DNA of 64,000 nucleotides from a virus, in IMG/VR virus record IMGVR_UViG_3300027863_000020, positions 64,001 to 128,000 of that record. One strand, given 5' to 3'. The notes under the pieces are model-generated. The model was not told the origin of the DNA. It saw only the letters and a list, made by a program, of their open reading frames with translations, and made no database searches. The position numbers were made by a program, and so were the translations under genes. Shown piece by piece: positions 1-64,000 of this stretch; within the stretch, counting starts at the first letter, position 1, and every line of letters starts with the position of its first letter.

Positions 1-1
1 T

Positions 2-1354
2 TTGAAATCGTTGGTGATCGAAGACTTTATCAAAGAGCCGTTGGTTTTCCCCATTGGGTACGAGGGGATTAGTCGGTCTGAAGTTCTGTACGAGCTTCCG
101 CTATTCCGAAAAGAACGAGTTTCCCCGTATCACAGATATGAGTTCGTGGTTGTCAATGAGAAGGTTCTAATCGACAACGACACACGATTGCCCGATTTCA
201 ACTGGTTCCGTGATTGTGACATCCATTTCACAGGAACTACTCCAATGTTCATTCCATATAGGTTCGTCAATTGCGCCCTATATGGCAAACATTCGGACAA
301 GAATATCAAGCCATTCTCATCTTCTCTCTATTTCCATTTGCAGACTGTTATTGGTGGTGGTAGTCGAGCCGATGGTGCGTTTCTGAAGAACTGTACCGTG
401 AACGACATTCGTTTCAAGATGACCAATTTTGAAGGCTCTGCTTATACCGTACCCATCGAAGGCGGTGCTCTCAACAAATGTACTTTCGAGGTGACTACAA
501 AGAACATCGGTACAGGAACCGTCACTACGAAGCAAGTTGGTCATGCAATTGCTCTCAAGAATGTATCTATTTCCAAAACTGAATTTGGCTCGATTGATGT
601 CTTTGCCGAAAATTGCGAAGGTATCATTTCCGCAACCAGACCTACCAAATTACAGGGTGTTGGTAATTCGGTCATCGTCAATAACACGAATGGAACGAAT
701 CCCCCTAGCGTTTTCGTTGGGGATGAATGTACTTCGTTGCAAGTTGTCAATTTGACTAAATCGGAAATGAATGTGATGTTCCAGAACAGGGACTATGCGA
801 AAGACCGATTCGCTATGTTTACCAACCTGTATGTCAATGGAAACATTCGTCTTTCCGCACAAATGACTACATTCGCAACCACGATGCGGGAACAGTTCGA
901 TAGGAGTGGACACAAACAATCCAATGCCCAAATCGTAGTCAATACTTCAAACACCGCTCCCGACACTATGGGGAACCACGATTGGCGACTCACCGAAGAA
1001 TACATGGGCGATTTCTTCAAAGCGAAGGAATCCTTTTCGGATAAAACACAACTGCATATTCCAGACAATTTGCTTGGAACCTTTGTCTTTTCATCGAAGC
1101 GGATAACCGTCAATGGGGACAATCTGCTTGGTCTAATCATCACCACATTGAGCAATATAAATGACCATAGCGAAATCAAGCTGAAGGACGATGTGCTCAA
1201 TCAGGTTATCCTATTGCTTCACAATGGGATGAAAAACGAAGTTCCCAAGGATATGGACTTTGGGACTGAAGAGGGGAAGCCGATTATCGAAAAGATCGTA
1301 CTTCGTGCTTTCAGATTGTACAAGATTTGTCACCTTGCAAAGAGGGTTCTGTAA
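2..1354 (+). CDS. beta-helix-like paralog family protein (5' truncated by window)
   Basis: Open from window edge; periodic F-x-N/D-C-x-I/F strands; C-terminal block LHIPDNLLGTF..ITVNGD shared with next gene. Confidence 0.7.
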   Translation: MKSLVIEDFIKEPLVFPIGYEGISRSEVLYELPLFRKERVSPYHRYEFVVVNEKVLIDNDTRLPDFNWFRDCDIHFTGTTPMFIPYRFVNCALYGKHSDKNIKPFSSSLYFHLQTVIGGGSRADGAFLKNCTVNDIRFKMTNFEGSAYTVPIEGGALNKCTFEVTTKNIGTGTVTTKQVGHAIALKNVSISKTEFGSIDVFAENCEGIISATRPTKLQGVGNSVIVNNTNGTNPPSVFVGDECTSLQVVNLTKSEMNVMFQNRDYAKDRFAMFTNLYVNGNIRLSAQMTTFATTMREQFDRSGHKQSNAQIVVNTSNTAPDTMGNHDWRLTEEYMGDFFKAKESFSDKTQLHIPDNLLGTFVFSSKRITVNGDNLLGLIITTLSNINDHSEIKLKDDVLNQVILLLHNGMKNEVPKDMDFGTEEGKPIIEKIVLRAFRLYKICHLAKRVL

Positions 1355-2883
1355 TGTCCTACTTCATTCGTATGTTTCCGTCACAGGATTCCAGTCGTAG
1401 TTCGTATGATTATTCTTTGGATGATTACAACAAGATTCTGGAATTCTCGAAGTACGACCAGACCCCCTACACTGGTAAGGATGCGGGTGGTCTTTTGAGT
1501 TTCCCATTCGATTCGCATGACAAATTCTTGCGGGATGTCGCCCATACATTCCCATCCCCGCAATTGACATTGAGCACCTATAAGGGAAAGGACGATCTCC
1601 GATTTGTTTTTTGGGACAATGCTTTCTTTATCGGTGCAAATCTTGTCGTTGAGAACGAAACGGTTTACATATCGAAGGACTGCGAACTGACCAATTCGAT
1701 CCTACTCAAGAACTGCAATGTGGTTCTGGTAGGTGGTGGTGTGATTGACCATCGGATATTCTTTGACGGATGCAAAATCCGTGGTGCGGTCAAGAAGGAT
1801 GGATACCCTACATTCACGGGTACATTGGGAATACCTATCCATGCTATGCCAAACTTCAGCACCGATGGCGGGAAATCGAATGTCCTTTTGCAGAGTTCGG
1901 TATTCATCAATTGCGAGATAACAGGTGTATCCATTGGTAGTGAATTTGATTCATACACCAATCCCGTTTTCAAATTGAAGGGATGCAAACTGGTCAAGTG
2001 TGACTTTGGATATATTGGACGAAAGAAGCATGACCATATGCGTGGGATCATTGCGGAAGATTGCTCTTTTGATAAAACGGTGATTGATGGTGTGAAGATG
2101 ATTTCGGATAATTGTGATGGAACAATCGAAATCCGTCATACCAAGCAAACTTCTCCATATCCTGTTCTCATGGTGGTCGGTAAGACCCCGAAGGTTGTCA
2201 TCGGAAAGGAAACCATGACATCGGTTCGTGTTGTGAATGCGACCGATTCGATAATTCCCTTATACATCGAAGCCCCTGAAGTGGCTTCATCCGTTCTTCG
2301 TGGAATTGCCCTCAATGGAAAGTTCGACATCGACATTGATGAAAAGAGTCGGTTCACCGTAGCACACACCAATAAATCGACTGTTTTGTGTACCATCGTA
2401 GGTCTTGCCAATAGTACCGCTCTCGAAATGGGCATCAAGAACAATAGCATCCTTTGGAACAAGTCGATTGCCCAAGTACATTCCGAATTCGACAAACGGA
2501 CAACGACCACGATAGCGGACATCACGATTCCGTCCGAGAAATTGGGTCTATTCGGTGGTTATTCCAATCCGACCGTGACCGTCAATGGAGACCCCGTTCT
2601 CATGTTCGTGACCCAGATCATCGGAGTATTGACCGTTGATGGGAAGGCCAAGACCGATTTGAAGGCAAAGGAATTGATTATCAAGTCGGTCATGGGTACG
2701 CTCAAATCTCTTGGGTATGCGGATCGAAACCATCTCCCAGAGATTCTTGATACCATCTATTCCAAGACATCGAAGATTCTCCGTCTCATGGGATTGACCG
2801 ACAGGCAACGGCTCCATTATATGAAGGAAAACAAGACCCTTCAGAAGTGGTGGTCTCACAATACCGAAAACTCTGAAAAATGA
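1354..2883 (+). CDS. beta-helix-like paralog family protein
   Basis: TAATG-coupled start; LKNCNV/FDGCKI/FINCEI/LKGCKL repeats; ITIPSEKLGLF..VTVNGD block matches upstream gene. Confidence 0.75.
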   Translation: MSYFIRMFPSQDSSRSSYDYSLDDYNKILEFSKYDQTPYTGKDAGGLLSFPFDSHDKFLRDVAHTFPSPQLTLSTYKGKDDLRFVFWDNAFFIGANLVVENETVYISKDCELTNSILLKNCNVVLVGGGVIDHRIFFDGCKIRGAVKKDGYPTFTGTLGIPIHAMPNFSTDGGKSNVLLQSSVFINCEITGVSIGSEFDSYTNPVFKLKGCKLVKCDFGYIGRKKHDHMRGIIAEDCSFDKTVIDGVKMISDNCDGTIEIRHTKQTSPYPVLMVVGKTPKVVIGKETMTSVRVVNATDSIIPLYIEAPEVASSVLRGIALNGKFDIDIDEKSRFTVAHTNKSTVLCTIVGLANSTALEMGIKNNSILWNKSIAQVHSEFDKRTTTTIADITIPSEKLGLFGGYSNPTVTVNGDPVLMFVTQIIGVLTVDGKAKTDLKAKELIIKSVMGTLKSLGYADRNHLPEILDTIYSKTSKILRLMGLTDRQRLHYMKENKTLQKWWSHNTENSEK

Positions 2884-2886
2884 TAC

Positions 2887-2941
2887 TTGACAAGATACAT
2901 TTGGCGAAGTAGATTATGTGATGTCGGGGCTATTCCCGACA
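2887..2941 (+). promoter_or_regulatory. sigma70-type promoter with ACAAGATAC box and 5' stem-loop
   Basis: TTGACA-17-TAGATT, then hairpin TGTCGGG-gctatt-CCCGACA. Confidence 0.65.
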
Positions 2942-2954
2942 ATTACACGATAGG

Positions 2955-3722
2955 TTGAATATGAATATCTTGAGTATCTTCAGTTCGGGATTCCCCGAAA
3001 AAGCAGACAAACGCCTCTTGAAGAACCTTTCCATCCGTGGAAAGGAACTTGGCACGAAACCAATCCAGTCTTGCGACATCATCGGGTGCGACTTCCGTGG
3101 TGCTTCTGCTTCCAATAAGTCGTTCACCAAATCCCATTTCCACAACTGCGACTTCCGTGGAGCCGATTTCATCAATTGTACATTCGGTGCGGTGAGCTTC
3201 GACAATTCCGACCTTCGGGGTGTCAATCTGTCTGGTTCCCTTCCAGTGGGATCGACTTGGCGGTATTCTTGGGCAAACGCTTCGGTGTTCGTTGGATGCG
3301 AGTTCACCAAGTCGGTCTTTTGCGGTGTCAATTTCCAAGGCTCCGATCTTCGTATGGCGAAATTGATTGACTGTCAATTTGCCCGTGAGAACATCACCCC
3401 CGATCTTCCCGTCACTTCGTTCGCCACTGCGAAACTGGACAATGCAAACTTCTCCAACACCAAAGCACCTATGGTCGATTTCCGTCACTGTACAGCACGG
3501 GATACCAATTTCTCGAACTGCGACCTCCGTGGTTCCGACTTCCGTGGTTCCCGCCTCATGGGTGCGTCTTTCCATAATGCGAATGTGGAAGGGTGTGATT
3601 TCCGTGGTGCGTTCCTTCATGGATGCGACTTTTCTGGTGTCAATCTGGATTCCTTCCGTTGGAATTCCGAATACTATGTGGAACGGGATGGTGTTATCCT
3701 CTCCAAGAAGGAGATGCGCTAA
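2955..3722 (+). CDS. pentapeptide repeat protein
   Basis: Many tandem A/C-D/N-F/L-R/S-G repeats (CDFRG, ADFIN, SDLRG, ANFSN). Confidence 0.92.
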   Translation: MNMNILSIFSSGFPEKADKRLLKNLSIRGKELGTKPIQSCDIIGCDFRGASASNKSFTKSHFHNCDFRGADFINCTFGAVSFDNSDLRGVNLSGSLPVGSTWRYSWANASVFVGCEFTKSVFCGVNFQGSDLRMAKLIDCQFARENITPDLPVTSFATAKLDNANFSNTKAPMVDFRHCTARDTNFSNCDLRGSDFRGSRLMGASFHNANVEGCDFRGAFLHGCDFSGVNLDSFRWNSEYYVERDGVILSKKEMR

Positions 3723-4504
3723 TGTTGAACCTCACAAAACACAGCATTGTCATGTCCACCCTGTTTTCCAGAATTCGTCCGATTTCCAAGGAAGAAATCC
3801 ACCTGATTCTGGACAAGGACGAATTCTCCAAAACCCATCTTCCACAGGTTGCCGAAGCGATCAAAGACGATGAAGACATCCCAGAGCGAATTCGGGAAAT
3901 GCTTGTCGATGCGCTTCCGAAGTATCTCAATGAAGCAAAAGACCCGAAGGTCGATCCAGTCGAAATTGACCAACTGGTTCCCATTTGCAAGAAGTGGGCG
4001 GGAAGGCACATTGGAAAAGATTTCTCCGATAGCATGGATGACTGCATGGAAGGGATTGATACATTGATTGAATGGCTCAAGTCCCGTGGATTCGAGCCTG
4101 TCAATGTTCGTTGCGACAATCCAGAGTGTCATGCGATCCATGCCATGATTCCATGCCAGATTCCGACCGATTGGGCGAACCATCCGAATGAACTCTCCGT
4201 CATCGACAAAGATGCGTTCTCCAAGGATGGATATAGCCTTGCGCTCATCGACTTGGAAGACTTGCTCTCCGTGGTATCTGGTCAATTGCGGATTTTCCTT
4301 GGGTTCTACTACGAAATGTGCAAGAGCTTCCCACAATACAAGATCGACCCCGATTCGGTCGAGTTCGGTGGTCTCCGTGTCCAGAGGGATGGGGAAGACA
4401 TGGGGCTATTGGTCGATACCAACATTCTTGCCGTCAAAGAATGGATCAATCTGCAACGGGTTCTTCATTACCGAAATGGGGATGGAGTATGGACAAAGCG
4501 TTGA
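3722..4504 (+). CDS. hypothetical protein
   Basis: TAATG-coupled 260-aa ORF. Confidence 0.7.
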   Translation: MLNLTKHSIVMSTLFSRIRPISKEEIHLILDKDEFSKTHLPQVAEAIKDDEDIPERIREMLVDALPKYLNEAKDPKVDPVEIDQLVPICKKWAGRHIGKDFSDSMDDCMEGIDTLIEWLKSRGFEPVNVRCDNPECHAIHAMIPCQIPTDWANHPNELSVIDKDAFSKDGYSLALIDLEDLLSVVSGQLRIFLGFYYEMCKSFPQYKIDPDSVEFGGLRVQRDGEDMGLLVDTNILAVKEWINLQRVLHYRNGDGVWTKR

Positions 4505-4764
4505 TTGTATCCTATGTCGTTGAAGCGACTCTCGAAGGAATACCGTGCGAGGTGTCCCTTCTTGACAAGGATGGGAACGAGGTCGGTTTTTGGGCGTATG
4601 GAGCCTTTACCGACTCTTCCGTTCTATGCCCGTGCTCCGACAATATACGCCCTTCGTTACATCCTGAAGGGCATTCCAGAGACGAAGCGAGTATAGCCCA
4701 ACTCATAACTAAAAATCTTCAATCGGGATTCAATAGAGTCCCGATTTTTCATTATCATAAATAA
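4489..4764 (+). CDS. hypothetical protein
   Basis: GGAG RBS, overlaps upstream stop. Confidence 0.55.
   Translation: MDKALIVSYVVEATLEGIPCEVSLLDKDGNEVGFWAYGAFTDSSVLCPCSDNIRPSLHPEGHSRDEASIAQLITKNLQSGFNRVPIFHYHK
4758..4763 (+). promoter_or_regulatory. T4-like late promoter core TAAATA
   Basis: CATAAATA 5 nt before ATG; same motif precedes structural genes elsewhere. Confidence 0.6.
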
Positions 4765-4768
4765 TGAT

Positions 4769-6589
4769 ATGAAACGAACTCTTCTCATTTTTGGCTACTC
4801 CCCGTCTGGTATGTTCAAGGCAGTCCGTGAGTATTTGAAGGATCAAAATGGTTGGTCTGGTGGTGACAAATACGATGGACTCAAGTACAACAACTTGACC
4901 TATGCGTTCTCCAAAGAAATCGAGGTCAATGACCAGAACACCGTTGCTATTGCGGAACAGGCCAAGATCAGCGAATGGGGTATGTATGTCGCAATTCTCA
5001 ATGAAGATGAGACACAGTGGCGACTTCTGGAATCGTCCGAATGGAAGCCTATTTCCAAATTGACGATCAATAACGCAAACAAGATTGCGAAGGAATCGGC
5101 ACGGACATCGGTTTCGTCAATCGAGTCGGACATCATGGCGGTTGCGTTTCTACGACAGAGGTATTTCACAAATACCGTCCGTGGACGGAATGGTATTCGT
5201 GACGATGCCAAGCCATACCGTGATTATCGTGGTAAGAAGGGATGGAGCGATAAGCCCCAAGAAGAAATGACTTATCGCAAATTGACACCAGACGAATCGG
5301 TCGGATTCGGTGTCGATGAAATGTTCCCGAAGAATACCTATGAGAAGATAATCGAGGAAGTTGGTAGTGGTACTCACAAGAATCGGTCGTATGCCGAAGA
5401 TGCCATCAATATCCTATTTCTGGTCAATACGAAGACTGGAAAGATGATCTGCATTCGGAAGAACCATTCTAGCTCTTATGATATTGTGGAGTCCAAGGAC
5501 ACCGCTGAATCAGTATCGTTGAAAGATGTTCGTGTCAATTTGACTGAATATGTTGTCGATGAAGTAATCACAGCAGGGTCTCAAATCATTTCCAGAGTCT
5601 TCAATCTTCCAGTTCCATTATTCGGATACTCCGATTTGCGATTTGTGAATTGCGAAGTGTTCACAAGACTAGGTGATGCCAACTTGGTCAATGTCTATTT
5701 CGATTCGTGTAAGTTCGATGTGAATAAAATCCAGTTATTCGGAACCTGTCACTTCGATAATTGCAAACTTGAGCTAGGGAAAGTCGGTTCCATAACGACA
5801 CACGGGAATCTATCATTCGATAAGTGCCTTGTCGATATAACGGCTCTCCATATCTACCTTTCCGAAAATGCCGATTTTGAAGCGAACAATTGCCAATTCA
5901 ATCGGGCGACAATCATTGCCTATTGTGAAAAGGAATTACCCGCCAAGTTCACCAATTGCAGATTTGAAAACAACTATACGATCAATTTGAGCGACAAAGC
6001 ATACTTCATGTTTACCAAGTGCCATTTGAACCCTATGGCGGTTCCTTTCAATTTTGGTCAATCGAAGGCTCAATATCCGTGCGTTCTGATTGACAGCTTC
6101 GTTGTCCATTATATCAGTGGAAAGCCCGTGCGGGTCATTGGCGATGCGAAGGGAAGCACTTATCTACTGAAGGGTCTCGATACCGATGCCGATTTCTCAC
6201 AGGCTAGGAACGCAAGCATTCGAGCACTCAATTGTACGCTTGGCGGTATCTTCATTCCACCACAGGATGCGGTGATAATCGAGGAAGTCGAGAAGTTCCT
6301 TCCATTCAAAGACAGTGAAGAAGACAAGCAACGACACATCTTCTTTTCTGGATTGAACAAATACGAAGTCACTACCTTCATGGGAACTACTATCCGAAGG
6401 GATGACAACGACAAGCCAGAGACATGGGATTGGACTGGATGGTGGGCATCATTCATTGACAAGGTGGCGAGTCCGATTGACTTGAGTTTCATAACTCCAC
6501 CGAAAGATTATGCCACCATAAAGAAGTATGCTCTGCGTTGGTTCAAGTTCCGTAAGTTGTTCAAGAACGGACACCAGAGGGTTGTATAA
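4769..6589 (+). CDS. beta-helix-like paralog family protein with extended N-terminus
   Basis: RFVNCEV/YFDSCKF/HFDNCKL/SFDKCLV/KFTNCRF repeats; basic C-terminal helix. Confidence 0.75.
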   Translation: MKRTLLIFGYSPSGMFKAVREYLKDQNGWSGGDKYDGLKYNNLTYAFSKEIEVNDQNTVAIAEQAKISEWGMYVAILNEDETQWRLLESSEWKPISKLTINNANKIAKESARTSVSSIESDIMAVAFLRQRYFTNTVRGRNGIRDDAKPYRDYRGKKGWSDKPQEEMTYRKLTPDESVGFGVDEMFPKNTYEKIIEEVGSGTHKNRSYAEDAINILFLVNTKTGKMICIRKNHSSSYDIVESKDTAESVSLKDVRVNLTEYVVDEVITAGSQIISRVFNLPVPLFGYSDLRFVNCEVFTRLGDANLVNVYFDSCKFDVNKIQLFGTCHFDNCKLELGKVGSITTHGNLSFDKCLVDITALHIYLSENADFEANNCQFNRATIIAYCEKELPAKFTNCRFENNYTINLSDKAYFMFTKCHLNPMAVPFNFGQSKAQYPCVLIDSFVVHYISGKPVRVIGDAKGSTYLLKGLDTDADFSQARNASIRALNCTLGGIFIPPQDAVIIEEVEKFLPFKDSEEDKQRHIFFSGLNKYEVTTFMGTTIRRDDNDKPETWDWTGWWASFIDKVASPIDLSFITPPKDYATIKKYALRWFKFRKLFKNGHQRVV

Positions 6590-6678
6590 TGTTGGAATTA
6601 GCCATGCTCTCAATCTTGATGCTACTAGCCCATCACAACTTCATAGTGCTTGGGCGAAAGCGATTCCGTGATAGATGA
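6589..6678 (+). CDS. small hydrophobic peptide (29 aa)
   Basis: TAATG-coupled; MLELAMLSILMLLAHHNFIVLGRKRFRDR fills the intergenic gap. Confidence 0.45.
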   Translation: MLELAMLSILMLLAHHNFIVLGRKRFRDR

Positions 6679-6693
6679 TGAATCATGGGTTCC

Positions 6694-6699
6694 TAAATA
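6694..6699 (+). promoter_or_regulatory. T4-like late promoter core TAAATA
   Basis: CCTAAATA followed by GAGG RBS and ATG 6714. Confidence 0.6.
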
Positions 6700-6713
6700 C
6701 ATTTGAGGAACCT

Positions 6714-8258
6714 ATGAAATACGATAACGACAAGAACATCCATTCGGAAGATGATTTGGCGAAGGCTTATTCCCTAGCACAAACCGAAGGTGTTTCTTCA
6801 ATTGCGGTCGGGATAGTCGAGAACCCGATGGTCATGGAAGTTGTCCGTGGCCTTTCCGCATTCAAGGGCAAGTATTCTCCAAAGAAGAATTCCGTTGGTA
6901 TCGAGATCATCGAGAATGACGGGTATTCCATCGTGTCGCTAATCAATTCAAAGGGATTGGCGATGCACGAAGAAGTCATCAAAGAATTCGTACAAATCTT
7001 TTCATTCAGAAAAGGCAATGCGTTGTGTTTTGTCGAGCAACCGATTCTGAATTTAGCGACAACTTCTGGACTAGATGGCGTTTACCTAGTCAATCAGAAA
7101 ATGGATCACAAGGTAATGGATTCCATGCGAAGGCTTTTGTTCTACAAATGTCAATTCGATTTATCCGTTAAAGGATTGGGGGCTTCAAAAGCACAAGCAA
7201 AACAGAATAGGGTAAGCGAACCGATCCAACTACTTGACAATTGCAAGCTCATCGAATGTTCCGTTGTCAATTCGAGACCGACTGATTCGTTGCAAAGGTA
7301 CGCATTGGTTCGGGTTGTTGGTTGCGATCTAGTCAATACCGACTTCGTGGGCATAGCAGTGGGGTTGTTCGACCGCAACACATTGGAACGGTGCTATTTC
7401 ACCCGATGCTATGTATTCGGTGCAGAAGACCCCAATCAACCGAAGCTCAATTTCAAATTCGAGCAGAAGTTCTCCAAGTGCAAATTTGGATTTGATAATC
7501 TAATCGCACCAACTCAAAACATATTCGACCTAGATGATTGCGAAACCTTCCACAAGCCAGTATTGAACGAGATTGGGAAAATCCGTCCGTTTGCCGAAGT
7601 GACCAGTTCCTTCGGGTTCGATGGATCACATCTTCCTAATCAAATGGTGTTCCGTGGATCGACTATGCCTATGGTGTCGCAAGACCTTTCCATGAGCGAT
7701 CATGTGTATATGTATTTCACCCTAGTCGGAAACCGAATCAATCCAACACTGGATACGAGGGCATTCATCGGAGTCGGTATTGCCAATACCAAGATGATGG
7801 TCGAACGAAAGGGTGGAACCGATCCAGTCGTATTGACTCTTTCTGGAAAGACCACTATTCCCGATTTCGATGCCCGTGAAAATGACCCAGAACTCTATAC
7901 TCCATCCGATCCGTCAATTCCGTTTCTTGAAATGAAGGGCGTTGATGTATTGGCGGTTCCTACTGGATACGACAGAGACCCCGTACTGGAAAATGGTATT
8001 GGTGTCTTCTTGGAGAAAGTTCGTGGAATCCATACCATCATCGACTTCAAGGACAGCAGAACATCGGTGTTCTATGTCTATTATCCGTTGATGCAAGCGA
8101 TCATCAAAACAAGTGGACGCAAGGTTGTCGAAAAGACTCTCAAGAAGGTGTGTGATGAAATTGAGAGAAAGCCGTCAATCGGTGAGTATCTGAAGAACGA
8201 GCCACCCGAAATAACCCGTCTTCGTAAAATGTTTGAACTTCTATCAAGAGGTCTTTAA
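6714..8258 (+). CDS. beta-helix-like paralog family protein
   Basis: LFYKCQF/LDNCKL/VVGCDL/LERCYF/FSKCKF repeats; ~514 aa. Confidence 0.75.
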   Translation: MKYDNDKNIHSEDDLAKAYSLAQTEGVSSIAVGIVENPMVMEVVRGLSAFKGKYSPKKNSVGIEIIENDGYSIVSLINSKGLAMHEEVIKEFVQIFSFRKGNALCFVEQPILNLATTSGLDGVYLVNQKMDHKVMDSMRRLLFYKCQFDLSVKGLGASKAQAKQNRVSEPIQLLDNCKLIECSVVNSRPTDSLQRYALVRVVGCDLVNTDFVGIAVGLFDRNTLERCYFTRCYVFGAEDPNQPKLNFKFEQKFSKCKFGFDNLIAPTQNIFDLDDCETFHKPVLNEIGKIRPFAEVTSSFGFDGSHLPNQMVFRGSTMPMVSQDLSMSDHVYMYFTLVGNRINPTLDTRAFIGVGIANTKMMVERKGGTDPVVLTLSGKTTIPDFDARENDPELYTPSDPSIPFLEMKGVDVLAVPTGYDRDPVLENGIGVFLEKVRGIHTIIDFKDSRTSVFYVYYPLMQAIIKTSGRKVVEKTLKKVCDEIERKPSIGEYLKNEPPEITRLRKMFELLSRGL

Positions 8259-9784
8259 TGCCCATTTTTGTAGAAATCGCTACCAAGTCCCAAGCAGGGC
8301 AAGGCGTTGTCAAGGAAGCCCTTATCGTTGGGTTGAGTTCCAATGTCACATTTACCGCACCGTCATCTCTTCGTTTCTTCAGAGTGACTTGTACTATGTC
8401 TGATGTGTATGCGGAGAAGGGAATCGTTGAAATCTTCAATGCGATTTCTACTCCCAAAGCATCAAAGTCGATACAAATGATCGAAGTTAGGACGGTAGAT
8501 ACCGCATTCAAATGGCCTTTTACTACCAATGTTCCATTTTTACATAGTAGCGCATTTTATTTCCAAGATTGTCTTGTCGAATTTGGAAGGAAGCCCGTAT
8601 TACCCGCAAAAGTGGTAATACAGGGAAGGAAGAGCGGTATTGTAGCGGACTTTACTGGTGTTGATGATTTGGGTGTCATGGAATTCCGAAATATGGGGAA
8701 TTTCGATATAACGACCAATCCACAGGTCAATGCCAAAATGATGTTCTCGAATTGTGACATTGGCACTGGACTGAAATGCGGCAAGTACGATGTGAATTAT
8801 GTTCTTCCAAAGAAGATCGGTGGAAATTACATTGAAATCCGCACGGATTCGTCAATTGGAAAACATGGCGAAGAATTATATGTCGGTGGAGCATTGCAAT
8901 TCGCAACCTAAGGATGTAAGGTTTTCGGTAAAGTCTATCCTCTATTTGGATTTATTGGTTATATGCCAAAAGGCGATGGAACCATCTATACGGGTGTTCG
9001 CAACCATGAAAAAATTGGTGGTTTTAGAAACCACAATATCTACTTGGGAGCCAATACGCATTTTTCCGAAATGGCAACATTGGGAATTCCACACTCCGAT
9101 AAGTTGAAAAGTGCCATTCATGCGAAGAACCGACAGCCATTGAATCAGAACTTCAACGACCAAACGCCCGTATTGTCTTTCATTGACGAGCGAAAAGAGA
9201 AGGATCGTGTTTTCCTCAAGATTGACGCTCAATCGGATTTCATATTCGATACGAAAGACCCTATTTCGTCACTACTCCATACCGAAATCGAACTTACCGT
9301 CATGGGTGCGAGACAGGGAATCGTTGATTATTTGCTCATTCATGGAAACGATCTTCCAAATCCACGGACTAATACAGCAAAGCCACAACTCATTATGTCT
9401 GGTGATGACCTCATTCCGAACTATACTGGAAGAGCGTACAAGTCCTACATGGATATGATGGATGAGCACTACAAAGCCCAATTCTCGACAGTCGATCCAC
9501 AGAACATCGAAAACCTGTTCAAGATGAATTCCGACATTATCTGTACCTACATGGACGGGACTACAAGCGAATACCTGTATTACAGAACCAAGTTGCTCAA
9601 TATCATTCTCAAGCCCAATATCCCGAACATCCCGTGGTGGAAACGACATTCGTTGTGGAAGAACCTCAACGAAATTACCAAGTCCATATTTGACACAAAG
9701 CGGGAAAGCATCCATATTGTAGAACAGAACACGGTCAAGTACGACCGTATCGTCCATTTCTTGAGGCTTTGTGGAATCAAATGA
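8258..9784 (+). pseudogene. beta-helix-like paralog interrupted by one in-frame TAA (8909-8911)
   Basis: ORFs 8258-8911 and 8963-9784 are in one frame, joined by 17 sense codons; fused length ~508 aa matches siblings. Confidence 0.7.
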
Positions 9785-11133
9785 GCTACCTTGGAACGCT
9801 AATATCCGATGAATTGAAGAGCCTTGGTTGGGATCGACTCATGCCACAGGAAGGGAATGTCCAGACCACGGACATCCGAAAGTGGACTTGCCATGCCATG
9901 AGCAAAGCGATCTGGAAATTCGCATACGAGCGATATACCCTCAATCTCATTGCGAATGGATCGTTCGTCAATAACTCCAATTATCAGGCAACCCAAGCGT
10001 CCGTTCCGTACCAACAGCCGACCGTTGGAATCTCATTGACGGGTTGGCTTCGGATTCCGTCCCACAAGAAGCTCTATGACATCCTTCTCCCTTGGATGAG
10101 GCAAAGCGATAATCCCCCCGATGTCTGGATTGATACTTTTCAACGAATCTTCATCGACTGGTTCGGTGTTCTCGAAGTACAAGCGGGACAGGATGGACAG
10201 ACCCCGCTCCCGATCATTCCATCCCCGACTTTCAATCCATCCCCTCCGTATTTCCACTCAATCAATGGATCGACCTTGGATTCCAACAAGTTCATTCCCC
10301 CGATTGAGAACCCCCCTCCGTCCGCTTACCCCGTCCCCTGTTCCAGTAGCCCCTCTGGTGGTATGTCCGTCCCTCCGATTGACACGGGCATTCAGGATGC
10401 AAAGGATTCCGAATCGAGCCGTTGGGACTCCCTACGGGCGACAGCGGTGTCATTCGAGGCCACCGCATTGACCAATTGGACGAATGCTTCAGGAACGACC
10501 GATCCTACCCAATTGGAAGCCCTGCGACAGCCATACCGTGACCGTTGGCAAGTCAGTCTGGAAGCCCTGCGAACCGAACAGGGCGAATTGAGAGGGGAGT
10601 CATCCCCAAATACCACAAGATTGACCGAAATTGACGGGCAGATTCAGTCAATCCACGACAATGCGCTCTCCTATGTGGATACCGACTACCCATCGGCAAC
10701 CGCCCGTATCGAGATGATCGACTATGAGAAGGGCTTGGCGACCTCTGGAAGCTCCGTTCCACCCGTTGTCCCTCCCATACCCCTACCCGTGGGAGAAACG
10801 AACCCAGATGCCCCCGAAATCGGGAATGCGAACCTATTGGAACCGAATGCCCCCGACTACGAATGGCCTCCAATCGTGGCATGGTACTCCACCCCTCCAA
10901 AAATCACATTCCCGACTTGTGCATCACACGGACAGGCTTGCTACGATGAGCTATCGTCATCGAACCCCGCCTCAATGGAAGAAGCATGGGACATCATCGG
11001 AAAGCACTTGGCAAACGCATTCAATGACCATTTGAAGGCGGTTGGTGGTGGTTCTGGATACGCCTATGGATTGCCCGTCAATCCGTGGAATGGATCAATC
11101 CTGATTGTTTCGTGTGTTTGGGACGATGCCTAA
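9781..11133 (+). CDS. hypothetical protein with Pro-rich linkers
   Basis: 450-aa ORF; two Pro-rich segments flank a helical region. Confidence 0.75.
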   Translation: MSYLGTLISDELKSLGWDRLMPQEGNVQTTDIRKWTCHAMSKAIWKFAYERYTLNLIANGSFVNNSNYQATQASVPYQQPTVGISLTGWLRIPSHKKLYDILLPWMRQSDNPPDVWIDTFQRIFIDWFGVLEVQAGQDGQTPLPIIPSPTFNPSPPYFHSINGSTLDSNKFIPPIENPPPSAYPVPCSSSPSGGMSVPPIDTGIQDAKDSESSRWDSLRATAVSFEATALTNWTNASGTTDPTQLEALRQPYRDRWQVSLEALRTEQGELRGESSPNTTRLTEIDGQIQSIHDNALSYVDTDYPSATARIEMIDYEKGLATSGSSVPPVVPPIPLPVGETNPDAPEIGNANLLEPNAPDYEWPPIVAWYSTPPKITFPTCASHGQACYDELSSSNPASMEEAWDIIGKHLANAFNDHLKAVGGGSGYAYGLPVNPWNGSILIVSCVWDDA

Positions 11134-11142
11134 AATAATACC

Positions 11143-11171
11143 TTGACTATACAAGATACATAGTGTATATT
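11143..11171 (+). promoter_or_regulatory. class-1 (early) promoter
   Basis: TTGACT-atacaagatacatagtg-TATATT; ATG 6 nt after -10 (leaderless-like). Confidence 0.85.
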
Positions 11172-11177
11172 CAAGGT

Positions 11178-11432
11178 ATGATGACAATACACGAAACATT
11201 GAAGGTTATCAGGGAAAAGGCAGAAGCCCTCAAAGCCCCCTACAATGGTTGCGTTCTTTCCGTGAAATTGGGCGAAACCGTCCACAAGGTAGAAGCTCAC
11301 AAACAGCACTGGTTGGTGGAAGGTTCGTATCCGAACTATTCGGTTGGTCTGTATGTGTTTGCCGATCACGCCAAACTCTATATCTCTCAATACTCTTGGG
11401 AATCGTTGGTGGTCGGGGTCGAATTCAAATGA
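11178..11432 (+). CDS. hypothetical protein
   Basis: Directly follows class-1 promoter; overlaps next start. Confidence 0.65.
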   Translation: MMTIHETLKVIREKAEALKAPYNGCVLSVKLGETVHKVEAHKQHWLVEGSYPNYSVGLYVFADHAKLYISQYSWESLVVGVEFK

Positions 11433-12985
11433 TTGCGTTCTCATATTCCAAGAACGACATCCTATCCGAAGAAGCGAAAGAAGCCTTCTTTGGAAAAAGA
11501 CCTATGGGTGAAATCGAAGTCGGGATAATCGTCAATCAATTGGATAATAAGAGCGTGGCGACAAATTTCATGCAATACATCCAATCCAAGGGGTTCGACA
11601 AATTTACGATTGAGAACAAGAATCTCATCGTTATGAATACCAAGTCGAAACAGGTCAAAGCATCCGACATTGACCGAATGGCCTATTGCATATCTCTCGA
11701 CAAAAATCTCATGTACTTCAAGGACATCACCATTTTTGCGGGTACTGGATTGGGTAATTCCGATCCACCATCGTCTAACAATTGGAAGATAGAGAATTGC
11801 GAAATCAATATGAATGGCTCGACAATGAAGTTCACCAATTCGGTGATAACCATTGTCAATTGCACAATCAATGGAATGAGCCAGTGTATTTCATCCGATA
11901 GTGCTTATATGGAGTTCATCAAATGCCGTTTCGCCAAACGAAACATAAGCGATGGAGAATTCACTTCTTTCATAGCGGGTAATACATCATCTATCCACAC
12001 TCCGACAAATCACATGGCATCTTCCATTGATTTGAAGCAGTGTGATTTGACCTCTGTTAATCTGAAATTTGAGAATACCCGTCAATCCGCAAGCCTATCG
12101 GTAATTGATTGTGATATGACATCGTGGGGATTTTCAAAGATCAAGCCAAAGACAATACTCATCATTGGAACCTCACCAGTCCAATTCCGTGACTGCAAGT
12201 TTCCAAAGCTCCATGTATTCCCGCACAACAAGGACAAGAGCACCGAAGCACGGAACATAGTCGCATTATACCAGAATGGATATATCGAATATCCTCTGTA
12301 TAAAGGAATCATGGATCACACAACGGTTCGTCTAGTACCCGTTGGTATGAATGCGATTGCGGTGATTCCAGACAATATCATAGTTTCGGAAGATGGTGAT
12401 TTCATCATGGCTTCGATATATGAGAACAATTGCTACCTAATCGGAACCGACATCAAGATAGGTCATTCCGATACCGCATATGATGGCGACCACCCACCCA
12501 AGTACACTCCAACATCATTCAAGTTTCAGCATTGCCATGTCGATTGCTCCCAAGCGATGACATTCACTCATTACTTTGGAGTGACCAGTACCGTATCAAT
12601 CGGGGATCATGGTATCTTGTGCCTTGATGACATCAACGATACTTCGGGGACTAATATCGTTTCGGACAACTCGTTGTATGCTTTGCTTGCCGATGGTAGG
12701 TTGAGACTGAAAGGAACTCTCTGGTCGAAGATTGACAGGGTAATAAGAACTCCGTCAATCACCATTCGCCCAATAAGAAGGAAGCCGATGTTTTCCGACA
12801 GGTATGGATGGCTCTATTTCGTACTGGACGGAAAGAAGGGTACTTTGTCGAAAGCCCTTGGTGTTGCCGACAAGGTTGCATCCGAACTTCCGATTGAGAA
12901 GTGGGGAACCTATGCGGACAGGATCACAAATCAGCTTCAGTTTTTTGTGGATAACGAGAAGATGCTTATGAAATTGAGCAAATAA
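11429..12985 (+). CDS. beta-helix-like paralog family protein
   Basis: KIENCEI/IVNCTI/FIKCRF/LKQCDL/VIDCDM/FRDCKF repeats; 518 aa. Confidence 0.75.
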   Translation: MIAFSYSKNDILSEEAKEAFFGKRPMGEIEVGIIVNQLDNKSVATNFMQYIQSKGFDKFTIENKNLIVMNTKSKQVKASDIDRMAYCISLDKNLMYFKDITIFAGTGLGNSDPPSSNNWKIENCEINMNGSTMKFTNSVITIVNCTINGMSQCISSDSAYMEFIKCRFAKRNISDGEFTSFIAGNTSSIHTPTNHMASSIDLKQCDLTSVNLKFENTRQSASLSVIDCDMTSWGFSKIKPKTILIIGTSPVQFRDCKFPKLHVFPHNKDKSTEARNIVALYQNGYIEYPLYKGIMDHTTVRLVPVGMNAIAVIPDNIIVSEDGDFIMASIYENNCYLIGTDIKIGHSDTAYDGDHPPKYTPTSFKFQHCHVDCSQAMTFTHYFGVTSTVSIGDHGILCLDDINDTSGTNIVSDNSLYALLADGRLRLKGTLWSKIDRVIRTPSITIRPIRRKPMFSDRYGWLYFVLDGKKGTLSKALGVADKVASELPIEKWGTYADRITNQLQFFVDNEKMLMKLSK

Positions 12986-13014
12986 TTGACAGGTTTTTGA
13001 ATACCATCCATATT
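12986..13014 (+). promoter_or_regulatory. class-2 promoter TTGACA-N17-CATATT
   Basis: Exact 17-nt spacer; one of five copies. Confidence 0.7.
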
Positions 13015-13036
13015 TTCAACTAAAGGACAAATTGAA

Positions 13037-13579
13037 ATGAATGAATTTGATATTGCGGTGCTTTCCGATGCACTCGAAAAAGCGATGAAGATGTACGATG
13101 GAATCGTTCTGGATAAAAGAACGGTTGCTATGGTCGAATCCAATGTTCAATCAATCGTTCGTGATGCGGTCGAAAAAGGCCAATTCGATCCAGAAGCCAA
13201 GGTTCGGGTGGTCAAGGTTGGACGGAATGGATTGAACATCGTACTTACTCCGAAGTTCGTAGAGTACAGTATTCCATGCACCCATCCCGATCTCGATACT
13301 CTCATGGACAATACAGATCAGGACAAAATCAAAATCCTGATTCGCAGACAGTTCGGGAATAACGCCCATGTGATTTTATCCAAGTTGAAATCTATGTTGA
13401 GCAAGTTGGGGAATCCACCGTTCTCCCATCTTCGGATTGCCATTCTGGACAGCAACGATACGGTGCGAATGTTTCTGGAAGCCCGTGGTCGGTGTTGCGA
13501 AATTGAGGAAGACTTATTTGACCTCAATGGAGAAACCGTGGCGATTGGATTCAATCATGGACATTCGAGGAAGGTATGA
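13037..13579 (+). CDS. hypothetical protein
   Basis: AAGGA RBS; first gene after promoter. Confidence 0.7.
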   Translation: MNEFDIAVLSDALEKAMKMYDGIVLDKRTVAMVESNVQSIVRDAVEKGQFDPEAKVRVVKVGRNGLNIVLTPKFVEYSIPCTHPDLDTLMDNTDQDKIKILIRRQFGNNAHVILSKLKSMLSKLGNPPFSHLRIAILDSNDTVRMFLEARGRCCEIEEDLFDLNGETVAIGFNHGHSRKV

Positions 13580-14013
13580 ACAAGAAGCCAAGAAAACTTC
13601 AGATACACAAGCACCCGAAGCTCAATTACAGTGTGTATGTGGGGGACATCCAATTGCTCCCTCTTTCCGAACTCACCGAAGCCGATGAACGGGTGGTGTT
13701 GCTCAAGCCCTTGTGTGGTGTCGAGAACCTAATCCTTGAAGTGGTCGATAAGGGCATCATCAATAATAAGATGATGGTTAGCTTGAAGACCGAATTGGGT
13801 AGCCTGTGGGTGACAGTGGACAAAGTGGCGAACATTCCGTCCAGAGTCCGCAAGCCGAAGAAATTGAAGTACCGCATCCATTTCAATCAGATCAATCAAA
13901 TGCACTATACCATCGAAGCGTTTTCCGAAAGCGAAGCCATTGCCGAAGCGACAAGACAATGGAAGCGGGATAACAAAGAGCCTAATTTGATCGAAGTGGA
14001 TATTGTATTATGA
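13576..14013 (+). CDS. hypothetical protein
   Basis: ATGA overlap. Confidence 0.7.
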   Translation: MNKKPRKLQIHKHPKLNYSVYVGDIQLLPLSELTEADERVVLLKPLCGVENLILEVVDKGIINNKMMVSLKTELGSLWVTVDKVANIPSRVRKPKKLKYRIHFNQINQMHYTIEAFSESEAIAEATRQWKRDNKEPNLIEVDIVL

Positions 14014-14384
14014 ACTTCGGTCTCGATATTGACAAGGAAAAGGAAGAACTACGAACGCTCTTTTCCAAGAAGTATCCCGATGTGTCGAAGATCAGACAGA
14101 CCGATCTTCACAAGCTAGTGTACTTGCTTGACAAGCAACTGGATTCCCATTATGCGGATGGACACCTTCGGATGTACATGGAGCCGATCAATTCGTTCGT
14201 AGCCCGTATGATCCGAACCAAGGGAATCCAGTACAGAGGAATCGAACTCAAGGTCAATTCCCACTACTTTTCTGGAAGACAAGCCATTGAAATATCCAAA
14301 GACGGAAAGGTCTATTTCTGTGGTTGGGCAAGTGGTGTCAATCATGTCCCATTTTTAATCGCATTCGCAGAGTGGTTGGAATGA
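14010..14384 (+). CDS. hypothetical phage protein
   Basis: ATGA overlap; REAI..DG.VYFCGWAS-like motif. Confidence 0.7.
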   Translation: MNFGLDIDKEKEELRTLFSKKYPDVSKIRQTDLHKLVYLLDKQLDSHYADGHLRMYMEPINSFVARMIRTKGIQYRGIELKVNSHYFSGRQAIEISKDGKVYFCGWASGVNHVPFLIAFAEWLE

Positions 14385-14890
14385 TCCACAAGTTCACAAC
14401 ACCCGAAATGGAACTAGCTCTTGTCAATCCACGGACAGGAGCATTTCCGTTTGTCCGTTATTTCGTGCTACCACGGGTTGCTTATGGATTGAATCATATC
14501 AACCACGAATGCGATCTACTCATTCTCTCGAAGAGTGGAGTATTGCACGAAGTCGAAATCAAGATCAGTAAAGCCGATCTATTGGCAGACAAGCGAAAGC
14601 GTCATACCCACGATTCCAAAATCATAAAGCGTCTTTGGTTCGCAGTTCCAGAGCATTTGAAGGACTTTGCGATTGACCATATTCCAGAGAAGGCGGGATT
14701 GATCTATGTAGTCCGTCAATTACTTCGGAATGGATCAATCAGGGAATCGTGTCATGTGGTCAAGATGCCCAAGCACAAGGGCAAGGACAAGCCAGATCAG
14801 GCACTTGTAGCCCATATGTACGAGCTTATGGCTATGAGGTACTGGTCGGAGAAGATCAGGGTGTACAACCGCTCTATGAGGAAAGTATGA
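14381..14890 (+). CDS. PD-(D/E)XK nuclease, MmcB-like
   Basis: ECDLLILSKSGVLHEVEIKISKADLLADKRK motif; WFAVP. Confidence 0.75.
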   Translation: MIHKFTTPEMELALVNPRTGAFPFVRYFVLPRVAYGLNHINHECDLLILSKSGVLHEVEIKISKADLLADKRKRHTHDSKIIKRLWFAVPEHLKDFAIDHIPEKAGLIYVVRQLLRNGSIRESCHVVKMPKHKGKDKPDQALVAHMYELMAMRYWSEKIRVYNRSMRKV

Positions 14891-15063
14891 GTTATCAAAT
14901 GCAATTGATGGCGGCTCTTGCGATGTATGGAGCATCCGCAAAATCGGACTGGTATCATCATCCAAAGAAAGGCCAATCGGTGTTCAAGAACAAATCGAAG
15001 ACTGCCCATAAACGAAAAGCACAAAAGAACGCTCGAAAGATTCAACGGAGGCATAATGGCTAA
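14887..15063 (+). CDS. small basic hypothetical protein
   Basis: ATGA overlap; K/R-rich C-terminus. Confidence 0.55.
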   Translation: MSYQMQLMAALAMYGASAKSDWYHHPKKGQSVFKNKSKTAHKRKAQKNARKIQRRHNG

Positions 15064-15307
15064 ACCAAATTCGCACGAACAGACGATTAAGATGCAGAAG
15101 GAGTTGATCGACTCCCTCAATGGTCACTTAACGACCATTCGCAAAACCGCCAAGTCCATTCGGAAGATTGTAAACTGTATCGAAATTCTCGAACAGCATG
15201 GAGTATGTCCAGAGAACCTTCGTCCCATTCGGGAATACCAGTCCATGTTGGCACGGGAAGTAGAATGTATCGTCAATCGTGCGTTGGTAGAAGACGATGG
15301 TGAATGA
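15056..15307 (+). CDS. hypothetical protein
   Basis: GGAGG RBS. Confidence 0.6.
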   Translation: MAKPNSHEQTIKMQKELIDSLNGHLTTIRKTAKSIRKIVNCIEILEQHGVCPENLRPIREYQSMLAREVECIVNRALVEDDGE

Positions 15308-15512
15308 TGCCAATAAGAATCATCCAACGGGAGGCTCTATCGTCTTCCCACGGGGTCAATCGAAGTCGAAACTCCCCTTTGAAATCCCTTCATTGTCAGA
15401 TTGGGCAAAACGGTTCGTCCTTCGGGAAGAATACAATCGCATCCTGATTGAGAATGCGATGCTCAAGGCCAAGATAGCCCGTCTCGAACGGAACAACCCA
15501 TTTGGAGTATGA
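15297..15512 (+). CDS. hypothetical protein
   Basis: Packed ORF in operon. Confidence 0.55.
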   Translation: MVNDANKNHPTGGSIVFPRGQSKSKLPFEIPSLSDWAKRFVLREEYNRILIENAMLKAKIARLERNNPFGV

Positions 15513-15513
15513 T

Positions 15514-15669
15514 ATGAGTTGCCCAAAATGCAATTCCCCCGAAGTGTCGTTCAATAGCCCGAAGACCAAGTATTCGTGTGGTTCGACCGACTACGATCAG
15601 CGACCAAACACCTTCAATCAGACCGAAGCGTGCAAGACTCTCGAAGCGAGGAAGAATGCAAGTACCTAA
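15514..15669 (+). CDS. small Cys-rich (zinc-finger-like) protein
   Basis: GGAG RBS; MSCPKCNSP..YSCGS..C; below ORF-track cutoff. Confidence 0.6.
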   Translation: MSCPKCNSPEVSFNSPKTKYSCGSTDYDQRPNTFNQTEACKTLEARKNAST

Positions 15670-16039
15670 TCGCCCAACCCATGCAGTCCACCGCATCAAC
15701 AATTGGGATGGACAAGAAGACGATGTGTGTTGTCTTGCCTATGTCGGTCACGATGGCGAACTATACGACTTTGATTCTGGTGCGAGACTTCTTGAGTATG
15801 AAGGCGACAGGATCATCAAAGCCATTCCACTGGTATGGAACTCGAACCGTTCTTTCCTTGTATCGTTCATGGATGAAGATGGGAGAGCATACAACAAAGC
15901 AATTGACACCGAAGGCGAACTTCCGTCAATCGAGACATTGACCAAGTTGGAAAAGGAAGTTGCTATCACCTACGATAGTGCGTGTATGCAGGTCATTTCT
16001 ATTTCCGAAATCGCTTACACTACGAAGGAACCAGAATGA
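15656..16039 (+). CDS. hypothetical protein
   Basis: GAGG RBS; MQVPNRP start. Confidence 0.6.
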   Translation: MQVPNRPTHAVHRINNWDGQEDDVCCLAYVGHDGELYDFDSGARLLEYEGDRIIKAIPLVWNSNRSFLVSFMDEDGRAYNKAIDTEGELPSIETLTKLEKEVAITYDSACMQVISISEIAYTTKEPE

Positions 16040-16272
16040 TTCATATGCAGTTTGTTAGGATTCGGGACAATGCGTTGGTCATGGACGGATGTTGCCCATC
16101 GGAAGATCATATGAATGATTTTTTGTATGAGAAAGTATCCGAATTGGGGCTTGGTGATTGGTTGGTGAACCGACTGAAACAATGTCTTTGTTTTGAAAGC
16201 CGTGCGATGTTTCTCGAACGATGTGGATTAAAGGTTCTGTATGAAACGCTTGAACAGAAAGAAGATTCTTGA
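16036..16272 (+). CDS. hypothetical protein
   Basis: ATGA overlap. Confidence 0.55.
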   Translation: MIHMQFVRIRDNALVMDGCCPSEDHMNDFLYEKVSELGLGDWLVNRLKQCLCFESRAMFLERCGLKVLYETLEQKEDS

Positions 16273-16603
16273 AGCATTGGAGACCGCACGGCAGGGGTTC
16301 AACTCAATCTGTCTTCGATTCATTGGAAGCGACCAACTCCAAGACAAGGTTGTCCTCATGTCAATGACGGCACACCATCACCAATTGAACTGTGTCATCG
16401 TGGAACTAGGCGGGGAATCGGTCGTTCTCAATGAGTCGATCATTCGCCCCAAACTGGACGGCAAGCCAATCGCCCAACAATTCCAAGATGACCTGAATTC
16501 ATTGATTGACAATTACAGGGATCAGGGAATCACCCTATCGGAAACGGTTGGAGCGATAGAATTGGTCAAATTAGACCTATGGAAAGAGTCTATCGAAGAA
16601 TAA
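16241..16603 (+). CDS. hypothetical protein
   Basis: Packed ORF ending before promoter. Confidence 0.6.
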   Translation: MKRLNRKKILEALETARQGFNSICLRFIGSDQLQDKVVLMSMTAHHHQLNCVIVELGGESVVLNESIIRPKLDGKPIAQQFQDDLNSLIDNYRDQGITLSETVGAIELVKLDLWKESIEE

Positions 16604-16628
16604 CCCCAATTTATTTAAGAATACCCTC

Positions 16629-16690
16629 TTGACTATACAAGATACATAGTATATATTGAAAGTGTAAGGAAACGATAAATTGAGGTGAAT
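16629..16690 (+). promoter_or_regulatory. class-1 (early) promoter and conserved leader
   Basis: TTGACT-atacaagatacatagta-TATATT then ACGATAAATTGAGG. Confidence 0.85.
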
Positions 16691-16981
16691 ATGAAATCCT
16701 ATTCCGAAACCACCGTCCAACGGGTTCTCAAGTCGGTATCCAAGACCTACAAGAAGCTCCCCAAGTTCTTTGTTCGTGTCCATATCAAAACCAAGTCACG
16801 CATTAAATATATCATCGGAGGTGCTACCCAGATTGACAACATCAATCGGGAAGTAGCCAAGTTAGTGGATGCGTTCGGAGGAAGCTATGCGGAACGCTTT
16901 GACAGAAGCTCAATCGTGGTATGTGTTTGTGAAGGTAAAAAAATTCTTGCCAAGGCTACCTTGGCGCAAATGATGGGTTAA
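16691..16981 (+). CDS. hypothetical protein
   Basis: GAGG RBS after promoter. Confidence 0.65.
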   Translation: MKSYSETTVQRVLKSVSKTYKKLPKFFVRVHIKTKSRIKYIIGGATQIDNINREVAKLVDAFGGSYAERFDRSSIVVCVCEGKKILAKATLAQMMG

Positions 16982-16983
16982 TT

Positions 16984-17373
16984 ATGAGTGAAATTGACAT
17001 GACCGTTCCCGAAGACATCGACCTCAAGATTTGTGCAGAACTCTTCAATGAGTTCAGAGTAGCACGGGATCGCTATTCATCTTTCGCACAAAAGTTGGCG
17101 GTGCAACGGTGCGCCTATTTGGTTGGCGACATCGTAGTGGACAAAACCAACCATTGCTATTACCAGATCAAGGAAATCAAGGGCTATGCGGTTGCCAATG
17201 TGGGTGATATGAGCGACAATTTCTTTGGGGTGGAAATCCGTGGAGAACGAGTAAATAAGAAGACCCTCAAATTGACGGGTTCTACCTATGCGGGTAGGGT
17301 GAAACTGTACGAGCGTGATATTGTTCTGTACCACCGAAGCGGGTTCATTCATCATGGAGTGGAGGTGAAATAA
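16984..17373 (+). CDS. hypothetical protein
   Basis: Packed ORF. Confidence 0.65.
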   Translation: MSEIDMTVPEDIDLKICAELFNEFRVARDRYSSFAQKLAVQRCAYLVGDIVVDKTNHCYYQIKEIKGYAVANVGDMSDNFFGVEIRGERVNKKTLKLTGSTYAGRVKLYERDIVLYHRSGFIHHGVEVK

Positions 17374-17780
17374 TGGAAGTGTCCGAAAACCTGTTATCCA
17401 AGCCAGTACAGGCTTTCTACCATAAGGACTACACCAGTATCGTAGTCCTTCGAGCGGACAACACCAGAGAGTTCGTTCCCATCCGAACCCCTATCAAGAA
17501 CAATTGTGCGTCAATCACCATTCAGGAAATCACAATCACGAATGGCGAAGTCCACCACGAATATGGAGTATATCCCCATGATACGGGTGACTCCATCCTG
17601 AAGAATGGAACCACCGTCTATGTAGTGACCGATCCGTGTTCTGGATCAGCACGGGGAGAGCCGTGTCATTGCAAATTGACACCGACCGAAGAATTCGGAA
17701 TGAGTACCAATCTGGACAATGGTGAGTCCTGTGAATATGCACGGGTGAAAATTACCAGATTGCCAGTGGAATTCCTATAA
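17373..17780 (+). CDS. hypothetical protein
   Basis: GGAGG RBS, TAATG overlap. Confidence 0.65.
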   Translation: MEVSENLLSKPVQAFYHKDYTSIVVLRADNTREFVPIRTPIKNNCASITIQEITITNGEVHHEYGVYPHDTGDSILKNGTTVYVVTDPCSGSARGEPCHCKLTPTEEFGMSTNLDNGESCEYARVKITRLPVEFL

Positions 17781-17822
17781 TGTATCTTTCCTAGTATCAC
17801 TTAACCTACAAGAGAAATTGAC

Positions 17823-18548
17823 ATGAATGACCCCAAGATTGATCCGAAAGACCTCAAGAATATCTTGAATTCGTTTGCCGAAATCAAGGAAACCAGTACC
17901 CCGTTGGCAGAGCGGAACCCCGTGGTTATCCAAGAGGGTCGCCCACCCTATGAAGTGTCCAAGCTACCAGAAGAAGCCCGTGGAACCCTCTTGGCCTACT
18001 TCGCAATTCGATTCAAGCCGTCTTTCATGGCATCCTATCCCCGGGACAACATTTCATACATCGCATACATCCAACCGCAAATATGGCACAACTTGACGCT
18101 TGCGTATTTCTCCGCTACGCAACCAATCGAGATTCCATGTGTTCTCGAAATGTTCGCAACCGACCGTCTCCCAGACAAGAATGTCCCCGACCATGATGAA
18201 GAGAATGCGTCAATCGTATTCTCTCCCGAACTCAATCCCGAAGACCAGAAGAAGACCCCTTGGTGCAAAGTCGAACTGAAGGGTATTGCCATCGTCAAGG
18301 AAGAGTATTGGTTCGTCCAAATGGAAGGAATATCCAGTACCCATCCCCATCCCCATGCCATCCGTATCCCTTGGAGGCGGGACAAGGGCAAGTTCTATGG
18401 ATTGACATTCAATATGGATTACAAGGTCAATGCAGTCCATAAGATTGACGAATCTATGTTGATTGACGAATCCGAAACGAAACAAATTGGCGTTTCTACC
18501 GAAGCGGTTGTGACCGACTGTGAAGTGGAAGGAACACAAGAAGCATAA
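17823..18548 (+). CDS. hypothetical protein
   Basis: 241-aa ORF; possible TTGCCA-17-TATCTT promoter at 17760-17788. Confidence 0.7.
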   Translation: MNDPKIDPKDLKNILNSFAEIKETSTPLAERNPVVIQEGRPPYEVSKLPEEARGTLLAYFAIRFKPSFMASYPRDNISYIAYIQPQIWHNLTLAYFSATQPIEIPCVLEMFATDRLPDKNVPDHDEENASIVFSPELNPEDQKKTPWCKVELKGIAIVKEEYWFVQMEGISSTHPHPHAIRIPWRRDKGKFYGLTFNMDYKVNAVHKIDESMLIDESETKQIGVSTEAVVTDCEVEGTQEA

Positions 18549-18566
18549 AATAATGAATTGATCCAC

Positions 18567-18623
18567 TTGACTATACAAGATACTTGATGTATATTCAAGA
18601 TATACGAACAATTGAGGTTGAAA
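18567..18623 (+). promoter_or_regulatory. class-1 (early) promoter and conserved leader
   Basis: TTGACT-atacaagatacttgatg-TATATT then ACGAACAATTGAGG. Confidence 0.85.
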
Positions 18624-19184
18624 ATGGGTACTGATACGAAAGGTTTTATCCCTCTTCCAAAGAGCAAGAAGGACGCATTCAAGATCGTCTATGCTATGGA
18701 AACCGCCATCCAGAATTTGATGAAGGCGCATCCCGAAGCTATTATCTTCGCAGAAGAAAAGAAGAAGCAAGGTCATCTTCGTCAATTACCGTGGAACATT
18801 CGTGTCAAGGATGGAAAGCGGTATGGGTTCGGTGATGTATCGAACTCCGATGAATACTATGCAATGGAGCAACTGTTCTCCTATCCAAGAACGGAATTCT
18901 GTCATATCGAATCCCGCATGGTATCGTGTCAGTTCATCTACAACGGTGAGAAGCGTGATCTAAAGGTATTCTTCGACTGTGACCACGATTATTTCGATTC
19001 GACTGGTGTAGAATCCAAAGTGATTTTCGACCTGTCTTGTTGGGGATCATCGGTCGAAATCATCCATATGGTCACTCAAGCGGTTGCCGAAAAGATGGGT
19101 GCGAAGAACTATTACACCATCGACAACGATTGCTCCGATGAGTGGGTGAAGGATTCTACGATCATCAAGAAGGAATACCCATGA
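18624..19184 (+). CDS. hypothetical phage protein
   Basis: GAGG RBS after promoter. Confidence 0.7.
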   Translation: MGTDTKGFIPLPKSKKDAFKIVYAMETAIQNLMKAHPEAIIFAEEKKKQGHLRQLPWNIRVKDGKRYGFGDVSNSDEYYAMEQLFSYPRTEFCHIESRMVSCQFIYNGEKRDLKVFFDCDHDYFDSTGVESKVIFDLSCWGSSVEIIHMVTQAVAEKMGAKNYYTIDNDCSDEWVKDSTIIKKEYP

Positions 19185-19480
19185 ATATCTCAAACACTGT
19201 AAAGTATGCGTGTATGGGGTTTCTTGGGATTCTCATTAGCGGATACTGCGTATTTTGGGCGACCGAATTGTATATACGAATAACAGAAAAACCAGAACCG
19301 ATGATGGATAGGGAAATCCCTATCGGTGCGTCCTTGCTCAAGACATACGATACCTACGGATCGTACAAATTGAAACTGTGGAAGCTCGATGGAATGTGCT
19401 TCATATCGTACAACCTAGAAACGCCTAGTGCGTTATTGACCTATGTACCCTGTCCAACACAAGAAAAGGAAAAACCATGA
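19181..19480 (+). CDS. hypothetical membrane-anchored protein
   Basis: N-terminal hydrophobic helix. Confidence 0.6.
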   Translation: MNISNTVKYACMGFLGILISGYCVFWATELYIRITEKPEPMMDREIPIGASLLKTYDTYGSYKLKLWKLDGMCFISYNLETPSALLTYVPCPTQEKEKP

Positions 19481-19734
19481 CCCGTCAATTTTCAAAGCAG
19501 AAGCAAGTTGTCGAAGAGCGCAAGCGCATCGTCAATGAGTTCATCATGCCCCTCAAGACTTGGCTAGAAACCAAGCCAGAAGGCCATACACGGTCTTCTG
19601 TGGCACTTTCCCTTGGTCTCCAACGGAATGCCCTATACAAGTTCATCAGTGGAACCCAGACCCCCACGATTGACACCATTGCCCGTATTTCGTTGTTCCT
19701 CAAGCAACACGGGATCGAACGGGGGTGCGTATGA
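19477..19734 (+). CDS. XRE/Cro-like helix-turn-helix protein
   Basis: TRSSVALSLGLQRNALYKFISGTQTPTIDTIARI. Confidence 0.75.
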   Translation: MTRQFSKQKQVVEERKRIVNEFIMPLKTWLETKPEGHTRSSVALSLGLQRNALYKFISGTQTPTIDTIARISLFLKQHGIERGCV

Positions 19735-20501
19735 TTCTTCTTCGGTGTGATGTGTGCAAGAGAACCGTGGAGAATCCGAAATTGATGTTCGTTTCGTCTT
19801 CCCCCGTGGTTCTCGGAAACGGAACCCTTCTCAATCCAGAACTCCATGTGTGTGTCTTCTGTATGGTTTATCGCCTGAAAGCGGTTGCGTACAATCTCAA
19901 GAACCAATGTGGGGTGGATACCGAAAGCACCGCTGAATCGGTGCAGAAGGCAAAGATGTTCGTTGTTTCCGACATCATCATCAATCCAGAAGAGAAGAAT
20001 ATCGCAGAAGTCCAGACATCCGCAATGGTTCTTCCCAAGTTGGACAGACTGGACAATGGCTTGCGGAAATCCACTCTTCCAAAGCCCGTGTTTGAAGGAA
20101 GCACCGACATCGAAACGGTCTTCAAGGAAGCTCTGAAGGACATGAAGGCGAAGGGAGTCCGTCATCGGGTAGTTGCCGTGACCGATTCCTATGGGAAGTA
20201 CATCGGGGATGCGTCTCTCGATGGCAAGCTCAATCTATGGGAGAATTACAAATCCCTTGTTGGTCTCATTCCATCCTATTCTGGAAAGATTGACCTAGCC
20301 AAACATCCGAACTCCCGCCATTTCGACCTTGTGTGGAATGAACTCATCAATGGGAAGTTCGTTTATGTTCGGGTCTATATGGGCAAGGTCTCCGTGTACA
20401 CCTATTTCGGCTATTCCAAAGATCAAGTCAAGTTCGCACTGAAGGAACTCAATGCGAAGGTTCTGAAGATCGCCCGAAAGACACCAAAGGTAATCGAATG
20501 A
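19731..20501 (+). CDS. hypothetical protein with N-terminal CxxC pairs
   Basis: CDVC...CVFC; ATGA overlap. Confidence 0.65.
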   Translation: MILLRCDVCKRTVENPKLMFVSSSPVVLGNGTLLNPELHVCVFCMVYRLKAVAYNLKNQCGVDTESTAESVQKAKMFVVSDIIINPEEKNIAEVQTSAMVLPKLDRLDNGLRKSTLPKPVFEGSTDIETVFKEALKDMKAKGVRHRVVAVTDSYGKYIGDASLDGKLNLWENYKSLVGLIPSYSGKIDLAKHPNSRHFDLVWNELINGKFVYVRVYMGKVSVYTYFGYSKDQVKFALKELNAKVLKIARKTPKVIE

Positions 20502-20866
20502 ACAACCGCACTCCCGAACAACACAAAGCACGGGTATCTGCATTCCGTTGTCAATTATGCAGTAAGGTGTCCACCGATCCATCCGACTTCCGTGAAATCA
20601 TCGGAAATGTCCATATCCCCGACTGTGGTGGATTGATTGGAAACAACTTCCGTGACGAACGGGATATTGACCGCAACAAGGATTCGTTGGGTGAACCGAC
20701 ATTCGTGTTCTACGAACGCACTCCTTCCAGTGATTATCGTCAAATCAATGTGTATTCGACCATTGTGTGTATTCCGTGTTTCCTCAATATGGCGCATATT
20801 GACGGAAAGACCTGTTCCCATTCCGAAAACCGTCCATCCAACCACCCCCAACCAGAGGTCATTTAA
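20498..20866 (+). CDS. hypothetical zinc-finger protein
   Basis: CQLC...CIPC. Confidence 0.65.
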   Translation: MNNRTPEQHKARVSAFRCQLCSKVSTDPSDFREIIGNVHIPDCGGLIGNNFRDERDIDRNKDSLGEPTFVFYERTPSSDYRQINVYSTIVCIPCFLNMAHIDGKTCSHSENRPSNHPQPEVI

Positions 20867-21456
20867 TGTCCAAGAAAAAGGATACGATTCAAACAGACTT
20901 GTTTCTGAATTCGATTGAGAAGCCCAAGAAGCCCCTCAATGAGTTCCAGACCCGCAACTTCCTGTACATGATTGATAGGATTCGCTCTTACCGTTTCGGA
21001 AAGCTGAATGAAGCCCGTAGGCTCGAAGAAAGGGAATTGGAGAAGTTGCCGAAGCCTACCATGAACGACATCATCCGTCTCATCAAGAACGGAAAACTGG
21101 TTCCCCACAAGCGGAACAACCGCAACAATCGGGACTATGATATTAGCTACTCTGGTTCCGCTCTGTACAACGAAGAAAAGAACCAGACCGAAGGTGGATA
21201 CAATATCACCTTCTCCGTCAAAACCATCCCGACCTTCAAATCCCCCGAAGTGGAATCGGAAAAGATTTCCCAGAAATGGAAGGAACAGGAACGGCTCGAC
21301 AATGAGCGCATTGCGGGTATCAAGATCAAGCTCCGTTTGGGTCACATTGACTCCGAAACCGCTGAAAACTTCGTCAATGAACTCATGGGCGAATGGAATG
21401 TACCCATTACCATCGTTGCCGAAGCCAACCACACCAATGCTTCTTGTGCGAGGTAG
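20866..21456 (+). CDS. hypothetical protein
   Basis: TAATG overlap, GAGG RBS. Confidence 0.65.
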   Translation: MSKKKDTIQTDLFLNSIEKPKKPLNEFQTRNFLYMIDRIRSYRFGKLNEARRLEERELEKLPKPTMNDIIRLIKNGKLVPHKRNNRNNRDYDISYSGSALYNEEKNQTEGGYNITFSVKTIPTFKSPEVESEKISQKWKEQERLDNERIAGIKIKLRLGHIDSETAENFVNELMGEWNVPITIVAEANHTNASCAR

Positions 21457-21458
21457 CC

Positions 21459-21788
21459 ATGTACGGACTGGAAATCTCCAAAAACGAAAACATCGTTTCG
21501 ATCATCGCCTACAATGTCGGGAACCTTCCAGAGAAGAAGGCACGGAAAGTCTGCTCCGATCTGGAAAACACCTTGATTGACAAGGGATGCAAGGCCATTG
21601 TCATTCGTGAAACAACTTCGTTCACACACACAATCGAAATCAACAAGAACACCGAAGCGATACCCGTCATTTTTCTCTCCACTGGAAAGATGACTGCGAC
21701 CAAGAAAGAACAATTCTTCGAGACCGTGCAGACAAAGTTGAAGAAGTACGGAATCACGAATTTCATTCTTGCGGGGGGATTCGAGTGA
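21459..21788 (+). CDS. hypothetical protein
   Basis: GAGG RBS. Confidence 0.6.
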   Translation: MYGLEISKNENIVSIIAYNVGNLPEKKARKVCSDLENTLIDKGCKAIVIRETTSFTHTIEINKNTEAIPVIFLSTGKMTATKKEQFFETVQTKLKKYGITNFILAGGFE

Positions 21789-22273
21789 CCAAGGAACTTC
21801 CTACCGTACAAAACAACTTCTGCCCACGGTGCGGTGTGGCGAAGTTTTGTGTAATCAAGATGGAAGGAAGGATTCGGAATCAATCGTTTTCCGCTCAATA
21901 TGGGGCAAACGAATCATTCACCAATACGACATTTGATGGATGTCAATGTCTGGTATGTGGCGAAGAGTGGGCATTCCTCAATGGAAAGGTAAGTGTTGCG
22001 AATACGCCTATCGAACCAGACCATGATTGGATGTCCATTTTTGAAAACATCGTGAGCGGAATTCGTGGGAACATTGACAACAATGTGTCGAATCGGGTTA
22101 TAAACGAGACCGACCTACTGTGGACAAAGCTCCAAGTCCGAAAGCACAATGTACTGATCCATAAGGAACTCCTTATCAAGAGGAATTCCGTACCAAATCC
22201 ACCTAATCCACCACCACTGGAAACATGGGGAGGAAATGTTCCTTTCCACAATCCAATCAACCCAAAGGAATAA
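21785..22273 (+). CDS. hypothetical zinc-ribbon protein
   Basis: CPRC...CLVC; GTGA overlap. Confidence 0.6.
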   Translation: MTKELPTVQNNFCPRCGVAKFCVIKMEGRIRNQSFSAQYGANESFTNTTFDGCQCLVCGEEWAFLNGKVSVANTPIEPDHDWMSIFENIVSGIRGNIDNNVSNRVINETDLLWTKLQVRKHNVLIHKELLIKRNSVPNPPNPPPLETWGGNVPFHNPINPKE

Positions 22274-22275
22274 AC

Positions 22276-22875
22276 ATGGGAACCGCTGATTTTGCAAGAA
22301 AGGAATTCGCCTTTCGGGGATGGGACAAGCCAGAGACCGATGAAATGCAGAAAATGATCTGCGCCAACATCATCGAAATCTGTGAGAAGTTCGATGGTCA
22401 AGGACATTCGGGTAGTTCTGCGAACTATGTCATTGCCATGCTCAATCGTGTTCTTCGGTACAAGCCCATTTCCCCATTGACGGGCGAAGAGTCCGAATGG
22501 CACGAAGTTGGTTCTTCGTTTCGTGGGATCAATGTATTCCAGAATGTCCGTGACTCCGAAGTCTTCAAGGAAGGAAAGGATGGGAAGGCGTATTGGGCAT
22601 TCGGCAAGGTCTTCCGTGATCCGAAGGGCTTTACCTTCACCAATCGGGATTCCCGTGTTAATATCGAATTCCCTTGGGTTCATCCAGAGAAGCCAGAGAT
22701 TGTCGATGTGGTTCCCGCTGATCCCGAACCGATGGAAGAGCCTGTGATGGGTAAACCCGAAGTACAGGTTGCGCCCGTTGGTCAAGGAACTTCGGAATTG
22801 ACCGTTTCGGTAAATGACAATTGTGAAAGTGTCAATTGTTCGGAAGAACCACCGCAACCAGACAAGGTAGGGTAA
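22276..22875 (+). CDS. conserved hypothetical phage protein
   Basis: QGHSGSSA..PISPLTGEESEW..FQNVRDSEVFK motif common in large phages. Confidence 0.75.
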   Translation: MGTADFARKEFAFRGWDKPETDEMQKMICANIIEICEKFDGQGHSGSSANYVIAMLNRVLRYKPISPLTGEESEWHEVGSSFRGINVFQNVRDSEVFKEGKDGKAYWAFGKVFRDPKGFTFTNRDSRVNIEFPWVHPEKPEIVDVVPADPEPMEEPVMGKPEVQVAPVGQGTSELTVSVNDNCESVNCSEEPPQPDKVG

Positions 22876-22880
22876 TAGCC

Positions 22881-23165
22881 ATGTCCACTCAATTTGTCGT
22901 AATCGACAAACTCGACCACCCGACCAATGCCTTATCAATCGAAATTGAAGAACGCTCTTGTCGGTTTGACTTGGATGTATGTGTGGTATCGCAAGATCGA
23001 ACTACATTCAACACCGTACCAATCACCAAGACAGAACTGCTCGAAATGGCGAAGTCAATCATTCGGGTATGTGTTATCCATGCCGATATGGAAACAGATC
23101 GACAAGTTGATGAGCTACATAGTCTTGTCGATGAAATGCGGTGCATACCACGATCAACGAAATAG
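22881..23165 (+). CDS. hypothetical protein
   Basis: Last gene of + strand unit. Confidence 0.6.
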   Translation: MSTQFVVIDKLDHPTNALSIEIEERSCRFDLDVCVVSQDRTTFNTVPITKTELLEMAKSIIRVCVIHADMETDRQVDELHSLVDEMRCIPRSTK

Positions 23166-23186
23166 CACACATCCGCATAAAACTAC

Positions 23187-23213
23187 AAACGCACCCGTCT
23201 TGGGTGCGTTTTT
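23187..23213. terminator. intrinsic terminator between convergent units
   Basis: AAACGCACCC-gtctt-GGGTGCGTTT followed by T. Confidence 0.75.
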
Positions 23214-23234
23214 CGTAGGATTCCTACAAATTGA

Positions 23235-23750
23235 CTATCGGTTCCTCAAGAATTCTGGTCTTGGTAGTTCACCAGTCGGTGCATGGACACCCCTAGAAGT
23301 CTGTGTGATCGCATTATTGTGACCATTGACTACGATGGGCTTGTCCGTCTTTCCGTTGTCCAGAATGAACAGTATGGGCAAATCCCTGAAGTCGGACTGC
23401 TTGATGTAGCACAACTTCCTGATTGACGGATTCGGATGCTCAAAATGCTTCATTGCGCCCGTATTGGACGAACAGATTTCATTGAACATCTTGAGGGCAT
23501 CCGCTGTCTTGTCCCTTTTCAGCAATAGAACGAATCGGTTGTATTCAAACTCATACCCAGAGGCACTAATCATCTTGATTGAGAAAGTGGCCTTGACCCA
23601 CTTGCTAGGTCTCATCCAGAACAACAATCTGGACGGTTTCCGCAATGTCGCAAATAGCGCACCGCTACGGATTCGCCACTCATATGTGGGGGATGTGTCG
23701 GATGCGACCAGTATTGATCGCAAATCAAGCGGATTTTCAGTTTTAGCCAT
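23235..23750 (-). CDS. hypothetical protein
   Basis: ORF downstream of TAAATA at 23789-23794. Confidence 0.65.
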   Translation of the reverse strand: MAKTENPLDLRSILVASDTSPTYEWRIRSGALFATLRKPSRLLFWMRPSKWVKATFSIKMISASGYEFEYNRFVLLLKRDKTADALKMFNEICSSNTGAMKHFEHPNPSIRKLCYIKQSDFRDLPILFILDNGKTDKPIVVNGHNNAITQTSRGVHAPTGELPRPEFLRNR

Positions 23751-23787
23751 CAATTCAACCTATCAATCAAGGAAACACCATTCTATC

Positions 23788-24519
23788 TTATTTAGGGCTA
23801 CCAGAATCCTTCTTTTTGATTGGAAACGAGAACTTACCAGTTTTTGCCTTGATCTTGTTGTCGATAGCACCCGCCTTGGGAGTGGCGATAGGGGTCTCTT
23901 TTGGCGTTTCCTTGACCTCTACGGGCTTTGCCACCACGGGGGTAGGCTTTGCCAGTGCTCCGATCTCGATGGTCTTGGAGAGGACGCTAGGGGGGTTCTT
24001 TGGGTCGAACGGAATATAGGACTTTCCATTGTCCAAGGAATAGAGCAAAGGTCGGGCATGAAGGCGGGATTGAGCCACTTTCGGGGTGAAGATTCGGGAA
24101 GGAACATTGGCGATATGGAGCCAATCGTTGCCCTTGGCACTGGTCTCGAAGATCAATTGACGGGGGCGGTCAATCGGGTTCGGATACTTGGTCAAAAAGT
24201 AATTGACGATGTGGAGGAATATCGAACGGAGACCGGGGATATAAAGATCAACGGCTCCCACTGCACCAGTGTAGGTTTTTCCATTCACGGGTACAGGGAG
24301 GCCAAAGAAATGGTCGGATGTGACCGAAGGATTGTACCCGTTCCGCTTGAGCCTCAAGAAATCGTCAATGGTACGCAACCCAGAGGTAGGTACGCATTGG
24401 CGATTGACGAAATCCTGTACTTCGTTGCACAACTCCACGGCTTCATCAAGAAGTACGGTCGTTGCTTCATCGGGTACGAATCCCTTGGGGATCAATTGGG
24501 AACGGGTAATTGGGGTCAT
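23788..24519 (-). CDS. peptidase M15 family endolysin
   Basis: TSGLR..SDH..AVD..QLIFE..WLHI zinc-peptidase motifs; basic Pro/Lys tail. Confidence 0.75.
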   Translation of the reverse strand: MTPITRSQLIPKGFVPDEATTVLLDEAVELCNEVQDFVNRQCVPTSGLRTIDDFLRLKRNGYNPSVTSDHFFGLPVPVNGKTYTGAVGAVDLYIPGLRSIFLHIVNYFLTKYPNPIDRPRQLIFETSAKGNDWLHIANVPSRIFTPKVAQSRLHARPLLYSLDNGKSYIPFDPKNPPSVLSKTIEIGALAKPTPVVAKPVEVKETPKETPIATPKAGAIDNKIKAKTGKFSFPIKKKDSGSPK

Positions 24520-24520
24520 C

Positions 24521-24829
24521 TTACTGTCCTTCCATCAAATCACCACCAAGGAAGTGGTCGGTCTGTTCCATGAGAAGATTGCGGGGATTCTTCGATTCTT
24601 CGAGGTTCTTCTTTCCTTCGAGCACCTTCTTCTCATCACCTTCCTTCAAGAGACGGTTGGCAATGCCAGTCGATACCTTGGAAAGAGCTTGCATGAATTC
24701 GTTGGAAAGGGGATCATCGGAGAAGGCAAGACCCTTGAGCAACTGCACCGCTTTCGCCTGTGAGTCGTTGTCCTTGCCCCAATCGGTATCACCCAATTCC
24801 TTGATTACTTCTTTGACCTTGATAGCCAT
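24521..24829 (-). CDS. putative head-internal protein
   Basis: C-terminal LMEQTDHFLGGDLME motif shared with neighbours. Confidence 0.5.
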   Translation of the reverse strand: MAIKVKEVIKELGDTDWGKDNDSQAKAVQLLKGLAFSDDPLSNEFMQALSKVSTGIANRLLKEGDEKKVLEGKKNLEESKNPRNLLMEQTDHFLGGDLMEGQ

Positions 24830-24833
24830 TTGA

Positions 24834-25325
24834 TTACCCCTTCAGATTGATGGAGTAGGTCATCTTGGCGATGTCGAGAACACCAGTCACCACGCCCTTA
24901 CCGACCACTTCAACGATCTTGTTCAAAGTTGAAATCTCTTGGGGATCGACTGCGACAACGATGGATTTCTCATCGGATGTCATGCGAACACGGCTTCCCA
25001 GAGTGGCGGTGATTGCGGACATCACATTGGAAAGAACTTCGCTTTCGTTGATTTCTTCCGTGGTCTCTTCGGATTCATCATCCTTCTTGGGGATTTCTTC
25101 CGATTCGGTAGAAGAAGCATTCGCTTCGGGAGCGGATTCGGGAGCGGATTCGATGACCGTACCAACGGGAAGGTCTCCTTCAACACCGTCTGCTTGGATG
25201 CTTTCGCCTTCCTGTACGGTGTGTGGGGTTTCCAGAGTCTCATTGACGGAAGTGTCCACGGGGGTCACTGTCACGCCAACGGGGACTTCAGGGGTTTCGT
25301 CTGTGATGATCGGGTTCTTTGCCAT
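24834..25325 (-). CDS. acidic low-complexity protein, putative virion-internal
   Basis: E-rich; late TAAATA at 25349-25354; GAGG RBS. Confidence 0.6.
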   Translation of the reverse strand: MAKNPIITDETPEVPVGVTVTPVDTSVNETLETPHTVQEGESIQADGVEGDLPVGTVIESAPESAPEANASSTESEEIPKKDDESEETTEEINESEVLSNVMSAITATLGSRVRMTSDEKSIVVAVDPQEISTLNKIVEVVGKGVVTGVLDIAKMTYSINLKG

Positions 25326-25351
25326 AGTATCCTCTGTGTGGTTTCTTGTAT

Positions 25352-25534
25352 TTAGTTCATCAAAGTATGAAGGTCTTTGTGGTCGGGAATCAGGCTCTTT
25401 GTCTGCTCATCGAACTTCTTTTGATTCTCAATGAGCATATCGGACACACCATCCCAGAAGTCATCGTCTAGCTTCGAGTAGTCCACCGTTGCATCGGATT
25501 CTATCAGGTCGGAAAAATCCGATAGACGGCTCAT
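25352..25534 (-). CDS. small acidic hypothetical protein
   Basis: ATGA overlap; MSRLSDFSDLIESD. Confidence 0.55.
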   Translation of the reverse strand: MSRLSDFSDLIESDATVDYSKLDDDFWDGVSDMLIENQKKFDEQTKSLIPDHKDLHTLMN

Positions 25535-25872
25535 AATGCTTCCAATTTCTTGATGGCCTTCTGTATTTCTTTGAGACCCTTGGAAGCCTTTTCCTTTGCC
25601 TTGGATACCAGAACCTTGGCTTCGCCCTTGTCCGTCCAACTCCCGATTCCATCAAGGAATGCTTGTGCGCCCTTGAGCGTGTCAATCGCACTAGCGTATT
25701 CCTGATTGATGGAGAAGATAGCTTCGCCCTTTTCACCAATAGGATCGACTGGATCGGATTCGCCATCCATATCATCGGGTTCGAGAGGTGGAGACCCACC
25801 CTCTTCTTCCAAGAGATTGTCCACTTCACGGAACAATCTTCCAATGATCCTATTGTGATTGACGAAGTTCAC
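25531..25872 (-). CDS. putative head-internal protein
   Basis: LLEEE motif; acidic N-half, helical C-half. Confidence 0.5.
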   Translation of the reverse strand: MNFVNHNRIIGRLFREVDNLLEEEGGSPPLEPDDMDGESDPVDPIGEKGEAIFSINQEYASAIDTLKGAQAFLDGIGSWTDKGEAKVLVSKAKEKASKGLKEIQKAIKKLEAL

Positions 25873-26510
25873 TTGATTACCTCAAAGCAACTTGGAATTG
25901 ACGGGCGTTCCTTGCTCCAACCCTTCTCATATTCCGCAACCACCCCGCCATCGGGGAATTCGTCAATGTCCCATCCATTCCACTTGTAGCGAATCTTCTC
26001 CTGTTTGGAGAACGCAACATCCTTCCAGTAGGCATTGAACATGGATTCGGAAATGGTCTCTTCCGATTCTTCGTTCTTCGGACGGAACTTCGTGGTCATG
26101 GTGTATTCGGTCATGCCACGGGTGTTGAGGAATACGGTCTTGCGAATGCGAGTGTCAATCTCATCATTGGGCTTCAATATGAAACCCTGTACGATCTTTT
26201 CGGTACTGAATTTGGTCTCTTGTTTCACCAAGTCTGGAACCTTCCTCAATTTGAAGGAAAGTTCGTCTTCGATCTCCACACTTTCTTCAAGGACTTCTCC
26301 AAGAAGGTATCCAACCTGTTCCTCAAGGGTGGATTTCAGGCCAAGCATCTTCTTGAGGATTCCCGTGACATAGGCATAGAAAGAATCACCATCGGATTCC
26401 TTGTGGCCTTCATCATTTGCCAATTTCTTGGCTTTGTCCCATAGGCGTTCTACTTCGGCAATGGGCTTACCGCTTTCTTTGGCGAATGATTTGAGTGCGG
26501 GTGTTGGCAT
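25869..26510 (-). CDS. CYTH-like domain protein with N-terminal helical phage domain
   Basis: EIEDELSFK, IVQGF, RIRK, TMTTK, ESE, KIRY, IDEF, AEYE CYTH pattern after an LEEQVGYLLG linker. Confidence 0.65.
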   Translation of the reverse strand: MPTPALKSFAKESGKPIAEVERLWDKAKKLANDEGHKESDGDSFYAYVTGILKKMLGLKSTLEEQVGYLLGEVLEESVEIEDELSFKLRKVPDLVKQETKFSTEKIVQGFILKPNDEIDTRIRKTVFLNTRGMTEYTMTTKFRPKNEESEETISESMFNAYWKDVAFSKQEKIRYKWNGWDIDEFPDGGVVAEYEKGWSKERPSIPSCFEVIK

Positions 26511-26511
26511 A

Positions 26512-26913
26512 TTATTCCTTGAATGAGAGGCGTTCTTTGATGAACGATTTGACCTTCTTGACCATCTTTCCTATGGGCTTCCCGTCAAGAACACCAATGC
26601 TTGCTTCGCACAATTCGTACAGAACATCTTGCTTGTCAATCTTGGCATCGTTGGCCTTCGGATTGCTTCTCAATTTCTCCGATTGGCTTTCGTGAATAGC
26701 CATTCGTTTCTGAATGGCCTTCTTGTCATACTTGGAAGACAACCAGACGATGTAGTCGTTGATGTAGCCTTCGTCCATCTTCAAAAAGTCGGATGGTTCC
26801 TTGTCGGCAAGGATCTCTGCCAATGCGTCCAAGTGGTCTTTATCCTCTTGCATGAGGGAACCACCAAGCAAATGATCTGTCTGTTCTTCGAGAATGCTTG
26901 CCTTCATAACCAC
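26512..26913 (-). CDS. putative head-internal protein
   Basis: N-terminal LEEQTDHLLGGSLMQE motif. Confidence 0.5.
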   Translation of the reverse strand: MVMKASILEEQTDHLLGGSLMQEDKDHLDALAEILADKEPSDFLKMDEGYINDYIVWLSSKYDKKAIQKRMAIHESQSEKLRSNPKANDAKIDKQDVLYELCEASIGVLDGKPIGKMVKKVKSFIKERLSFKE

Positions 26914-26915
26914 TC

Positions 26916-27974
26916 CTATTTCTTCAATGACTTGTTCTTTCTGCGTTGAGCCATCGTTGCCCGATATTTGGAGAACATCTTGCGCTCGATATTCGGAATC
27001 AGATTGGCTCTGCGTTTGACCATTGCATCAACATCCACCTTTGCGCTCAAGGAAAGATCGTCATACTTTCCACCCTTGGACTTGGCGAACTTGTTTTTCA
27101 AGAATTTGATTGCGGCTTTGTGGACTCTGCTCTTGACCGTCTTCATGTCGGTACGGAAGAACTTGACCTTCCTACGGGCTTTCATCTTGGAGGCCATGCG
27201 CTTCATCCTACGACCCGCTACGAGCTTCCTACGGATCAATTCACCCTTGTTCAAAGGCTTCTTGAAGACCGCTTCTTCGATGACCGCACAAAGCTCCTTG
27301 TCCAACTGGATATTGAACTCATCATTCATCTCTTGCATGAGGGTGAACGATGAAAAGTTCTCCATCTCGAACTTCTGGTATTCGGCCTGTTCCTCAAGGG
27401 TAGGCTCTTCCTCTTCTTCGTCCAGACGGGGATCGTCAATTTCGATCTCTTCGTCCAATCCGTTCATTTCATACGGGGTATCATCAATCTCTTCGTCATC
27501 GTCTGGATCATAGAACAGGTCATCATCGAATTCGGTGGAATCCACTGCGTCATCCGCATCATCGGAATCGTCTGCCAGATTGACAAGGATTTCAGCAACC
27601 TTGTCGGCAACCTTCTCGATGAAGTCTTCATTCGACCAACACCATTCCTTGCCTTCGTCCTGTTCTTTGTACAGTTCGGCATCGGGATCGGCTTCGGTCT
27701 TTTCCTTCTCTTCGGGCAACTGGTCTCCCGCCTGTGGACGCTTTGCGGGGCGAACCCATCCACGCCCATAGACCTTGTAATCGCCCAAGGAATTGGAATC
27801 AATGGCACTGGAACCAGATTGAGCGGGTTCCCCTTCTTCCTTGAGAACCTTCTTGCCTTCTTCCATGATACCCAACCGTGTGCTCTCTTGAATACCCAAG
27901 GCACGATTGATGATGGAAGCAACCTTGGGATGCGGTTGTGCGTTCTGCATGAAAATTGAGGTAGGGGATTTCAT
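26916..27974 (-). CDS. putative prohead core/internal protein (acidic middle, basic C-terminus)
   Basis: D/E-rich tract, LEEQ, then K/R-rich helical domain reminiscent of T4-like core proteins. Confidence 0.5.
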   Translation of the reverse strand: MKSPTSIFMQNAQPHPKVASIINRALGIQESTRLGIMEEGKKVLKEEGEPAQSGSSAIDSNSLGDYKVYGRGWVRPAKRPQAGDQLPEEKEKTEADPDAELYKEQDEGKEWCWSNEDFIEKVADKVAEILVNLADDSDDADDAVDSTEFDDDLFYDPDDDEEIDDTPYEMNGLDEEIEIDDPRLDEEEEEPTLEEQAEYQKFEMENFSSFTLMQEMNDEFNIQLDKELCAVIEEAVFKKPLNKGELIRRKLVAGRRMKRMASKMKARRKVKFFRTDMKTVKSRVHKAAIKFLKNKFAKSKGGKYDDLSLSAKVDVDAMVKRRANLIPNIERKMFSKYRATMAQRRKNKSLKK

Positions 27975-27982
27975 AGAAGCTC

Positions 27983-28384
27983 CTAGAACTTGATCTTGTG
28001 GGAAATGAACCAGTCTGCGACCTCTGCTTTCTTGACGATGGTGAGTTTTCCATTCGTCAATTGGGAAAGGGTCTGTGTCGGGTCACAATCAATCATATCC
28101 CACTCACGGAGTAGCTTCGCAACAAAGCCAAGCCTATCCTTGTCATCCTGTGAGAGATTATCGTATGCGTTCTTGTAAGTGAGTAGGAACCATTCCTTGA
28201 AATGGATAAGGAAGAATTTGGTCTTCCCCTCAATTTCGGTATGGTACAGGTACACACTTGGGGCAAGGGCTTTCTGATAGACCTTGTTCACAACTTCGGG
28301 TGCGGGGGGACGAACCTTGACACCGATTCGGTTCAGAGTTTCACGCACCACATTGGGTTTCACTTTCAAAGATATTTCGATCAT
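27983..28384 (-). CDS. regA: RegA translational repressor
   Basis: VRETLNRIGV, FLIHFKEWFLL, DKDR..AKLLREW motifs of T4 RegA. Confidence 0.88.
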   Translation of the reverse strand: MIEISLKVKPNVVRETLNRIGVKVRPPAPEVVNKVYQKALAPSVYLYHTEIEGKTKFFLIHFKEWFLLTYKNAYDNLSQDDKDRLGFVAKLLREWDMIDCDPTQTLSQLTNGKLTIVKKAEVADWFISHKIKF

Positions 28385-28416
28385 ATAGTTTCCTGTCCTT
28401 ATACTCTATTTATGCG

Positions 28417-29307
28417 TCATGCTTTGGATAGGTCTAGGACTGGTGGATTTTTGGATGGTTTGGTTTTTACCAACTTCGTGAACTTCGCAAGACGCTTGAA
28501 TGCCTCTTCATTGTTCACCGTCAATCCGATTTCCTTGGCGGTTTCATTGTTCAAGAAGTCGGTGAAGTTGGTCAGGTCTGATTGACCGAATACTACGATG
28601 AGGGGGTATTTGTCGGAAAGACCAGTGATGGTCAATGATGCTCCCCCTGCGTTGTTGATCCCAATACAGGCTTCGGCCTTGATTTCGGAATTGAACGCAA
28701 CCACCACCGATTTGCTTCCTTCAAAAAGGGTTGCGAAATTCGGGAAGGTATCACGGTAATTTTCGGAATAAGTCAGGAATACGCTGTCTGCCTTGATGCG
28801 ACCGCCTTCTGCGAATGAAAATGCGGTATCCATGCCAACGAAGTTCTTTACCCGTATTCCCGCCTTGATTGATGTGAGTCTGTGGGAGACAACGGTTCCA
28901 TTCCAATCAAGGCCATCTAGCATACACCCGAATAGGGAAATGCGCCCATTGATGCTACCACCGATGAAATGGGCGTTTGCGAACACCATGTCCTTTTCAT
29001 ACTGGTTGTTCTTCAGTATCAATCGGGAATAGAGACTGGTGTTTCCCACCGAAGTAGTCGTGCTTTCCATGTTGAGGGCATCGGCATACGAATGGATCGA
29101 ATGTGATGCGGTCTGCGATAACTTCCCGTCCTTAATTTCACCAATGAATGCGCCATTCTTCTTGTAAACATTGGTGACACCATTTCCGCTTACTCCATCA
29201 AGCCCTTTCCAGAGTTCCACCCATTTGGCATCGGGATAGAAATACTTGACAACGGTATTCTTGGTCGTACCTGTCTTTTCGTAGTATCGCTTCAAAACGC
29301 TAATCAT
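28417..29307 (-). CDS. shorter beta-helix-like protein, possible outlier paralog
   Basis: VFANAHF/LFGCML strands; C-terminal KRLAKFTKL helix. Confidence 0.5.
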   Translation of the reverse strand: MISVLKRYYEKTGTTKNTVVKYFYPDAKWVELWKGLDGVSGNGVTNVYKKNGAFIGEIKDGKLSQTASHSIHSYADALNMESTTTSVGNTSLYSRLILKNNQYEKDMVFANAHFIGGSINGRISLFGCMLDGLDWNGTVVSHRLTSIKAGIRVKNFVGMDTAFSFAEGGRIKADSVFLTYSENYRDTFPNFATLFEGSKSVVVAFNSEIKAEACIGINNAGGASLTITGLSDKYPLIVVFGQSDLTNFTDFLNNETAKEIGLTVNNEEAFKRLAKFTKLVKTKPSKNPPVLDLSKA

Positions 29308-29897
29308 ATCGCATCCACCTCTGTTCGAGCACCTTCCCATTCGCTAGGATGTGCTTTGTCATCGCTCGATTGACCATCATTGACACCGATGTAGTCGAAC
29401 TCCAAATCTTGTGCGGTCAATGAAATGGTGAAGTCGAGTTCTTCGGAAGTACCCGATACCATCGTCAAGGAAGAGATTGAAGTAAGACATACATCCAACA
29501 ATCGGATTCGGAGTCGTTCCCGCTTCTGCGTATCAAGCAACCAAGCGGTGCAATGCGTGATGAAGTTCATGTACGGAGCGGGAACACCGTTCCGATTCTC
29601 CACGCTTCCACGCCTTAATTGATACCACCATTTCATAAACCACCAATAGTTCTCGAATCCTTCGGAGACCTTCATGGTGATCGTGAATGGAAACAATCCC
29701 TGATTTCGGTTGGGATTCATGTTCATCATTTCTCTTCCCGCAAAGAACGAACTGATATTGTCCACGGTCATATCGGGAAGAGTGAAGGTTGTGATGTACT
29801 GATCGAACAATCGAAGATCGACCTTCTCACCTTCTGCACTAGGCATATCACCAATGGCAAAACGCCATTTGTCCGCTTTGGCTACATTCGGTATCAT
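29304..29897 (-). CDS. tail tube-fold protein (T4 gp19/gp54/gp3-like)
   Basis: FTLPDMTV..FTITMKVSEGFENYWWFMKW..CLTSISSL pattern; position after hub. Confidence 0.65.
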   Translation of the reverse strand: MIPNVAKADKWRFAIGDMPSAEGEKVDLRLFDQYITTFTLPDMTVDNISSFFAGREMMNMNPNRNQGLFPFTITMKVSEGFENYWWFMKWWYQLRRGSVENRNGVPAPYMNFITHCTAWLLDTQKRERLRIRLLDVCLTSISSLTMVSGTSEELDFTISLTAQDLEFDYIGVNDGQSSDDKAHPSEWEGARTEVDAI

Positions 29898-29898
29898 A

Positions 29899-31098
29899 TC
29901 ACTCCTTGAACATTGAAATGTCGGATTCTTCCATAGCCAGTCCACGCTCCATTCCACCACGCATGAGCACCAAATACATGAGGTGCCCAATAGGATGTTC
30001 GTGGTGATGGACTATTCCACCGATGATGTAGTTTCCACCATAGATTCCATCCATAGCAGACTTTTCGCCACGGTTCATAAACTCAAATTCGAGCTTGACC
30101 AGTTTCCCCAATTGATAGTCCTTGTGTGGTTTCACGCACACGATGGCACTTGCGGATGCGAAGTCGAGTTTCTTCTTCTCATTGAAGACTTCGCTTGCCA
30201 TGATATTGTCATGTCCGCTAGGGGTCTTTTCGGTCTCGATAATCTTGTTCGATTGACCATTCAATTCTTTACGCATTTGATGGAATTCGGCAAGAGTTCC
30301 AACGATCTGCGAATTGACGATGGTTTCGTATTTTCCCCAATCATAAGAGAAATCGGTTATCCCATATCCACCTGTCATATTGTGGAGGGATGTGATTGAT
30401 TTGTAGGTGAATCCAACGAAGGGGTAGAACTTGTTTTCTGGTTTCAGATCATTCGGCTCGATGTCTTCGGCATAGGCTTCTGGAAAATGACGGAGGATCA
30501 TCGGAGCGTCTGCTTCGATTGTCTTCAGGCTAGTAACCACCAATTTGCTATCCCGATTGGTGAACGCAAGCATCAAGTCATCATCCGCAACATGGGAGTG
30601 TCTGGATAAGTGCTTCAGGAAATCAAGTGTCGTTCCTGATTGGAGCCAAGTCATCGAATCGTTGGAATTGACGGAAATCTTCGGCTTGAACGACAACTCA
30701 CCCGCCAACTGTTCAAAGACCTTGGAGCTTGTTTTGTTCGGAAATGAACGGAACCTATGTGGGTGATTGAGATTGGTACAGGCAAGGATACCAACCAATT
30801 GATGATCGGTTGCTTCTTGCTGTTTGTCCGTGATGTGTGCCTTCAATTTGAAGTATGCTTTCACGGGAAGTTCACGGACTTCGGGAGGGCGACCACCTAG
30901 CTCAATTTCAATGATGTCATCTTCTTGAAGATTGATACCACCAAAGAATTCTTCGGTCGATCTGAAATTGATGGAAATGGTAGGGATGAAATCGAACACC
31001 CATTCACGGATGGTTATGTCCCTGATATTGACATACAGGATAGGAATACCCGCAATGGATAATCTGCAATGGGGCAATCTGGTATCAAATTCACTCAT
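29899..31098 (-). CDS. baseplate hub protein (gp27/GpD-like)
   Basis: 399 aa; MTWLQ..DFLK and GNYIIGGIVH motifs; follows gp53-like gene. Confidence 0.65.
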   Translation of the reverse strand: MSEFDTRLPHCRLSIAGIPILYVNIRDITIREWVFDFIPTISINFRSTEEFFGGINLQEDDIIEIELGGRPPEVRELPVKAYFKLKAHITDKQQEATDHQLVGILACTNLNHPHRFRSFPNKTSSKVFEQLAGELSFKPKISVNSNDSMTWLQSGTTLDFLKHLSRHSHVADDDLMLAFTNRDSKLVVTSLKTIEADAPMILRHFPEAYAEDIEPNDLKPENKFYPFVGFTYKSITSLHNMTGGYGITDFSYDWGKYETIVNSQIVGTLAEFHQMRKELNGQSNKIIETEKTPSGHDNIMASEVFNEKKKLDFASASAIVCVKPHKDYQLGKLVKLEFEFMNRGEKSAMDGIYGGNYIIGGIVHHHEHPIGHLMYLVLMRGGMERGLAMEESDISMFKE

Positions 31099-31415
31099 AC
31101 ATCAAGTCCTTTTCTGCGAATCGCCTTGACATACCACCGTTCCATTTCGTTCTTCGGAGGGCATTTCAAGATGATTCCCGCTTTCAAATCATTCCAGACA
31201 TCGGAGATGGAATTGAACTTCATCAATATCCACCAGAAGCGATCATCCCCATACAGGGCATATGCGATAAGGTCGGGTCTTCCAACCTGTACCGATGTGA
31301 CGGTATGCGGGGTTGTCTTTCCCTTGTACACGAAATCTTCAAAGCCAGTCTGTAATAGGTCGAGTTCTCCACGCCCATTGACTGCTTCGGTTTTGATTAC
31401 TTTGGAACGCAACAT
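31095..31415 (-). CDS. baseplate wedge LysM protein (T4 gp53-like)
   Basis: GRPDLIAYALYGDDRFWWILMKFNSI..L..G..LKCP. Confidence 0.88.
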   Translation of the reverse strand: MLRSKVIKTEAVNGRGELDLLQTGFEDFVYKGKTTPHTVTSVQVGRPDLIAYALYGDDRFWWILMKFNSISDVWNDLKAGIILKCPPKNEMERWYVKAIRRKGLDV

Positions 31416-32272
31416 TATTCTTCCCCTTCAACGATTGTCACTCTCGATCCCCCGACTGGATACGACTCATAGGTGACGGGTTCGACTGTCTCGAAGGTGA
31501 TTGTGAATGTGGCATACATAGGACCGGCTGTTGTCATTTCTTTCGAGAATGTCGCACCGAACGACTGGATAAAGACCTTCATTGACGCAACGGGGGATGC
31601 TCCCTGTGTTTGGGCATACCGACCGATTCGGATATGGATTGGATCGGGAGCCTTGACCGCATTTCGAGCCAATGCACCCTGCATGGCCTCATCGTCAATC
31701 AGACCACCCGCACCCGCCACGGAAGCAATAGCTGTACCCGCAACCGCCATAACCGCATTCTTCAGGCTGTCCTTGAGGGAACCACCACTGGAAAGACTAG
31801 CCAACCCTGCCGCAAGCCCCGAATTCAGCATTTCCGAATCGGACAATGCCTTGGGAAGAGCGATGGACTTGAGCATTTCCCAACGATCCCACACCACACC
31901 AGTACCATCCCAATCCACGATGGTCACATTGGCATTCCAATTGAAGTAGCTTGCTTTGTCAAAGACCTTCTTTGCGGACAATCCGAACCCTTTGCCAGAA
32001 CGGACTCCACCGATGGCAAACGCATCCGCTGTCTTGGCAAGCCGTGGGGAACCGCCATCGGAACCTTCGGCCTTTCCACCGACCGCCATAGACCCTAGAA
32101 GGTCTCCCATCATGGCATCCGACCATTCCACGGAGATTTCGGGGGCGAAATCGTCATTGAGGGTTCCGAAGAACACGCCTTCGATGTATAGACCATAGAG
32201 GTCTTCGGCAAGCGCAATCGCCTGTTCCCTACTGGTAGGGGTAGTGATTTTCGGTACTTTCTTATTAGACAT
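31415..32272 (-). CDS. baseplate/tail tube initiator (gp48-like)
   Basis: Between tape measure and gp53; APDPIHIRIG..FIQSF..FSKE..GP..ATFTITFET. Confidence 0.6.
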   Translation of the reverse strand: MSNKKVPKITTPTSREQAIALAEDLYGLYIEGVFFGTLNDDFAPEISVEWSDAMMGDLLGSMAVGGKAEGSDGGSPRLAKTADAFAIGGVRSGKGFGLSAKKVFDKASYFNWNANVTIVDWDGTGVVWDRWEMLKSIALPKALSDSEMLNSGLAAGLASLSSGGSLKDSLKNAVMAVAGTAIASVAGAGGLIDDEAMQGALARNAVKAPDPIHIRIGRYAQTQGASPVASMKVFIQSFGATFSKEMTTAGPMYATFTITFETVEPVTYESYPVGGSRVTIVEGEE

Positions 32273-32287
32273 GGGACACCTCAAAGG

Positions 32288-32293
32288 TATTTA
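32288..32293 (-). promoter_or_regulatory. T4-like late promoter core TAAATA
   Basis: CATAAATA upstream of baseplate operon, just past terminator. Confidence 0.65.
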
Positions 32294-32309
32294 TGATGTC
32301 CCGTAAACG

Positions 32310-32343
32310 AAAAAAGACCTACACGGGAGGGCGTGTAGGTCTT
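32310..32343 (-). terminator. intrinsic terminator after tape measure gene
   Basis: AGACCTACACG/CGTGTAGGTCT stem with T6 on minus strand. Confidence 0.85.
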
Positions 32344-32405
32344 CACATGAGGCGCAATGAGTGAATGGGAAGAATATACTTCCCAGATTTATGATTGTCA
32401 ATACC

Positions 32406-34706
32406 CTATTTGTACATCTTTGGAATTGACGGTTTCATAGGATTCGACTGTTTACCCACCTGTGGTTGCTGTCTGGATTGGGAAGAGGATGAACTGCCAC
32501 CGCTCTTCCCTATCTTGTCGGCAATCGCATTGGCGAGGGCGGGAATGAACGATCCCATGAGGAACTTTTCGAGTTCGTCCAATGATTCGGACGGAGCGGA
32601 CGCATTGGAGGCTCCCCGAACCTGTTTTCCAGTCGTTGAACCCGTCCCACCATACGCACCAGACCCCGCACCAGTATGGCTTTGTGCGCCCATTGGAGGG
32701 GCTTGGTAGCTTCCAGTGGAACCAGACCCCGCACCAGTACCAACCTTGGGTACGGGGGCTTTGGAGGGGGTAGGAATGGCATTTGCCGTGGATTGGGCAA
32801 TCGCATCCTGATTCTGCTTCGCCTTCCTATCCACTTCGGCATTCTGCTTGTTGGTTGCCTTGGCGGTCTCTTGGGCGGGTTTGGTGACATCGACCTTACT
32901 TTCCCCCAATTGAGGAATCTTCTCGATGTATTCCTTCTTGTACTTGATACGGGCGGTCATCGCCTGTTTCCACATGGCTTGTGCCTGATCCTTCTGATCC
33001 TGTGGAATCTTGTCGGCATCCCTGTGTTGGGAAAGGATGGTGTGTGTAGCACCCCATTCCGTTTCTTGCATGAAAAGCTGATAGTAGCGATTGACGAACG
33101 CCATCATTGACGGAGATTTCATTTCCTTCAATCGGTCGGGGGGTACACCATTCCACGCAATCCCCTTGAAGTCCTTGAAATCCTTGTCGGCTTTGTCCAG
33201 TGCCTTCTTCTTTTCGGTCTCCAATGCCCGTTCCAAGTTGCGGGTTCCTTCCCCGAACCAATTGGAAAACAGGTCTCCGATGGTATATTGGGAGGCTAGG
33301 TTCTCTCCAAGAAGCCCACTTTCGACCAGTGCTGTCCCTGCTATCATTCCTACAACCGCACTGCCTACGACCGCACCCGCTGTTCCAGTAGCCGCACTAG
33401 CAACCGCCCGTCCCGCTGTGAGCGCACCACGGGCAACCGTCCCGCCAATCTTGGAACCGACATTGGCGACTGCCCGTGCTCCACGGGAAAGAGCACCACC
33501 AGAGGCTTTAGGGACTTTGGAAGGTTTCGGCATCTTGGGCTTGGCCTTCGAGACCTTGCCCCGTCCTTTGCCCTTTCCCTTGCCCTTACGACCCTTCTTC
33601 TTGTTCTTCTTGTCATCACCGTCAAAGTCGAATCCAGAGTCTTCAGACCCGCCAAAACGGGATTCAAAGGACTTCTCAAGCCTATCCGCTAATTTATTGA
33701 GATCGGACTTGGCGACATCCCGCTTGATGCGCTTCGCTTCCCTAGCTTCGGTCTTCTTTTCCGCTTCCTGATCGGCCTTGGCTTCTTCTGCTTGAGCGTC
33801 AATCTGCTTTCTGGATTTGGCCTTGGCTATGGCTTCGGTCTTCTTTTCCTTGGCCTTTTCGCTCTTCTCTTGGTTCTTTTCCCGCCTTTGTGCCGATTTT
33901 TCCGTCACATCGGAGAGTTTCTTCGACCTTTTCTCTGCCTTTTCATCGGACTTCTTCGCTCTTGAATCGGCTTTCTCATCGGACTTCTTCGCAATTTCCT
34001 CTGCTTTCTTGTCCGATTTCTTCGCCCTCTCATCCGCTTTCTTTTCGGACTTCGCTACTTCCGTGGGATCGGGCTTGACATACGATGGTTTGGCCTTCGT
34101 TGGTTTAGCTCTCTCACCCGCAATTTCATCGAATGCAGTACGGACATTCCCGATTGAGTCGAGAATACCTTTCTTGAACTTGTCGAATCCGTCATTCTTG
34201 GAGAAATAGCCAGTGGCCTTCTCCCTGTCGGCAACCAGTTTCTTTTGGGCTTCGGTGTTTGCTTCGAGCACCGCCTTCAATTTGGCGATAGCGTCCTTGT
34301 CGCCATCCTCTGTCGCCTTCTTGAGCATTTCAGTAGCCTTCTTGTGGTCGGCTTTCATCTTGGCTTGCTCTTTCTCAAATTGACGGGTAGCGGATGCGGA
34401 CTTGGCTCTCCATGACTTCAGTGCCATCTCGGAGTCACCGATTATTTTCATTGCAGTGGCGACACCACGGACAACCTTGGCGACCTTGCCCGTGTCTTCA
34501 CCAGACATCTTCTTGGAGGCGACATCTAGTGCCTTCTTGGACACCCTCTCACCCTTCTCCAATGTCTTGGAAATCTTCTTATTGACGGACAATAGGGCTT
34601 CCATAGCCTTTCGGCTCTTGGTCACTTCCACGCTGTCCTGAATCTCCCGATTCTGTCGCTCTCTTCGAGATACAGGGGTTTCGTCTTGAGGTATTGGTTT
34701 AGCCAT
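32406..34706 (-). CDS. tape measure protein (putative)
   Basis: 766 aa; K/E/A helical repeats, G/A-rich hydrophobic segment; upstream of baseplate genes; TAAATA at 34712-34717. Confidence 0.7.
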   Translation of the reverse strand: MAKPIPQDETPVSRRERQNREIQDSVEVTKSRKAMEALLSVNKKISKTLEKGERVSKKALDVASKKMSGEDTGKVAKVVRGVATAMKIIGDSEMALKSWRAKSASATRQFEKEQAKMKADHKKATEMLKKATEDGDKDAIAKLKAVLEANTEAQKKLVADREKATGYFSKNDGFDKFKKGILDSIGNVRTAFDEIAGERAKPTKAKPSYVKPDPTEVAKSEKKADERAKKSDKKAEEIAKKSDEKADSRAKKSDEKAEKRSKKLSDVTEKSAQRREKNQEKSEKAKEKKTEAIAKAKSRKQIDAQAEEAKADQEAEKKTEAREAKRIKRDVAKSDLNKLADRLEKSFESRFGGSEDSGFDFDGDDKKNKKKGRKGKGKGKGRGKVSKAKPKMPKPSKVPKASGGALSRGARAVANVGSKIGGTVARGALTAGRAVASAATGTAGAVVGSAVVGMIAGTALVESGLLGENLASQYTIGDLFSNWFGEGTRNLERALETEKKKALDKADKDFKDFKGIAWNGVPPDRLKEMKSPSMMAFVNRYYQLFMQETEWGATHTILSQHRDADKIPQDQKDQAQAMWKQAMTARIKYKKEYIEKIPQLGESKVDVTKPAQETAKATNKQNAEVDRKAKQNQDAIAQSTANAIPTPSKAPVPKVGTGAGSGSTGSYQAPPMGAQSHTGAGSGAYGGTGSTTGKQVRGASNASAPSESLDELEKFLMGSFIPALANAIADKIGKSGGSSSSSQSRQQPQVGKQSNPMKPSIPKMYK
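33931..34053 (-). repeat. 33-bp (11-aa) degenerate tandem repeat
   Basis: KSEKKADERAK/KSDKKAEEIAK/KSDEKADSRAK/KSDEKAEKRSK. Confidence 0.75.
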
Positions 34707-34935
34707 ACTGGTATTTAGTTATCCACGAATCCCGCCCTTGTATGGACGGGAATGGGTCTTGAAGAAATTGACGATTCTTGACCAGATTGACGGTTTCATG
34801 TATGACGGTTCCCACGGATAGTTTTGAGCAATGTTCCATTGAGTAGCTTACGCATATCGCTTCGGAAATTGGCCTTCGCTCTATGACAAGACGAACTCAT
34901 GGGGATAGGAATGTGAATGTTCGTTGGCTTGTGTA

Positions 34936-35181
34936 TCACATGATGGGCGTGTCTCCCACCACAATCTCGAACACAATGGAGTTCGCCATCATGGAAACGA
35001 CCGTGGAAATCGCTTCACTGGTCGATGCACCCTTTCGACATTCTTCAACGAAATGCTTTACCATTTTGGTAAAGACTTTCTTTCCTTCTCGATTGACGGA
35101 TTCCATTCTTTTCTTGGAATACATACCGATTGGATCGACATTGATCTTCTTCGGGTCGATTGATCGAATGGTGTGATTCAT
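34936..35181 (-). CDS. hypothetical protein
   Basis: ATGA overlap. Confidence 0.55.
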   Translation of the reverse strand: MNHTIRSIDPKKINVDPIGMYSKKRMESVNREGKKVFTKMVKHFVEECRKGASTSEAISTVVSMMANSIVFEIVVGDTPIM

Positions 35182-35414
35182 TTTCTACCTCTGATTGAAC
35201 GAATTGCGAAATAGATGGATGCGCCCAATGCAGTGAGCCATCCGCAAAGGACGAAGAAGAACAGAACCAAGTGCTCGAACTCCAAAACAGAAATGACCAC
35301 GAATACCGATAGTATCATGGTCATCACCCACATGGGAATGGGTCTATTGTTTTCTCGATTGAGCCGAATCATCCGATTGATTCTAGCCACCTCTTCTTGA
35401 CTTACCATATCCAT
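35178..35414 (-). CDS. small membrane protein (2 TM)
   Basis: AGGAG RBS after class-1 promoter; two hydrophobic helices. Confidence 0.65.
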   Translation of the reverse strand: MDMVSQEEVARINRMIRLNRENNRPIPMWVMTMILSVFVVISVLEFEHLVLFFFVLCGWLTALGASIYFAIRSIRGRK

Positions 35415-35436
35415 AGTTATCTCCTTTTATATCAAG

Positions 35437-35465
35437 AATATAAACTATGTATCTTGTATAGTCAA
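35437..35465 (-). promoter_or_regulatory. class-1 (early) promoter
   Basis: TTGACT-atacaagatacatagtt-TATATT. Confidence 0.85.
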
Positions 35466-35641
35466 GGGGTATGAATCAGATTTTTTGATTCCTTTTTGTC
35501 CTGTTCGGGGATGAGAACGAAATGGAGGCGATAATCGACAACCAACATGGCAACGATTAAGAATACCAAGAACCCCATAATGAGTATTTCGACAACCGAA
35601 ACCTTCATATCACGGAATCCGTCTTTAGACCGTCTAGCCAT
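35462..35641 (-). CDS. small membrane protein (1 TM)
   Basis: GGAG RBS; hydrophobic helix. Confidence 0.55.
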   Translation of the reverse strand: MARRSKDGFRDMKVSVVEILIMGFLVFLIVAMLVVDYRLHFVLIPEQDKKESKNLIHTP

Positions 35642-36065
35642 TTGAACAGTTCTCCTTGATGTAATTGACAAGAGAATCGTCAATCACTGGTTCTTTTACC
35701 GAAGTAGCATTGAACATATAACCAAGCGATTCCCGTGCTTTGTAAAGCACATCTATATGATGTCCCTTGAGAATTTCCAACGCATCCTTGATGTCTTTTG
35801 GGTAGCATAGGATTTCGGAGGTTATGTTGTCGAATCTGGTTGCCGTCTGCGTCACAACCATCACTTTGGATAATTCCTTGTGATGCGTCCTTGGGAGCAA
35901 CTGAAACCCGCCCGATTGAGCGACCGCCCACAACTGCTTGATGTCGATGTTCCATCCATTGACTAGGCTATTGGCGGTCAATCGAATGAGTCGAGTCCGC
36001 TTGACACGATCACCACGGGTAGATGGTAAACGAAACACATTCGTATTATCGGCTGTATTCAACAT
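35634..36065 (-). CDS. hypothetical protein
   Basis: GAGG RBS. Confidence 0.6.
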   Translation of the reverse strand: MLNTADNTNVFRLPSTRGDRVKRTRLIRLTANSLVNGWNIDIKQLWAVAQSGGFQLLPRTHHKELSKVMVVTQTATRFDNITSEILCYPKDIKDALEILKGHHIDVLYKARESLGYMFNATSVKEPVIDDSLVNYIKENCSNG

Positions 36066-36301
36066 GGCTTCCTCTTCACAGAAAAGCGAACGATTCCAGT
36101 GAATACCCCAAGTGCTACTTTGAACAGTAGCTTGAAGATTCTCCACCGACCGACCAGACGGATTCGGATGTCCACCTTTTCACAGAATGGTGCAGATGCT
36201 CCCTTATGCGGAGTAGATTCTACGGTCTTCACCGTATGCTCCATATCATTGAGCATATCCCGCATTGACTGAAAGATTGATTCGGAATTGGTGTCCATCA
36301 A
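36059..36301 (-). CDS. hypothetical protein
   Basis: Packed ORF. Confidence 0.5.
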   Translation of the reverse strand: MMDTNSESIFQSMRDMLNDMEHTVKTVESTPHKGASAPFCEKVDIRIRLVGRWRIFKLLFKVALGVFTGIVRFSVKRKPC

Positions 36302-36507
36302 TAATCCCCGTCCAATACAACGATTGAGTGCGGGTTGCTTTGATCGACCTCAATCATGTCAATCTCTTGGGCATCACCATCCAGTCCAAGCGATACAAGA
36401 TTCTGATTCAGAATCTCGGATGCGGTCTTTCGATCTTCTGCAACTACGATTGCACAAGTGCCGATTGGATAATGTCCAGTGAATTCGGAATTGTAAAATA
36501 CCTTCAT
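36298..36507 (-). CDS. conserved small phage protein
   Basis: F.GHYPIGT.AIVVA..VLDGDY. Confidence 0.6.
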   Translation of the reverse strand: MKVFYNSEFTGHYPIGTCAIVVAEDRKTASEILNQNLVSLGLDGDAQEIDMIEVDQSNPHSIVVLDGDY

Positions 36508-36995
36508 TCTGGATTCCCCGCTGATTTTTCATCAACCCGTCTCGAATCTGCTTCCGAATTGAACCGTTCGATCAATTGATCCATCGGGTGTGTAGAAGCA
36601 AGCTCTTCGTCAATCGCTTCGTCAATCGTGGCAAGTTCCCGTGCGAACTTCATTTGAAGTTCGTAACGGATTGCCCGAAGAGCGTCAATCCGCTTCGAGA
36701 ACAGGGTTCGGCTTCCTTGGCTCATGGAAATACTGGTTTTACTTTTCACCAAGTCATTGAGGCACTTCACAAAGTCTTTGTCCCGACTGATCCAAGTAGC
36801 GGTGTGTGCATGGGGTGTGGTGAGTCCGATACGAACTTCCGAATTGTGGTAGTTCGGTTCGTAGCCAACCCGCATTTCACACGGCTCCCCATACTTGGGA
36901 GGAAGGACATCGGGTAGCGCATTCAGTTCCATGCGAAGGGCTGTACGAATCCGCAAGTCCTTCACCATTTGCTTCTCTGCTTTGTTCATTGCCAT
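36504..36995 (-). CDS. hypothetical phage protein
   Basis: Packed ORF. Confidence 0.65.
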   Translation of the reverse strand: MAMNKAEKQMVKDLRIRTALRMELNALPDVLPPKYGEPCEMRVGYEPNYHNSEVRIGLTTPHAHTATWISRDKDFVKCLNDLVKSKTSISMSQGSRTLFSKRIDALRAIRYELQMKFARELATIDEAIDEELASTHPMDQLIERFNSEADSRRVDEKSAGNPE

Positions 36996-36996
36996 A

Positions 36997-37260
36997 TTAC
37001 TTCTCGCTCACGAATGCGTATCCACCACGCTTTCCATTGAACCGCTTGGGGTCTGCCTTGGTGGTACGCCCTGCGTGTTCAATGATGACCTTTCCAGTGA
37101 TAGGGTCTTTCCCGATCACTTTTACCTTGCGCTCGAACCGTGGGTCAGCTTCCTTCCAGACGGAACCGATGGTGGGATGATGGGGGTACTTTTCAGCTTT
37201 GGCTCTCATAACCATTTCCTTTGAATGTGATGCTTCTTTTGAAACTTGTTTCTTGCTCAT
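36997..37260 (-). CDS. small basic hypothetical protein
   Basis: GAGG RBS. Confidence 0.6.
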   Translation of the reverse strand: MSKKQVSKEASHSKEMVMRAKAEKYPHHPTIGSVWKEADPRFERKVKVIGKDPITGKVIIEHAGRTTKADPKRFNGKRGGYAFVSEK

Positions 37261-37275
37261 TGTTGGCCTCGTTCC

Positions 37276-37518
37276 TTACATACTGTTCACTTTATCTCGC
37301 AGTGCGATTACTTCATCCCGACTCATTCTCACATATTTCCCATCCACAAGGGTTTGGGTAATTGTGCGACACACATCACCCCTATGCGAATAGTCCGATA
37401 GCGTTCCACATTCATACATTGTCGGGTGATGAACTGGATTTTTTCTTACGGGAGAAGCACAAAATTTACAATCGACATCATATTCATCCATTGTTGGCCT
37501 CAACTTCTGTCTGGACAC
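37276..37518 (-). CDS. small Cys-rich protein
   Basis: CKFCASP..YECGT..C. Confidence 0.55.
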   Translation of the reverse strand: MSRQKLRPTMDEYDVDCKFCASPVRKNPVHHPTMYECGTLSDYSHRGDVCRTITQTLVDGKYVRMSRDEVIALRDKVNSM

Positions 37519-38167
37519 GCTTCACCATCTCGCAGAATGCGCTATGGACTACACGGACATAGTACACCACAGACCGTTGGACAATGATGTCATCGGAAGA
37601 GCATTTTCTTGGAAGATTGCCGAAGGCATATTGTATATACTCTTCTTCGCCATCTTCCGCAACCTTGAGACATTCCAGATAATAGCGATACAGTTCTTCA
37701 TCACGGTCGGGGAGTTCCGCAATGACTTCATCGGCTACATTGGAGTAGTCGAATAGCTCAATCGGAACAAGGTCATCCGCTCCATCACACACTGTCGGAA
37801 TCTGCCCGTTCTCTTCCAAGATACGGTACAGGGTTTCAATGATTTCCTGTTTGGTCGATTCGACACAAAACTCATGGGTCTTGTGCTCTCCACCCAAGCG
37901 AAGTTTCTCACAGAAGTATTGGAGACAAATGCTGTCATCCGTCCTTGGGTCGAAATAACGGGAGGCGATCCAGTTTCCATAATCACCAGAAATCAGGCAT
38001 AGCCCGTCAATGTTGCGGAAATGGACGGAGTGCATACGCTGTCCATTGACTGCCAATGACCACTTATTACCAAGTTTGGGGTCATCATTGACAATGAAAG
38101 TGAGTTGGTGGTTAGCCCACGATTTGCCATATTTTTCAAATTCTTTTTCAGTCATAGCGATTACCAT
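37484..38167 (-). CDS. conserved hypothetical phage protein
   Basis: ISGDYGNWI..YFCEKL motif. Confidence 0.65.
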   Translation of the reverse strand: MVIAMTEKEFEKYGKSWANHQLTFIVNDDPKLGNKWSLAVNGQRMHSVHFRNIDGLCLISGDYGNWIASRYFDPRTDDSICLQYFCEKLRLGGEHKTHEFCVESTKQEIIETLYRILEENGQIPTVCDGADDLVPIELFDYSNVADEVIAELPDRDEELYRYYLECLKVAEDGEEEYIQYAFGNLPRKCSSDDIIVQRSVVYYVRVVHSAFCEMVKRVQTEVEANNG

Positions 38168-38658
38168 TGTGCGGTGGAGCGTAGCACCACTGGTTTATGA
38201 ATAGCCACATAGAGTTCGACTTCGGACACAACCATATCCCAAGTCTCATACCGTCCTACTCCATACTGGAAATGGACTCCCCCGAATTCACCCGCCCCAT
38301 TTGCGGTTCTGTCATCAATCAGGATATTCCCCTTGACCAGTTCCTTGTGGTGAGTGAGTGTCAATCGCTTGTACATATTGGGAAGGTACTGCTTGACCCA
38401 ATTCAGCTTATCGACCCAAGCCGAAGGATTTTCCCAAGGTGCGGTGGAGCAGATATAGACATCGCATTCTGGAATCGCATAAATCTGATTGACGGCCTCA
38501 ATCGCTCCATCAATCGGCTTCATCCTTGCGAAGATGCCTTCCACTTCATCATAGCGACCCGCATAGACCTTCTTCTGGTATTCGGCAAGGGAGTCGATGC
38601 CCGACTGGAAATCCACAATGGTATTGTCCAAGTCGATTTGAATGATAATCTTGTTCAC
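38161..38658 (-). CDS. 5'(3')-deoxyribonucleotidase (NT5C, HAD)
   Basis: IDLDNTIVDF, STAPWENPSAWVDKLNWV, HHKEL..ILIDDR. Confidence 0.92.
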   Translation of the reverse strand: MNKIIIQIDLDNTIVDFQSGIDSLAEYQKKVYAGRYDEVEGIFARMKPIDGAIEAVNQIYAIPECDVYICSTAPWENPSAWVDKLNWVKQYLPNMYKRLTLTHHKELVKGNILIDDRTANGAGEFGGVHFQYGVGRYETWDMVVSEVELYVAIHKPVVLRSTAQW

Positions 38659-38721
38659 TTTCAACCTCAATTGATCTTGTCCTTACACATACAATATATT
38701 CATTGTATCTTGTAAAGTCAA
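38659..38721 (-). promoter_or_regulatory. class-1 (early) promoter and conserved leader
   Basis: TTGACT-ttacaagatacaatgaa-TATATT then AGATCAATTGAGG. Confidence 0.8.
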
Positions 38722-38727
38722 GGTATT

Positions 38728-39123
38728 TTATCTCCAAAGTATGATTTCCCGTGGGTATTTCTCCCACCGTTCTTTCATCTTGGTCATCACCTCTTCGGGG
38801 ACATTGTGGACTGATCCGAAACTCGCATTGCAATGGATGACTTCCACGAAATGTCCCGTCAATCTCGCAAAGTCGATATAGGGTTCCATTTCGGCAATGC
38901 GGGTGAAGGTATTAGACACAACGACATCGTTCCCCTTTTCCATGACATCGAACGCCAACTTCTTACAGAGTTCGTGGGCTTGAGGAACCCGATCTGCATG
39001 GAAGTTGTAGTTTCCGTCCCAGATATGGAACATATCGGCTTCGACATGGAAGCATTCCTTGGTCTTCGCAAGAGTGGATTTTCCAGAACCGGGAAGTCCA
39101 CGGATGATTGTCAATTTAGGCAT
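38728..39123 (-). CDS. P-loop kinase (AAA_33-like)
   Basis: IIRGLPGSGKSTLAK, VVVSNTFT, SVHNVP. Confidence 0.9.
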   Translation of the reverse strand: MPKLTIIRGLPGSGKSTLAKTKECFHVEADMFHIWDGNYNFHADRVPQAHELCKKLAFDVMEKGNDVVVSNTFTRIAEMEPYIDFARLTGHFVEVIHCNASFGSVHNVPEEVMTKMKERWEKYPREIILWR

Positions 39124-39364
39124 GGGTTTCTCCTTTTAGTCGTTCTACAAGATTGATGATTTCGTTCTTTCTGGACTCATCCATCCAGACAATATCTTCC
39201 ATTCGATAACACCCACGATGTATCAATACCGCCAATTCCATAGGGGTGTGGATAATTGTTGATGGTGATAGATTTCCTTTGGTTTGCTTTTCTAGCATAC
39301 CTCGCAACCATCTCATATCGGATACCGTTTGCTTGGCTGTTTTGATTCCCCACACAATAGGCAT
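39116..39364 (-). CDS. hypothetical protein
   Basis: Packed ORF. Confidence 0.55.
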   Translation of the reverse strand: MPIVWGIKTAKQTVSDMRWLRGMLEKQTKGNLSPSTIIHTPMELAVLIHRGCYRMEDIVWMDESRKNEIINLVERLKGETHA

Positions 39365-39367
39365 GAT

Positions 39368-39682
39368 TCACCCCATAGGTGTATATTTGGTCGTTGTGAT
39401 TGGACATTGCTGATTGACATGATCCCAGAACTTTCCCGCAACATGGGTCTGGAATCCACACGCACATTCAAAAGTTTGGTCGAATTCTGTCAGGTTGGAC
39501 GGGATGGCCTGTACCCGTGGGAGAATACCCTTTCCAGTCGTTCTCGTAGGCAATCCAGTCCGAATTCCAGAGTCGGCTCCATTCTTATTAGCCCACTCCC
39601 GAAAGTCCTTATTGACGGCCTCAATGAAGGATTGACGGGTCTTGGTGAGGGCATCCATGACGAATGTGGTTGGAAGTGTCAT
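39368..39682 (-). CDS. hypothetical protein
   Basis: ATGA overlap; C-terminal CxC..H. Confidence 0.55.
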   Translation of the reverse strand: MTLPTTFVMDALTKTRQSFIEAVNKDFREWANKNGADSGIRTGLPTRTTGKGILPRVQAIPSNLTEFDQTFECACGFQTHVAGKFWDHVNQQCPITTTKYTPMG

Positions 39683-39891
39683 GCAATCCCCACTTCGTAG
39701 CCGAAATTGCTAGGGGTGAGCATCATGGTCTTCCAAAGGCGACCCGCTCGTTTGGCAAGGCTATTGAACAAGCACCGCTTTCTCCAAGCATCACGCACGA
39801 TGATCGAACGGGAACGCCCGTCCAGTTTATGCGAATCTTTCAGCGCATTGTAGAGACCAGTTCCGATCTTGCATTCAAGTTTTGTAGTCAT
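39679..39891 (-). CDS. possible ribbon-helix-helix protein
   Basis: LYNALK..GRSRSIIVRDAW pattern. Confidence 0.4.
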   Translation of the reverse strand: MTTKLECKIGTGLYNALKDSHKLDGRSRSIIVRDAWRKRCLFNSLAKRAGRLWKTMMLTPSNFGYEVGIA

Positions 39892-40118
39892 TTGGTCTCC
39901 ACTGGTTCTTCTTTGCATTCGTACAAAGGACGGATTTCGTAGCTTCGTGCTCCATTATGGATTTGAGCATTATACATAACCTTCGCTTGAACCTTGTTGG
40001 TATGAACGCTTCGCACGGAACCATGTTCAAAATTGACAATGAGAAGGAAAGCGGTCGGGTTCTTCGATGTCGCAACCATCCTAGTCGGGTTAGGATTTGC
40101 GGGAAGCCCCCAAATCAT
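39888..40118 (-). CDS. hypothetical protein
   Basis: ATGA overlaps. Confidence 0.5.
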   Translation of the reverse strand: MIWGLPANPNPTRMVATSKNPTAFLLIVNFEHGSVRSVHTNKVQAKVMYNAQIHNGARSYEIRPLYECKEEPVETK

Positions 40119-40244
40119 TTCTTTCTCCCGTAGTTGTCACAGGCAAGCATGGCTTCATCAAGGGTTCGCTTGATCCCAAGATTGAATGCCGATTGAGCCA
40201 TAGCCAAATAATGTCCTTGTGCAGTACGGAGAATGTAATGGTTC

Positions 40245-40544
40245 TTATAGTGGATTTTCATTTTGTTCTCCAATGTTTCCAAGTTCTTTATGGGCTTGTT
40301 GGTGTTCCCACCATTCCACCATATCCCCCATTTGGTCACAGATCATCTTCTCTTGGTGGTCGAAGGATTCCTGAAGTTTTACACGCTTCTTGAGGCACTT
40401 CTTACAGGTGACATGATCCCAATTTCCAGAACCATCGTAGTTCTCGGAACTCCCCCTAGTACCACACGGGGCGAATTCGGGGGAATCCCATTCGGGGTCA
40501 TCCTTATGGGCATGGAAGTATGGGTCGAAATGAGTCTTCGCCAT
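40245..40544 (-). CDS. hypothetical zinc-binding protein
   Basis: PCG..VTCKKC. Confidence 0.55.
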   Translation of the reverse strand: MAKTHFDPYFHAHKDDPEWDSPEFAPCGTRGSSENYDGSGNWDHVTCKKCLKKRVKLQESFDHQEKMICDQMGDMVEWWEHQQAHKELGNIGEQNENPL

Positions 40545-40545
40545 A

Positions 40546-40746
40546 TTATCCACCCAAGGAAATACAAAGTTCCTCTGCGCTGTCCACATGGAACCGTGGA
40601 CTATCGTGGATTGGCTTTCCGTCCTTCAGAACACTCATTCCAAGGAACCGACCATCGGGAGCTTCGTTGCGAATGACTTGGAAGCCAAGACGCTCAAGCC
40701 TTTGCTTGATGGTCAATTCTTCGACATTGACTTGTGGAATGTTCAT
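40546..40746 (-). CDS. hypothetical protein
   Basis: GAGG RBS after class-1 promoter. Confidence 0.6.
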   Translation of the reverse strand: MNIPQVNVEELTIKQRLERLGFQVIRNEAPDGRFLGMSVLKDGKPIHDSPRFHVDSAEELCISLGG

Positions 40747-40810
40747 AGTATCCTCAATTGATCGTTTAATCTCACATTCCCAATATATACTATGTATCTT
40801 GTATAATCAA
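40747..40810 (-). promoter_or_regulatory. class-1 (early) promoter and conserved leader
   Basis: TTGATT-atacaagatacatagta-TATATT then ACGATCAATTGAGG. Confidence 0.8.
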
Positions 40811-41196
40811 GTGGTATTTATGTCAATTAGGATAATTTCTTCACGATCTGCCAATTTCGGCTCCACATAGGCATCATAATCCCATTTCAGTTCCTTGAAC
40901 ATCATCCTGAAAAGGAATTCGCCATTGGGGGTATCTTCGATTATTGGTAATTGGGCAAGGCATTGACGGAACATATTGTCCGTCAATTGATATTCGACTC
41001 CATCAATCTGGAAATACCCCGCCCTCTTGACGAAGTTTCGCCAAGATGCGTCAATTTCCTTGCATAGACGGACGGGGGATTGTTCGACTGGAAGCCTCTG
41101 CGAAAACCACACAAGCATTTCCACCAAATAATTTCGAGCAACATCAAATGACGGATTCGCACGAAATTCCGTCAATACCGTGTAGAAAGTTCTCAT
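40807..41196 (-). CDS. hypothetical protein
   Basis: ATGA overlap. Confidence 0.6.
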   Translation of the reverse strand: MRTFYTVLTEFRANPSFDVARNYLVEMLVWFSQRLPVEQSPVRLCKEIDASWRNFVKRAGYFQIDGVEYQLTDNMFRQCLAQLPIIEDTPNGEFLFRMMFKELKWDYDAYVEPKLADREEIILIDINTT

Positions 41197-41406
41197 TGTC
41201 CCTTCAATCTGTTCGCAAACGACAACATGGTTCCTAGTAGATTCTGTCCCTTTGTTTGTGGCTTGGACTGCTTCTCATCAAGCATCTCAAGCATTATCTG
41301 GACATCGGTGAAGAGGCGGTCTTGGATGTCGGGAATACCCACTTCCTTGGCAATCCGCATCTCCCACGCAATCAATGTCCGATAATCAAACTGTTGGAAA
41401 AAAAAA
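41193..41406 (-). CDS. gp51/GT-like chaperone segment, possibly reached by frameshift
   Basis: Frame stays open through the T9 run at the end of the gp26-like gene. Confidence 0.45.
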
Positions 41407-42165
41407 GACCGACTGCATATCCAGTTCAACCTTTGAGTCTTTTCCACAATGTTGGCATCGCTTGACCACAACATCGACCAGTCCACAATCATACTTCTTG
41501 ACCGCTTCGTGGATTTTCACAACTTCAAGGGGTTCGAGAGAGTCGATCCACTCGAATACCGATAGGGGATCATTCTTCTCAAGGCCATTGACGGTCACGA
41601 AAGAAGCGATGTATGCGTCAAGCTCAATCGACTCTTCTTCTGCATAGAGCTTGGTGATTTTGGTTGCTTCAATGGCACGGAGAGCGGAAGGAAGGGCGAC
41701 CGTGATTTTCTTTCCACCAATATCAAGGACTTCGCCCATAGGGGTCAGACCTTCGGCAAGATTGACGGATTCGATGTCGCTTGGTTCGAGCTTGAACGAA
41801 GTATCCTTTCCGCATTCGGGATTGGTACAGGTGAAAAGCATATCGAACCGTGGATCAAGCATCGTATTGGCACGGAGCCAAAGGAAGATATAGCGCAAGT
41901 CCGCATCATAGATGTCGGGAGTTTTTCCATCGGGGAACTTGATTGCCGATTGAGCAACGGACAAAAGTGCTTCGTCAATCGTGGAATCATTGGCATAGGA
42001 AATCTTCTTGATTTCACGGTATGTCAATGGGCGACCATACACACCAGTAATCCCAGAAGGCAATCCTTTCACGGGAAACCAGTTTCCGTTCGCTTGCGAC
42101 TGCACGGGTGTAGGTGGATTGATGGTCGATTCTTCTTCTTCAAAGCCTAGATTCTTCGGTTTCAT
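41386..42165 (-). CDS. baseplate hub assembly protein (T4 gp26-like)
   Basis: RPLTYREIK, DLRYIFLWLRANT, CTNPECG and CQHCG motifs, C-terminal FFF. Confidence 0.8.
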   Translation of the reverse strand: MKPKNLGFEEEESTINPPTPVQSQANGNWFPVKGLPSGITGVYGRPLTYREIKKISYANDSTIDEALLSVAQSAIKFPDGKTPDIYDADLRYIFLWLRANTMLDPRFDMLFTCTNPECGKDTSFKLEPSDIESVNLAEGLTPMGEVLDIGGKKITVALPSALRAIEATKITKLYAEEESIELDAYIASFVTVNGLEKNDPLSVFEWIDSLEPLEVVKIHEAVKKYDCGLVDVVVKRCQHCGKDSKVELDMQSVFFFPTV

Positions 42166-42183
42166 TTCAACGCCTCTTTTATA

Positions 42184-42570
42184 TTAGTTAGACACATTCG
42201 ATTTCATGGCTTCCGTCATTTCAGCTTCATCTTTCAAATGACGGATAAGGTTCAAAGCCCGTTCAAGATAGCTGTCTAGCATGATCTTCCCCATCACATC
42301 TTTTGCGACAATGGACATCGACCGATTGATCCTTCCAATTGACGCATCGGTTCCGTGTGGTTTCCCGCCTACGATATTCTTATGGAACTTCTTGAATTCC
42401 ACTAGCATCTCGATTGAGTGTTTTTCATCGACACTCCCCGACTCGCATTCCAAAAAGATTTCAACAATGGTGTTCTTCGCAAAGGCATAGCTATCGTCAT
42501 AACCTTTCCGCAATTCAATATGCTTCTTTGTTCTAATCGCCTTCTTCGCCCCAAGCTCTCTGTTGGTCAT
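42184..42570 (-). CDS. hypothetical protein
   Basis: Packed ORF. Confidence 0.55.
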   Translation of the reverse strand: MTNRELGAKKAIRTKKHIELRKGYDDSYAFAKNTIVEIFLECESGSVDEKHSIEMLVEFKKFHKNIVGGKPHGTDASIGRINRSMSIVAKDVMGKIMLDSYLERALNLIRHLKDEAEMTEAMKSNVSN

Positions 42571-42844
42571 CCCAGTCTTCGGTGTCTGGTTGGTTGGCGA
42601 TTGTTGCATAGAGTTCTTCCTTGACTTCATTTCCTAAAATATGGGTCTTACGCAGATTATCGTCAATCCATTTGATGTATCGGAAATTTTCATCGAACAC
42701 ATCCCGTACTGTTTGACCCTGATATTTTCCAAAAGTGATAATTGATTCAAATTCAAGTGTTTTCTTTTTTGAAACTACTCTTGGCATTGACAGATTTTCC
42801 GTATTCTCGATGGAAACCATTTCCACCACATCCGTATTTACCAT
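42533..42844 (-). CDS. exonuclease-X C-terminal/DUF3820-like protein
   Basis: ITFGKYQGQTVRDV..YIKW. Confidence 0.65.
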   Translation of the reverse strand: MVNTDVVEMVSIENTENLSMPRVVSKKKTLEFESIITFGKYQGQTVRDVFDENFRYIKWIDDNLRKTHILGNEVKEELYATIANQPDTEDWDDQQRAWGEEGD

Positions 42845-42854
42845 AGAGACCTCA

Positions 42855-42898
42855 ACAAAATAAGAGAGGGTACATTGATTGTTTTCAATGTACCCTCT
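42855..42898 (-). terminator. intrinsic terminator-like hairpin
   Basis: 14-bp stem AGAGGGTACATTGA/TCAATGTACCCTCT, T-rich tail on minus strand. Confidence 0.65.
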
Positions 42899-42903
42899 AT
42901 GGT

Positions 42904-43011
42904 TCAACCCTTCTTGGCGGGAGCCTTGACTGCTTTCTTGACTGCCTTTTTCACGGCCTTCTTGACTGCTTTCTTGGCGGGAGCCTTCGTGGTCTTCTTT
43001 GCATCGTTCAT
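42904..43011 (-). CDS. histone H1-like K/A-rich peptide (35 aa)
   Basis: AAGGAGG RBS; MNDAKKTTKAPAKKAVKKAVKKAVKKAVKAPAKKG. Confidence 0.75.
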   Translation of the reverse strand: MNDAKKTTKAPAKKAVKKAVKKAVKKAVKAPAKKG

Positions 43012-43049
43012 CGTTGCCTCCTTGTTATGCGTGATTGAACGGAATTCTA

Positions 43050-43078
43050 AATGTGGTATCTAACTCGAAATTTGTCAA
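43050..43078 (-). promoter_or_regulatory. class-2 promoter TTGACA-N17-CACATT
   Basis: Exact spacing, upstream of the H1-like gene. Confidence 0.7.
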
Positions 43079-43758
43079 TAACTTGACTTTATTGCCTTGG
43101 AGAGAGACCCGTTGCCCGTGGTGAGAATGAGCCGTCTGGAATGGAAGGTAAGTGCTTTCTCGATTGTTCTGGTAATCGTGTCGGCATCCACCTTCAGCAA
43201 GTCGGCTTCGACCCTGTTCAATCGGACTTCTTCTCCCGTGGTTCGGCTGTACGCCATAACCTTGGAGTCGATTTCGATTGTCAATCGGTATAATTGATGG
43301 GTTCCATCATTCCCGACATAGGTGTCCATGTGGAGACTTGGGAACACGATACAGTTTTCCGCTTCTCCGACATCAAGGAACTGGATTATCGCCACTCTGG
43401 AAACAAGCGGGAGCGTGTGCGTGTGGGAGAATATCCATTCCTTTTTGAACCTACGAAGGAAGCTCCACCATAGGAACAGGACTCGGATGTCGGAACACTT
43501 GGGGGGATCGTTGTCTTTCCCGATTGAGAACCCGATTCCAAACTCTTTCACAAGTTCGCCCAATCCACGGGTCTTGCGCCCAACTAGGTCGATTTCGAGC
43601 GTCCAGAAGGCAAATAGAACGGATATGATACTTCCGCTGTACTTGGTCATAAAACCGCCTACATCGGTGCGATAGACGGCAAAACGACCCCATCTTGCGA
43701 TAAGGTCATTCTCGAATCGGTTTCCAGACATATCGCCTGTCAATTTGGTGGAACGCAT
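43075..43758 (-). CDS. hypothetical protein
   Basis: TAATG-coupled 227-aa ORF. Confidence 0.65.
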   Translation of the reverse strand: MRSTKLTGDMSGNRFENDLIARWGRFAVYRTDVGGFMTKYSGSIISVLFAFWTLEIDLVGRKTRGLGELVKEFGIGFSIGKDNDPPKCSDIRVLFLWWSFLRRFKKEWIFSHTHTLPLVSRVAIIQFLDVGEAENCIVFPSLHMDTYVGNDGTHQLYRLTIEIDSKVMAYSRTTGEEVRLNRVEADLLKVDADTITRTIEKALTFHSRRLILTTGNGSLSKAIKSSY

Positions 43759-44228
43759 TATGAGCGATACCGTGAAATGATCTCCATACCACGGAGAAGA
43801 TTCGTGTTGTACTCTGCTTCGATTCCGATGAGACGGAGTTGTTCGTCCAGTGATTCGATCTTGGCTGAATGCGCTTTGTAGGCTTCGCTCTTCTCCAAGA
43901 TGGATTCAGCGTGTGCCTTTCGGGATTCGGCATTGGTGTTGATCTTTTTGCCCTTGTCATCGGATGCTTCGACTGCGACCTTCATGGCATTGGCTTCAAG
44001 GTCACGCATCATAAGGACGGTCTTGCCCTTCTCGATTGACAGTTCACCGTGCTTGATACGAAGGTCACGGATTCCGTTGATGAGGCTCACCAGTTTGGTC
44101 TTGAGGGCGGGAATATCGACCGCATCGGGATTTGGGGTCGGAGGGGGAGGGGGTTGCATCGGAGCACCCATTTGAGGGGCTTGAGCTTTTTGGATTGCGG
44201 GAGGGGCGACTTCGACTTGTTCCTTCAT
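43758..44228 (-). CDS. coiled-coil protein, possibly UvsY-like
   Basis: All-helical; NAESRKA motif; weak resemblance only. Confidence 0.4.
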   Translation of the reverse strand: MKEQVEVAPPAIQKAQAPQMGAPMQPPPPPTPNPDAVDIPALKTKLVSLINGIRDLRIKHGELSIEKGKTVLMMRDLEANAMKVAVEASDDKGKKINTNAESRKAHAESILEKSEAYKAHSAKIESLDEQLRLIGIEAEYNTNLLRGMEIISRYRS

Positions 44229-44258
44229 GGAGCATCCTTTGGTTAGGGTGGAACCATA

Positions 44259-44287
44259 AATATGGGTTCTATACGGATTTTTGTCAA
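44259..44287 (-). promoter_or_regulatory. class-2 promoter TTGACA-N17-CATATT
   Basis: Exact spacing in divergent intergenic region. Confidence 0.7.
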
Positions 44288-44360
44288 AAATCAGAAAAAA
44301 CTTGAAGTATCTTGTAAAGTATTAGCTATATTGACCACATCACGACACATTGAGGATTTT

Positions 44361-44630
44361 ATGGAATCTTGTAGAATCATAATCGAGAACGCCTATGGGA
44401 AGCTAGTCGTTCAATTAGGAACCAAAGTCTTGGTTCAACTTGGTAAGAAATGGGTGGAAGGGGAGGTCTCGAATTTTCGACTCCATGACACCACGGCATT
44501 GATGCCATCATCGCAAATTTGGGTAGAGGTCAAGGGGGAGGGAACCTGTATGCGGTATCTTCACCAGATAAAGCCCATGCCTAGCGAACAACTCGATTTA
44601 CTCACCCACGAAGATTTGAACACCCTCTAA
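44361..44630 (+). CDS. hypothetical protein
   Basis: ATTGAGG RBS. Confidence 0.55.
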   Translation: MESCRIIIENAYGKLVVQLGTKVLVQLGKKWVEGEVSNFRLHDTTALMPSSQIWVEVKGEGTCMRYLHQIKPMPSEQLDLLTHEDLNTL

Positions 44631-44652
44631 TTCACCCACCAACGGAGCATCA

Positions 44653-45264
44653 ATGTCATCACTACCATACGGTCAAACAGTTGAACAGTTGTACAACGAC
44701 CACAAAGGTCTCATCTACAAGTACGCATACAAGCATCTCAAGAAGTGGTCTCGTTTGCGGACTATTTCGGAAGCACTGTCGGACGCATACACGATCTTTA
44801 TGGAAAGCATCAAGAATTTCGACCCTTCTGAATCCGCTCATGGAAATACGAAGTACGGATTCTACATTCACTTGCGGTCTCAATTGGAATGTGGCCTCAA
44901 GGGAGTAAGACGGGAGTATTACAAGACGGCATCCAGAGAAGTTTCAGAATCCCGTCTCGATCCTCAATTGGCGACAAAGCTCTTCGGAGAAACCCTTATG
45001 AACTCCGACTATGGGCGCACTATCAAAGTTGCCGACTCAATCATGGACATCACGAAGATTCTTTCCGAATGCGAACTGGATGATCGGTACAGTACCGTGC
45101 TTCGCCACTATTATGGGCTAATTACCGAAGAGAAGGAAACGCTACGATCCACCGCTGAATTTGTCGGAATCAGTCACGAAAGAGTGCGACAAATCATCAA
45201 TCAATCGGAAAAGAAAATCCACACCCGCTTTCAATCCGACATCAATCTCTTTCATAATCTGTGA
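44653..45264 (+). CDS. phage-encoded sigma-70 family sigma factor
   Basis: Region 2 (GLIYKYA..FMESIKNFDP) and region 4 HTH (TLRSTAEFVGISHERVRQI). Confidence 0.85.
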   Translation: MSSLPYGQTVEQLYNDHKGLIYKYAYKHLKKWSRLRTISEALSDAYTIFMESIKNFDPSESAHGNTKYGFYIHLRSQLECGLKGVRREYYKTASREVSESRLDPQLATKLFGETLMNSDYGRTIKVADSIMDITKILSECELDDRYSTVLRHYYGLITEEKETLRSTAEFVGISHERVRQIINQSEKKIHTRFQSDINLFHNL

Positions 45265-45270
45265 TTTCGC

Positions 45271-45292
45271 TTGCTACTAAATACAGTAGCAA
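45271..45292 (+). promoter_or_regulatory. late promoter TAAATA inside a hairpin abutting the start codon
   Basis: TTGCTACT-aaatac-AGTAGCAA then ATG. Confidence 0.65.
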
Positions 45293-45949
45293 ATGACGAA
45301 CGCAGATACCATACTCAATACCACCGAAAAAGCGGTGACTGTCGCCAACAATCAGGGGATCGCCAACACGATCACCGTGATTGTTGTTGCCATAATCGCT
45401 ATCTATTTCATCATACAAATGATTGGGAGTCGTAAGCAATGGAATAATGACTCTTCTTCATTGAAGACTATCCGTGATGATGTAGCAACGACAAAGAATG
45501 CAGTGGTGAAAATCCCAACATATCATTGGGAAATAACCTCGATGTTGGATCAGATTCTTCAGAGGTATAGCGATCATTTCTCGGTGGAACAGTGCATTCT
45601 CATCGCCAATTCCGTATTACAGGGAACGAAGTCTCGATTGGAATTGAAGGCAATCAAGATCATAATTGAGAACGACATTGAGAACAAATGGAATCGCATC
45701 GAAATAAAAGTTAGGGAAATCATCGGTTCGCACTGGCAAACCGATATGTCCCTCTTGGAGTCGTTCATTGTCCGTGATGGTAAACCAATATCCGACTACA
45801 TCGACCAAGATGATGTAGAGGAATTGACCAAGTTTCTTCTCATCGCAATCCGTGAAAAATACTCTTTCTCCGATATTGATGAAGGACTGTCCAACATCTA
45901 TCGGGAGATATTCGCTTCATTGACTACGAAGCTCAAGAAAGAGATTTAA
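45293..45949 (+). CDS. single-TM membrane protein, putative holin
   Basis: One N-terminal TM helix plus soluble C-domain; hairpin-gated late promoter. Confidence 0.45.
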   Translation: MTNADTILNTTEKAVTVANNQGIANTITVIVVAIIAIYFIIQMIGSRKQWNNDSSSLKTIRDDVATTKNAVVKIPTYHWEITSMLDQILQRYSDHFSVEQCILIANSVLQGTKSRLELKAIKIIIENDIENKWNRIEIKVREIIGSHWQTDMSLLESFIVRDGKPISDYIDQDDVEELTKFLLIAIREKYSFSDIDEGLSNIYREIFASLTTKLKKEI

Positions 45950-46176
45950 GGATCGTATTCGTTCGCAAGAACACCCGCAATCTGGTCTGCTGTCTTTCCG
46001 ACCGTCCAGTCCGTTGCCATCTTGCCGATACGGGGTACTGAATACACACGGCTCATCTCACCATGACTCGCATCATTTGGACACACGGGGGCGGTCGTAT
46101 CATTGACCGATTCGTGTTCGTGGTTCACCTTTTTGCCACACATATGGCACTCATAGGTCTTGATAATCAACGGCAC
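45946..46176 (-). CDS. FmdB-family zinc ribbon protein
   Basis: MP..TYECHMCG..CP..MSRVYSVP. Confidence 0.7.
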   Translation of the reverse strand: MPLIIKTYECHMCGKKVNHEHESVNDTTAPVCPNDASHGEMSRVYSVPRIGKMATDWTVGKTADQIAGVLANEYDP

Positions 46177-46199
46177 TTTTCACCTCACTAAATATGGTT

Positions 46200-46499
46200 A
46201 TGAACACAAAGATATTGTTCCCGACCGACCCAATGGCATACACTGGCTACAAGCGTCCATCCAACCTGTTTCCAGACTGTTTCGTACAGAGGAAAAAGTA
46301 TCGGAGGGATTCTTGGGATGAAAACAAATTCGTGTTTCTGAATGGACTCGAAGTTTGTTGGTTCGACTCGAAGATGAAATACACTCCGACCGAACCCGAT
46401 GTAGAAGCATCGGATTGGGCTGTTTCCGAAATGACGGATCAGGAATGTAATTCATTGCTCGATACCATGATAACGGTTATGGTCAATGAAGAGGCATGA
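46200..46499 (+). CDS. DUF2829/Tad2-like protein
   Basis: KYRRDSW..FVFL..YTPTEPDVEASDW; TAAATA at 46189-46194. Confidence 0.55.
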   Translation: MNTKILFPTDPMAYTGYKRPSNLFPDCFVQRKKYRRDSWDENKFVFLNGLEVCWFDSKMKYTPTEPDVEASDWAVSEMTDQECNSLLDTMITVMVNEEA

Positions 46500-46965
46500 T
46501 CTTCGTTGGGGGATCAATGATTGACGAATAAGGGGAAATTGACAACCCCCATTTCTCAATCTGCACATAGATGAAATCACCGATGTATCCCGCCAATTGA
46601 GCATAGAATTCTTCGCTAGTCCGATGGTCATGGGAGCAACCGATATGGTTTCCGACCTTCATGGTAGCGTGATGGATTTCGTGATGGATGACATTGTGGT
46701 TCATTCCATTCGGTGAAAGCATCACAATGACCCGACCACGATCATAGTCATAGAAAGTGACACCATAGTAGCCATGATCCACCCAAGGCCGTTCGATGGC
46801 AGGGAACAGTTCACGGAAGTCTTTAGAATTGACAAGTTTTTCCATGTCAGAAGTACATACCAAATGGAAATCCGCTTCGATCAGGGGAATCTTGGAATTG
46901 GCATGAAGCACATAGGGCTTGATCGCCTTGGGCTTTTTGATTACTTGTTTTTTCCGCATCCGCAT
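46483..46965 (-). CDS. HEXXH zinc-metallopeptidase-like protein
   Basis: VIHHEIHHAT..EEFYAQLAGY. Confidence 0.65.
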   Translation of the reverse strand: MRMRKKQVIKKPKAIKPYVLHANSKIPLIEADFHLVCTSDMEKLVNSKDFRELFPAIERPWVDHGYYGVTFYDYDRGRVIVMLSPNGMNHNVIHHEIHHATMKVGNHIGCSHDHRTSEEFYAQLAGYIGDFIYVQIEKWGLSISPYSSIIDPPTKIMPLH

Positions 46966-47309
46966 CCCCCGCCTTTCGGTAATTGACCGTTCTGGATCGA
47001 CTCTTGCAACTTGGACATAGCGGAGCGGATCATAGTAGCCGCCTGTACCCCCGCATTGACCACCTGTACCTTCCATTTCTCTGGAAGGACATTGAGGGCG
47101 GGTGCGATCTTTGGTTGCTCCACCATGAGCCTACGAAGGGCATCCTTGCCCTGATAGACCGTCCCATCGGTTCCGATGTAGCGGAATGTCTTGGCATTGG
47201 CCTCAATCGGGCGGTACTCAATCGCATCGCCAATGTAGGACTGGATGGCTCCACGAAATGCCTTGCAGAGAGGGCAAGTCGCATCGTAAAAAAGAATTCC
47301 TTTGCTCAT
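46941..47309 (-). CDS. DUF393/DCC1-like thiol-disulfide oxidoreductase
   Basis: ILFYDATCPLC..DGTVYQGKDA. Confidence 0.75.
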   Translation of the reverse strand: MSKGILFYDATCPLCKAFRGAIQSYIGDAIEYRPIEANAKTFRYIGTDGTVYQGKDALRRLMVEQPKIAPALNVLPEKWKVQVVNAGVQAATMIRSAMSKLQESIQNGQLPKGGGCGCGKNK

Positions 47310-47318
47310 TTGTTCACC

Positions 47319-47579
47319 TTATATTGCAAATGGGATGATTCCTTGGATTTCCAAATCGAACTTCTTGCAGTAATGCAATGCGCTGTCCCTGTTCGGGAAC
47401 GAATGCAACCAGAAGTCGGGAAGGGTTGAAACGACCACGGCATATTCGTCCTTGCCCCGCTCGTTCGTCAATATGATACGGACGGTCTTCTTGGGCAATT
47501 CCCGCCATTTGTTCAATTTTTCAAGTTCTTGTGGGTGCATAAACGCAAGCCAAGATTGAGGAATTATCAATTCTGGCAT
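47319..47579 (-). CDS. hypothetical protein
   Basis: Packed ORF. Confidence 0.55.
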   Translation of the reverse strand: MPELIIPQSWLAFMHPQELEKLNKWRELPKKTVRIILTNERGKDEYAVVVSTLPDFWLHSFPNRDSALHYCKKFDLEIQGIIPFAI

Positions 47580-48031
47580 ATCGGTTCCACTGCACCTTGG
47601 GGCATCAATTCGGGAACTTCGGTCTTGATACCCGCATTGTACCATTCGGAATAGGACTTCGCACCCATTTCACGGGCATCGGACTCCATGCAGAACCATA
47701 GGAACCCCCGTAGGAAGGCGATACAGACCCGTTCTCCCTTTGGTAAGGGTTCTGGACAATCTAGCTTGGAATTCGCTTCCAGTGCGTCCAGAATGGCCTT
47801 GCTAGTGTCCCTGTTCGGGTACATCTCGACAGTAGCGGTTCCGAAGAAGTATTGGTAATAGATTTGGGTGACTTCCACTGGAACGATGACCCCGCCCACG
47901 CACATGGTCTGTGGTGTGGGGAATTGGGACATTGGATAGACGAATGCCTGTGAGTTTCGGTGATTGACGGGGCGTTTCTCACCGATTCTGGGAATCATGG
48001 TATCCGAAAGGAATGGAAATGATTTTTGCAT
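47567..48031 (-). CDS. hypothetical protein
   Basis: ATG 6 nt after class-2 -10 box. Confidence 0.6.
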   Translation of the reverse strand: MQKSFPFLSDTMIPRIGEKRPVNHRNSQAFVYPMSQFPTPQTMCVGGVIVPVEVTQIYYQYFFGTATVEMYPNRDTSKAILDALEANSKLDCPEPLPKGERVCIAFLRGFLWFCMESDAREMGAKSYSEWYNAGIKTEVPELMPQGAVEPICQN

Positions 48032-48037
48032 ACCGAA

Positions 48038-48066
48038 AATATGGATTCCTACCCGAATGCTGTCAA
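48038..48066 (-). promoter_or_regulatory. class-2 promoter TTGACA-N17-CATATT
   Basis: Exact spacing; overlaps upstream stop. Confidence 0.7.
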
Positions 48067-49181
48067 TTAGAACTCATCCATTTTCGGATGTCGTTCGCAA
48101 TATCTTCCCCCGCACTCCCACGGAAAGGAAGACCAAACCAGTTGTCCAAGGCATCATTGACCTTCCATAGACTAGCGTACCACAAGAAGGAAGAAGCGAT
48201 CCATCCGAACATTCGCTTCGCTTGATCGGTTGCTTCTCCCCGTTGGATCATTCTTTGGATCACTCGGAACTCGTTGATGGCATCAATGAACACATCGGTC
48301 AATTCTCCACCACGGAATCCCGCAATGGTCTTCTCTGGACTCCATTTGGGAGCCATCGTCTTGGACATGGTTTCCTTCAGGAATACGATGTTCGATGGTC
48401 TCTGTGTGTATGCGAAATGGATTGACCGAATTGGTCGAGAGCAATCATAAATCCATGTTGGAAATATGTTCATCCCCTTGGATTCAAGGTTCTTGGAATA
48501 TGCGGTCTCCCCTATGTTCCAAGCACACGCATTGAAGACGACTTCATCGGGGACACAATTAAGGAATACCCTAGACAATCCGAACTTGAATGATTGAAGG
48601 GTGTCGTTGATTATGGATAGGAATTCGTAGCTGTCATTGACGGCAAAGATGCCTTGATTGACCCAAGGGAATCTTTCCACGATTGACCAGTCAATCTTGG
48701 AATTGACGGACAATGAATTGAATACTTCATCGGTGTCCGTTGTGTCGGCAATGAAAACATTTTTATGCTTCGGAGGTGGGTAGAATGTCGTTATTCCATT
48801 ACCCGCTGTGAATTCACGCATCGCCAAGATGTCGGAATCGCAATTGTAATGCGCTTTTCCACGCATGAGTTCGGATGATGCAATCTTCATCGCCAAGTGG
48901 GTGCTGTGACTCAATTCGTAGGCACTCTTGGCAATCGGGTATTCATCGAATCCATTGCAATTGACACGGGTTCTCTGTGATACTCCAATCGTCTTCGTGT
49001 ATTGATCGACCAATTGACAAACCATCGAATTGTTCGACAAAACATATATCTCGGAGTTCTGATTGGATTCAATAAAGGAATCAATGGCGACAAGTACATA
49101 CATCGCCTTTTCCTTCACCGTCTGCATGGAAGAATGGGGAGGTATGTACTGCGAGAAGATAGCGGGTAATGTGTTCTTCAT
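48063..49181 (-). CDS. glycosyltransferase, GT8-like
   Basis: CDSDIL (DxD), VNQGIFAVN, PDEVVFN, SIHFA motifs. Confidence 0.65.
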   Translation of the reverse strand: MKNTLPAIFSQYIPPHSSMQTVKEKAMYVLVAIDSFIESNQNSEIYVLSNNSMVCQLVDQYTKTIGVSQRTRVNCNGFDEYPIAKSAYELSHSTHLAMKIASSELMRGKAHYNCDSDILAMREFTAGNGITTFYPPPKHKNVFIADTTDTDEVFNSLSVNSKIDWSIVERFPWVNQGIFAVNDSYEFLSIINDTLQSFKFGLSRVFLNCVPDEVVFNACAWNIGETAYSKNLESKGMNIFPTWIYDCSRPIRSIHFAYTQRPSNIVFLKETMSKTMAPKWSPEKTIAGFRGGELTDVFIDAINEFRVIQRMIQRGEATDQAKRMFGWIASSFLWYASLWKVNDALDNWFGLPFRGSAGEDIANDIRKWMSSN

Positions 49182-49199
49182 TGATAATCCAAGAGTTAG

Positions 49200-50018
49200 T
49201 CAGAACAAACCATTCGAGAATCGAATTGACTTGGAGTATGCTTTCACATCTTCCTTTATCTGTCTCACCGATTCTGTTCTGATCGTTGCTAGTCTCTTGT
49301 ATTTATCACTTCGGACATATTCAAAAGTGTTCTGGACTGGATGGTAAATGTGATAGATGGTCTGTCCATTCTCCCGCCCACATAGACCCACTGGATACAA
49401 CCGTCTGCAAGCATAGTAGAAGACATCATCTTCGTGACCCCATGCGTCATATCGGTTATCGTATCCACCGACTTCTATATAGGTCTTCGGGGTAAGAACA
49501 AGCGCACCGCCATAGCACCTGTATCCACGCCTTGCCTTTTCCCTGTGATAGTCGATTCTTGTAGAAACCGTACCCAATTTTTCGGTACAGACTATGTAGC
49601 TATCGAACTTGTCCAAATCCGCAATCTTGGTGAATGGATGCCATACCTTAAATTGACACATTCTGGAATGGATAACTTCGGGCTTCAATAGTTCTGGTTC
49701 CACTAGGATGTCACAATCCAAGAACAGGACTGGTGTATCCAACGCACCCTTCTTTTTTGTGATATGAAGGATTCCGTCATTCCATGCCCGTGACTTGTTG
49801 AACCTACCCGAATAGGTATGATTGACAACTTCGATTGGAATTTGATACTTCGTGGTAATCGCATGGAACAGGGTTCGGCTTACGCTGTTCTGTTCCGATA
49901 CGACAATACGGCACTGGTGGTTGCTATGCTCCCAACAATGCCGTATGACGGTCTCTATGGATCGTTCCCTGTATTCATCCCCACGGTAAAATGGTATGAG
50001 AACGATGTATTCGTTCAT
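49200..50018 (-). CDS. glycosyltransferase, GT2/GT7-like galactosyltransferase
   Basis: FNKSRAWNDG, FLDCD, GGYDNRYDAWGHEDD, HIYHP. Confidence 0.88.
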   Translation of the reverse strand: MNEYIVLIPFYRGDEYRERSIETVIRHCWEHSNHQCRIVVSEQNSVSRTLFHAITTKYQIPIEVVNHTYSGRFNKSRAWNDGILHITKKKGALDTPVLFLDCDILVEPELLKPEVIHSRMCQFKVWHPFTKIADLDKFDSYIVCTEKLGTVSTRIDYHREKARRGYRCYGGALVLTPKTYIEVGGYDNRYDAWGHEDDVFYYACRRLYPVGLCGRENGQTIYHIYHPVQNTFEYVRSDKYKRLATIRTESVRQIKEDVKAYSKSIRFSNGLF

Positions 50019-50992
50019 TCACGAATGAGAGGGAAGAGGGTGGTGAGGATGTCGGTGTCAATGTTCTCATCGAAGTCATCGAGACGCAACTTGGAGATTT
50101 CGAGAGTGGCGATCTGATCGGAGAAAGCCCCGACTTCGGTGTCACTGGTCTCAATCTGCTTCTTGGTCTCTTCGCCCAATTGAGCGTATGCTTCATTGAT
50201 CCGCTTGATCTTCTCTTCCATTTGCGTGTTCTCTTCACGCAAGATGGCATTGCGGGTTTCCATGAACAGGGCGAACTCTGGAATGCGGGTGTGCTTGTTG
50301 CGAAGTTCTGCAAATTCCTTGGTGATGTCCTTGACGGACTCCATGAAGGATGCGATTCTCCGAACGACTGGTGTTGCGAATACCATGTCCATGACGGGTC
50401 TGCGTCCTTTGTCGCCATTTCGGAAATGACCACCATCGCCAAGAACCTTCTGGACGATTGAGATGATTTCGCCCTTGGACAAGTCGATCTTTTCCAGTTC
50501 GTGCGAATGATAGACATTGGCATCTTTCACGATGTTGCGAATGCCAATGAAGGTCACAAGGTTCATCTTCTTGGGGAGCCAAGAAAGGTCGATTGCCTGA
50601 AGTTCCAGTTCGATTTCAGTTCCCAAGGTTTCGTCATAGCCCTTGAGGTCTTCGTTGAACTGCTCGACCGCATCCTTGTGGGCATCGGAGCGGGTGAGGG
50701 CAAGGATTTCGTTCTCAAGCTCGAACTGCTTGTCACCAAAATCCTGCGTTTCGTGCGGAAGTTGGTGCTTGTCACAGAATGCCCGAATGAGTGCATCACG
50801 GGCTTCCTCGAACTGCTTGTATGCGGGGGAGAACATGGCTTCCCGTTGCTCGAAAGTGCGCTTCGCCACTGGAAGGATGCGATCAAGATTGATCTTTCCG
50901 ATGACGATGAGCTTGGGGTGCTGTTTTCCCTTCATGCCCTTGAGCGTTTCCGCAAGGGTGAGGAAGTTGGCGATTGTATCCTTTACCTTCAT
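50015..50992 (-). CDS. hypothetical helical protein with internal duplication
   Basis: Two similar halves (F..ARDALIR..ELQAIDL / FMETRNAILR..EISKLRL); GGAG RBS. Confidence 0.6.
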   Translation of the reverse strand: MKVKDTIANFLTLAETLKGMKGKQHPKLIVIGKINLDRILPVAKRTFEQREAMFSPAYKQFEEARDALIRAFCDKHQLPHETQDFGDKQFELENEILALTRSDAHKDAVEQFNEDLKGYDETLGTEIELELQAIDLSWLPKKMNLVTFIGIRNIVKDANVYHSHELEKIDLSKGEIISIVQKVLGDGGHFRNGDKGRRPVMDMVFATPVVRRIASFMESVKDITKEFAELRNKHTRIPEFALFMETRNAILREENTQMEEKIKRINEAYAQLGEETKKQIETSDTEVGAFSDQIATLEISKLRLDDFDENIDTDILTTLFPLIRE

Positions 50993-51020
50993 TTCAATTC
51001 TCCGTGTGGATAACTTGTTG

Positions 51021-51048
51021 AAAAAACCCGTGACCCACGGCACGGGTT
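51021..51048 (-). terminator. intrinsic terminator after tail fibre gene
   Basis: AACCCGTG/CACGGGTT stem with T-run on minus strand. Confidence 0.7.
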
Positions 51049-51053
51049 CTGTA

Positions 51054-51082
51054 AATGTGGTCTTATCTCTGGAATTTGTCAA
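51054..51082 (-). promoter_or_regulatory. class-2 promoter TTGACA-N17-CACATT
   Basis: Exact spacing. Confidence 0.65.
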
Positions 51083-54000
51083 TCATTCAAGCATAATACT
51101 GAAATGACCCCTATATGTCGGAAGATTCCCAGTACCCACACCATCTTGTTCAAACATCTTCTGAATAATCCTCCAAGAAGACGGAAGCAATTTGATGAAA
51201 TCGGGGAATCCTTCCAATTGTGCCAGCGCATACGGAATATGACCAATCTTGATATAGAACGGGCCACCTTTGAATGCCATAGCAGTTCTGCTAGTCACGC
51301 TATTAGCACCTATCGCCAACAACGCAATACCAATAAACCGTTTTCCCATCCATCCATCGTTACCATACTCCAACAATTGAGAGTATTCGACAACCCTATT
51401 CCCATCGCTTGGTATGTTCGTCACCGAAAGCATTGCCATGTTGGTTTCTAGGTATTTCAAGTGTTGTGTGGAATTAACTATGGTGATAGACCCATCCTCA
51501 CCATGCCCCCAATCAGGATCGGGAACCATCACAGAACGATATGCTAAAATATCACCTTCCTTTACCGCACCAGTACGAGCCACGACAACGACTTCCTTGG
51601 TCATCAACACACGATCCCGTGGCGTTTGCATACCATGATCGTACACACCAATCGTATTAGGATCAATCGGAACTTGGCCTTCTTCCAATACTACCTTATA
51701 CGGATCATTCCTAGTGATGTTACCACCACCCCAATTATCCCATTCCGACTCAAAATGTAGGATACCCGTACCCACCTTGAATGCGGGATATTTTCCATCA
51801 TAATCGGTTGCTCGTGATGCGGATAAATTATTCAAAAACCCAAACGCAAATCCGTTTCTCCGTTCCGTATATTCACGGGATGCGTTATCTTCGGATGCGT
51901 ATTCCCGCATCTTCTGATAATTTCCATGCCCCGCACCAAATTCAAATAAGTTGTTGTTGCTCCCTTCATTGAGCATACCGAAAACAAATTGATCGGAACG
52001 ACTAACCAATAGGTGCATACCTTTGGCATGGATATTGTACTGTGGTTTATAAGAATTACCACCACTATCACGAATCATAATGTTGATGTCATATCCGAAC
52101 AAGTCAGCATACATGACACCAGAAGTACCGACTGATCCATCAAGAAAATCCCTGCCCAAATACAGGTGAGAACCGAACAAACGAGTGAATGCGGTATGTC
52201 CAGATCGTCCGTCTGTCAACGACCCACCATTGAACATATTGAGATTTGCATTCAGATCGGTTCCATACCAAGAATCAAAAACGGATTCGTACCTACCATA
52301 ACTCTCAACACCAGTCAATTGACCAAGGATTCGTTCGTGATCTTTTTGGAAATTGAATCGTTCGTACACGATCGTTGCATTAACATCGGACTTCATGTAC
52401 TTGGCACTAGGAACCGCCATTCTGTTTTGATCGAGATAGAGGTGACGATGTTTGTCACCAACAAACGAACTGCCATATGTATTCTGTACCGCAATATCAG
52501 AACCGACAAATACGGATTCGTATAGATAACCACCACGCAACGAACCACGGCTTACCATCAAACTACCAGAAGCATCTTGAAATTCGCCGCTACCAATAGT
52601 TCCTATGCTAAAGGTGGATGAATTATGGTTATTCGCACTGAAAATGATATTGTGAAGATATATACCATATGTATTAGTAACATATCCCTTAAAACCACGG
52701 CCTCCGAAATTAAGAAGGTAATCAACATTATCGTTGTCAATGAAGACAAATGCGGTTCCCCGCTGATAAAAATTAAAGCCATAATCATTACAATTATTCG
52801 GAACCGGAATTGTTGTATTGCTGTCGATATTAGCGATTCGGAATCCAAAGAGACCACCACCGATATTCTTGACTTCCTTCACTTGGTACAATTCACCAAC
52901 AAAAGACATCGAGCCTTTTAATTTCTCGACATCTGAAGGATTGTCGGTATCTACCCAATTTGTCAATTTCGTTACATACAAATACAACCGTCTTCCATTC
53001 ACTGTGCGACTTGATGGATTAAACGCCAAAGCAGTCGTTGTAATTGATGGAGATTGTGAGCTGTTCAATACGATATAATCCGCATTGGACGGATCATTTA
53101 TCATAACAATCGGAGTATTGCTAGAAGTCTGTTGAAGATGCGTCACCGTTCCAACATTACCAACCGAATAAGTATGTCCCGAATTACCATCGAATAATTT
53201 ACCAATTAAGTTCCACTTTGCATAATACATCCAAGCGGTTCGCCAAATATCGGTCTTTTCATAAGTACCGTCAATTTGACGAATGGTATTCGTTGACGAT
53301 GAACCGTCCCAGATATTACCACCATAGGTACTTTCCAATACAGGATCGGTAGTCCCCGTCACGACATTGGAAGAATTCAACGTGTTCGTAGGACGAAGCA
53401 TCCTACCATATACACCGTTCTTCTTAAAATGTTCATACAGAATAATGGAAGAGAATGTGTTGTTACTCATCGCATGATTACGAGATACCGAAAACCCAGA
53501 CTGTGAATTATTGATATAACTGTTCGTTTGTGCCGAAGTAAACCCACCAAGGGCATAATCCAAAGTAGATGTCTCCAACATGGTCAAATGGTTGTACGGT
53601 GCAGTACCAACATGACCATCGGAACCAAGCAAGATACCCGCTTGTCGGTCATATGCGTTCCCACCGAATCCCATAGACAGATTCTTACCGAAGATGATAT
53701 GTCTGGAAACGGGAGCCATCTTAAGATTGATATGAGAGCCAAAAATCAACACATCGGTAAAGTCCGGGCCGTCTCCTGTCGATCCACTACCAAGACCACG
53801 CCCCAAGATTGAATTGTTGGCTCCTAGCATCCACACATTCATGTTGTTGTGATGTGTTTCCTTCCAATCTGTCAGCGGAGACCCCAATCCACCGATGGAG
53901 CTATAATCGGTTGTCGCCATTCGGAATTGGCGGTTCTGGTTCTTGTACCCGAACAGATAGCTTCCACGCTGATTCGAGTAATTGCAGTCACCGAAATTGA

Positions 54001-55399
54001 TGGAGTTGTAGCCTTCCGCATAGTTGTCGGAGCCAAACTGAAAGATACCATACCCAAAACGGGGATATGATCCCGCAGTACCCCAATATGCACCAATGCG
54101 GTTCCGCACTCCGAAATTGAAGTTGAAGTTTCCGTTGGTCTGCATTCCGAAATTGAGACCAGTAGGATCATCAACAAGTTCACCATCACCCCAATTGATA
54201 TTGAAGTTACCCTTGTTGAAGATGTCCTTTCCGATTGACCAAGAACCGAAGGATTCAAAATCGTGACGGATTCCCTTTCCAAGAGAGTTCGTATTGTAGT
54301 CGAACGCAAGGCCATTTTCTCCATTCCAGAGAACCTTGCTTCCCATCAAAAGGCCACCCGCACGATGGTCTGCTTCCCCGTTGGTGAACGGAGCAATGTG
54401 GAGAGCCTTGTTATAGTAATCGGACATGACCACGGAGCGAACCAAGTTGAATTGGTATTCGTGGTACGACTTCACCACTCCCGCATATGGAACAGTTCCT
54501 TGGATGATTCCACCAATGCTCAACGACTTGGATTCGGGGTCGAGAAGGTCACGGACGATATTGAGAGGGGATACGAAGTCTTCGGAGAAAGTGCTATCAT
54601 ACAGGCCAAGAAGAACCTTCTGCGAAGCCGAAATGGTATCGGTATTCAGGTAATACCAGAATCCTTCTGTGAAGAACAGGTAATCGTATCGGGAAGGATC
54701 GTAGGTCTCACCCGAAATGATGACATTGAATCGGATGGTGAAGTTCGGGGAAATGGATTGCCCCGCACCATTGAGAAGACGGTTCTTCACCAATCGGACA
54801 TTGGAATACACCATACCGAAGAAGAAGATGTTTCCAGTCTCGATTCCATTGACATCGAGTTCTGCAAGGAACAAGGCCATCTTGTTCCAAGAGAAATTTC
54901 CCGCATTTCCCGGGATCACGCAATCATACGAACCCGCTGTCACCGCACCGCTCGTAGATGTCACGGAAAGGGGCTTGTAGGGCTTCACCTTCCAACAATC
55001 AGGGATTGTGATAGCAGAAACCAACTTGGTCTGATTGAAGAGTCCTGTGGCGACATTGACATTGTTCGCATCGAGCACATACCCACTACCATAGACATAC
55101 CGACCAGTGGTAGGATCGAAGGAACCACGAAGCCAAAGTTTCTGCCCATCGAAGGTATTGACATCCCCACCGACCATCGACTCATACTGTTCCCACCATT
55201 CGGTGTGACTCATTCCGTCTTCAGTGAGGAAATCATTGCGGGTCACATCGTACAGGCTTCCAAGTGTGGGACTCTGGAAGTTGGGATCGTAAATGGGGAC
55301 GAAGTAGCGAATCTCATACGACAACCCGCTAGGATTGACGGATGCGAGTTTTCCATAATTGGGCGCAAAGACTTTGAACTTCACCTGATTGGTCGGCAT
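51083..55399 (-). CDS. long tail fibre / receptor-binding protein
   Basis: 1438 aa; N-terminal baseplate-anchor-like domain; YadA-head-like FG..N repeats; TAAATA at 55416-55421. Confidence 0.75.
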   Translation of the reverse strand: MPTNQVKFKVFAPNYGKLASVNPSGLSYEIRYFVPIYDPNFQSPTLGSLYDVTRNDFLTEDGMSHTEWWEQYESMVGGDVNTFDGQKLWLRGSFDPTTGRYVYGSGYVLDANNVNVATGLFNQTKLVSAITIPDCWKVKPYKPLSVTSTSGAVTAGSYDCVIPGNAGNFSWNKMALFLAELDVNGIETGNIFFFGMVYSNVRLVKNRLLNGAGQSISPNFTIRFNVIISGETYDPSRYDYLFFTEGFWYYLNTDTISASQKVLLGLYDSTFSEDFVSPLNIVRDLLDPESKSLSIGGIIQGTVPYAGVVKSYHEYQFNLVRSVVMSDYYNKALHIAPFTNGEADHRAGGLLMGSKVLWNGENGLAFDYNTNSLGKGIRHDFESFGSWSIGKDIFNKGNFNINWGDGELVDDPTGLNFGMQTNGNFNFNFGVRNRIGAYWGTAGSYPRFGYGIFQFGSDNYAEGYNSINFGDCNYSNQRGSYLFGYKNQNRQFRMATTDYSSIGGLGSPLTDWKETHHNNMNVWMLGANNSILGRGLGSGSTGDGPDFTDVLIFGSHINLKMAPVSRHIIFGKNLSMGFGGNAYDRQAGILLGSDGHVGTAPYNHLTMLETSTLDYALGGFTSAQTNSYINNSQSGFSVSRNHAMSNNTFSSIILYEHFKKNGVYGRMLRPTNTLNSSNVVTGTTDPVLESTYGGNIWDGSSSTNTIRQIDGTYEKTDIWRTAWMYYAKWNLIGKLFDGNSGHTYSVGNVGTVTHLQQTSSNTPIVMINDPSNADYIVLNSSQSPSITTTALAFNPSSRTVNGRRLYLYVTKLTNWVDTDNPSDVEKLKGSMSFVGELYQVKEVKNIGGGLFGFRIANIDSNTTIPVPNNCNDYGFNFYQRGTAFVFIDNDNVDYLLNFGGRGFKGYVTNTYGIYLHNIIFSANNHNSSTFSIGTIGSGEFQDASGSLMVSRGSLRGGYLYESVFVGSDIAVQNTYGSSFVGDKHRHLYLDQNRMAVPSAKYMKSDVNATIVYERFNFQKDHERILGQLTGVESYGRYESVFDSWYGTDLNANLNMFNGGSLTDGRSGHTAFTRLFGSHLYLGRDFLDGSVGTSGVMYADLFGYDINIMIRDSGGNSYKPQYNIHAKGMHLLVSRSDQFVFGMLNEGSNNNLFEFGAGHGNYQKMREYASEDNASREYTERRNGFAFGFLNNLSASRATDYDGKYPAFKVGTGILHFESEWDNWGGGNITRNDPYKVVLEEGQVPIDPNTIGVYDHGMQTPRDRVLMTKEVVVVARTGAVKEGDILAYRSVMVPDPDWGHGEDGSITIVNSTQHLKYLETNMAMLSVTNIPSDGNRVVEYSQLLEYGNDGWMGKRFIGIALLAIGANSVTSRTAMAFKGGPFYIKIGHIPYALAQLEGFPDFIKLLPSSWRIIQKMFEQDGVGTGNLPTYRGHFSIMLE

Positions 55400-55424
55400 A
55401 GGAACTCCTTTGTCCTATTTAGTA

Positions 55425-55928
55425 TTAAAGAGGGACGGCATTCGTGGAGAGCAATAGCTTTTCCCACTTCAGTTTCCGTTCTTCTGTCAAGAATTCATCA
55501 ATTGGTAATGCGAGAATGTTCTTGGAAGCTGTGTGATACATTCCGACCGATAACAGTGGAATGATCGGTGCTATCTTCGCAAGAACGGACTCTTCGGTTG
55601 TCGATTGAAATTGAGAGAAGTCCGTCATAAGGACTTCGGCACGAACTTGTGCTACGATGATCGGAGTATTTAGAATGTTCCAAATGACTTGACCGTCAAT
55701 TTCATTTCTGAAAATGTTGTCGATGTCGGATTGAAGCATCCACAAATACGATAGGACGATGTTGTCCTGAAGGCCATTTCCATAGAAGTCATATGCCACC
55801 CACCCTTCCGTCTTCTGAATCTTGGTAATCGCATCGGATACCAACTTCTTATTGGGAGATTGGGCAATATAGATTCGTTCGGAACCCTTCGTGATGTAGA
55901 AACACGGACGATTTTTATAGGTAAGCAT
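55425..55928 (-). CDS. putative tail fibre assembly protein
   Basis: Small ORF between two fibre genes; helical C-terminus. Confidence 0.45.
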   Translation of the reverse strand: MLTYKNRPCFYITKGSERIYIAQSPNKKLVSDAITKIQKTEGWVAYDFYGNGLQDNIVLSYLWMLQSDIDNIFRNEIDGQVIWNILNTPIIVAQVRAEVLMTDFSQFQSTTEESVLAKIAPIIPLLSVGMYHTASKNILALPIDEFLTEERKLKWEKLLLSTNAVPL

Positions 55929-55937
55929 GAGTTCTCC

Positions 55938-57626
55938 TTATGCCCTGAAGCCCATCATCCACGCACGGGAAGATGCGGGGGAGTGTGATTGCATGGTTGG
56001 ATATATTCCAGTGACACCATCGTCATACCGTGCATTGATGCTAGTGTAGCTCAATGCAATAGCAGGGGAACCAGTGGTCAATCCACTATATCCACCAAAC
56101 GCAATTCCATTGATCTTACCCGCAACGGTGAAATAGTAGATGGTGTTCCGTGTAAGTGCGACTGGTGACGGGAACGAAAGAATCTTCACGCCCGTACTAT
56201 CTGGTCTGCGATATGTTTCCGCATGAGCGGTGGACAATGTATCCGTTTGGGCAATGAGGTTTCCATTGATGTCACACACTCCGAACCGCATAGTTTCCGA
56301 AGATGCCTGTGATTGAGTCACAAAAGCCGCCATCTTGTCAATCTGGGTATCATACGGGGTAATAACCGCTGTCCAGATTTGGGCGTTACCACCGAAGATA
56401 TTGACGGCCTGTGAAATCAGGGAAAGGATAAAGGTCTGGACACCCGCATATTGACCACCCGCATCATCACCACCCGAAGACGGGGCAATGGTTGGTAGGG
56501 TGGACTTCTCGACAAGAAGAATTCCATCCACACCGCCACGGAACGCCCGACCCACATAGGTCAGGAAGTTCGGGAACACGGGAGCGGTTGTGGTGATGAG
56601 ACCCGCTGTGGTATCGGATAGCCACATTTGGGCATTGTCCGCAATTCCAGTGAGGTCGAGTGGCAATGCACCACCACCCATGATTTCACCAATCCCTTCA
56701 TGTGGGATGTCATACATGGTGATACCAGACACGAACGAAGTGGATGAAGAATTGGCTTGTGCCAACGCAATCGTGGGAAGGCCACTATCATGCCCGTTGG
56801 GATAAACCGCACGACCTTTGGGGATCGTAGCACCGCTCATGTTTTTGACAAGGATTCTCATTTGGCGATTCATCACCAATGGGGAATCTTCCCTGTTTCC
56901 TTGCACCACAACACTCTGGACTGGATCAAGGTAGAAGAGTTTACCCTTGTGGTAAGTAGGCTCTGTTGGCAAAGCTGTGAGGAAATTGGAGCCATTCAGA
57001 GAAAGGTACGCACCCGACCCGCCTTGGGATGCAAACAATGTCCAATGAGTAGGATCGGCACTTGGATTCGGGGACTCTGGATCGGAGTTATATGCCAAAA
57101 TGTTGATATAGACATTCCCATCGAACGACACAAGATTGTTCACCTTGTATGCGACACCAACACCCCAACTTCCAAGGAACTTTAGTCCACCAAATTTGAT
57201 CTTGAGAATTTCGGGGGAAGCTGTCCCCGCTGTCTTCTCCAAATCAAGCGTTATCTCTGGATCGCCACCCGTCAATTTGTCATTGAGGAACCCGGGCCAC
57301 GGAAGTCCGATACCGTTTACATCGTTTGCGGATGCCATGAGCATACCCGCCCATTCATTCACGATCTCGAAAATCCATTCATGGTCTTCGTGTGAGGGAG
57401 ACAAAATGGCACGGATACCCGTGGTATTATTCACGGGATTCCGCAATCCAGTACACCAGAATTCGTCAATTTCGCTAGGACGATCTACTTCAGTGCTTCG
57501 TCTGCGATACAGGATGGAGTGGCGGTCGGTGCAAAACCCCGCCTGTCCTTCCAACAATTGACCATTCGTAGCCAATTCAGCATATGTACCACAACGGTCA
57601 ATTATGTTTTTGTATTCGGTTCCCAT
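55938..57626 (-). CDS. tail fibre/spike-like structural protein with CBM5/12-like module
   Basis: W..GVAYKVNNLVSFDGNVY..P..DPTHW; G-rich beta domains. Confidence 0.65.
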   Translation of the reverse strand: MGTEYKNIIDRCGTYAELATNGQLLEGQAGFCTDRHSILYRRRSTEVDRPSEIDEFWCTGLRNPVNNTTGIRAILSPSHEDHEWIFEIVNEWAGMLMASANDVNGIGLPWPGFLNDKLTGGDPEITLDLEKTAGTASPEILKIKFGGLKFLGSWGVGVAYKVNNLVSFDGNVYINILAYNSDPESPNPSADPTHWTLFASQGGSGAYLSLNGSNFLTALPTEPTYHKGKLFYLDPVQSVVVQGNREDSPLVMNRQMRILVKNMSGATIPKGRAVYPNGHDSGLPTIALAQANSSSTSFVSGITMYDIPHEGIGEIMGGGALPLDLTGIADNAQMWLSDTTAGLITTTAPVFPNFLTYVGRAFRGGVDGILLVEKSTLPTIAPSSGGDDAGGQYAGVQTFILSLISQAVNIFGGNAQIWTAVITPYDTQIDKMAAFVTQSQASSETMRFGVCDINGNLIAQTDTLSTAHAETYRRPDSTGVKILSFPSPVALTRNTIYYFTVAGKINGIAFGGYSGLTTGSPAIALSYTSINARYDDGVTGIYPTMQSHSPASSRAWMMGFRA

Positions 57627-57637
57627 AACAATCTCCT

Positions 57638-60600
57638 TTAGATCAATCCACTAGGGGATTCAATGCTGTCTGGTAATGGAGACGGGAGAATGCCACCCTT
57701 CTCGTCAATCGTATCAATCCACGGAGAACCCAACACACCTCTTCCTTCGTCAATCGAATCGAGAACGATAGGCTCTGGTGTATCCGTCTGCGAATGGACA
57801 CCATCACCCCACCAATCAACCATAGTCGGCAACTGCTTGACATCGTGCTCGACATTGATGACAAGCGATAGATCGTCAAGGACTGTATTGATCGGACGGA
57901 GTGCATTTATAGTATTTAGCACACGCCCAAGAATATCGGAAATACCTTCGGTCTGCGAGTACAGGTCGAATTGGGTCAAGTCCACATCAATGCTGAAATG
58001 CGGGGTGAGTCCCATTGACTCATCCTTGATCTGTCTGGTCTCAATTACAGTTTTCGCTTCATACAGTCGGTTCTCGTTGCTTTCAGACCATGCCCGTTCG
58101 GGTGTCGGTCTCAATATGAAGTTCTCATCATAATTGAGGCCGTAGTCGGATGTCCACTTGTAATAGATGTCGGCAAGCGCACCAACGGAGAACATGAGGC
58201 CACGGATCGCATCCTTTGTCGCCTTGATTCGGTTGATCTCTGGAAGGTTCGCAACAAGGAATCGAGCATAACGCAACAAATCATCGGGCGCATTGGCAAT
58301 GTCCCTAGCACGGAGAATTCCACTCACCATATCATAGCCAAGGTTCTTCGCAAGCATATGGAGGTACTGGCTAGGGATGGTATCGGGATCGTGCATATCG
58401 AGCAATCCGTCAATCTTGTCCAGAATACCATGAGCCATAGCATACGGATCGGATGAGGTGGCACCAGTGTACAGGGTGTTCATCTCATCCTGAAACACGC
58501 CAACGAAGTTCTCGAACGGGCTTTCCTTCAGGTATTCGGGAACATACGCCCTGAAATTGACACCACGCAATCCTTGGTTTCCGTCAATTTGCCCACGGAT
58601 ACAGGAATTGGGATCGGCTGTCTCCAAAGGAACAAGCAACGAATTCTGTCTGGTCAGGGTAATCGGGATGGATACCCCAATTCCACTGTATTCGATGAAA
58701 TTGAGAACAAATGGAGTTGGGATGGAGAACCGAAGCCGTCCATTCCAGATATTGACGGATGGGTTCAATGAGATTTCGATTCGAGACGCTTCATAGGAAT
58801 AATCCGCTCCATTCTGTCCACCAGTGAGGAAGAATGTAGTGAATGGATGTATGGTAATCCCATCATCGCCAACGACTTCGACCATCACCTGTCCATTCCA
58901 CCCATTCGGGGAATCGGAAATACGGACGGTGTTGTTGAATGGGCTTGCAGGGGGGTGTTCCAAAACTCCCAAGACATCAACGGCACGGACAAGCAGGGTT
59001 GCCTTGTCTCCACGCAAAAGACTCTCTCCCGTGCTGTAATAGCCATTGTCGCCAAGGACTACGAATGGAACATCAAAAGTGATTTCCCGTTGTGAAATAG
59101 CGGGATTCACATTGACCAAGAATACCCCACTCACACCCGTCATGCGGATGATGAACAAACCAACCTTGTTATCGGATGCGTAGTTGTCGAGAGGCATGAC
59201 CAATTGAACCTTTCCGAAATCGACACCATTGATGTTCACGATTTCGTATCGGTACTTGTACCAAGGGGTCGCCCAAGTGTATTGAGAATAGGAAGCGTAT
59301 GTACCGCTTTCCAAACTCATAAAGCTAACCGTATCTGGTTTTGCTACTGGATCAATCCAGAGAGTTACCATTTGTCCAGTACCATCCCCCCAAGTCGATG
59401 GATTGTATTCGATGGTCGTTCCATTCATAACATGGGGATCAATCTCTCCGAAATTGGGAGCAGACGGGGACGGGTTTCGGTACGAATTGAAATGAGTCAA
59501 GATTGAGCCGTCAATCGAATTGACCACAAAGACCGAAGAGTTGGATGACGGGGACTGATCCAAGAATCCAATCCACATCGTAAGAAGGCTGTTCTCCATC
59601 GGAGGGAACATTGACGCATAGCTTCCGTTGTACAGGTCAATCGCACCCATAGAAATCTCAATTCGGGTCGGAGTGACCAGATTGATGACTGGATTGCTGA
59701 AGTTCGACTTGTACTGTTCCGAAGAAGCGTTCTTTCTTCCCCATCCAAATGCAACAATGGGGCGGTTATCCAATCCAGTTCCTTGGATGACATATCGGGA
59801 AATTCCACGATCATAATACGCATTGGAAATGACGGGAAGTGGCAATGCTAGTTGGGTCTCTACTCCCTCTTCCGCAAGAATGTAGGTAGGCATGGAGGCA
59901 TCGAGACCAACCACCCATTCGTTCGATCCTACTTGTGCCAACCCCGCATAAAATCTGGATTGGATCACCGAAGTATTCGCAAGATTGGCATTGCTAGAAT
60001 ACCCATACCCGATCTGTCCAGAATATCCACCAAGATTGTTGTTGCCATTGATATATTGACGGGTCGATGTTCCAGTATTGGAAATGACATCGCAAATAAT
60101 CGCCCGTCTGTTATTGGCGGGGGCTAGGTCGATATAGACTTGATGAAAATGCTCATCGAATGGAAAGTCACCACCGCCTTGGAATACCCAACGGGCATTC
60201 CGCTTCGTCTTATGAGTGACCCACGAATACTGCGTGTCAATTTCACGCCAACAATTGAACAATACGGAATATGCGCTTGCTCCATCATTGAGTACGGATA
60301 GCCCCGTCCAATTCAATTTGGCATGGAGCAATGCGTGTTTGGTTCCACCACCATACCACGAAAATGTATCGGTAAATGTCTTCGTGAAATTGGAAATATC
60401 GAGACCCAATGGAATAGTCATAATCGTACCACCACCGCTGATAACGGGGGCGGGTGCTGTGATGGTATGCGCTATTTCACGGGTGGGGATCAAGTTGCTA
60501 CTTGGAGTCCATCCCAACATATAACCATAGCTAACTGTCGGAGTTCCGAAGTAACTATAATACTCAAAGAAGAGTTCAATGTTTGCGATATTTCCAGACC

Positions 60601-60694
60601 ACCTATCAAGGTGTACTCCCTCAATGATGAGGTCGGTTCCAGATTGATACGCTTTGTGGATTCGTGGCTTCAAGTCCCAATTTGCATATGCCAT
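57638..60694 (-). CDS. baseplate wedge protein (T4 gp7/P2 gpI-like C-domain)
   Basis: DPDTIPSQYLHMLAKNLGY..LPEINRIKATKDAI..INALRPINTV; follows gp6-like gene. Confidence 0.7.
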   Translation of the reverse strand: MAYANWDLKPRIHKAYQSGTDLIIEGVHLDRWSGNIANIELFFEYYSYFGTPTVSYGYMLGWTPSSNLIPTREIAHTITAPAPVISGGGTIMTIPLGLDISNFTKTFTDTFSWYGGGTKHALLHAKLNWTGLSVLNDGASAYSVLFNCWREIDTQYSWVTHKTKRNARWVFQGGGDFPFDEHFHQVYIDLAPANNRRAIICDVISNTGTSTRQYINGNNNLGGYSGQIGYGYSSNANLANTSVIQSRFYAGLAQVGSNEWVVGLDASMPTYILAEEGVETQLALPLPVISNAYYDRGISRYVIQGTGLDNRPIVAFGWGRKNASSEQYKSNFSNPVINLVTPTRIEISMGAIDLYNGSYASMFPPMENSLLTMWIGFLDQSPSSNSSVFVVNSIDGSILTHFNSYRNPSPSAPNFGEIDPHVMNGTTIEYNPSTWGDGTGQMVTLWIDPVAKPDTVSFMSLESGTYASYSQYTWATPWYKYRYEIVNINGVDFGKVQLVMPLDNYASDNKVGLFIIRMTGVSGVFLVNVNPAISQREITFDVPFVVLGDNGYYSTGESLLRGDKATLLVRAVDVLGVLEHPPASPFNNTVRISDSPNGWNGQVMVEVVGDDGITIHPFTTFFLTGGQNGADYSYEASRIEISLNPSVNIWNGRLRFSIPTPFVLNFIEYSGIGVSIPITLTRQNSLLVPLETADPNSCIRGQIDGNQGLRGVNFRAYVPEYLKESPFENFVGVFQDEMNTLYTGATSSDPYAMAHGILDKIDGLLDMHDPDTIPSQYLHMLAKNLGYDMVSGILRARDIANAPDDLLRYARFLVANLPEINRIKATKDAIRGLMFSVGALADIYYKWTSDYGLNYDENFILRPTPERAWSESNENRLYEAKTVIETRQIKDESMGLTPHFSIDVDLTQFDLYSQTEGISDILGRVLNTINALRPINTVLDDLSLVINVEHDVKQLPTMVDWWGDGVHSQTDTPEPIVLDSIDEGRGVLGSPWIDTIDEKGGILPSPLPDSIESPSGLI

Positions 60695-60695
60695 A

Positions 60696-60893
60696 TCAAT
60701 GGACTCCAAAAAGATGTACGATTACCCAAAGGCCATCATCGGAATTGACCACTTCGGTTGTTGCGGAATAAAGCCCACAAGACTCATTTCTTCTCAATGA
60801 CTCTTCCCGACACCTATCAATAAAAGAAGCGTCATCCGACAACGCAAGTGCGGTGCATGGATAACGCTCTTCAGTTTCTAGCCTTTTACTCAT
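60696..60893 (-). CDS. hypothetical protein
   Basis: Follows TAAATA at 60899-60904. Confidence 0.45.
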   Translation of the reverse strand: MSKRLETEERYPCTALALSDDASFIDRCREESLRRNESCGLYSATTEVVNSDDGLWVIVHLFGVH

Positions 60894-60908
60894 ATCTCTA
60901 TTTAGGCA

Positions 60909-63900
60909 CTACCCATATCGGAACTCCATTTCGGATTTGATCTGGACAATTTCGTTCCGCATCGTGTAATTGACGATGTTTCCGTAGCTGTCCAACATAC
61001 CCGCACGAATCGCCTGTGTCAATCCATTGTGGAGCTTGAGCATCAATCCCTTGAACGAATTGGACTTGATGAACTTCTCGACATTCGATTGAGCATCGGT
61101 ATCTTCCAAATATGCGCTCGATTGGAGAAGCGTATTAACCTGATCCTTGATGTCATTGATATTGAACGAACTACCATCCGCTCCAAACTCATTGAGGAAC
61201 AGATTGAGGATTAGACGGTCGGTTGTGTAGAAGTCGGGCGATACCGTGTCTGCTTTCTTCTTCGCAATCGCACGGAGTTCGATGATGACATTCCGCATGA
61301 CCGTGTGGTAGAACCAACGCTCACTGATTCCACCGATCCTGTGGTGCATCTTCGATTCGGTGACCCATGCTTCATCCGCTTCTCCCTTGATAGGAGCGTT
61401 CATCCGCCAAGGGGTTCCCGTTGCAGTGACCCTCTCGAATTCGGTGATGTCGAGAAGCGCATTATACTTTCCATTGCTCCATTCATCCTTGGTCAAAGGG
61501 AATAGCTCACCGCACCGTGTCCAATCTTGGTACAGGTCATAGTAGTAGCTGTTCGCCCAATCACCCCAAGGAATAGCCTTGATGCTTTCGTGGCAATCCG
61601 TCCCTCTGCTGTTCTTGTATGGGGCGGGGATATGATCCCGCAACCCAAACGGAGTACAGGCTTCGGCAACGGGGTCTGTGGTAGGCACGGTCGTTGTCGG
61701 AATAGGGGTAGGACAAGAACAATACTTGTGATGAATCACATCGAACAACCGCTTCACTTCCTTGGTAATGGCGGTCTGGAACGCTTCCACCAAATACACC
61801 TTCGGATCGAATCCAAGATCATTATAGACTTCGACCATATTGGTAACGACTTCGGCAATCAGTCCAAGGTTGTTTCCCAAGTTTCCAGTATCGGAGGTGA
61901 ACGAAATACGAATAGGAGCCTGTGGATCGTATGGGGCGGTTTCCCATGCGGTTCCAGTCCACTTGATGTATTCCTGTGAACGGAGACCATACGGAGCAAC
62001 GGAAATGATGCTTCCTACTGTCGGGATATGGAACTGATAGTATGCGTATGAAGTCATAGTGCTTCCGTTATATGACTTCTGCCATACTTTCTGCACCAAC
62101 GCATAAGACGAAGGTGGTTGATTGTTGGACGGGAAACCAGAAGGAATCGTTCCACGCAATACATACCACGCATAGGGATTCATTCCACCAAGACCGACTT
62201 CATCCGCATACCCTTGGCAATACCAATTGATCTGCGATTGGGTCGGGAACATTTCGGTGATTTCACCAAAGAAGTAATTGACACCACCATCTTGGGAAAG
62301 ACGGAGTTTCTTGCCAATCAGTTCATTGTAGTTAGCAACCGTGTATGTACCGTCTTGGGTAATCTTCCCTTCGGAATCGGGAATTACCGTGAATTGACTC
62401 GCATGAACATCGGGGTACACACCATTCTGAAGAGCAAAGAATCGGTCATACTCATACGGAATCTGCGACATCATTTCTGGTTCGGTCATCCAGTCATTGA
62501 TGACCATTCCATTGCTTGCGACTGGAATGAACTTCAGGTCGGCACGGATCACATCGGGGTTGTTCTTCGCAATGGAATTGATATGGGAAATCAACACGGG
62601 GGTATTGAAATTGACATTCGCATCAAGGAATTCGTAGATAGCCGTTTCAACATCGGTACGGACTTTCTCAATATCGGCAAAGTCACGCACCCACACCTGT
62701 CCACCCAATTTGAACTCTTGAACAATCGGGGTGATGTACCGTGGCTTGGTTGTCAATTGTCCACGGGCTTCGAGCATAGCCGTCAATTGAGCTACTGGAT
62801 GACCCTGTGGGAATTGATCGACCATCGCAATCTGGTCATCGGTGTACGGGGGATTGGTACGATTGAAGAACTCTTCGTAGAGCTTCCGTTCATATTCCCG
62901 CATGAGAATGACGGAATCGGCTACAAGGATGTTGAAGTACGCTTGTTCGGAATACTGGTCGTAGTCGAATCCTTCGAGCAAGCCGTTCTCATTGAGAGTC
63001 GTTGTCGTTCCATCGGGAACCGTCCCACGGATCAATTGTTTCGGAACATACCGACCATCGCTAGTCCGTTCGTAGAGATGCCCAAGGACGGAATAATAGA
63101 CATGGTTCGCATACCGCCTGTTTGCCCTGTACCCGCTCTGCTGTACTTCTTCCTGTTCACCCCACGCAATCGCATGACGGACACGGAGAGGGCTTGCTAG
63201 GGAGGAAAGAAAGGTGGCATAATCGCCAAGGCCAACCAGACGGTCAAGGGAGTTGTAGATAGCAGGGGCATTGTTCTTGATTGACTCAATACTCTCCATA
63301 TCCGCACCACCGCCCACATTCGTCCCAAGAAGAACGGTGAGCATTTGGGAGATGTCCAGAAGGTTGGGCATCGTGGCATAGATAGGATTGACGAACTGGA
63401 TGGCGGTTCCACGGGAACCCACCTCATTGGCGGTCGTTCCCTTGGTAGCCAAATACCTGATTCGGATGACATGATCGCCCTTGGGCATCATCGCAACATA
63501 CCCATCGCCAAACATGACCTCGACACCACCGCTCTTTGCTGTTCGGATCACGCACACACGGGGGATATTGTCTTCAACAAGGTCTCCATCCTCGTTGTAT
63601 CGCTTGTCGTAGGTATCACGGTACAGAGTTTCGTGATTTACCAAAGAACGCCTGTCAATCTTGTACAGGGAGCTTTCGTCATACGGGGGATCATCCACAT
63701 AGGCACTGGAAACCTGTGTGAACCCACTGGAAGGTGTCCAAAGACCCGTCACCTGATTGTAGGCACGGGGGTCATTGTTGCCGAACCAGTCGGAGAATTC
63801 GGGATCATTGATCTCGTACCTTTGGAAAATTTGACCAGAAATGGGATTTTCCGTGAAATTGATCGTCACTTCACGGGATTCGCCCTGAATGGCGATGGGG

Positions 63901-63989
63901 GTGATCTGGTCGGCTTCGGGATAGTCTGCCAATTCGGTCGCATCACGGAGAAGAAGCGTCCCATCGGTCTCTTTGGTTGCGAAAATCAA
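60909..63989 (-). CDS. baseplate wedge protein (T4 gp6-like), 5' truncated
   Basis: EVMFGDG..IRIRYLATKG..GGADMESIESIKNNAP..DRLV..DY..WGE. Confidence 0.88.
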   Translation of the reverse strand: MIFATKETDGTLLLRDATELADYPEADQITPIAIQGESREVTINFTENPISGQIFQRYEINDPEFSDWFGNNDPRAYNQVTGLWTPSSGFTQVSSAYVDDPPYDESSLYKIDRRSLVNHETLYRDTYDKRYNEDGDLVEDNIPRVCVIRTAKSGGVEVMFGDGYVAMMPKGDHVIRIRYLATKGTTANEVGSRGTAIQFVNPIYATMPNLLDISQMLTVLLGTNVGGGADMESIESIKNNAPAIYNSLDRLVGLGDYATFLSSLASPLRVRHAIAWGEQEEVQQSGYRANRRYANHVYYSVLGHLYERTSDGRYVPKQLIRGTVPDGTTTTLNENGLLEGFDYDQYSEQAYFNILVADSVILMREYERKLYEEFFNRTNPPYTDDQIAMVDQFPQGHPVAQLTAMLEARGQLTTKPRYITPIVQEFKLGGQVWVRDFADIEKVRTDVETAIYEFLDANVNFNTPVLISHINSIAKNNPDVIRADLKFIPVASNGMVINDWMTEPEMMSQIPYEYDRFFALQNGVYPDVHASQFTVIPDSEGKITQDGTYTVANYNELIGKKLRLSQDGGVNYFFGEITEMFPTQSQINWYCQGYADEVGLGGMNPYAWYVLRGTIPSGFPSNNQPPSSYALVQKVWQKSYNGSTMTSYAYYQFHIPTVGSIISVAPYGLRSQEYIKWTGTAWETAPYDPQAPIRISFTSDTGNLGNNLGLIAEVVTNMVEVYNDLGFDPKVYLVEAFQTAITKEVKRLFDVIHHKYCSCPTPIPTTTVPTTDPVAEACTPFGLRDHIPAPYKNSRGTDCHESIKAIPWGDWANSYYYDLYQDWTRCGELFPLTKDEWSNGKYNALLDITEFERVTATGTPWRMNAPIKGEADEAWVTESKMHHRIGGISERWFYHTVMRNVIIELRAIAKKKADTVSPDFYTTDRLILNLFLNEFGADGSSFNINDIKDQVNTLLQSSAYLEDTDAQSNVEKFIKSNSFKGLMLKLHNGLTQAIRAGMLDSYGNIVNYTMRNEIVQIKSEMEFRYG

Positions 63990-64000
63990 AGTTTTTGACC

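Follow-up and report, generated by a model that had tools for sequence, protein, structure and literature searches.

The beta-helix fold is already known, and so are tandem beta-helix genes in phages. Among the closest described systems are the multi-tailspike clusters of the Ackermannviridae (CBA120 TSP1-4), which share with the locus studied here tandem late genes for right-handed beta-helix proteins, a myovirus genome of ~150 kb and T4-like core genes; several paralogues lie side by side, and their beta-helix part is exchanged between phages (PMC8825819, PMC7506556). Packaged paralogue families (internal proteins and Alt of T4; ejection proteins of SPN3US and phiKZ) are similar in that they are encoded by tandem late genes linked only by profiles, and in that they are dispensable and variable between relatives, but these proteins carry N-terminal targeting or propeptide sequences with protease sites and are not beta-helices (PMC5694885, PMC9958956, PMC7697877). 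The locus described here very probably encodes a family of ~500-aa proteins that arose by tandem duplication and is restricted to one lineage (Z, A, B, D and F, with C a probable and E a possible member), in which a short N-terminal region, unrelated between proteins, is followed by a right-handed parallel beta-helix of degenerate pentapeptide-like h-x-(N/D)-C-x-h rungs and by a helical C-terminal domain with an amphipathic basic helix at its end.

Organization and late expression of the array

The window is a stretch of 64,000 nucleotides (bases 64001-128000) from the 150.8-kb genome of an uncultured T4-like myovirus; at only 151 kb, this is not the jumbo phage that a preliminary description had assumed. 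Seven tandem plus-strand genes, Z, A, B, C, D, E and F, close the late cluster of terminase, sheath and tube genes (Table 1). Six had been counted before: the tandem ORFs A, B, C, D and F are present, and the upstream gene Z brings the number to seven. Gene A, open at the window edge, is complete in the genome (502 aa, with its start 155 nt before the window at genome position 63846), whereas E, previously taken as one open frame, is interrupted by a stop codon; its orthologue in the relative L003 has GAA in place of this TAA and is an intact 505-aa gene. The pentapeptide-repeat protein (PRP) gene, X and P interrupt the array. Gene P is conserved in the relatives L007 and L011 (50-54%); its start overlaps the stop of E (ATGA), and this overlap is consistent with translational coupling.

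Table 1 Features of the array and its surroundings (window positions unless stated otherwise)
Feature	Position	Strand	Description
Gene Z	genome 62221..63849	+	542 aa; paralogue just upstream of the window
Gene A	2..1354	+	5' open, 3' 450 codons in the window; Z/A/B clade
Gene B	1354..2883	+	509 aa
Sigma-70-like promoter TTGACA-17-TAGATT	2887..2915	+	Precedes the PRP gene; kept in L003 and L004
PRP gene	2961..3722	+	253 aa; PF00805 1.4e-33; embedded in the array
Gene X	3722..4504	+	260 aa, acidic, conserved; outside the family
Terminator-like hairpin	4721..4746	+	11 bp stem, then a T run; closes the PRP-X unit
Late-promoter-like box CATAAATA	4756..4763	+	5 nt before the ATG of C; conserved before the L003 and L007 orthologues of C
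Gene C	4769..6589	+	606 aa; membership weakly supported
Late-promoter-like box CCTAAATA	6692..6699	+	20 nt before the ATG of D
Gene D	6714..8258	+	514 aa; solenoid in register with Z/A/B
Gene E	8258..9784	+	In-frame TAA at 8909-8911; 217 + 273 aa
Gene P	9781..11133	+	450 aa, acidic, Pro-rich; outside the family
Sigma-70-like promoter TTGACT-17-TATATT	11143..11171	+	
84-aa ORF	11178..11432	+	Stop overlaps the ATG of F (ATGA)
Gene F	11429..12985	+	518 aa; family member by profile evidence

Late TAAATA motifs had been noted before two members, and the case proved stronger than claimed. Such motifs stand at 4758 (in front of C) and 6694 (in front of D). Of the 52 TAAATA sites, 33 are followed at 8-60 nt by a long ORF, vs 10.3 +/- 2.9 for random sites, and the genes with such a box include those for sheath, tube and amidase as well as Z, C and D. 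A relative with only 20-45% protein identity retains the late box in front of its orthologues of Z, C and D. On these sequence grounds, the proposal that the array is expressed late, with a T4-type late box before Z, C and D, holds. The embedded PRP gene and F are preceded by sigma-70-like promoters.

Homology among members

Similarity within Z, A and B is significant (A-B: blastp 1e-8, HHalign 96.6%), and the block IP..LG.F..TVNGD, said to be common to A and B, was found in both. Using blastp and phmmer, no link was detected outside Z/A/B. In profile comparisons, a four-sequence profile of D matched the Z/A/B profile in register over 124 columns (HHalign 91%, E 1.1e-6), and F matched the family by several measures (HHalign 70%, E 3.9e-5; hmmsearch 2.2e-5; Smith-Waterman z 8.3 to Z). 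The link of C is weak (hmmsearch E 0.07; HHalign 43%, C-terminal 26 columns only), even though hmmsearch ranked C above all unrelated proteins. In a search with the Z/A/B profile, the entries directly above ~190 unrelated genome proteins were F, three orthologues of D and two of C. Gene E has no significant sequence or profile link to the other members, a homologue search beyond its L003 orthologue was empty, and its sole similarity is between its C-terminal DRIVHFLRLCGIK and DRIANFLRLGGVK of Z. A short C-terminal motif is common to otherwise unalignable members, although this motif alone is not statistically significant (E 0.28-14 in a leave-out HMM test).

The preliminary description had proposed one family of six with a possible seventh member in the tail operon. 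In the blastp, HHalign and hmmsearch comparisons, the family stands for Z/A/B, D and F, is weak for C and finds no link for E, and the supposed seventh member (28417..29340, minus strand) has no profile or sequence link to the array. The C-terminal peptides quoted for the family all exist, but KRLAKFTKL comes from this minus-strand gene. Alternatively, only Z, A and B would be paralogues and the rest unrelated solenoid or ORFan genes with convergent rung motifs, gathered in a hyperplastic region. The restriction of blastp and phmmer links to Z/A/B, the isolation of E, the weak periodicity of internal repeats, the inflation of profile scores that solenoid repeats can cause, and an unusable model of D fit such an assemblage. 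It is nevertheless improbable given the rank of the F, D and C orthologues above unrelated proteins, the in-register match of D, the common C-terminal motif, and the distant relative L007, which keeps the size and gene order of the array.

Predicted fold and cysteine rungs

The AF2 model of B (pLDDT 60, pTM 0.59; solenoid pLDDT 65-90) shows a predicted right-handed parallel beta-helix of the pectin-lyase-like fold (~65-420), followed by a C-terminal helical bundle (414-504), with the N-terminus unmodelled. Its best structural match in VIA is UpaB (6bea; Z 13.5, rmsd 4.1 A, 250 residues), and many phage tailspikes and polysaccharide lyases match at Z 9-11, including Fri1 gp49 (Z 10.7-11.2) and CBA120 TSP2/3/4 (Z 9.7-10.1). 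A total of 57 chains match at Z >= 8, and the top 50 are all beta-helices; in Foldseek every E-value for the same model was above 0.02. The beta-helix assignment made earlier from the letters is thus borne out for B by structure prediction. In the D model (AF2, pLDDT 32) nothing more can be made out than a middle rich in strands and a C-terminus of helices, and the Atlas model of C has a pLDDT of 0.51.

The C-x-hydrophobic rung motif of the preliminary description occurs far above chance. The seven proteins hold 40 of the 109 genome-wide h-x-x-C-x-h matches (8.5 expected, P=5e-15), and 60% of their cysteines lie in this context vs 13% elsewhere (Fisher 1e-16). Gene C, which carries seven rung motifs, consists of an N-terminal region of ~280 aa, a solenoid with Cys rungs (292-420) and, at the C-terminus, a basic helix. 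Coil spacing in the family is irregular (19-31 residues). Family profiles match the embedded PRP (hmmsearch 1e-5 to 4e-10; HHalign 87%) and a database PRP (1.9e-4), and PF00805 itself had no match at E <= 0.1 in A, B, C, D, E or F, only the embedded 253-aa gene scoring.

The array had been called no described family, and this was confirmed, as no Pfam, PHROG or NCBIfam model matched its members (for Z, the library scanned was NCBIfam). No member reached threshold for the tailspike, pectate-lyase, Beta_helix or tail families of Pfam and PHROG, the hit of C to Pfam Beta_helix (E 0.006) being below the cut-off. Scanned as whole proteins, A, B, C, D, E and F gave no Pfam match to the C-terminal chaperone domain Peptidase_S74, and a tblastn search with B against 50,697 phage records found no match. 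An exhaustive search recovered five clusters only among 1.84 billion representatives, all from this lineage.

Evolution of the locus in relatives

Orthologue identity is far lower in members (A: 55%, B: 70%, C: 84%, E: 81%) than in their neighbors (PRP: 93-98%; X: 95-98% in close relatives and 29% in L007). Divergence is concentrated in hot spots, where dS is saturated (1.2-2.6, vs 0.05-0.25 in the flanks), while overall dN/dS in members is 0.14-0.25. Against L003, identity is 95-100% over the N-terminal 200 aa of C and the C-terminal 200 aa of E but falls to 30-65% in the solenoid; likewise, against L007, Z is 72% identical in its first 40 aa and ~40% in the remainder. Judged from these comparisons, the beta-helix segments are recombinational mosaics. 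The relatives L004 and L005, from two samples, have lost C, D and E by deletion, and F has no orthologue in any relative compared. A P-loop kinase (Zeta_toxin/AAA_33) holds the position of F in L007 and L011, which gives the locus the character of an accessory island.

The idea of an expanded, diversifying family is therefore upheld by fast orthologue divergence, mosaic tracts and the loss of C, D and E; the dN/dS values computed give no sign of positive selection on point mutations, and diversification looks like recombination under purifying selection instead. The genes are individually dispensable and kept by purifying selection, and their late promoters of T4 type place their transcription with that of the virion genes. 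The pattern of modular evolution is clear: the ends stay constant, the middle recombines, and entire genes are lost through microhomology.

Possible functions

The explanation we favor, at a probability of roughly 40%, is that the members are particle-associated, tailspike-like specificity modules; their virion location, oligomeric state and ligand are what we infer from this reading. It is suggested because the fold of B matches autotransporter passengers, phage tailspikes or depolymerases and polysaccharide lyases, because the late box shared with sheath, tube and amidase genes is conserved, because the ends are conserved and the middle is variable and mosaic, because C, D and E are absent from L004 and L005, and because the array ends the terminase-sheath-tube late cluster. 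The conserved ends would serve to attach the protein to the virion or to assemble it there, and the beta-helix segment, swapped between phages, would offer an exchangeable face that may bind, and perhaps cut, a variable host-surface polymer. Side-by-side paralogues could then widen or shift host range, like the four Ackermannviridae tailspikes.

Several observations point away from tailspike-like modules. No tailspike family threshold was reached in Pfam or PHROG, no trimerization or anchor domain is recognizable in the members (the N-terminus of B being unmodelled), and B, at pLDDT 60, provides the single usable model. The minus strand of the phage already carries a large tail and fiber module. 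Cysteine makes up 1.4-2.4% of the family proteins, as in the enzymes of this phage, vs 0-0.7% in its recognizable virion proteins; the rungs resemble those of pentapeptide-repeat proteins, which are typically intracellular; and both the PRP gene and F follow sigma-70-like promoters.

The last three observations also speak for a rather doubtful alternative, that the members are intracellular host-targeting effectors (e.g., for counter-defense or takeover), made and acting late or packaged and delivered with the DNA, with a beta-solenoid rod that would bind variable host proteins and a C-terminal helix that would serve as a docking or loading signal. The C-terminal motif common to otherwise unalignable members would suit such a signal, and the neutral pI, the lack of any obvious hydrophobic signal peptide in the N-termini (judged by eye), the gene losses, the kinase at the position of F, and a weak language-model and Foldseek likeness to adenovirus E1B-55K, an intracellular viral beta-helix (leads only), agree with it. 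However, late promoters are conserved before Z, C and D, the nearest structural neighbors are extracellular, mosaicism within genes is seen more typically in receptor-binding genes, and the C-terminal motif is not significant by itself. The N-termini are unlike, with no common T4-style capsid-targeting sequence seen in them (short h-x-E triplets occur as expected by chance), and DNA mimicry is unlikely because the proteins are not acidic.

We consider it quite unlikely that the proteins are late, non-essential structural accessories (capsid or tail decoration, cement or scaffold) with no role in specificity, comparable to LH3, the beta-helix capsid protein of atadenovirus. Late expression beside sheath and tube genes, dispensability in relatives, and the match of B to an atadenovirus capsid beta-helix chain (6qi5_S, Z 9.2) are in line with this role, but it gives little reason for seven diverged paralogues or for recombining the central domain while the ends stay fixed. 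Finally, an unusual 1454-aa double P-loop ATPase is encoded between the sheath and tube genes. Cargo loading in extracellular contractile injection systems is ATPase-dependent, and by analogy this ATPase might be a cargo loader. There is an outside chance that the members are rod-shaped beta-solenoid cargo, loaded in the head or tail lumen by means of a C-terminal helical tag and injected with the DNA, in which case the swappable beta-helix would act as a repertoire of binders for host proteins, delivered as soon as infection begins.

Comparison with known systems

Autotransporter passengers (UpaB, pertactin and Ag43) give the best structural match of B, but the likeness is one of fold only: the family is phage-encoded, without a signal peptide or beta-barrel translocator. 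Compared to pentapeptide-repeat proteins (PF00805; Qnr/MfpA, PipB2 and the SopA N-domain), the family rung h-x-(N/D)-C-x-h, with its frequent +5 spacing, equals two consecutive pentapeptides; the B model, however, is closer to three-faced pectin-lyase-like than to quadrilateral helices, and the family differs by its added N- and C-terminal domains, its irregular spacing and its failure to match PF00805. Unlike the packaged proteins of T4, SPN3US and phiKZ, its members showed no common N-terminal tag. The CBA120 tailspikes TSP2/3/4 are among the structural matches of B, but the family has neither sequence similarity to the Ackermannviridae tailspikes nor recognizable N-terminal assembly or anchor domains, and its proteins are smaller (~500 aa), with Cys-bearing pentapeptide-like rungs and a conserved C-terminal helical bundle.

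As receptor binders, the members would represent a novel architecture of tailspikes and a cassette system for host range in a phage group of which no member has been cultured; as delivered or intracellular effectors, they would be phage counter-host proteins of a new class. In both cases they are a concrete target for expression and binding studies. Relative to all of these systems, what is new is a family unrecognized by existing libraries and confined to one uncultured T4-like lineage, in which pentapeptide-like Cys rungs are combined with a private C-terminal helical domain.

Organization of the array and its genomic setting

The genome carrying the array is T4-like in nature, as the late box, tail sheath, tail tube, and large terminase all agree. 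The window spans bases 64001–128000 of its IMG/VR source record, which is 150,817 bp long (complete according to CheckV), a size that does not bear out the "jumbo phage" label of the preliminary description. The sheath protein has only partial matches to cultured phages (24–39%), therefore this lineage has no cultured relative. The plus-strand genes upstream of the array are listed in the table, and the baseplate and fibre genes are located on the minus-strand half of the window. Two large genes lie between sheath and tube, encoding an ORFan and a double P-loop ATPase (44% identity in the related contig L007), an unusual position for a T4-like tail module.

All ORFs previously listed as beta-helix paralogs exist, with four corrections: A is truncated by the window edge, an additional paralog (Z) lies directly upstream of it, E contains a single in-frame TAA codon, and the array is interrupted by three non-member genes (PRP, X, and P). 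Start and stop codons overlap at four junctions (A on Z, B on A, E on D, and P on E). In the related contig L003, the E ortholog is intact (505 aa) with GAA at the TAA codon; the stop in E is either a nonsense mutation of recent origin or an error in the sequence. P is acidic (pI 4.6), is 50–54% conserved in distant relatives, ends in GGGSGYAYGL..NPW, and matched no family; a role as structural partner to the array proteins is possible.

Coordinates of the features discussed (window positions unless stated otherwise)
Feature	Position	Strand	Remarks
Large terminase	upstream of array	+	988 aa
Tail sheath	upstream of array	+	661 aa; phrog_23, 7e-33
ORFan	genome 52317–59884 (with ATPase)	+	958 aa; upstream of window
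Two-domain P-loop ATPase	genome 52317–59884 (with ORFan)	+	1454 aa
gp19-like tail tube, next protein, Amidase_2 protein	after ATPase	+	187, 185, and 341 aa
Z	upstream of A	+	542 aa
A	2–1354	+	502 aa when complete; divergent tract: N-terminal third
B	1354–2883	+	
PRP	2961–3722		pentapeptide repeats (PF00805, 1.4e-33)
X	3722–4504		acidic, 260 aa
C	4769–6589	+	divergent tract: residues 200–440
D	6714–8258	+	divergent tract: residues 121–200
E	8258–9784	+	TAA at 8909–8911; divergent tract: residues 41–280
P	9781–11133		Pro-rich, 450 aa
F	11429–12985	+	
TAAATA 5 nt before ATG	4756–4771; genome 61165, 44766, 98717, and others		
Sigma-70-like promoters	2887–2915; 11143–11171; 12986–13014		
Proposed seventh member	28417–29340	-	307 aa
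Deletion sites	L004:12447–12810; L005:5745–6110		genome 68866–70430 and 70789–73596 missing
Zeta_toxin/AAA_33 kinase	L007:20030–20788; L011:2444–3094		late box precedes

Relationships among array members

Pairwise methods joined just A with B (blastp, 1e-8) and Z with B (phmmer, 1e-5), and profiles built with orthologs from relatives reached further. HHalign-type profile scores were 96.6% for A–B and 69–74% for Z–A and Z–B; against a 12-sequence Z/A/B profile, F scored 70% (E 4e-5) and a four-sequence D profile 91% (E 1e-6, with 124 columns at equivalent positions). C reached only 43%, confined to its last 26 residues, and E had no score in any profile comparison with the family. When all 225 proteins of this genome and its relatives were searched with the Z/A/B profile (hmmsearch), the training set was followed by the PRP genes, F, three D orthologs, and two C orthologs, with all ~190 unrelated proteins ranking below them. 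A looser collection of unrelated solenoids, rather than one family, is possible.

The seven proteins contain 40 copies of the motif h-x-x-C-x-h (8.5 expected), which account for 60% of their cysteines, compared with 13% elsewhere. Spacing of this rung motif (19–31 residues, with frequent +5 pairs) fits an irregular solenoid of pentapeptide-like rungs. Self-similarity scans detected significant internal periodicity in the PRP gene alone, with a marginal signal in C, thus the solenoid is irregular. A C-terminal pattern, (D/E)(R/K)I...(R/K)(F/L)x(R/K)(L/F)xG, is readable in all members and their relatives, although it is too short for significance. A leave-out HMM of this helix placed E and the L007 C ortholog near the top, at their C-termini, with non-significant E-values (0.28–0.6), and we treat a common C-terminal helix as a suggestive observation only. 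A clamp-binding reading of these C-termini, derived from the tails of T4 gp43 and gp55, was dropped; the 878-aa putative polymerase of this phage has no similar C-terminal tail.

The gene in the tail operon once proposed as a seventh member is encoded on the opposite strand; its product contains a single rung motif, and profiles link it to none of the members. The protein is rich in strands, carries the helix KRLAKFTKL close to its C-terminus, and shows no detectable relationship with the array.

Predicted fold

AlphaFold2, run on B with an alignment of 12 family sequences, produced a model of mean pLDDT 60 and pTM 0.59, with strands at about residues 96–330 (pLDDT 65–90), a helical bundle at 414–504 (pLDDT 64–87), and an unmodelled N-terminus. 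The top matches in an exhaustive structural alignment were right-handed parallel beta-helices only: UpaB was the best (Z 13.5 over 250 residues), together with pertactin, VacA, polygalacturonases, alginate or pectate lyases, and phage tailspikes (Fri1 gp49, CBA120 TSP2/3/4, and Acinetobacter and Klebsiella depolymerases). Foldseek returned the same fold class without significance. Atlas feature matches to PcfJ, LRR_5, Recep_L, and E1B-55K all scored <0.9 and are leads only, pointing to a solenoid. The D model (three sequences, pLDDT 32) was unusable, and neither phmmer searches of PDB sequences with C, D, and F nor a PDB search with the P profile found anything meaningful.

Distribution, divergence, and gene loss

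When the Z/A/B profile was run exhaustively (HMMER) against 1.84 billion cluster representatives, it recovered five true members, every one from this lineage, and weak matches to repeat proteins, one of them a pentapeptide protein. No match resulted from megablast with the region as query, from tblastn searches of the phage collection with B, from a scan of viral contigs with B, or from NCBIfam for any array member. Viral contigs yielded one short contig with the amidase alignment and none with the P alignment; a metagenome scan with P found one 3-kb contig. Word-based searches returned just near relatives for B and D, and none for E.

L003 (85% DNA identity) retains an intact B-PRP-X-C-D-E block. 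The distant relatives L007 and L008 share the order amidase, three members, PRP, X, two members, and P; they lack E and F, with a Zeta_toxin/AAA_33 P-loop kinase where F would be. The order D-P-kinase recurs in L011.

Array members diverge much faster than adjoining genes. All are nevertheless subject to purifying selection (dN/dS of 0.14–0.25). Divergence is packed into tracts of saturated dS (1.2–2.6; flanks, 0.05–0.25), therefore we interpret these tracts as recombinational imports; they fall mostly in the beta-helix, and the termini are conserved. In L004 and L005 (two JGI samples, ~90% identity), most of C is deleted, as is most of D plus E, thus these three genes are dispensable. The first deletion junction lies inside a 13–15-nt microhomology and yields an in-frame mini-gene of the N- and C-termini of C, and the second is out of frame.

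Expression signals

The window contains no exact copy of the T4 late box (TATAAATA), and [C][A/T]TAAATA was used as the working late box. Among 52 TAAATA sites, 33 lie 8–60 nt before long ORFs (random positions: 10.3 ± 2.9), including the sheath, tube, amidase, Z, C, and D genes, and the L007 orthologs of Z, C, and D keep the box. At eight of the 33 gene-proximal sites, C and amidase included, TAAATA stands exactly 5 nt before ATG, a spacing that suggests leaderless late mRNAs. Near-consensus sigma-70-like promoters with a common extended TTGAC(A/T)..AGATACAT precede PRP-X and a small ORF plus F, and a strong hairpin lies 3' of X. A third such promoter is found immediately past F.

Possible functions and comparison with known systems

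It is secure that these genes represent a real, private, late-expressed, and modularly evolving beta-helix family. We tentatively favor tailspike-like virion binders (probability about 0.4), a role to which the fold, late expression, conserved ends with a swappable middle, intragenic mosaicism, and pattern of gene presence and absence all point. Intracellular or packaged effectors seem somewhat less likely; arguing for them are the pentapeptide-repeat kinship, cysteines three to six times as abundant as in the recognizable virion proteins of this phage, the lack of any signature of an anchor or of a trimer, and promoters of mixed type. A different role, as structural accessories, is possible too. 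DNA mimicry was rejected, given that the array proteins are not acidic (pI 6.4–8.7). On present evidence, this is no new kind of system: the protein family is new, and the theme that it varies, phage genes for beta-helix proteins that lie in tandem and diversify, is already known.

Follow-up and report, generated by a model that had tools for sequence, protein, structure and literature searches.

Results

A dispersed hexamer in a divergent T4-like phage genome

The window analysed here is a 64-kb stretch of DNA, with 81 called genes, from the 150.8-kb genome of a very divergent T4-like phage. Judged by gp23, the closest isolated phages are cyanomyoviruses (27% identity), and one contig carries a gp23 85% identical to that of the phage. 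The phage ThyX has only 40–43% matches, in Clostridia MAGs without a gp23 match.

A first-pass annotation of the window had put the heptamer CGTCAAT/ATTGACG at about 95 copies by hand count, with about 8 expected. Exact search of both strands returned 97 copies against 8.2 expected from base composition (M0), and every position quoted in that annotation (265, 676, 7912, 8173, 9182, 9221, 36608–36689 and 39611–39637) was recovered. The expectation is 14.1 under an M1 model, 17.9 under M3 and 83.1 under M5. Dinucleotide shuffles of the window contained 14.3 ± 3.3 copies (maximum 25), and the 81 called genes held 86 copies against 18.7 ± 4.3 in synonymous-codon shuffles. The features referred to below are as follows.

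1..64000, both strands: dispersed ATTGAC/GTCAAT, 250 copies, 97 of them extended to CGTCAAT/ATTGACG
265..271, plus strand: CGTCAAT, first quoted copy (exact search)
36608..36689, plus strand: three copies of CGTCAAT in 82 bp, at 36608, 36620 and 36683 (exact search)
39611..39637, minus strand: two copies of CGTCAAT, 20 bp apart (exact search)
51001..54000, minus strand: part of a 1438-aa gene (51083–55399), ATTGAC at 1, 4 and 1 per kb

By count, the hexamer ATTGAC/GTCAAT and its CGTCAAT extension are the top 6-mer and 7-mer of the window. The genome contains 595 copies of the hexamer, 7.3 times the expectation and one per 253 bp, and under every null that was run this is the most over-represented 6-mer of the genome. 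In every 50-kb third the excess over base composition is 7.0–7.4-fold. Maximal-order Markov models gave ATTGA as the top 5-mer (z = 15.5) and ATTGAC as the top 6-mer (z = 9.7). In a 50-kb T4 control, no hexamer was more than 3.5-fold over expectation, and the highest Markov z was 4.5.

Extent of the word

Although the heptamer is over-represented as had been claimed, the enriched unit is shorter: once its hexamers are taken into account, the heptamer shows hardly any excess (97 vs 83 in the window, 232 vs 205 in the genome). In a one-mismatch scan only ATTGAC (2.2-fold), ATTGAG (1.95-fold) and ATTGGC (1.55-fold) stood above the null, and the remaining 15 words lay at 0.66–1.18 of it. The word depends on the A ahead of TTGAC and on an S at position 6, and the next position shows no preference for A over G. 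The real enriched word is ATTGAS, mainly ATTGAC/GTCAAT.

The flanks described earlier for the heptamer, YCGTCAATY, are roughly those observed: of the 97 window copies of CGTCAAT, 51 have C, 37 T, 9 G and none A on the 5′ side, and 40 have C, 30 T, 17 G and 10 A on the 3′ side. The 5′ pyrimidine is, however, largely forced by word avoidance, since a 5′ A would create ACGT, which this genome forbids, and GACGCC/GGCGTC, a G-extended form, is among the avoided words. Flank information content is at background beyond ±2 bp, and no extended consensus of 9–12 bp was found around ATTGAC in flanks checked to ±45 bp. The word is non-palindromic (reverse complement GTCAAT), and its palindromic fusion, TCAATTGA, is under-represented (26 vs 42.7).

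Placement in the genome

Copies of ATTGAC are divided between the strands as 299 plus and 296 minus, with no regional skew, and 89% of them lie within genes, with strands equal. The first-pass annotation had claimed that the heptamer occurs in all codon phases; it does so in each one that is free of stops, on either strand, and intergenically as well. ATTGAC likewise occupies all five stop-free phases, both strands and intergenic DNA. Its enrichment is 1.6–4.3-fold in each of the five phases, the most numerous being in-frame ATT-GAC and GTC-AAT, and in the 16.3 kb of intergenic DNA it is the top hexamer (51 vs 13.8).

Up to 80 bp, no distance between two ATTGAC copies is favoured, and the flanks of the word are not conserved. 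The coefficient of variation of gaps, 0.95 (P = 0.09), does not set the spacing apart from a random one. The widest gap measures 1493 bp, compared to 1766 bp expected, and local groups of CGTCAAT do not outnumber those predicted by uniform placement. A search for a larger repeat, dyad, fixed spacing or REP/MITE-like element found none, and there was no paired inverted copy.

Codon and protein-level nulls

Genes contain 530 copies of ATTGAC against 142 ± 11 in synonymous shuffles (z = 36; z = 31 for the heptamer), which agrees with the earlier view that simple codon bias is unlikely. A codon-pair (dicodon) Markov null, under which a loss of the enrichment would have refuted the earlier claim, left it in place: 210 vs 97 for the heptamer (z = 12) and 530 vs 437 for ATTGAC (z = 4.6). 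The phage uses 54% of its 980 synonymous ATTGAC opportunities, compared to 3–15% in relatives, and its proteins are unaltered, because the opportunities per kb equal those of the relatives.

A translational cause, be it codon, codon-pair or dipeptide bias, would fit the prevalence of the in-frame phases and the 1.5-fold that dipeptide order adds (91 vs 142). We consider it exceedingly improbable, since the antisense strand and intergenic DNA are enriched as well and the surplus persists under both synonymous and dicodon nulls. The synonymous, phase, intergenic and dicodon tests reject the idea that codon or dicodon bias could suffice on its own. The enrichment acts at the DNA level and is unexplained by codon usage or protein sequence.

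Restriction-site avoidance explains part of the surplus

The phage genome is devoid of 46 of the 64 six-base palindromes and contains ACGT twice, with 1171 copies expected. About 190 short words are avoided, including nearly all 4–6-bp palindromes, many Type IIS-like words and TAA/TAG/TTAA. This avoidance is the most extreme that we have met in any phage record. Avoidance of restriction sites (palindromes) in phage genomes was described by Rusinov et al. (2018, PMC6286503). The same palindrome loss is seen here, and forbidding words lifts the expectation for ATTGAC 1.7–2.5-fold; the ATTGAC surplus is, however, not exhausted by avoidance.

The contribution of avoidance was estimated by synonymous resampling with avoided words capped at their observed counts. 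With 113–189 avoided words capped, about 235–245 copies of ATTGAC are expected in genes, and with every depleted 2–6-letter word capped about 350, compared to the 530 observed. Avoidance thus accounts for 26–54% of the surplus and leaves a word-specific excess of 1.5–2.2-fold. The surplus at the DNA level that had been proposed is real, but about a quarter to half of it is a by-product of restriction-site and TA avoidance, which had gone unnoticed. The effect is visible at Val-Asn, where 5 of 8 codon pairs hold avoided words and, of the 222 places in this frame where GTCAAT could be written synonymously, 77% read GTC-AAT. Gapped Type I sites or biased mutation and repair could add to the modest residual.

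Relatives of the phage

Closer relatives are short fragments, of 2.3 and 13 kb, and three viral-contig scans and one metagenome scan for close relatives yielded one more fragment, of 4.3 kb. The word preference is lineage-specific, and members of the subclade differ in G+C and in their restriction-avoidance spectrum. In L019, counts are 0/98 for ACGT, 0/149 for CCGG and 4/64 for TTAA, with 4 copies of ATTGAC against 5 expected. L031 (portal 75% identical, 34% G+C, weak avoidance) has 18 ATTGAC against 7.8 (P < 0.003). In L032 (portal 83% identical) ATTGAC stands at 8/1 and ATTGAG at 7/1, and ACGT and CGCG are not avoided. Across these relatives the surplus does not track avoidance. Avoidance and motif excess are separable, because L019 has avoidance alone while L031 has the excess with little avoidance.

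In comparison with relatives about 96% identical in nucleotide sequence, third-codon-position differences number 1 in 86 within sites and 6.5% outside them (P = 0.04). Low site turnover is, however, also expected because many single-base exits from the word create forbidden words, and the conservation of further abundant hexamers is nearly as high (87–98%). Comparison with L031 gave 6 shared sites against 5.1 expected and that with L032 gave no signal of positional conservation, both on small numbers. Density is kept, not individual positions.

Candidate readers

The copies had been proposed to act as decoys for sigma region 4, and they could equally be read as TTGACA-like promoter −35 boxes. 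The word contains TTGAC, ATTGACA is enriched (160 vs 73), some intergenic copies probably lie in early promoters, and CTTGAC is also enriched intergenically. However, TAnnnT at a 16–18-bp spacer follows only 11 of 594 sites, with 14 expected by chance, which leaves the decoy proposal without support. The 89% share of copies inside genes, equal on both strands, and the sequence requirements of the word itself (leading A, S at position 6, no preference for a following A over G) also argue against a −35 or decoy role, which we regard as very improbable. A promoter −35 role is rejected because the −10 partner is absent.

The idea that the word is a modification target was left without an identified enzyme among those searched for in the phage. 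Six-frame searches with PF00145, PF01555, PF02086 and PF02384 revealed no match to DNA methyltransferases at E ≤ 0.1 to 1, a ThyA-type hydroxymethylase was not found, and the TET/JBP match was sub-threshold. The phage carries two TAGT glycosyltransferases. An origin of the word by m5C deamination (ATCGAC to ATTGAC) or VSP-like repair was rejected, since ATCGAC, at 1.14-fold, is not depleted and TTAA is depleted evenly whatever the context. A literature search for ATTGAC in phages returned nothing relevant. In 151 bacterial genomes of one phylum, a sample chosen without a known host, ATTGACG reaches at most 0.24 per kb, compared to 1.54 per kb in the phage.

Discussion

Three kinds of iterated words offer themselves for comparison. 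Like Chi (GCTGGTGG or AGCGG, read by RecBCD/AddAB), ATTGAC is short, asymmetric, several-fold over-represented, present in all frames, lineage-specific and of a kind that acts through density; it differs in being far denser (one per 253 bp), in not being G-rich and in having no strand skew. To our knowledge, all Chi sequences described are G-rich. The Chi-like signal suggested by the first-pass annotation lacks the classical skew (299/296), the absence of which is expected of a circularly permuted, headful-packaged genome. With the Neisseria DUS and Pasteurellaceae USS the word shares a non-palindromic form, nearly equal strands, even dispersal and location within genes in all frames. Those signals, however, are 9–12 bp long with consensus flanks, whereas information around ATTGAC is gone beyond ±2 bp, and they belong to competent bacteria, ATTGAC to a lytic T4-like phage. 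The cyanobacterial HIP1, GCGATCGC (Elhai 2015, PMC4390886), is likewise iterated genome-wide and maintained at the DNA level, and in both cases related lineages carry different words instead; ATCGAT is the one favoured in L017 and L018. Unlike HIP, ATTGAC is non-palindromic, and a cognate methyltransferase was not found in the phage.

We interpret the surplus as having two layers, a by-product of avoidance and a word favoured in this lineage for a sequence-reading protein, and put the probability of this reading at roughly 0.35. In the first layer, avoidance removes most synonymous alternatives wherever ATTGAC/GTCAAT can be written, with the in-gene expectation rising from 142 copies to about 240, at most about 350. 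The second layer, the further 1.5–2.2-fold excess specific to the word, exists, and we infer its cause. It acts on duplex DNA whatever the strand, frame or coding status, maintains density but not individual positions, and is inherited within the subclade. A protein that reads the word, of phage origin or from a related host, may make its high, even density advantageous. The word would then be a mark of 'self', which could take the form of a Chi-like signal restraining a helicase-nuclease of the host, or of a target at which a protective modification is placed on the DNA. A recognition word selected by density for a DNA-scanning protein is our leading reading, with low confidence. That ATTGAS is the 'self' word of a new T4-like subclade, scanned on either strand by a host helicase-nuclease or by a modification or binding enzyme of the phage, and selected at about one copy per 250 bp throughout the genome, is possible, if doubtful. 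Against a reader protein stand the up to 54% of the surplus that needs no reader, the enzyme searches of the phage in which no candidate reader was found, spacing no more even than random and the lack of positional conservation relative to L031.

The surplus might instead be a pure by-product, the vocabulary left after purging restriction, TA-rich, internal Shine-Dalgarno-like and other disfavoured words, with no reader at all. The rise of the null upon capping and the constrained writing of Val-Asn both speak for this, as does the finding that the excess is largest in G000 and L032, where TTAA/TA depletion is also the strongest among the records. We nevertheless judge it unlikely, because the observed count remains 1.5–2.2 times every constrained null, because L019 is equally extreme in avoidance and shows no excess while L031 combines weak avoidance with a 2.3-fold excess, and because the same word tops intergenic DNA and the excess is specific at six positions.

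A context-dependent repair or replication bias, or drift toward the oligonucleotide signature of the host, that pushes the DNA toward ATTGAS would likewise leave the sites functionless in the phage. Maintenance of density rather than position, equal strands and uniform placement, the like effect on coding and non-coding DNA and the lineage-specific, graded pattern are what such a bias predicts. A mechanism has been postulated for cyanobacterial HIPs, in which methylation-dependent mismatch repair creates and maintains iterated words (Elhai 2015, PMC4390886). On the other side, a DNA methyltransferase was not found in the phage, and neither precursor nor deamination-partner words show a specific depletion (ATCGAC as above, TTAA uniformly across flanks). 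Mutational context effects seldom extend over six positions. In addition, none of the 151 sampled genomes of one phylum, the host not knowingly among them, comes near the density of the phage. On this evidence we hold a mutational or host-signature origin to be improbable, though not markedly so.

If the 'self'-word reading is true, no identity word that is asymmetric, free of strand skew and selected for its density would have been described from a phage before ATTGAS, which here stands alongside extreme avoidance. Selection on the residual would point to a new protein-DNA recognition system that marks phage DNA densely, and would bear on self/host discrimination and on escape from nucleases by un- or partly modified lytic phages. 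Even without a reader, the genome presents a clean quantitative case of avoidance compressing the synonymous vocabulary of a phage. Motif discovery in phages calls for caution, since avoidance by itself is enough to raise the count of an innocent word 1.7–2.5-fold.

The segment 51001..54000, poor in ATTGAC, is atypical and possibly of recent acquisition: words that are avoided elsewhere reach their highest density in it, at 7, 9 and 11 per kb.

The phage and its genome

The window spans positions 64001-128000 of an IMG/VR record of 150,817 bp. Pfam scans of 148 called proteins identified a T4-like phage, with matches to the T4 portal, Gp23, gp15, gp32, family B DNA polymerase and UvsW, as well as to a DnaB-like helicase, Mre11/Rad50-like gp47/gp46 and a Dda-like helicase. 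The phage is very divergent: across 50,697 phage records, the closest gp23 sequences came from cyanomyoviruses, at 27% identity. The ten largest window proteins (325-1438 aa; window 1354-60694) matched no Pfam family, and their PHROG matches were all faint and to families without a known function. Neither the four main families of DNA methyltransferases nor a ThyA-type hydroxymethylase was detected anywhere in the genome; TET/JBP was likewise not detected in it, the sole match scoring 12.5 bits. Two genes for TET-associated glycosyltransferases (TAGT; L011 is the handle for their coordinates) were found within genome 24.7-26.9 kb, with a dUTPase/dCTP-deaminase-like gene nearby:

L011:9662-10459, TAGT gene 1
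L011:10911-11885, TAGT gene 2

The enriched word is a hexamer

The first-pass annotation had proposed that the heptamer CGTCAAT/ATTGACG occurs about 95 times in the window against about 8 expected. Exact search of both strands found 97 copies, every quoted example among them. Base composition predicts 8.2, dinucleotide models and shuffles 14.1-14.3 (maximum 25 in 100 shuffles) and a third-order Markov model 17.9, but given the hexamer counts the expectation rises to 83.1. The heptamer is therefore real but derivative, and what is enriched is the hexamer ATTGAC/GTCAAT, one word on two strands, with 250 copies in the window. Genome-wide, 595 copies were counted against 82 expected, a 7.3-fold excess that holds at 7.0-7.4-fold in each 50-kb third (heptamer, 232 against 19). 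Under maximal-order Markov models of the genome, ATTGA was the most over-represented 5-mer (1478 vs 1028, z = 15.5) and ATTGAC the most over-represented 6-mer (595 vs 430, z = 9.7), while ATTGACG added little beyond its hexamers (232 vs 205). In a control 50-kb stretch of phage T4 the top hexamer reached only 3.5-fold and the top Markov z 4.5.

The excess persists under coding nulls

The gene set, obtained with an iterative codon model, comprised 176 genes and 89% of the genome. ATTGAC was present in all five stop-free phases, two sense and three antisense, as well as in intergenic DNA; in the latter (16.3 kb) it was the top hexamer, with 51 copies against 13.8 (first-order) or 24 (third-order) expected. 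Synonymous shuffles that keep each protein and the codon usage of each gene gave 142 +/- 11 copies in genes against 530 observed (z = 36), and 46 +/- 5 against 210 for ATTGACG (z = 31). Simple codon bias, already considered unlikely in the first-pass annotation, is thus effectively excluded. The enrichment also persisted under the dicodon-preserving null named there as its refutation: a codon-pair Markov model predicted 437 copies of ATTGAC (z = 4.6) and 97 of ATTGACG (z = 12). This test is lenient, since in-frame hexamers are preserved by construction.

Restriction-site avoidance explains part of the excess

The genome avoids restriction sites to an extreme degree, a feature that had been overlooked and that matters for reading the motif excess. 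Genome counts were 2 for ACGT (1171 expected), 4 for CGCG (939), 84 for CCGG (939) and 162 for TTAA (1461). GCNGC, GGNCC and CTNAG are near zero (GCWGC 0, GGWCC 3, CTCAG/CTGAG 0, CTAAG/CTTAG 1, i.e. one CTNAG in total), as are CCWGG (0) and CGWCG (3). The genome contains no copy of 46 of the 64 six-base palindromes, nor of 232 hexamers expected 30 times or more; it lacks many asymmetric, Type IIS-like words (e.g. CTGGAG, ACCTGC, GGCGGA, CACGAG, ACTGGG), and TAA/TTA and TAG/CTA are depleted in every frame. GATC, TCGA, GAATTC and CAATTG are not avoided. Enzymes of Nostoc PCC 7524 recognize RCATGY, GDGCHC, CYCGRG, GGNCC and TTCGAA. Because all five of these sites are among the avoided words, the sequence hints at a filamentous cyanobacterial host.

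The contribution of avoidance was estimated by MCMC over synonymous codon permutations, with avoided words held at or below their observed counts. Capping 113 or 189 avoided words raised the expected ATTGAC count in genes to about 235 or 245. Capping all depleted words of length 2-6 (z < -3, 357 words) raised it to about 350 (heptamer, about 120), a generous null because part of the depletion may stem from the excess of ATTGAC itself. Relative to the simple synonymous null, avoidance accounts for 26-54% of the surplus and leaves a residual of 1.5-2.2-fold. All five phases remained enriched under the constrained null, 1.6-4.3-fold. The effect of avoidance is evident in the eight Val-Asn codon pairs, five of which carry avoided words (GTT-AAY has TTAA, GTA-AAY has TAA or GTAAC, GTC-AAC is GTYRAC), so that GTC-AAT is written at 171 of the 222 synonymous opportunities for GTCAAT in that frame (77%).

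Anatomy of the residual excess

The specificity of the residual is sharp: against the constrained null, an excess was limited to ATTGAC (2.2-fold), ATTGAG (1.95-fold) and ATTGGC (1.55-fold), with the other fifteen one-mismatch words at 0.66-1.18. T is disfavoured on both flanks, and within +/-45 bp the surroundings carry no sequence information past +/-2 bp. The two strands carry 299 and 296 copies; pairs of sites favour no particular distance, and the gaps are distributed as if placement were uniform and random (coefficient of variation 0.95). Proteins permit ATTGAC at 980 positions, and 530 (54%) carry it. Permissive positions per kb are the same as in relatives (7.3 vs 6.0-7.9), so codons, not protein sequences, are bent towards the word.

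At promoter spacing, TAnnnT followed 11 of the 594 sites where chance predicts 14; the suggestion that the word is a -35 element or a decoy for sigma region 4 is effectively excluded.

The preference is inherited within a subclade

Three relative contigs (L009, L016 and L024; about 96% nucleotide and 97-98% protein identity) carry ATTGAC at 4-8-fold. The more distant L017, L018, L019, L027 and L028, with gp23 50-68% identical, lack the preference (0.8-1.7-fold) and use 3-15% of opportunities. L017 and L018 (gp23 about 60% identical) instead favour a palindrome, ATCGAT, which stands 6.5-7.4-fold above composition and, in L017, 2.4-fold above synonymous shuffles; it is wholly absent from the focal genome. 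L019 favours GTGACA.

Two closer relatives were reached via the portal protein. L032 (portal 83% identical, 2.3 kb) has ATTGAC 8 vs 1 and ATTGAG 7 vs 1; neither ACGT nor CGCG is avoided in it, and it is rich in CCATGG, absent from the focal genome. L031 (portal 75% identical, 13 kb, 34% G+C) shows weak avoidance, and its genes contain 18 copies of ATTGAC where synonymous shuffles give 7.8 +/- 2.4 (P < 0.003). Conversely, L019 shows extreme avoidance (ACGT 0/98, CCGG 0/149, TTAA 4/64) yet no ATTGAC excess. Excess and avoidance therefore dissociate both ways; the preference is a heritable trait of the subclade, which avoidance amplifies in the focal genome. From one close lineage to another, words switch between favoured and forbidden, as ATCGAT and CCATGG do.

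Relative to the ~96%-identical fragments, 45 of 46 ATTGAC sites are retained, against 85% identical hexamer windows overall, and third-codon-position differences affect 1 of 86 positions within sites and 6.5% of those elsewhere (P = 0.04). As evidence for selection on the sites this conservation is weak, because other abundant hexamers reach 87-98% retention and many exits from ATTGAC create forbidden words. At permissive positions shared with L031, ATTGAC co-occurred at 6 sites against 5.1 under independence. The density of the word is maintained, not its position.

Possible origins of the preference

The preference for ATTGAS (ATTGAC or ATTGAG) acts on density at the DNA level, blind to orientation and frame, and its inheritance within the subclade is accompanied by amplification through vocabulary collapse. 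We infer that a sequence-reading protein underlies it; no candidate enzyme was found. Our leading reading, with a probability of about 0.35, is a density-selected 'self' word, either Chi-like or a target of protective modification. In the Chi-like form, equal orientation and uniform spread would be what a circularly permuted, headful-packaged genome needs, and the host nuclease specificity would be common to related hosts with differing restriction systems, which fits the pattern of L031 and L032. In the other form, ATTGAS itself would be what the modification marks. Nearly as likely is a pure by-product of constraints that are incompletely modelled; avoidance does take up part of the excess, and the word is also favoured in relatives without matching avoidance. 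About as likely as the by-product is a bias in repair or mutation, or a host-signature process, similar to what Elhai proposed for HIP1 (PMC4390886).

Restriction-site avoidance in phages is already known (PMC6286503). New here is an asymmetric, unskewed hexamer whose excess was partitioned quantitatively: one share comes from avoidance, and the other is a heritable residual that is uncoupled from avoidance in the relatives. Over-represented identity words are known in bacteria (Chi, DUS/USS, HIP1).

Other features of the vocabulary

Two control words made by reversal without complementation, TAACTGC and CAGTTA, have no copies on either strand of the 150.8 kb, which illustrates the skew of the vocabulary. 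Shine-Dalgarno-like words are strongly depleted in genes on both strands (AGGAG/CTCCT 37 vs 248; also GGAGGA and CCTCC). A or T runs and TATA-type words are depleted in genes genome-wide, the latter perhaps because they would create spurious late promoters of the T4 type (TATAAATA). Avoidance violations are most frequent in window 51001-54000, in the gene for the 1438-aa protein, and in genome 39000-41000, the major capsid gene gp23 (7-11 per kb vs a mean of 1.6). ATTGAC copies are few in both segments; the pattern could stem from a recent recombination or acquisition event, or from tighter constraint on protein and codons.
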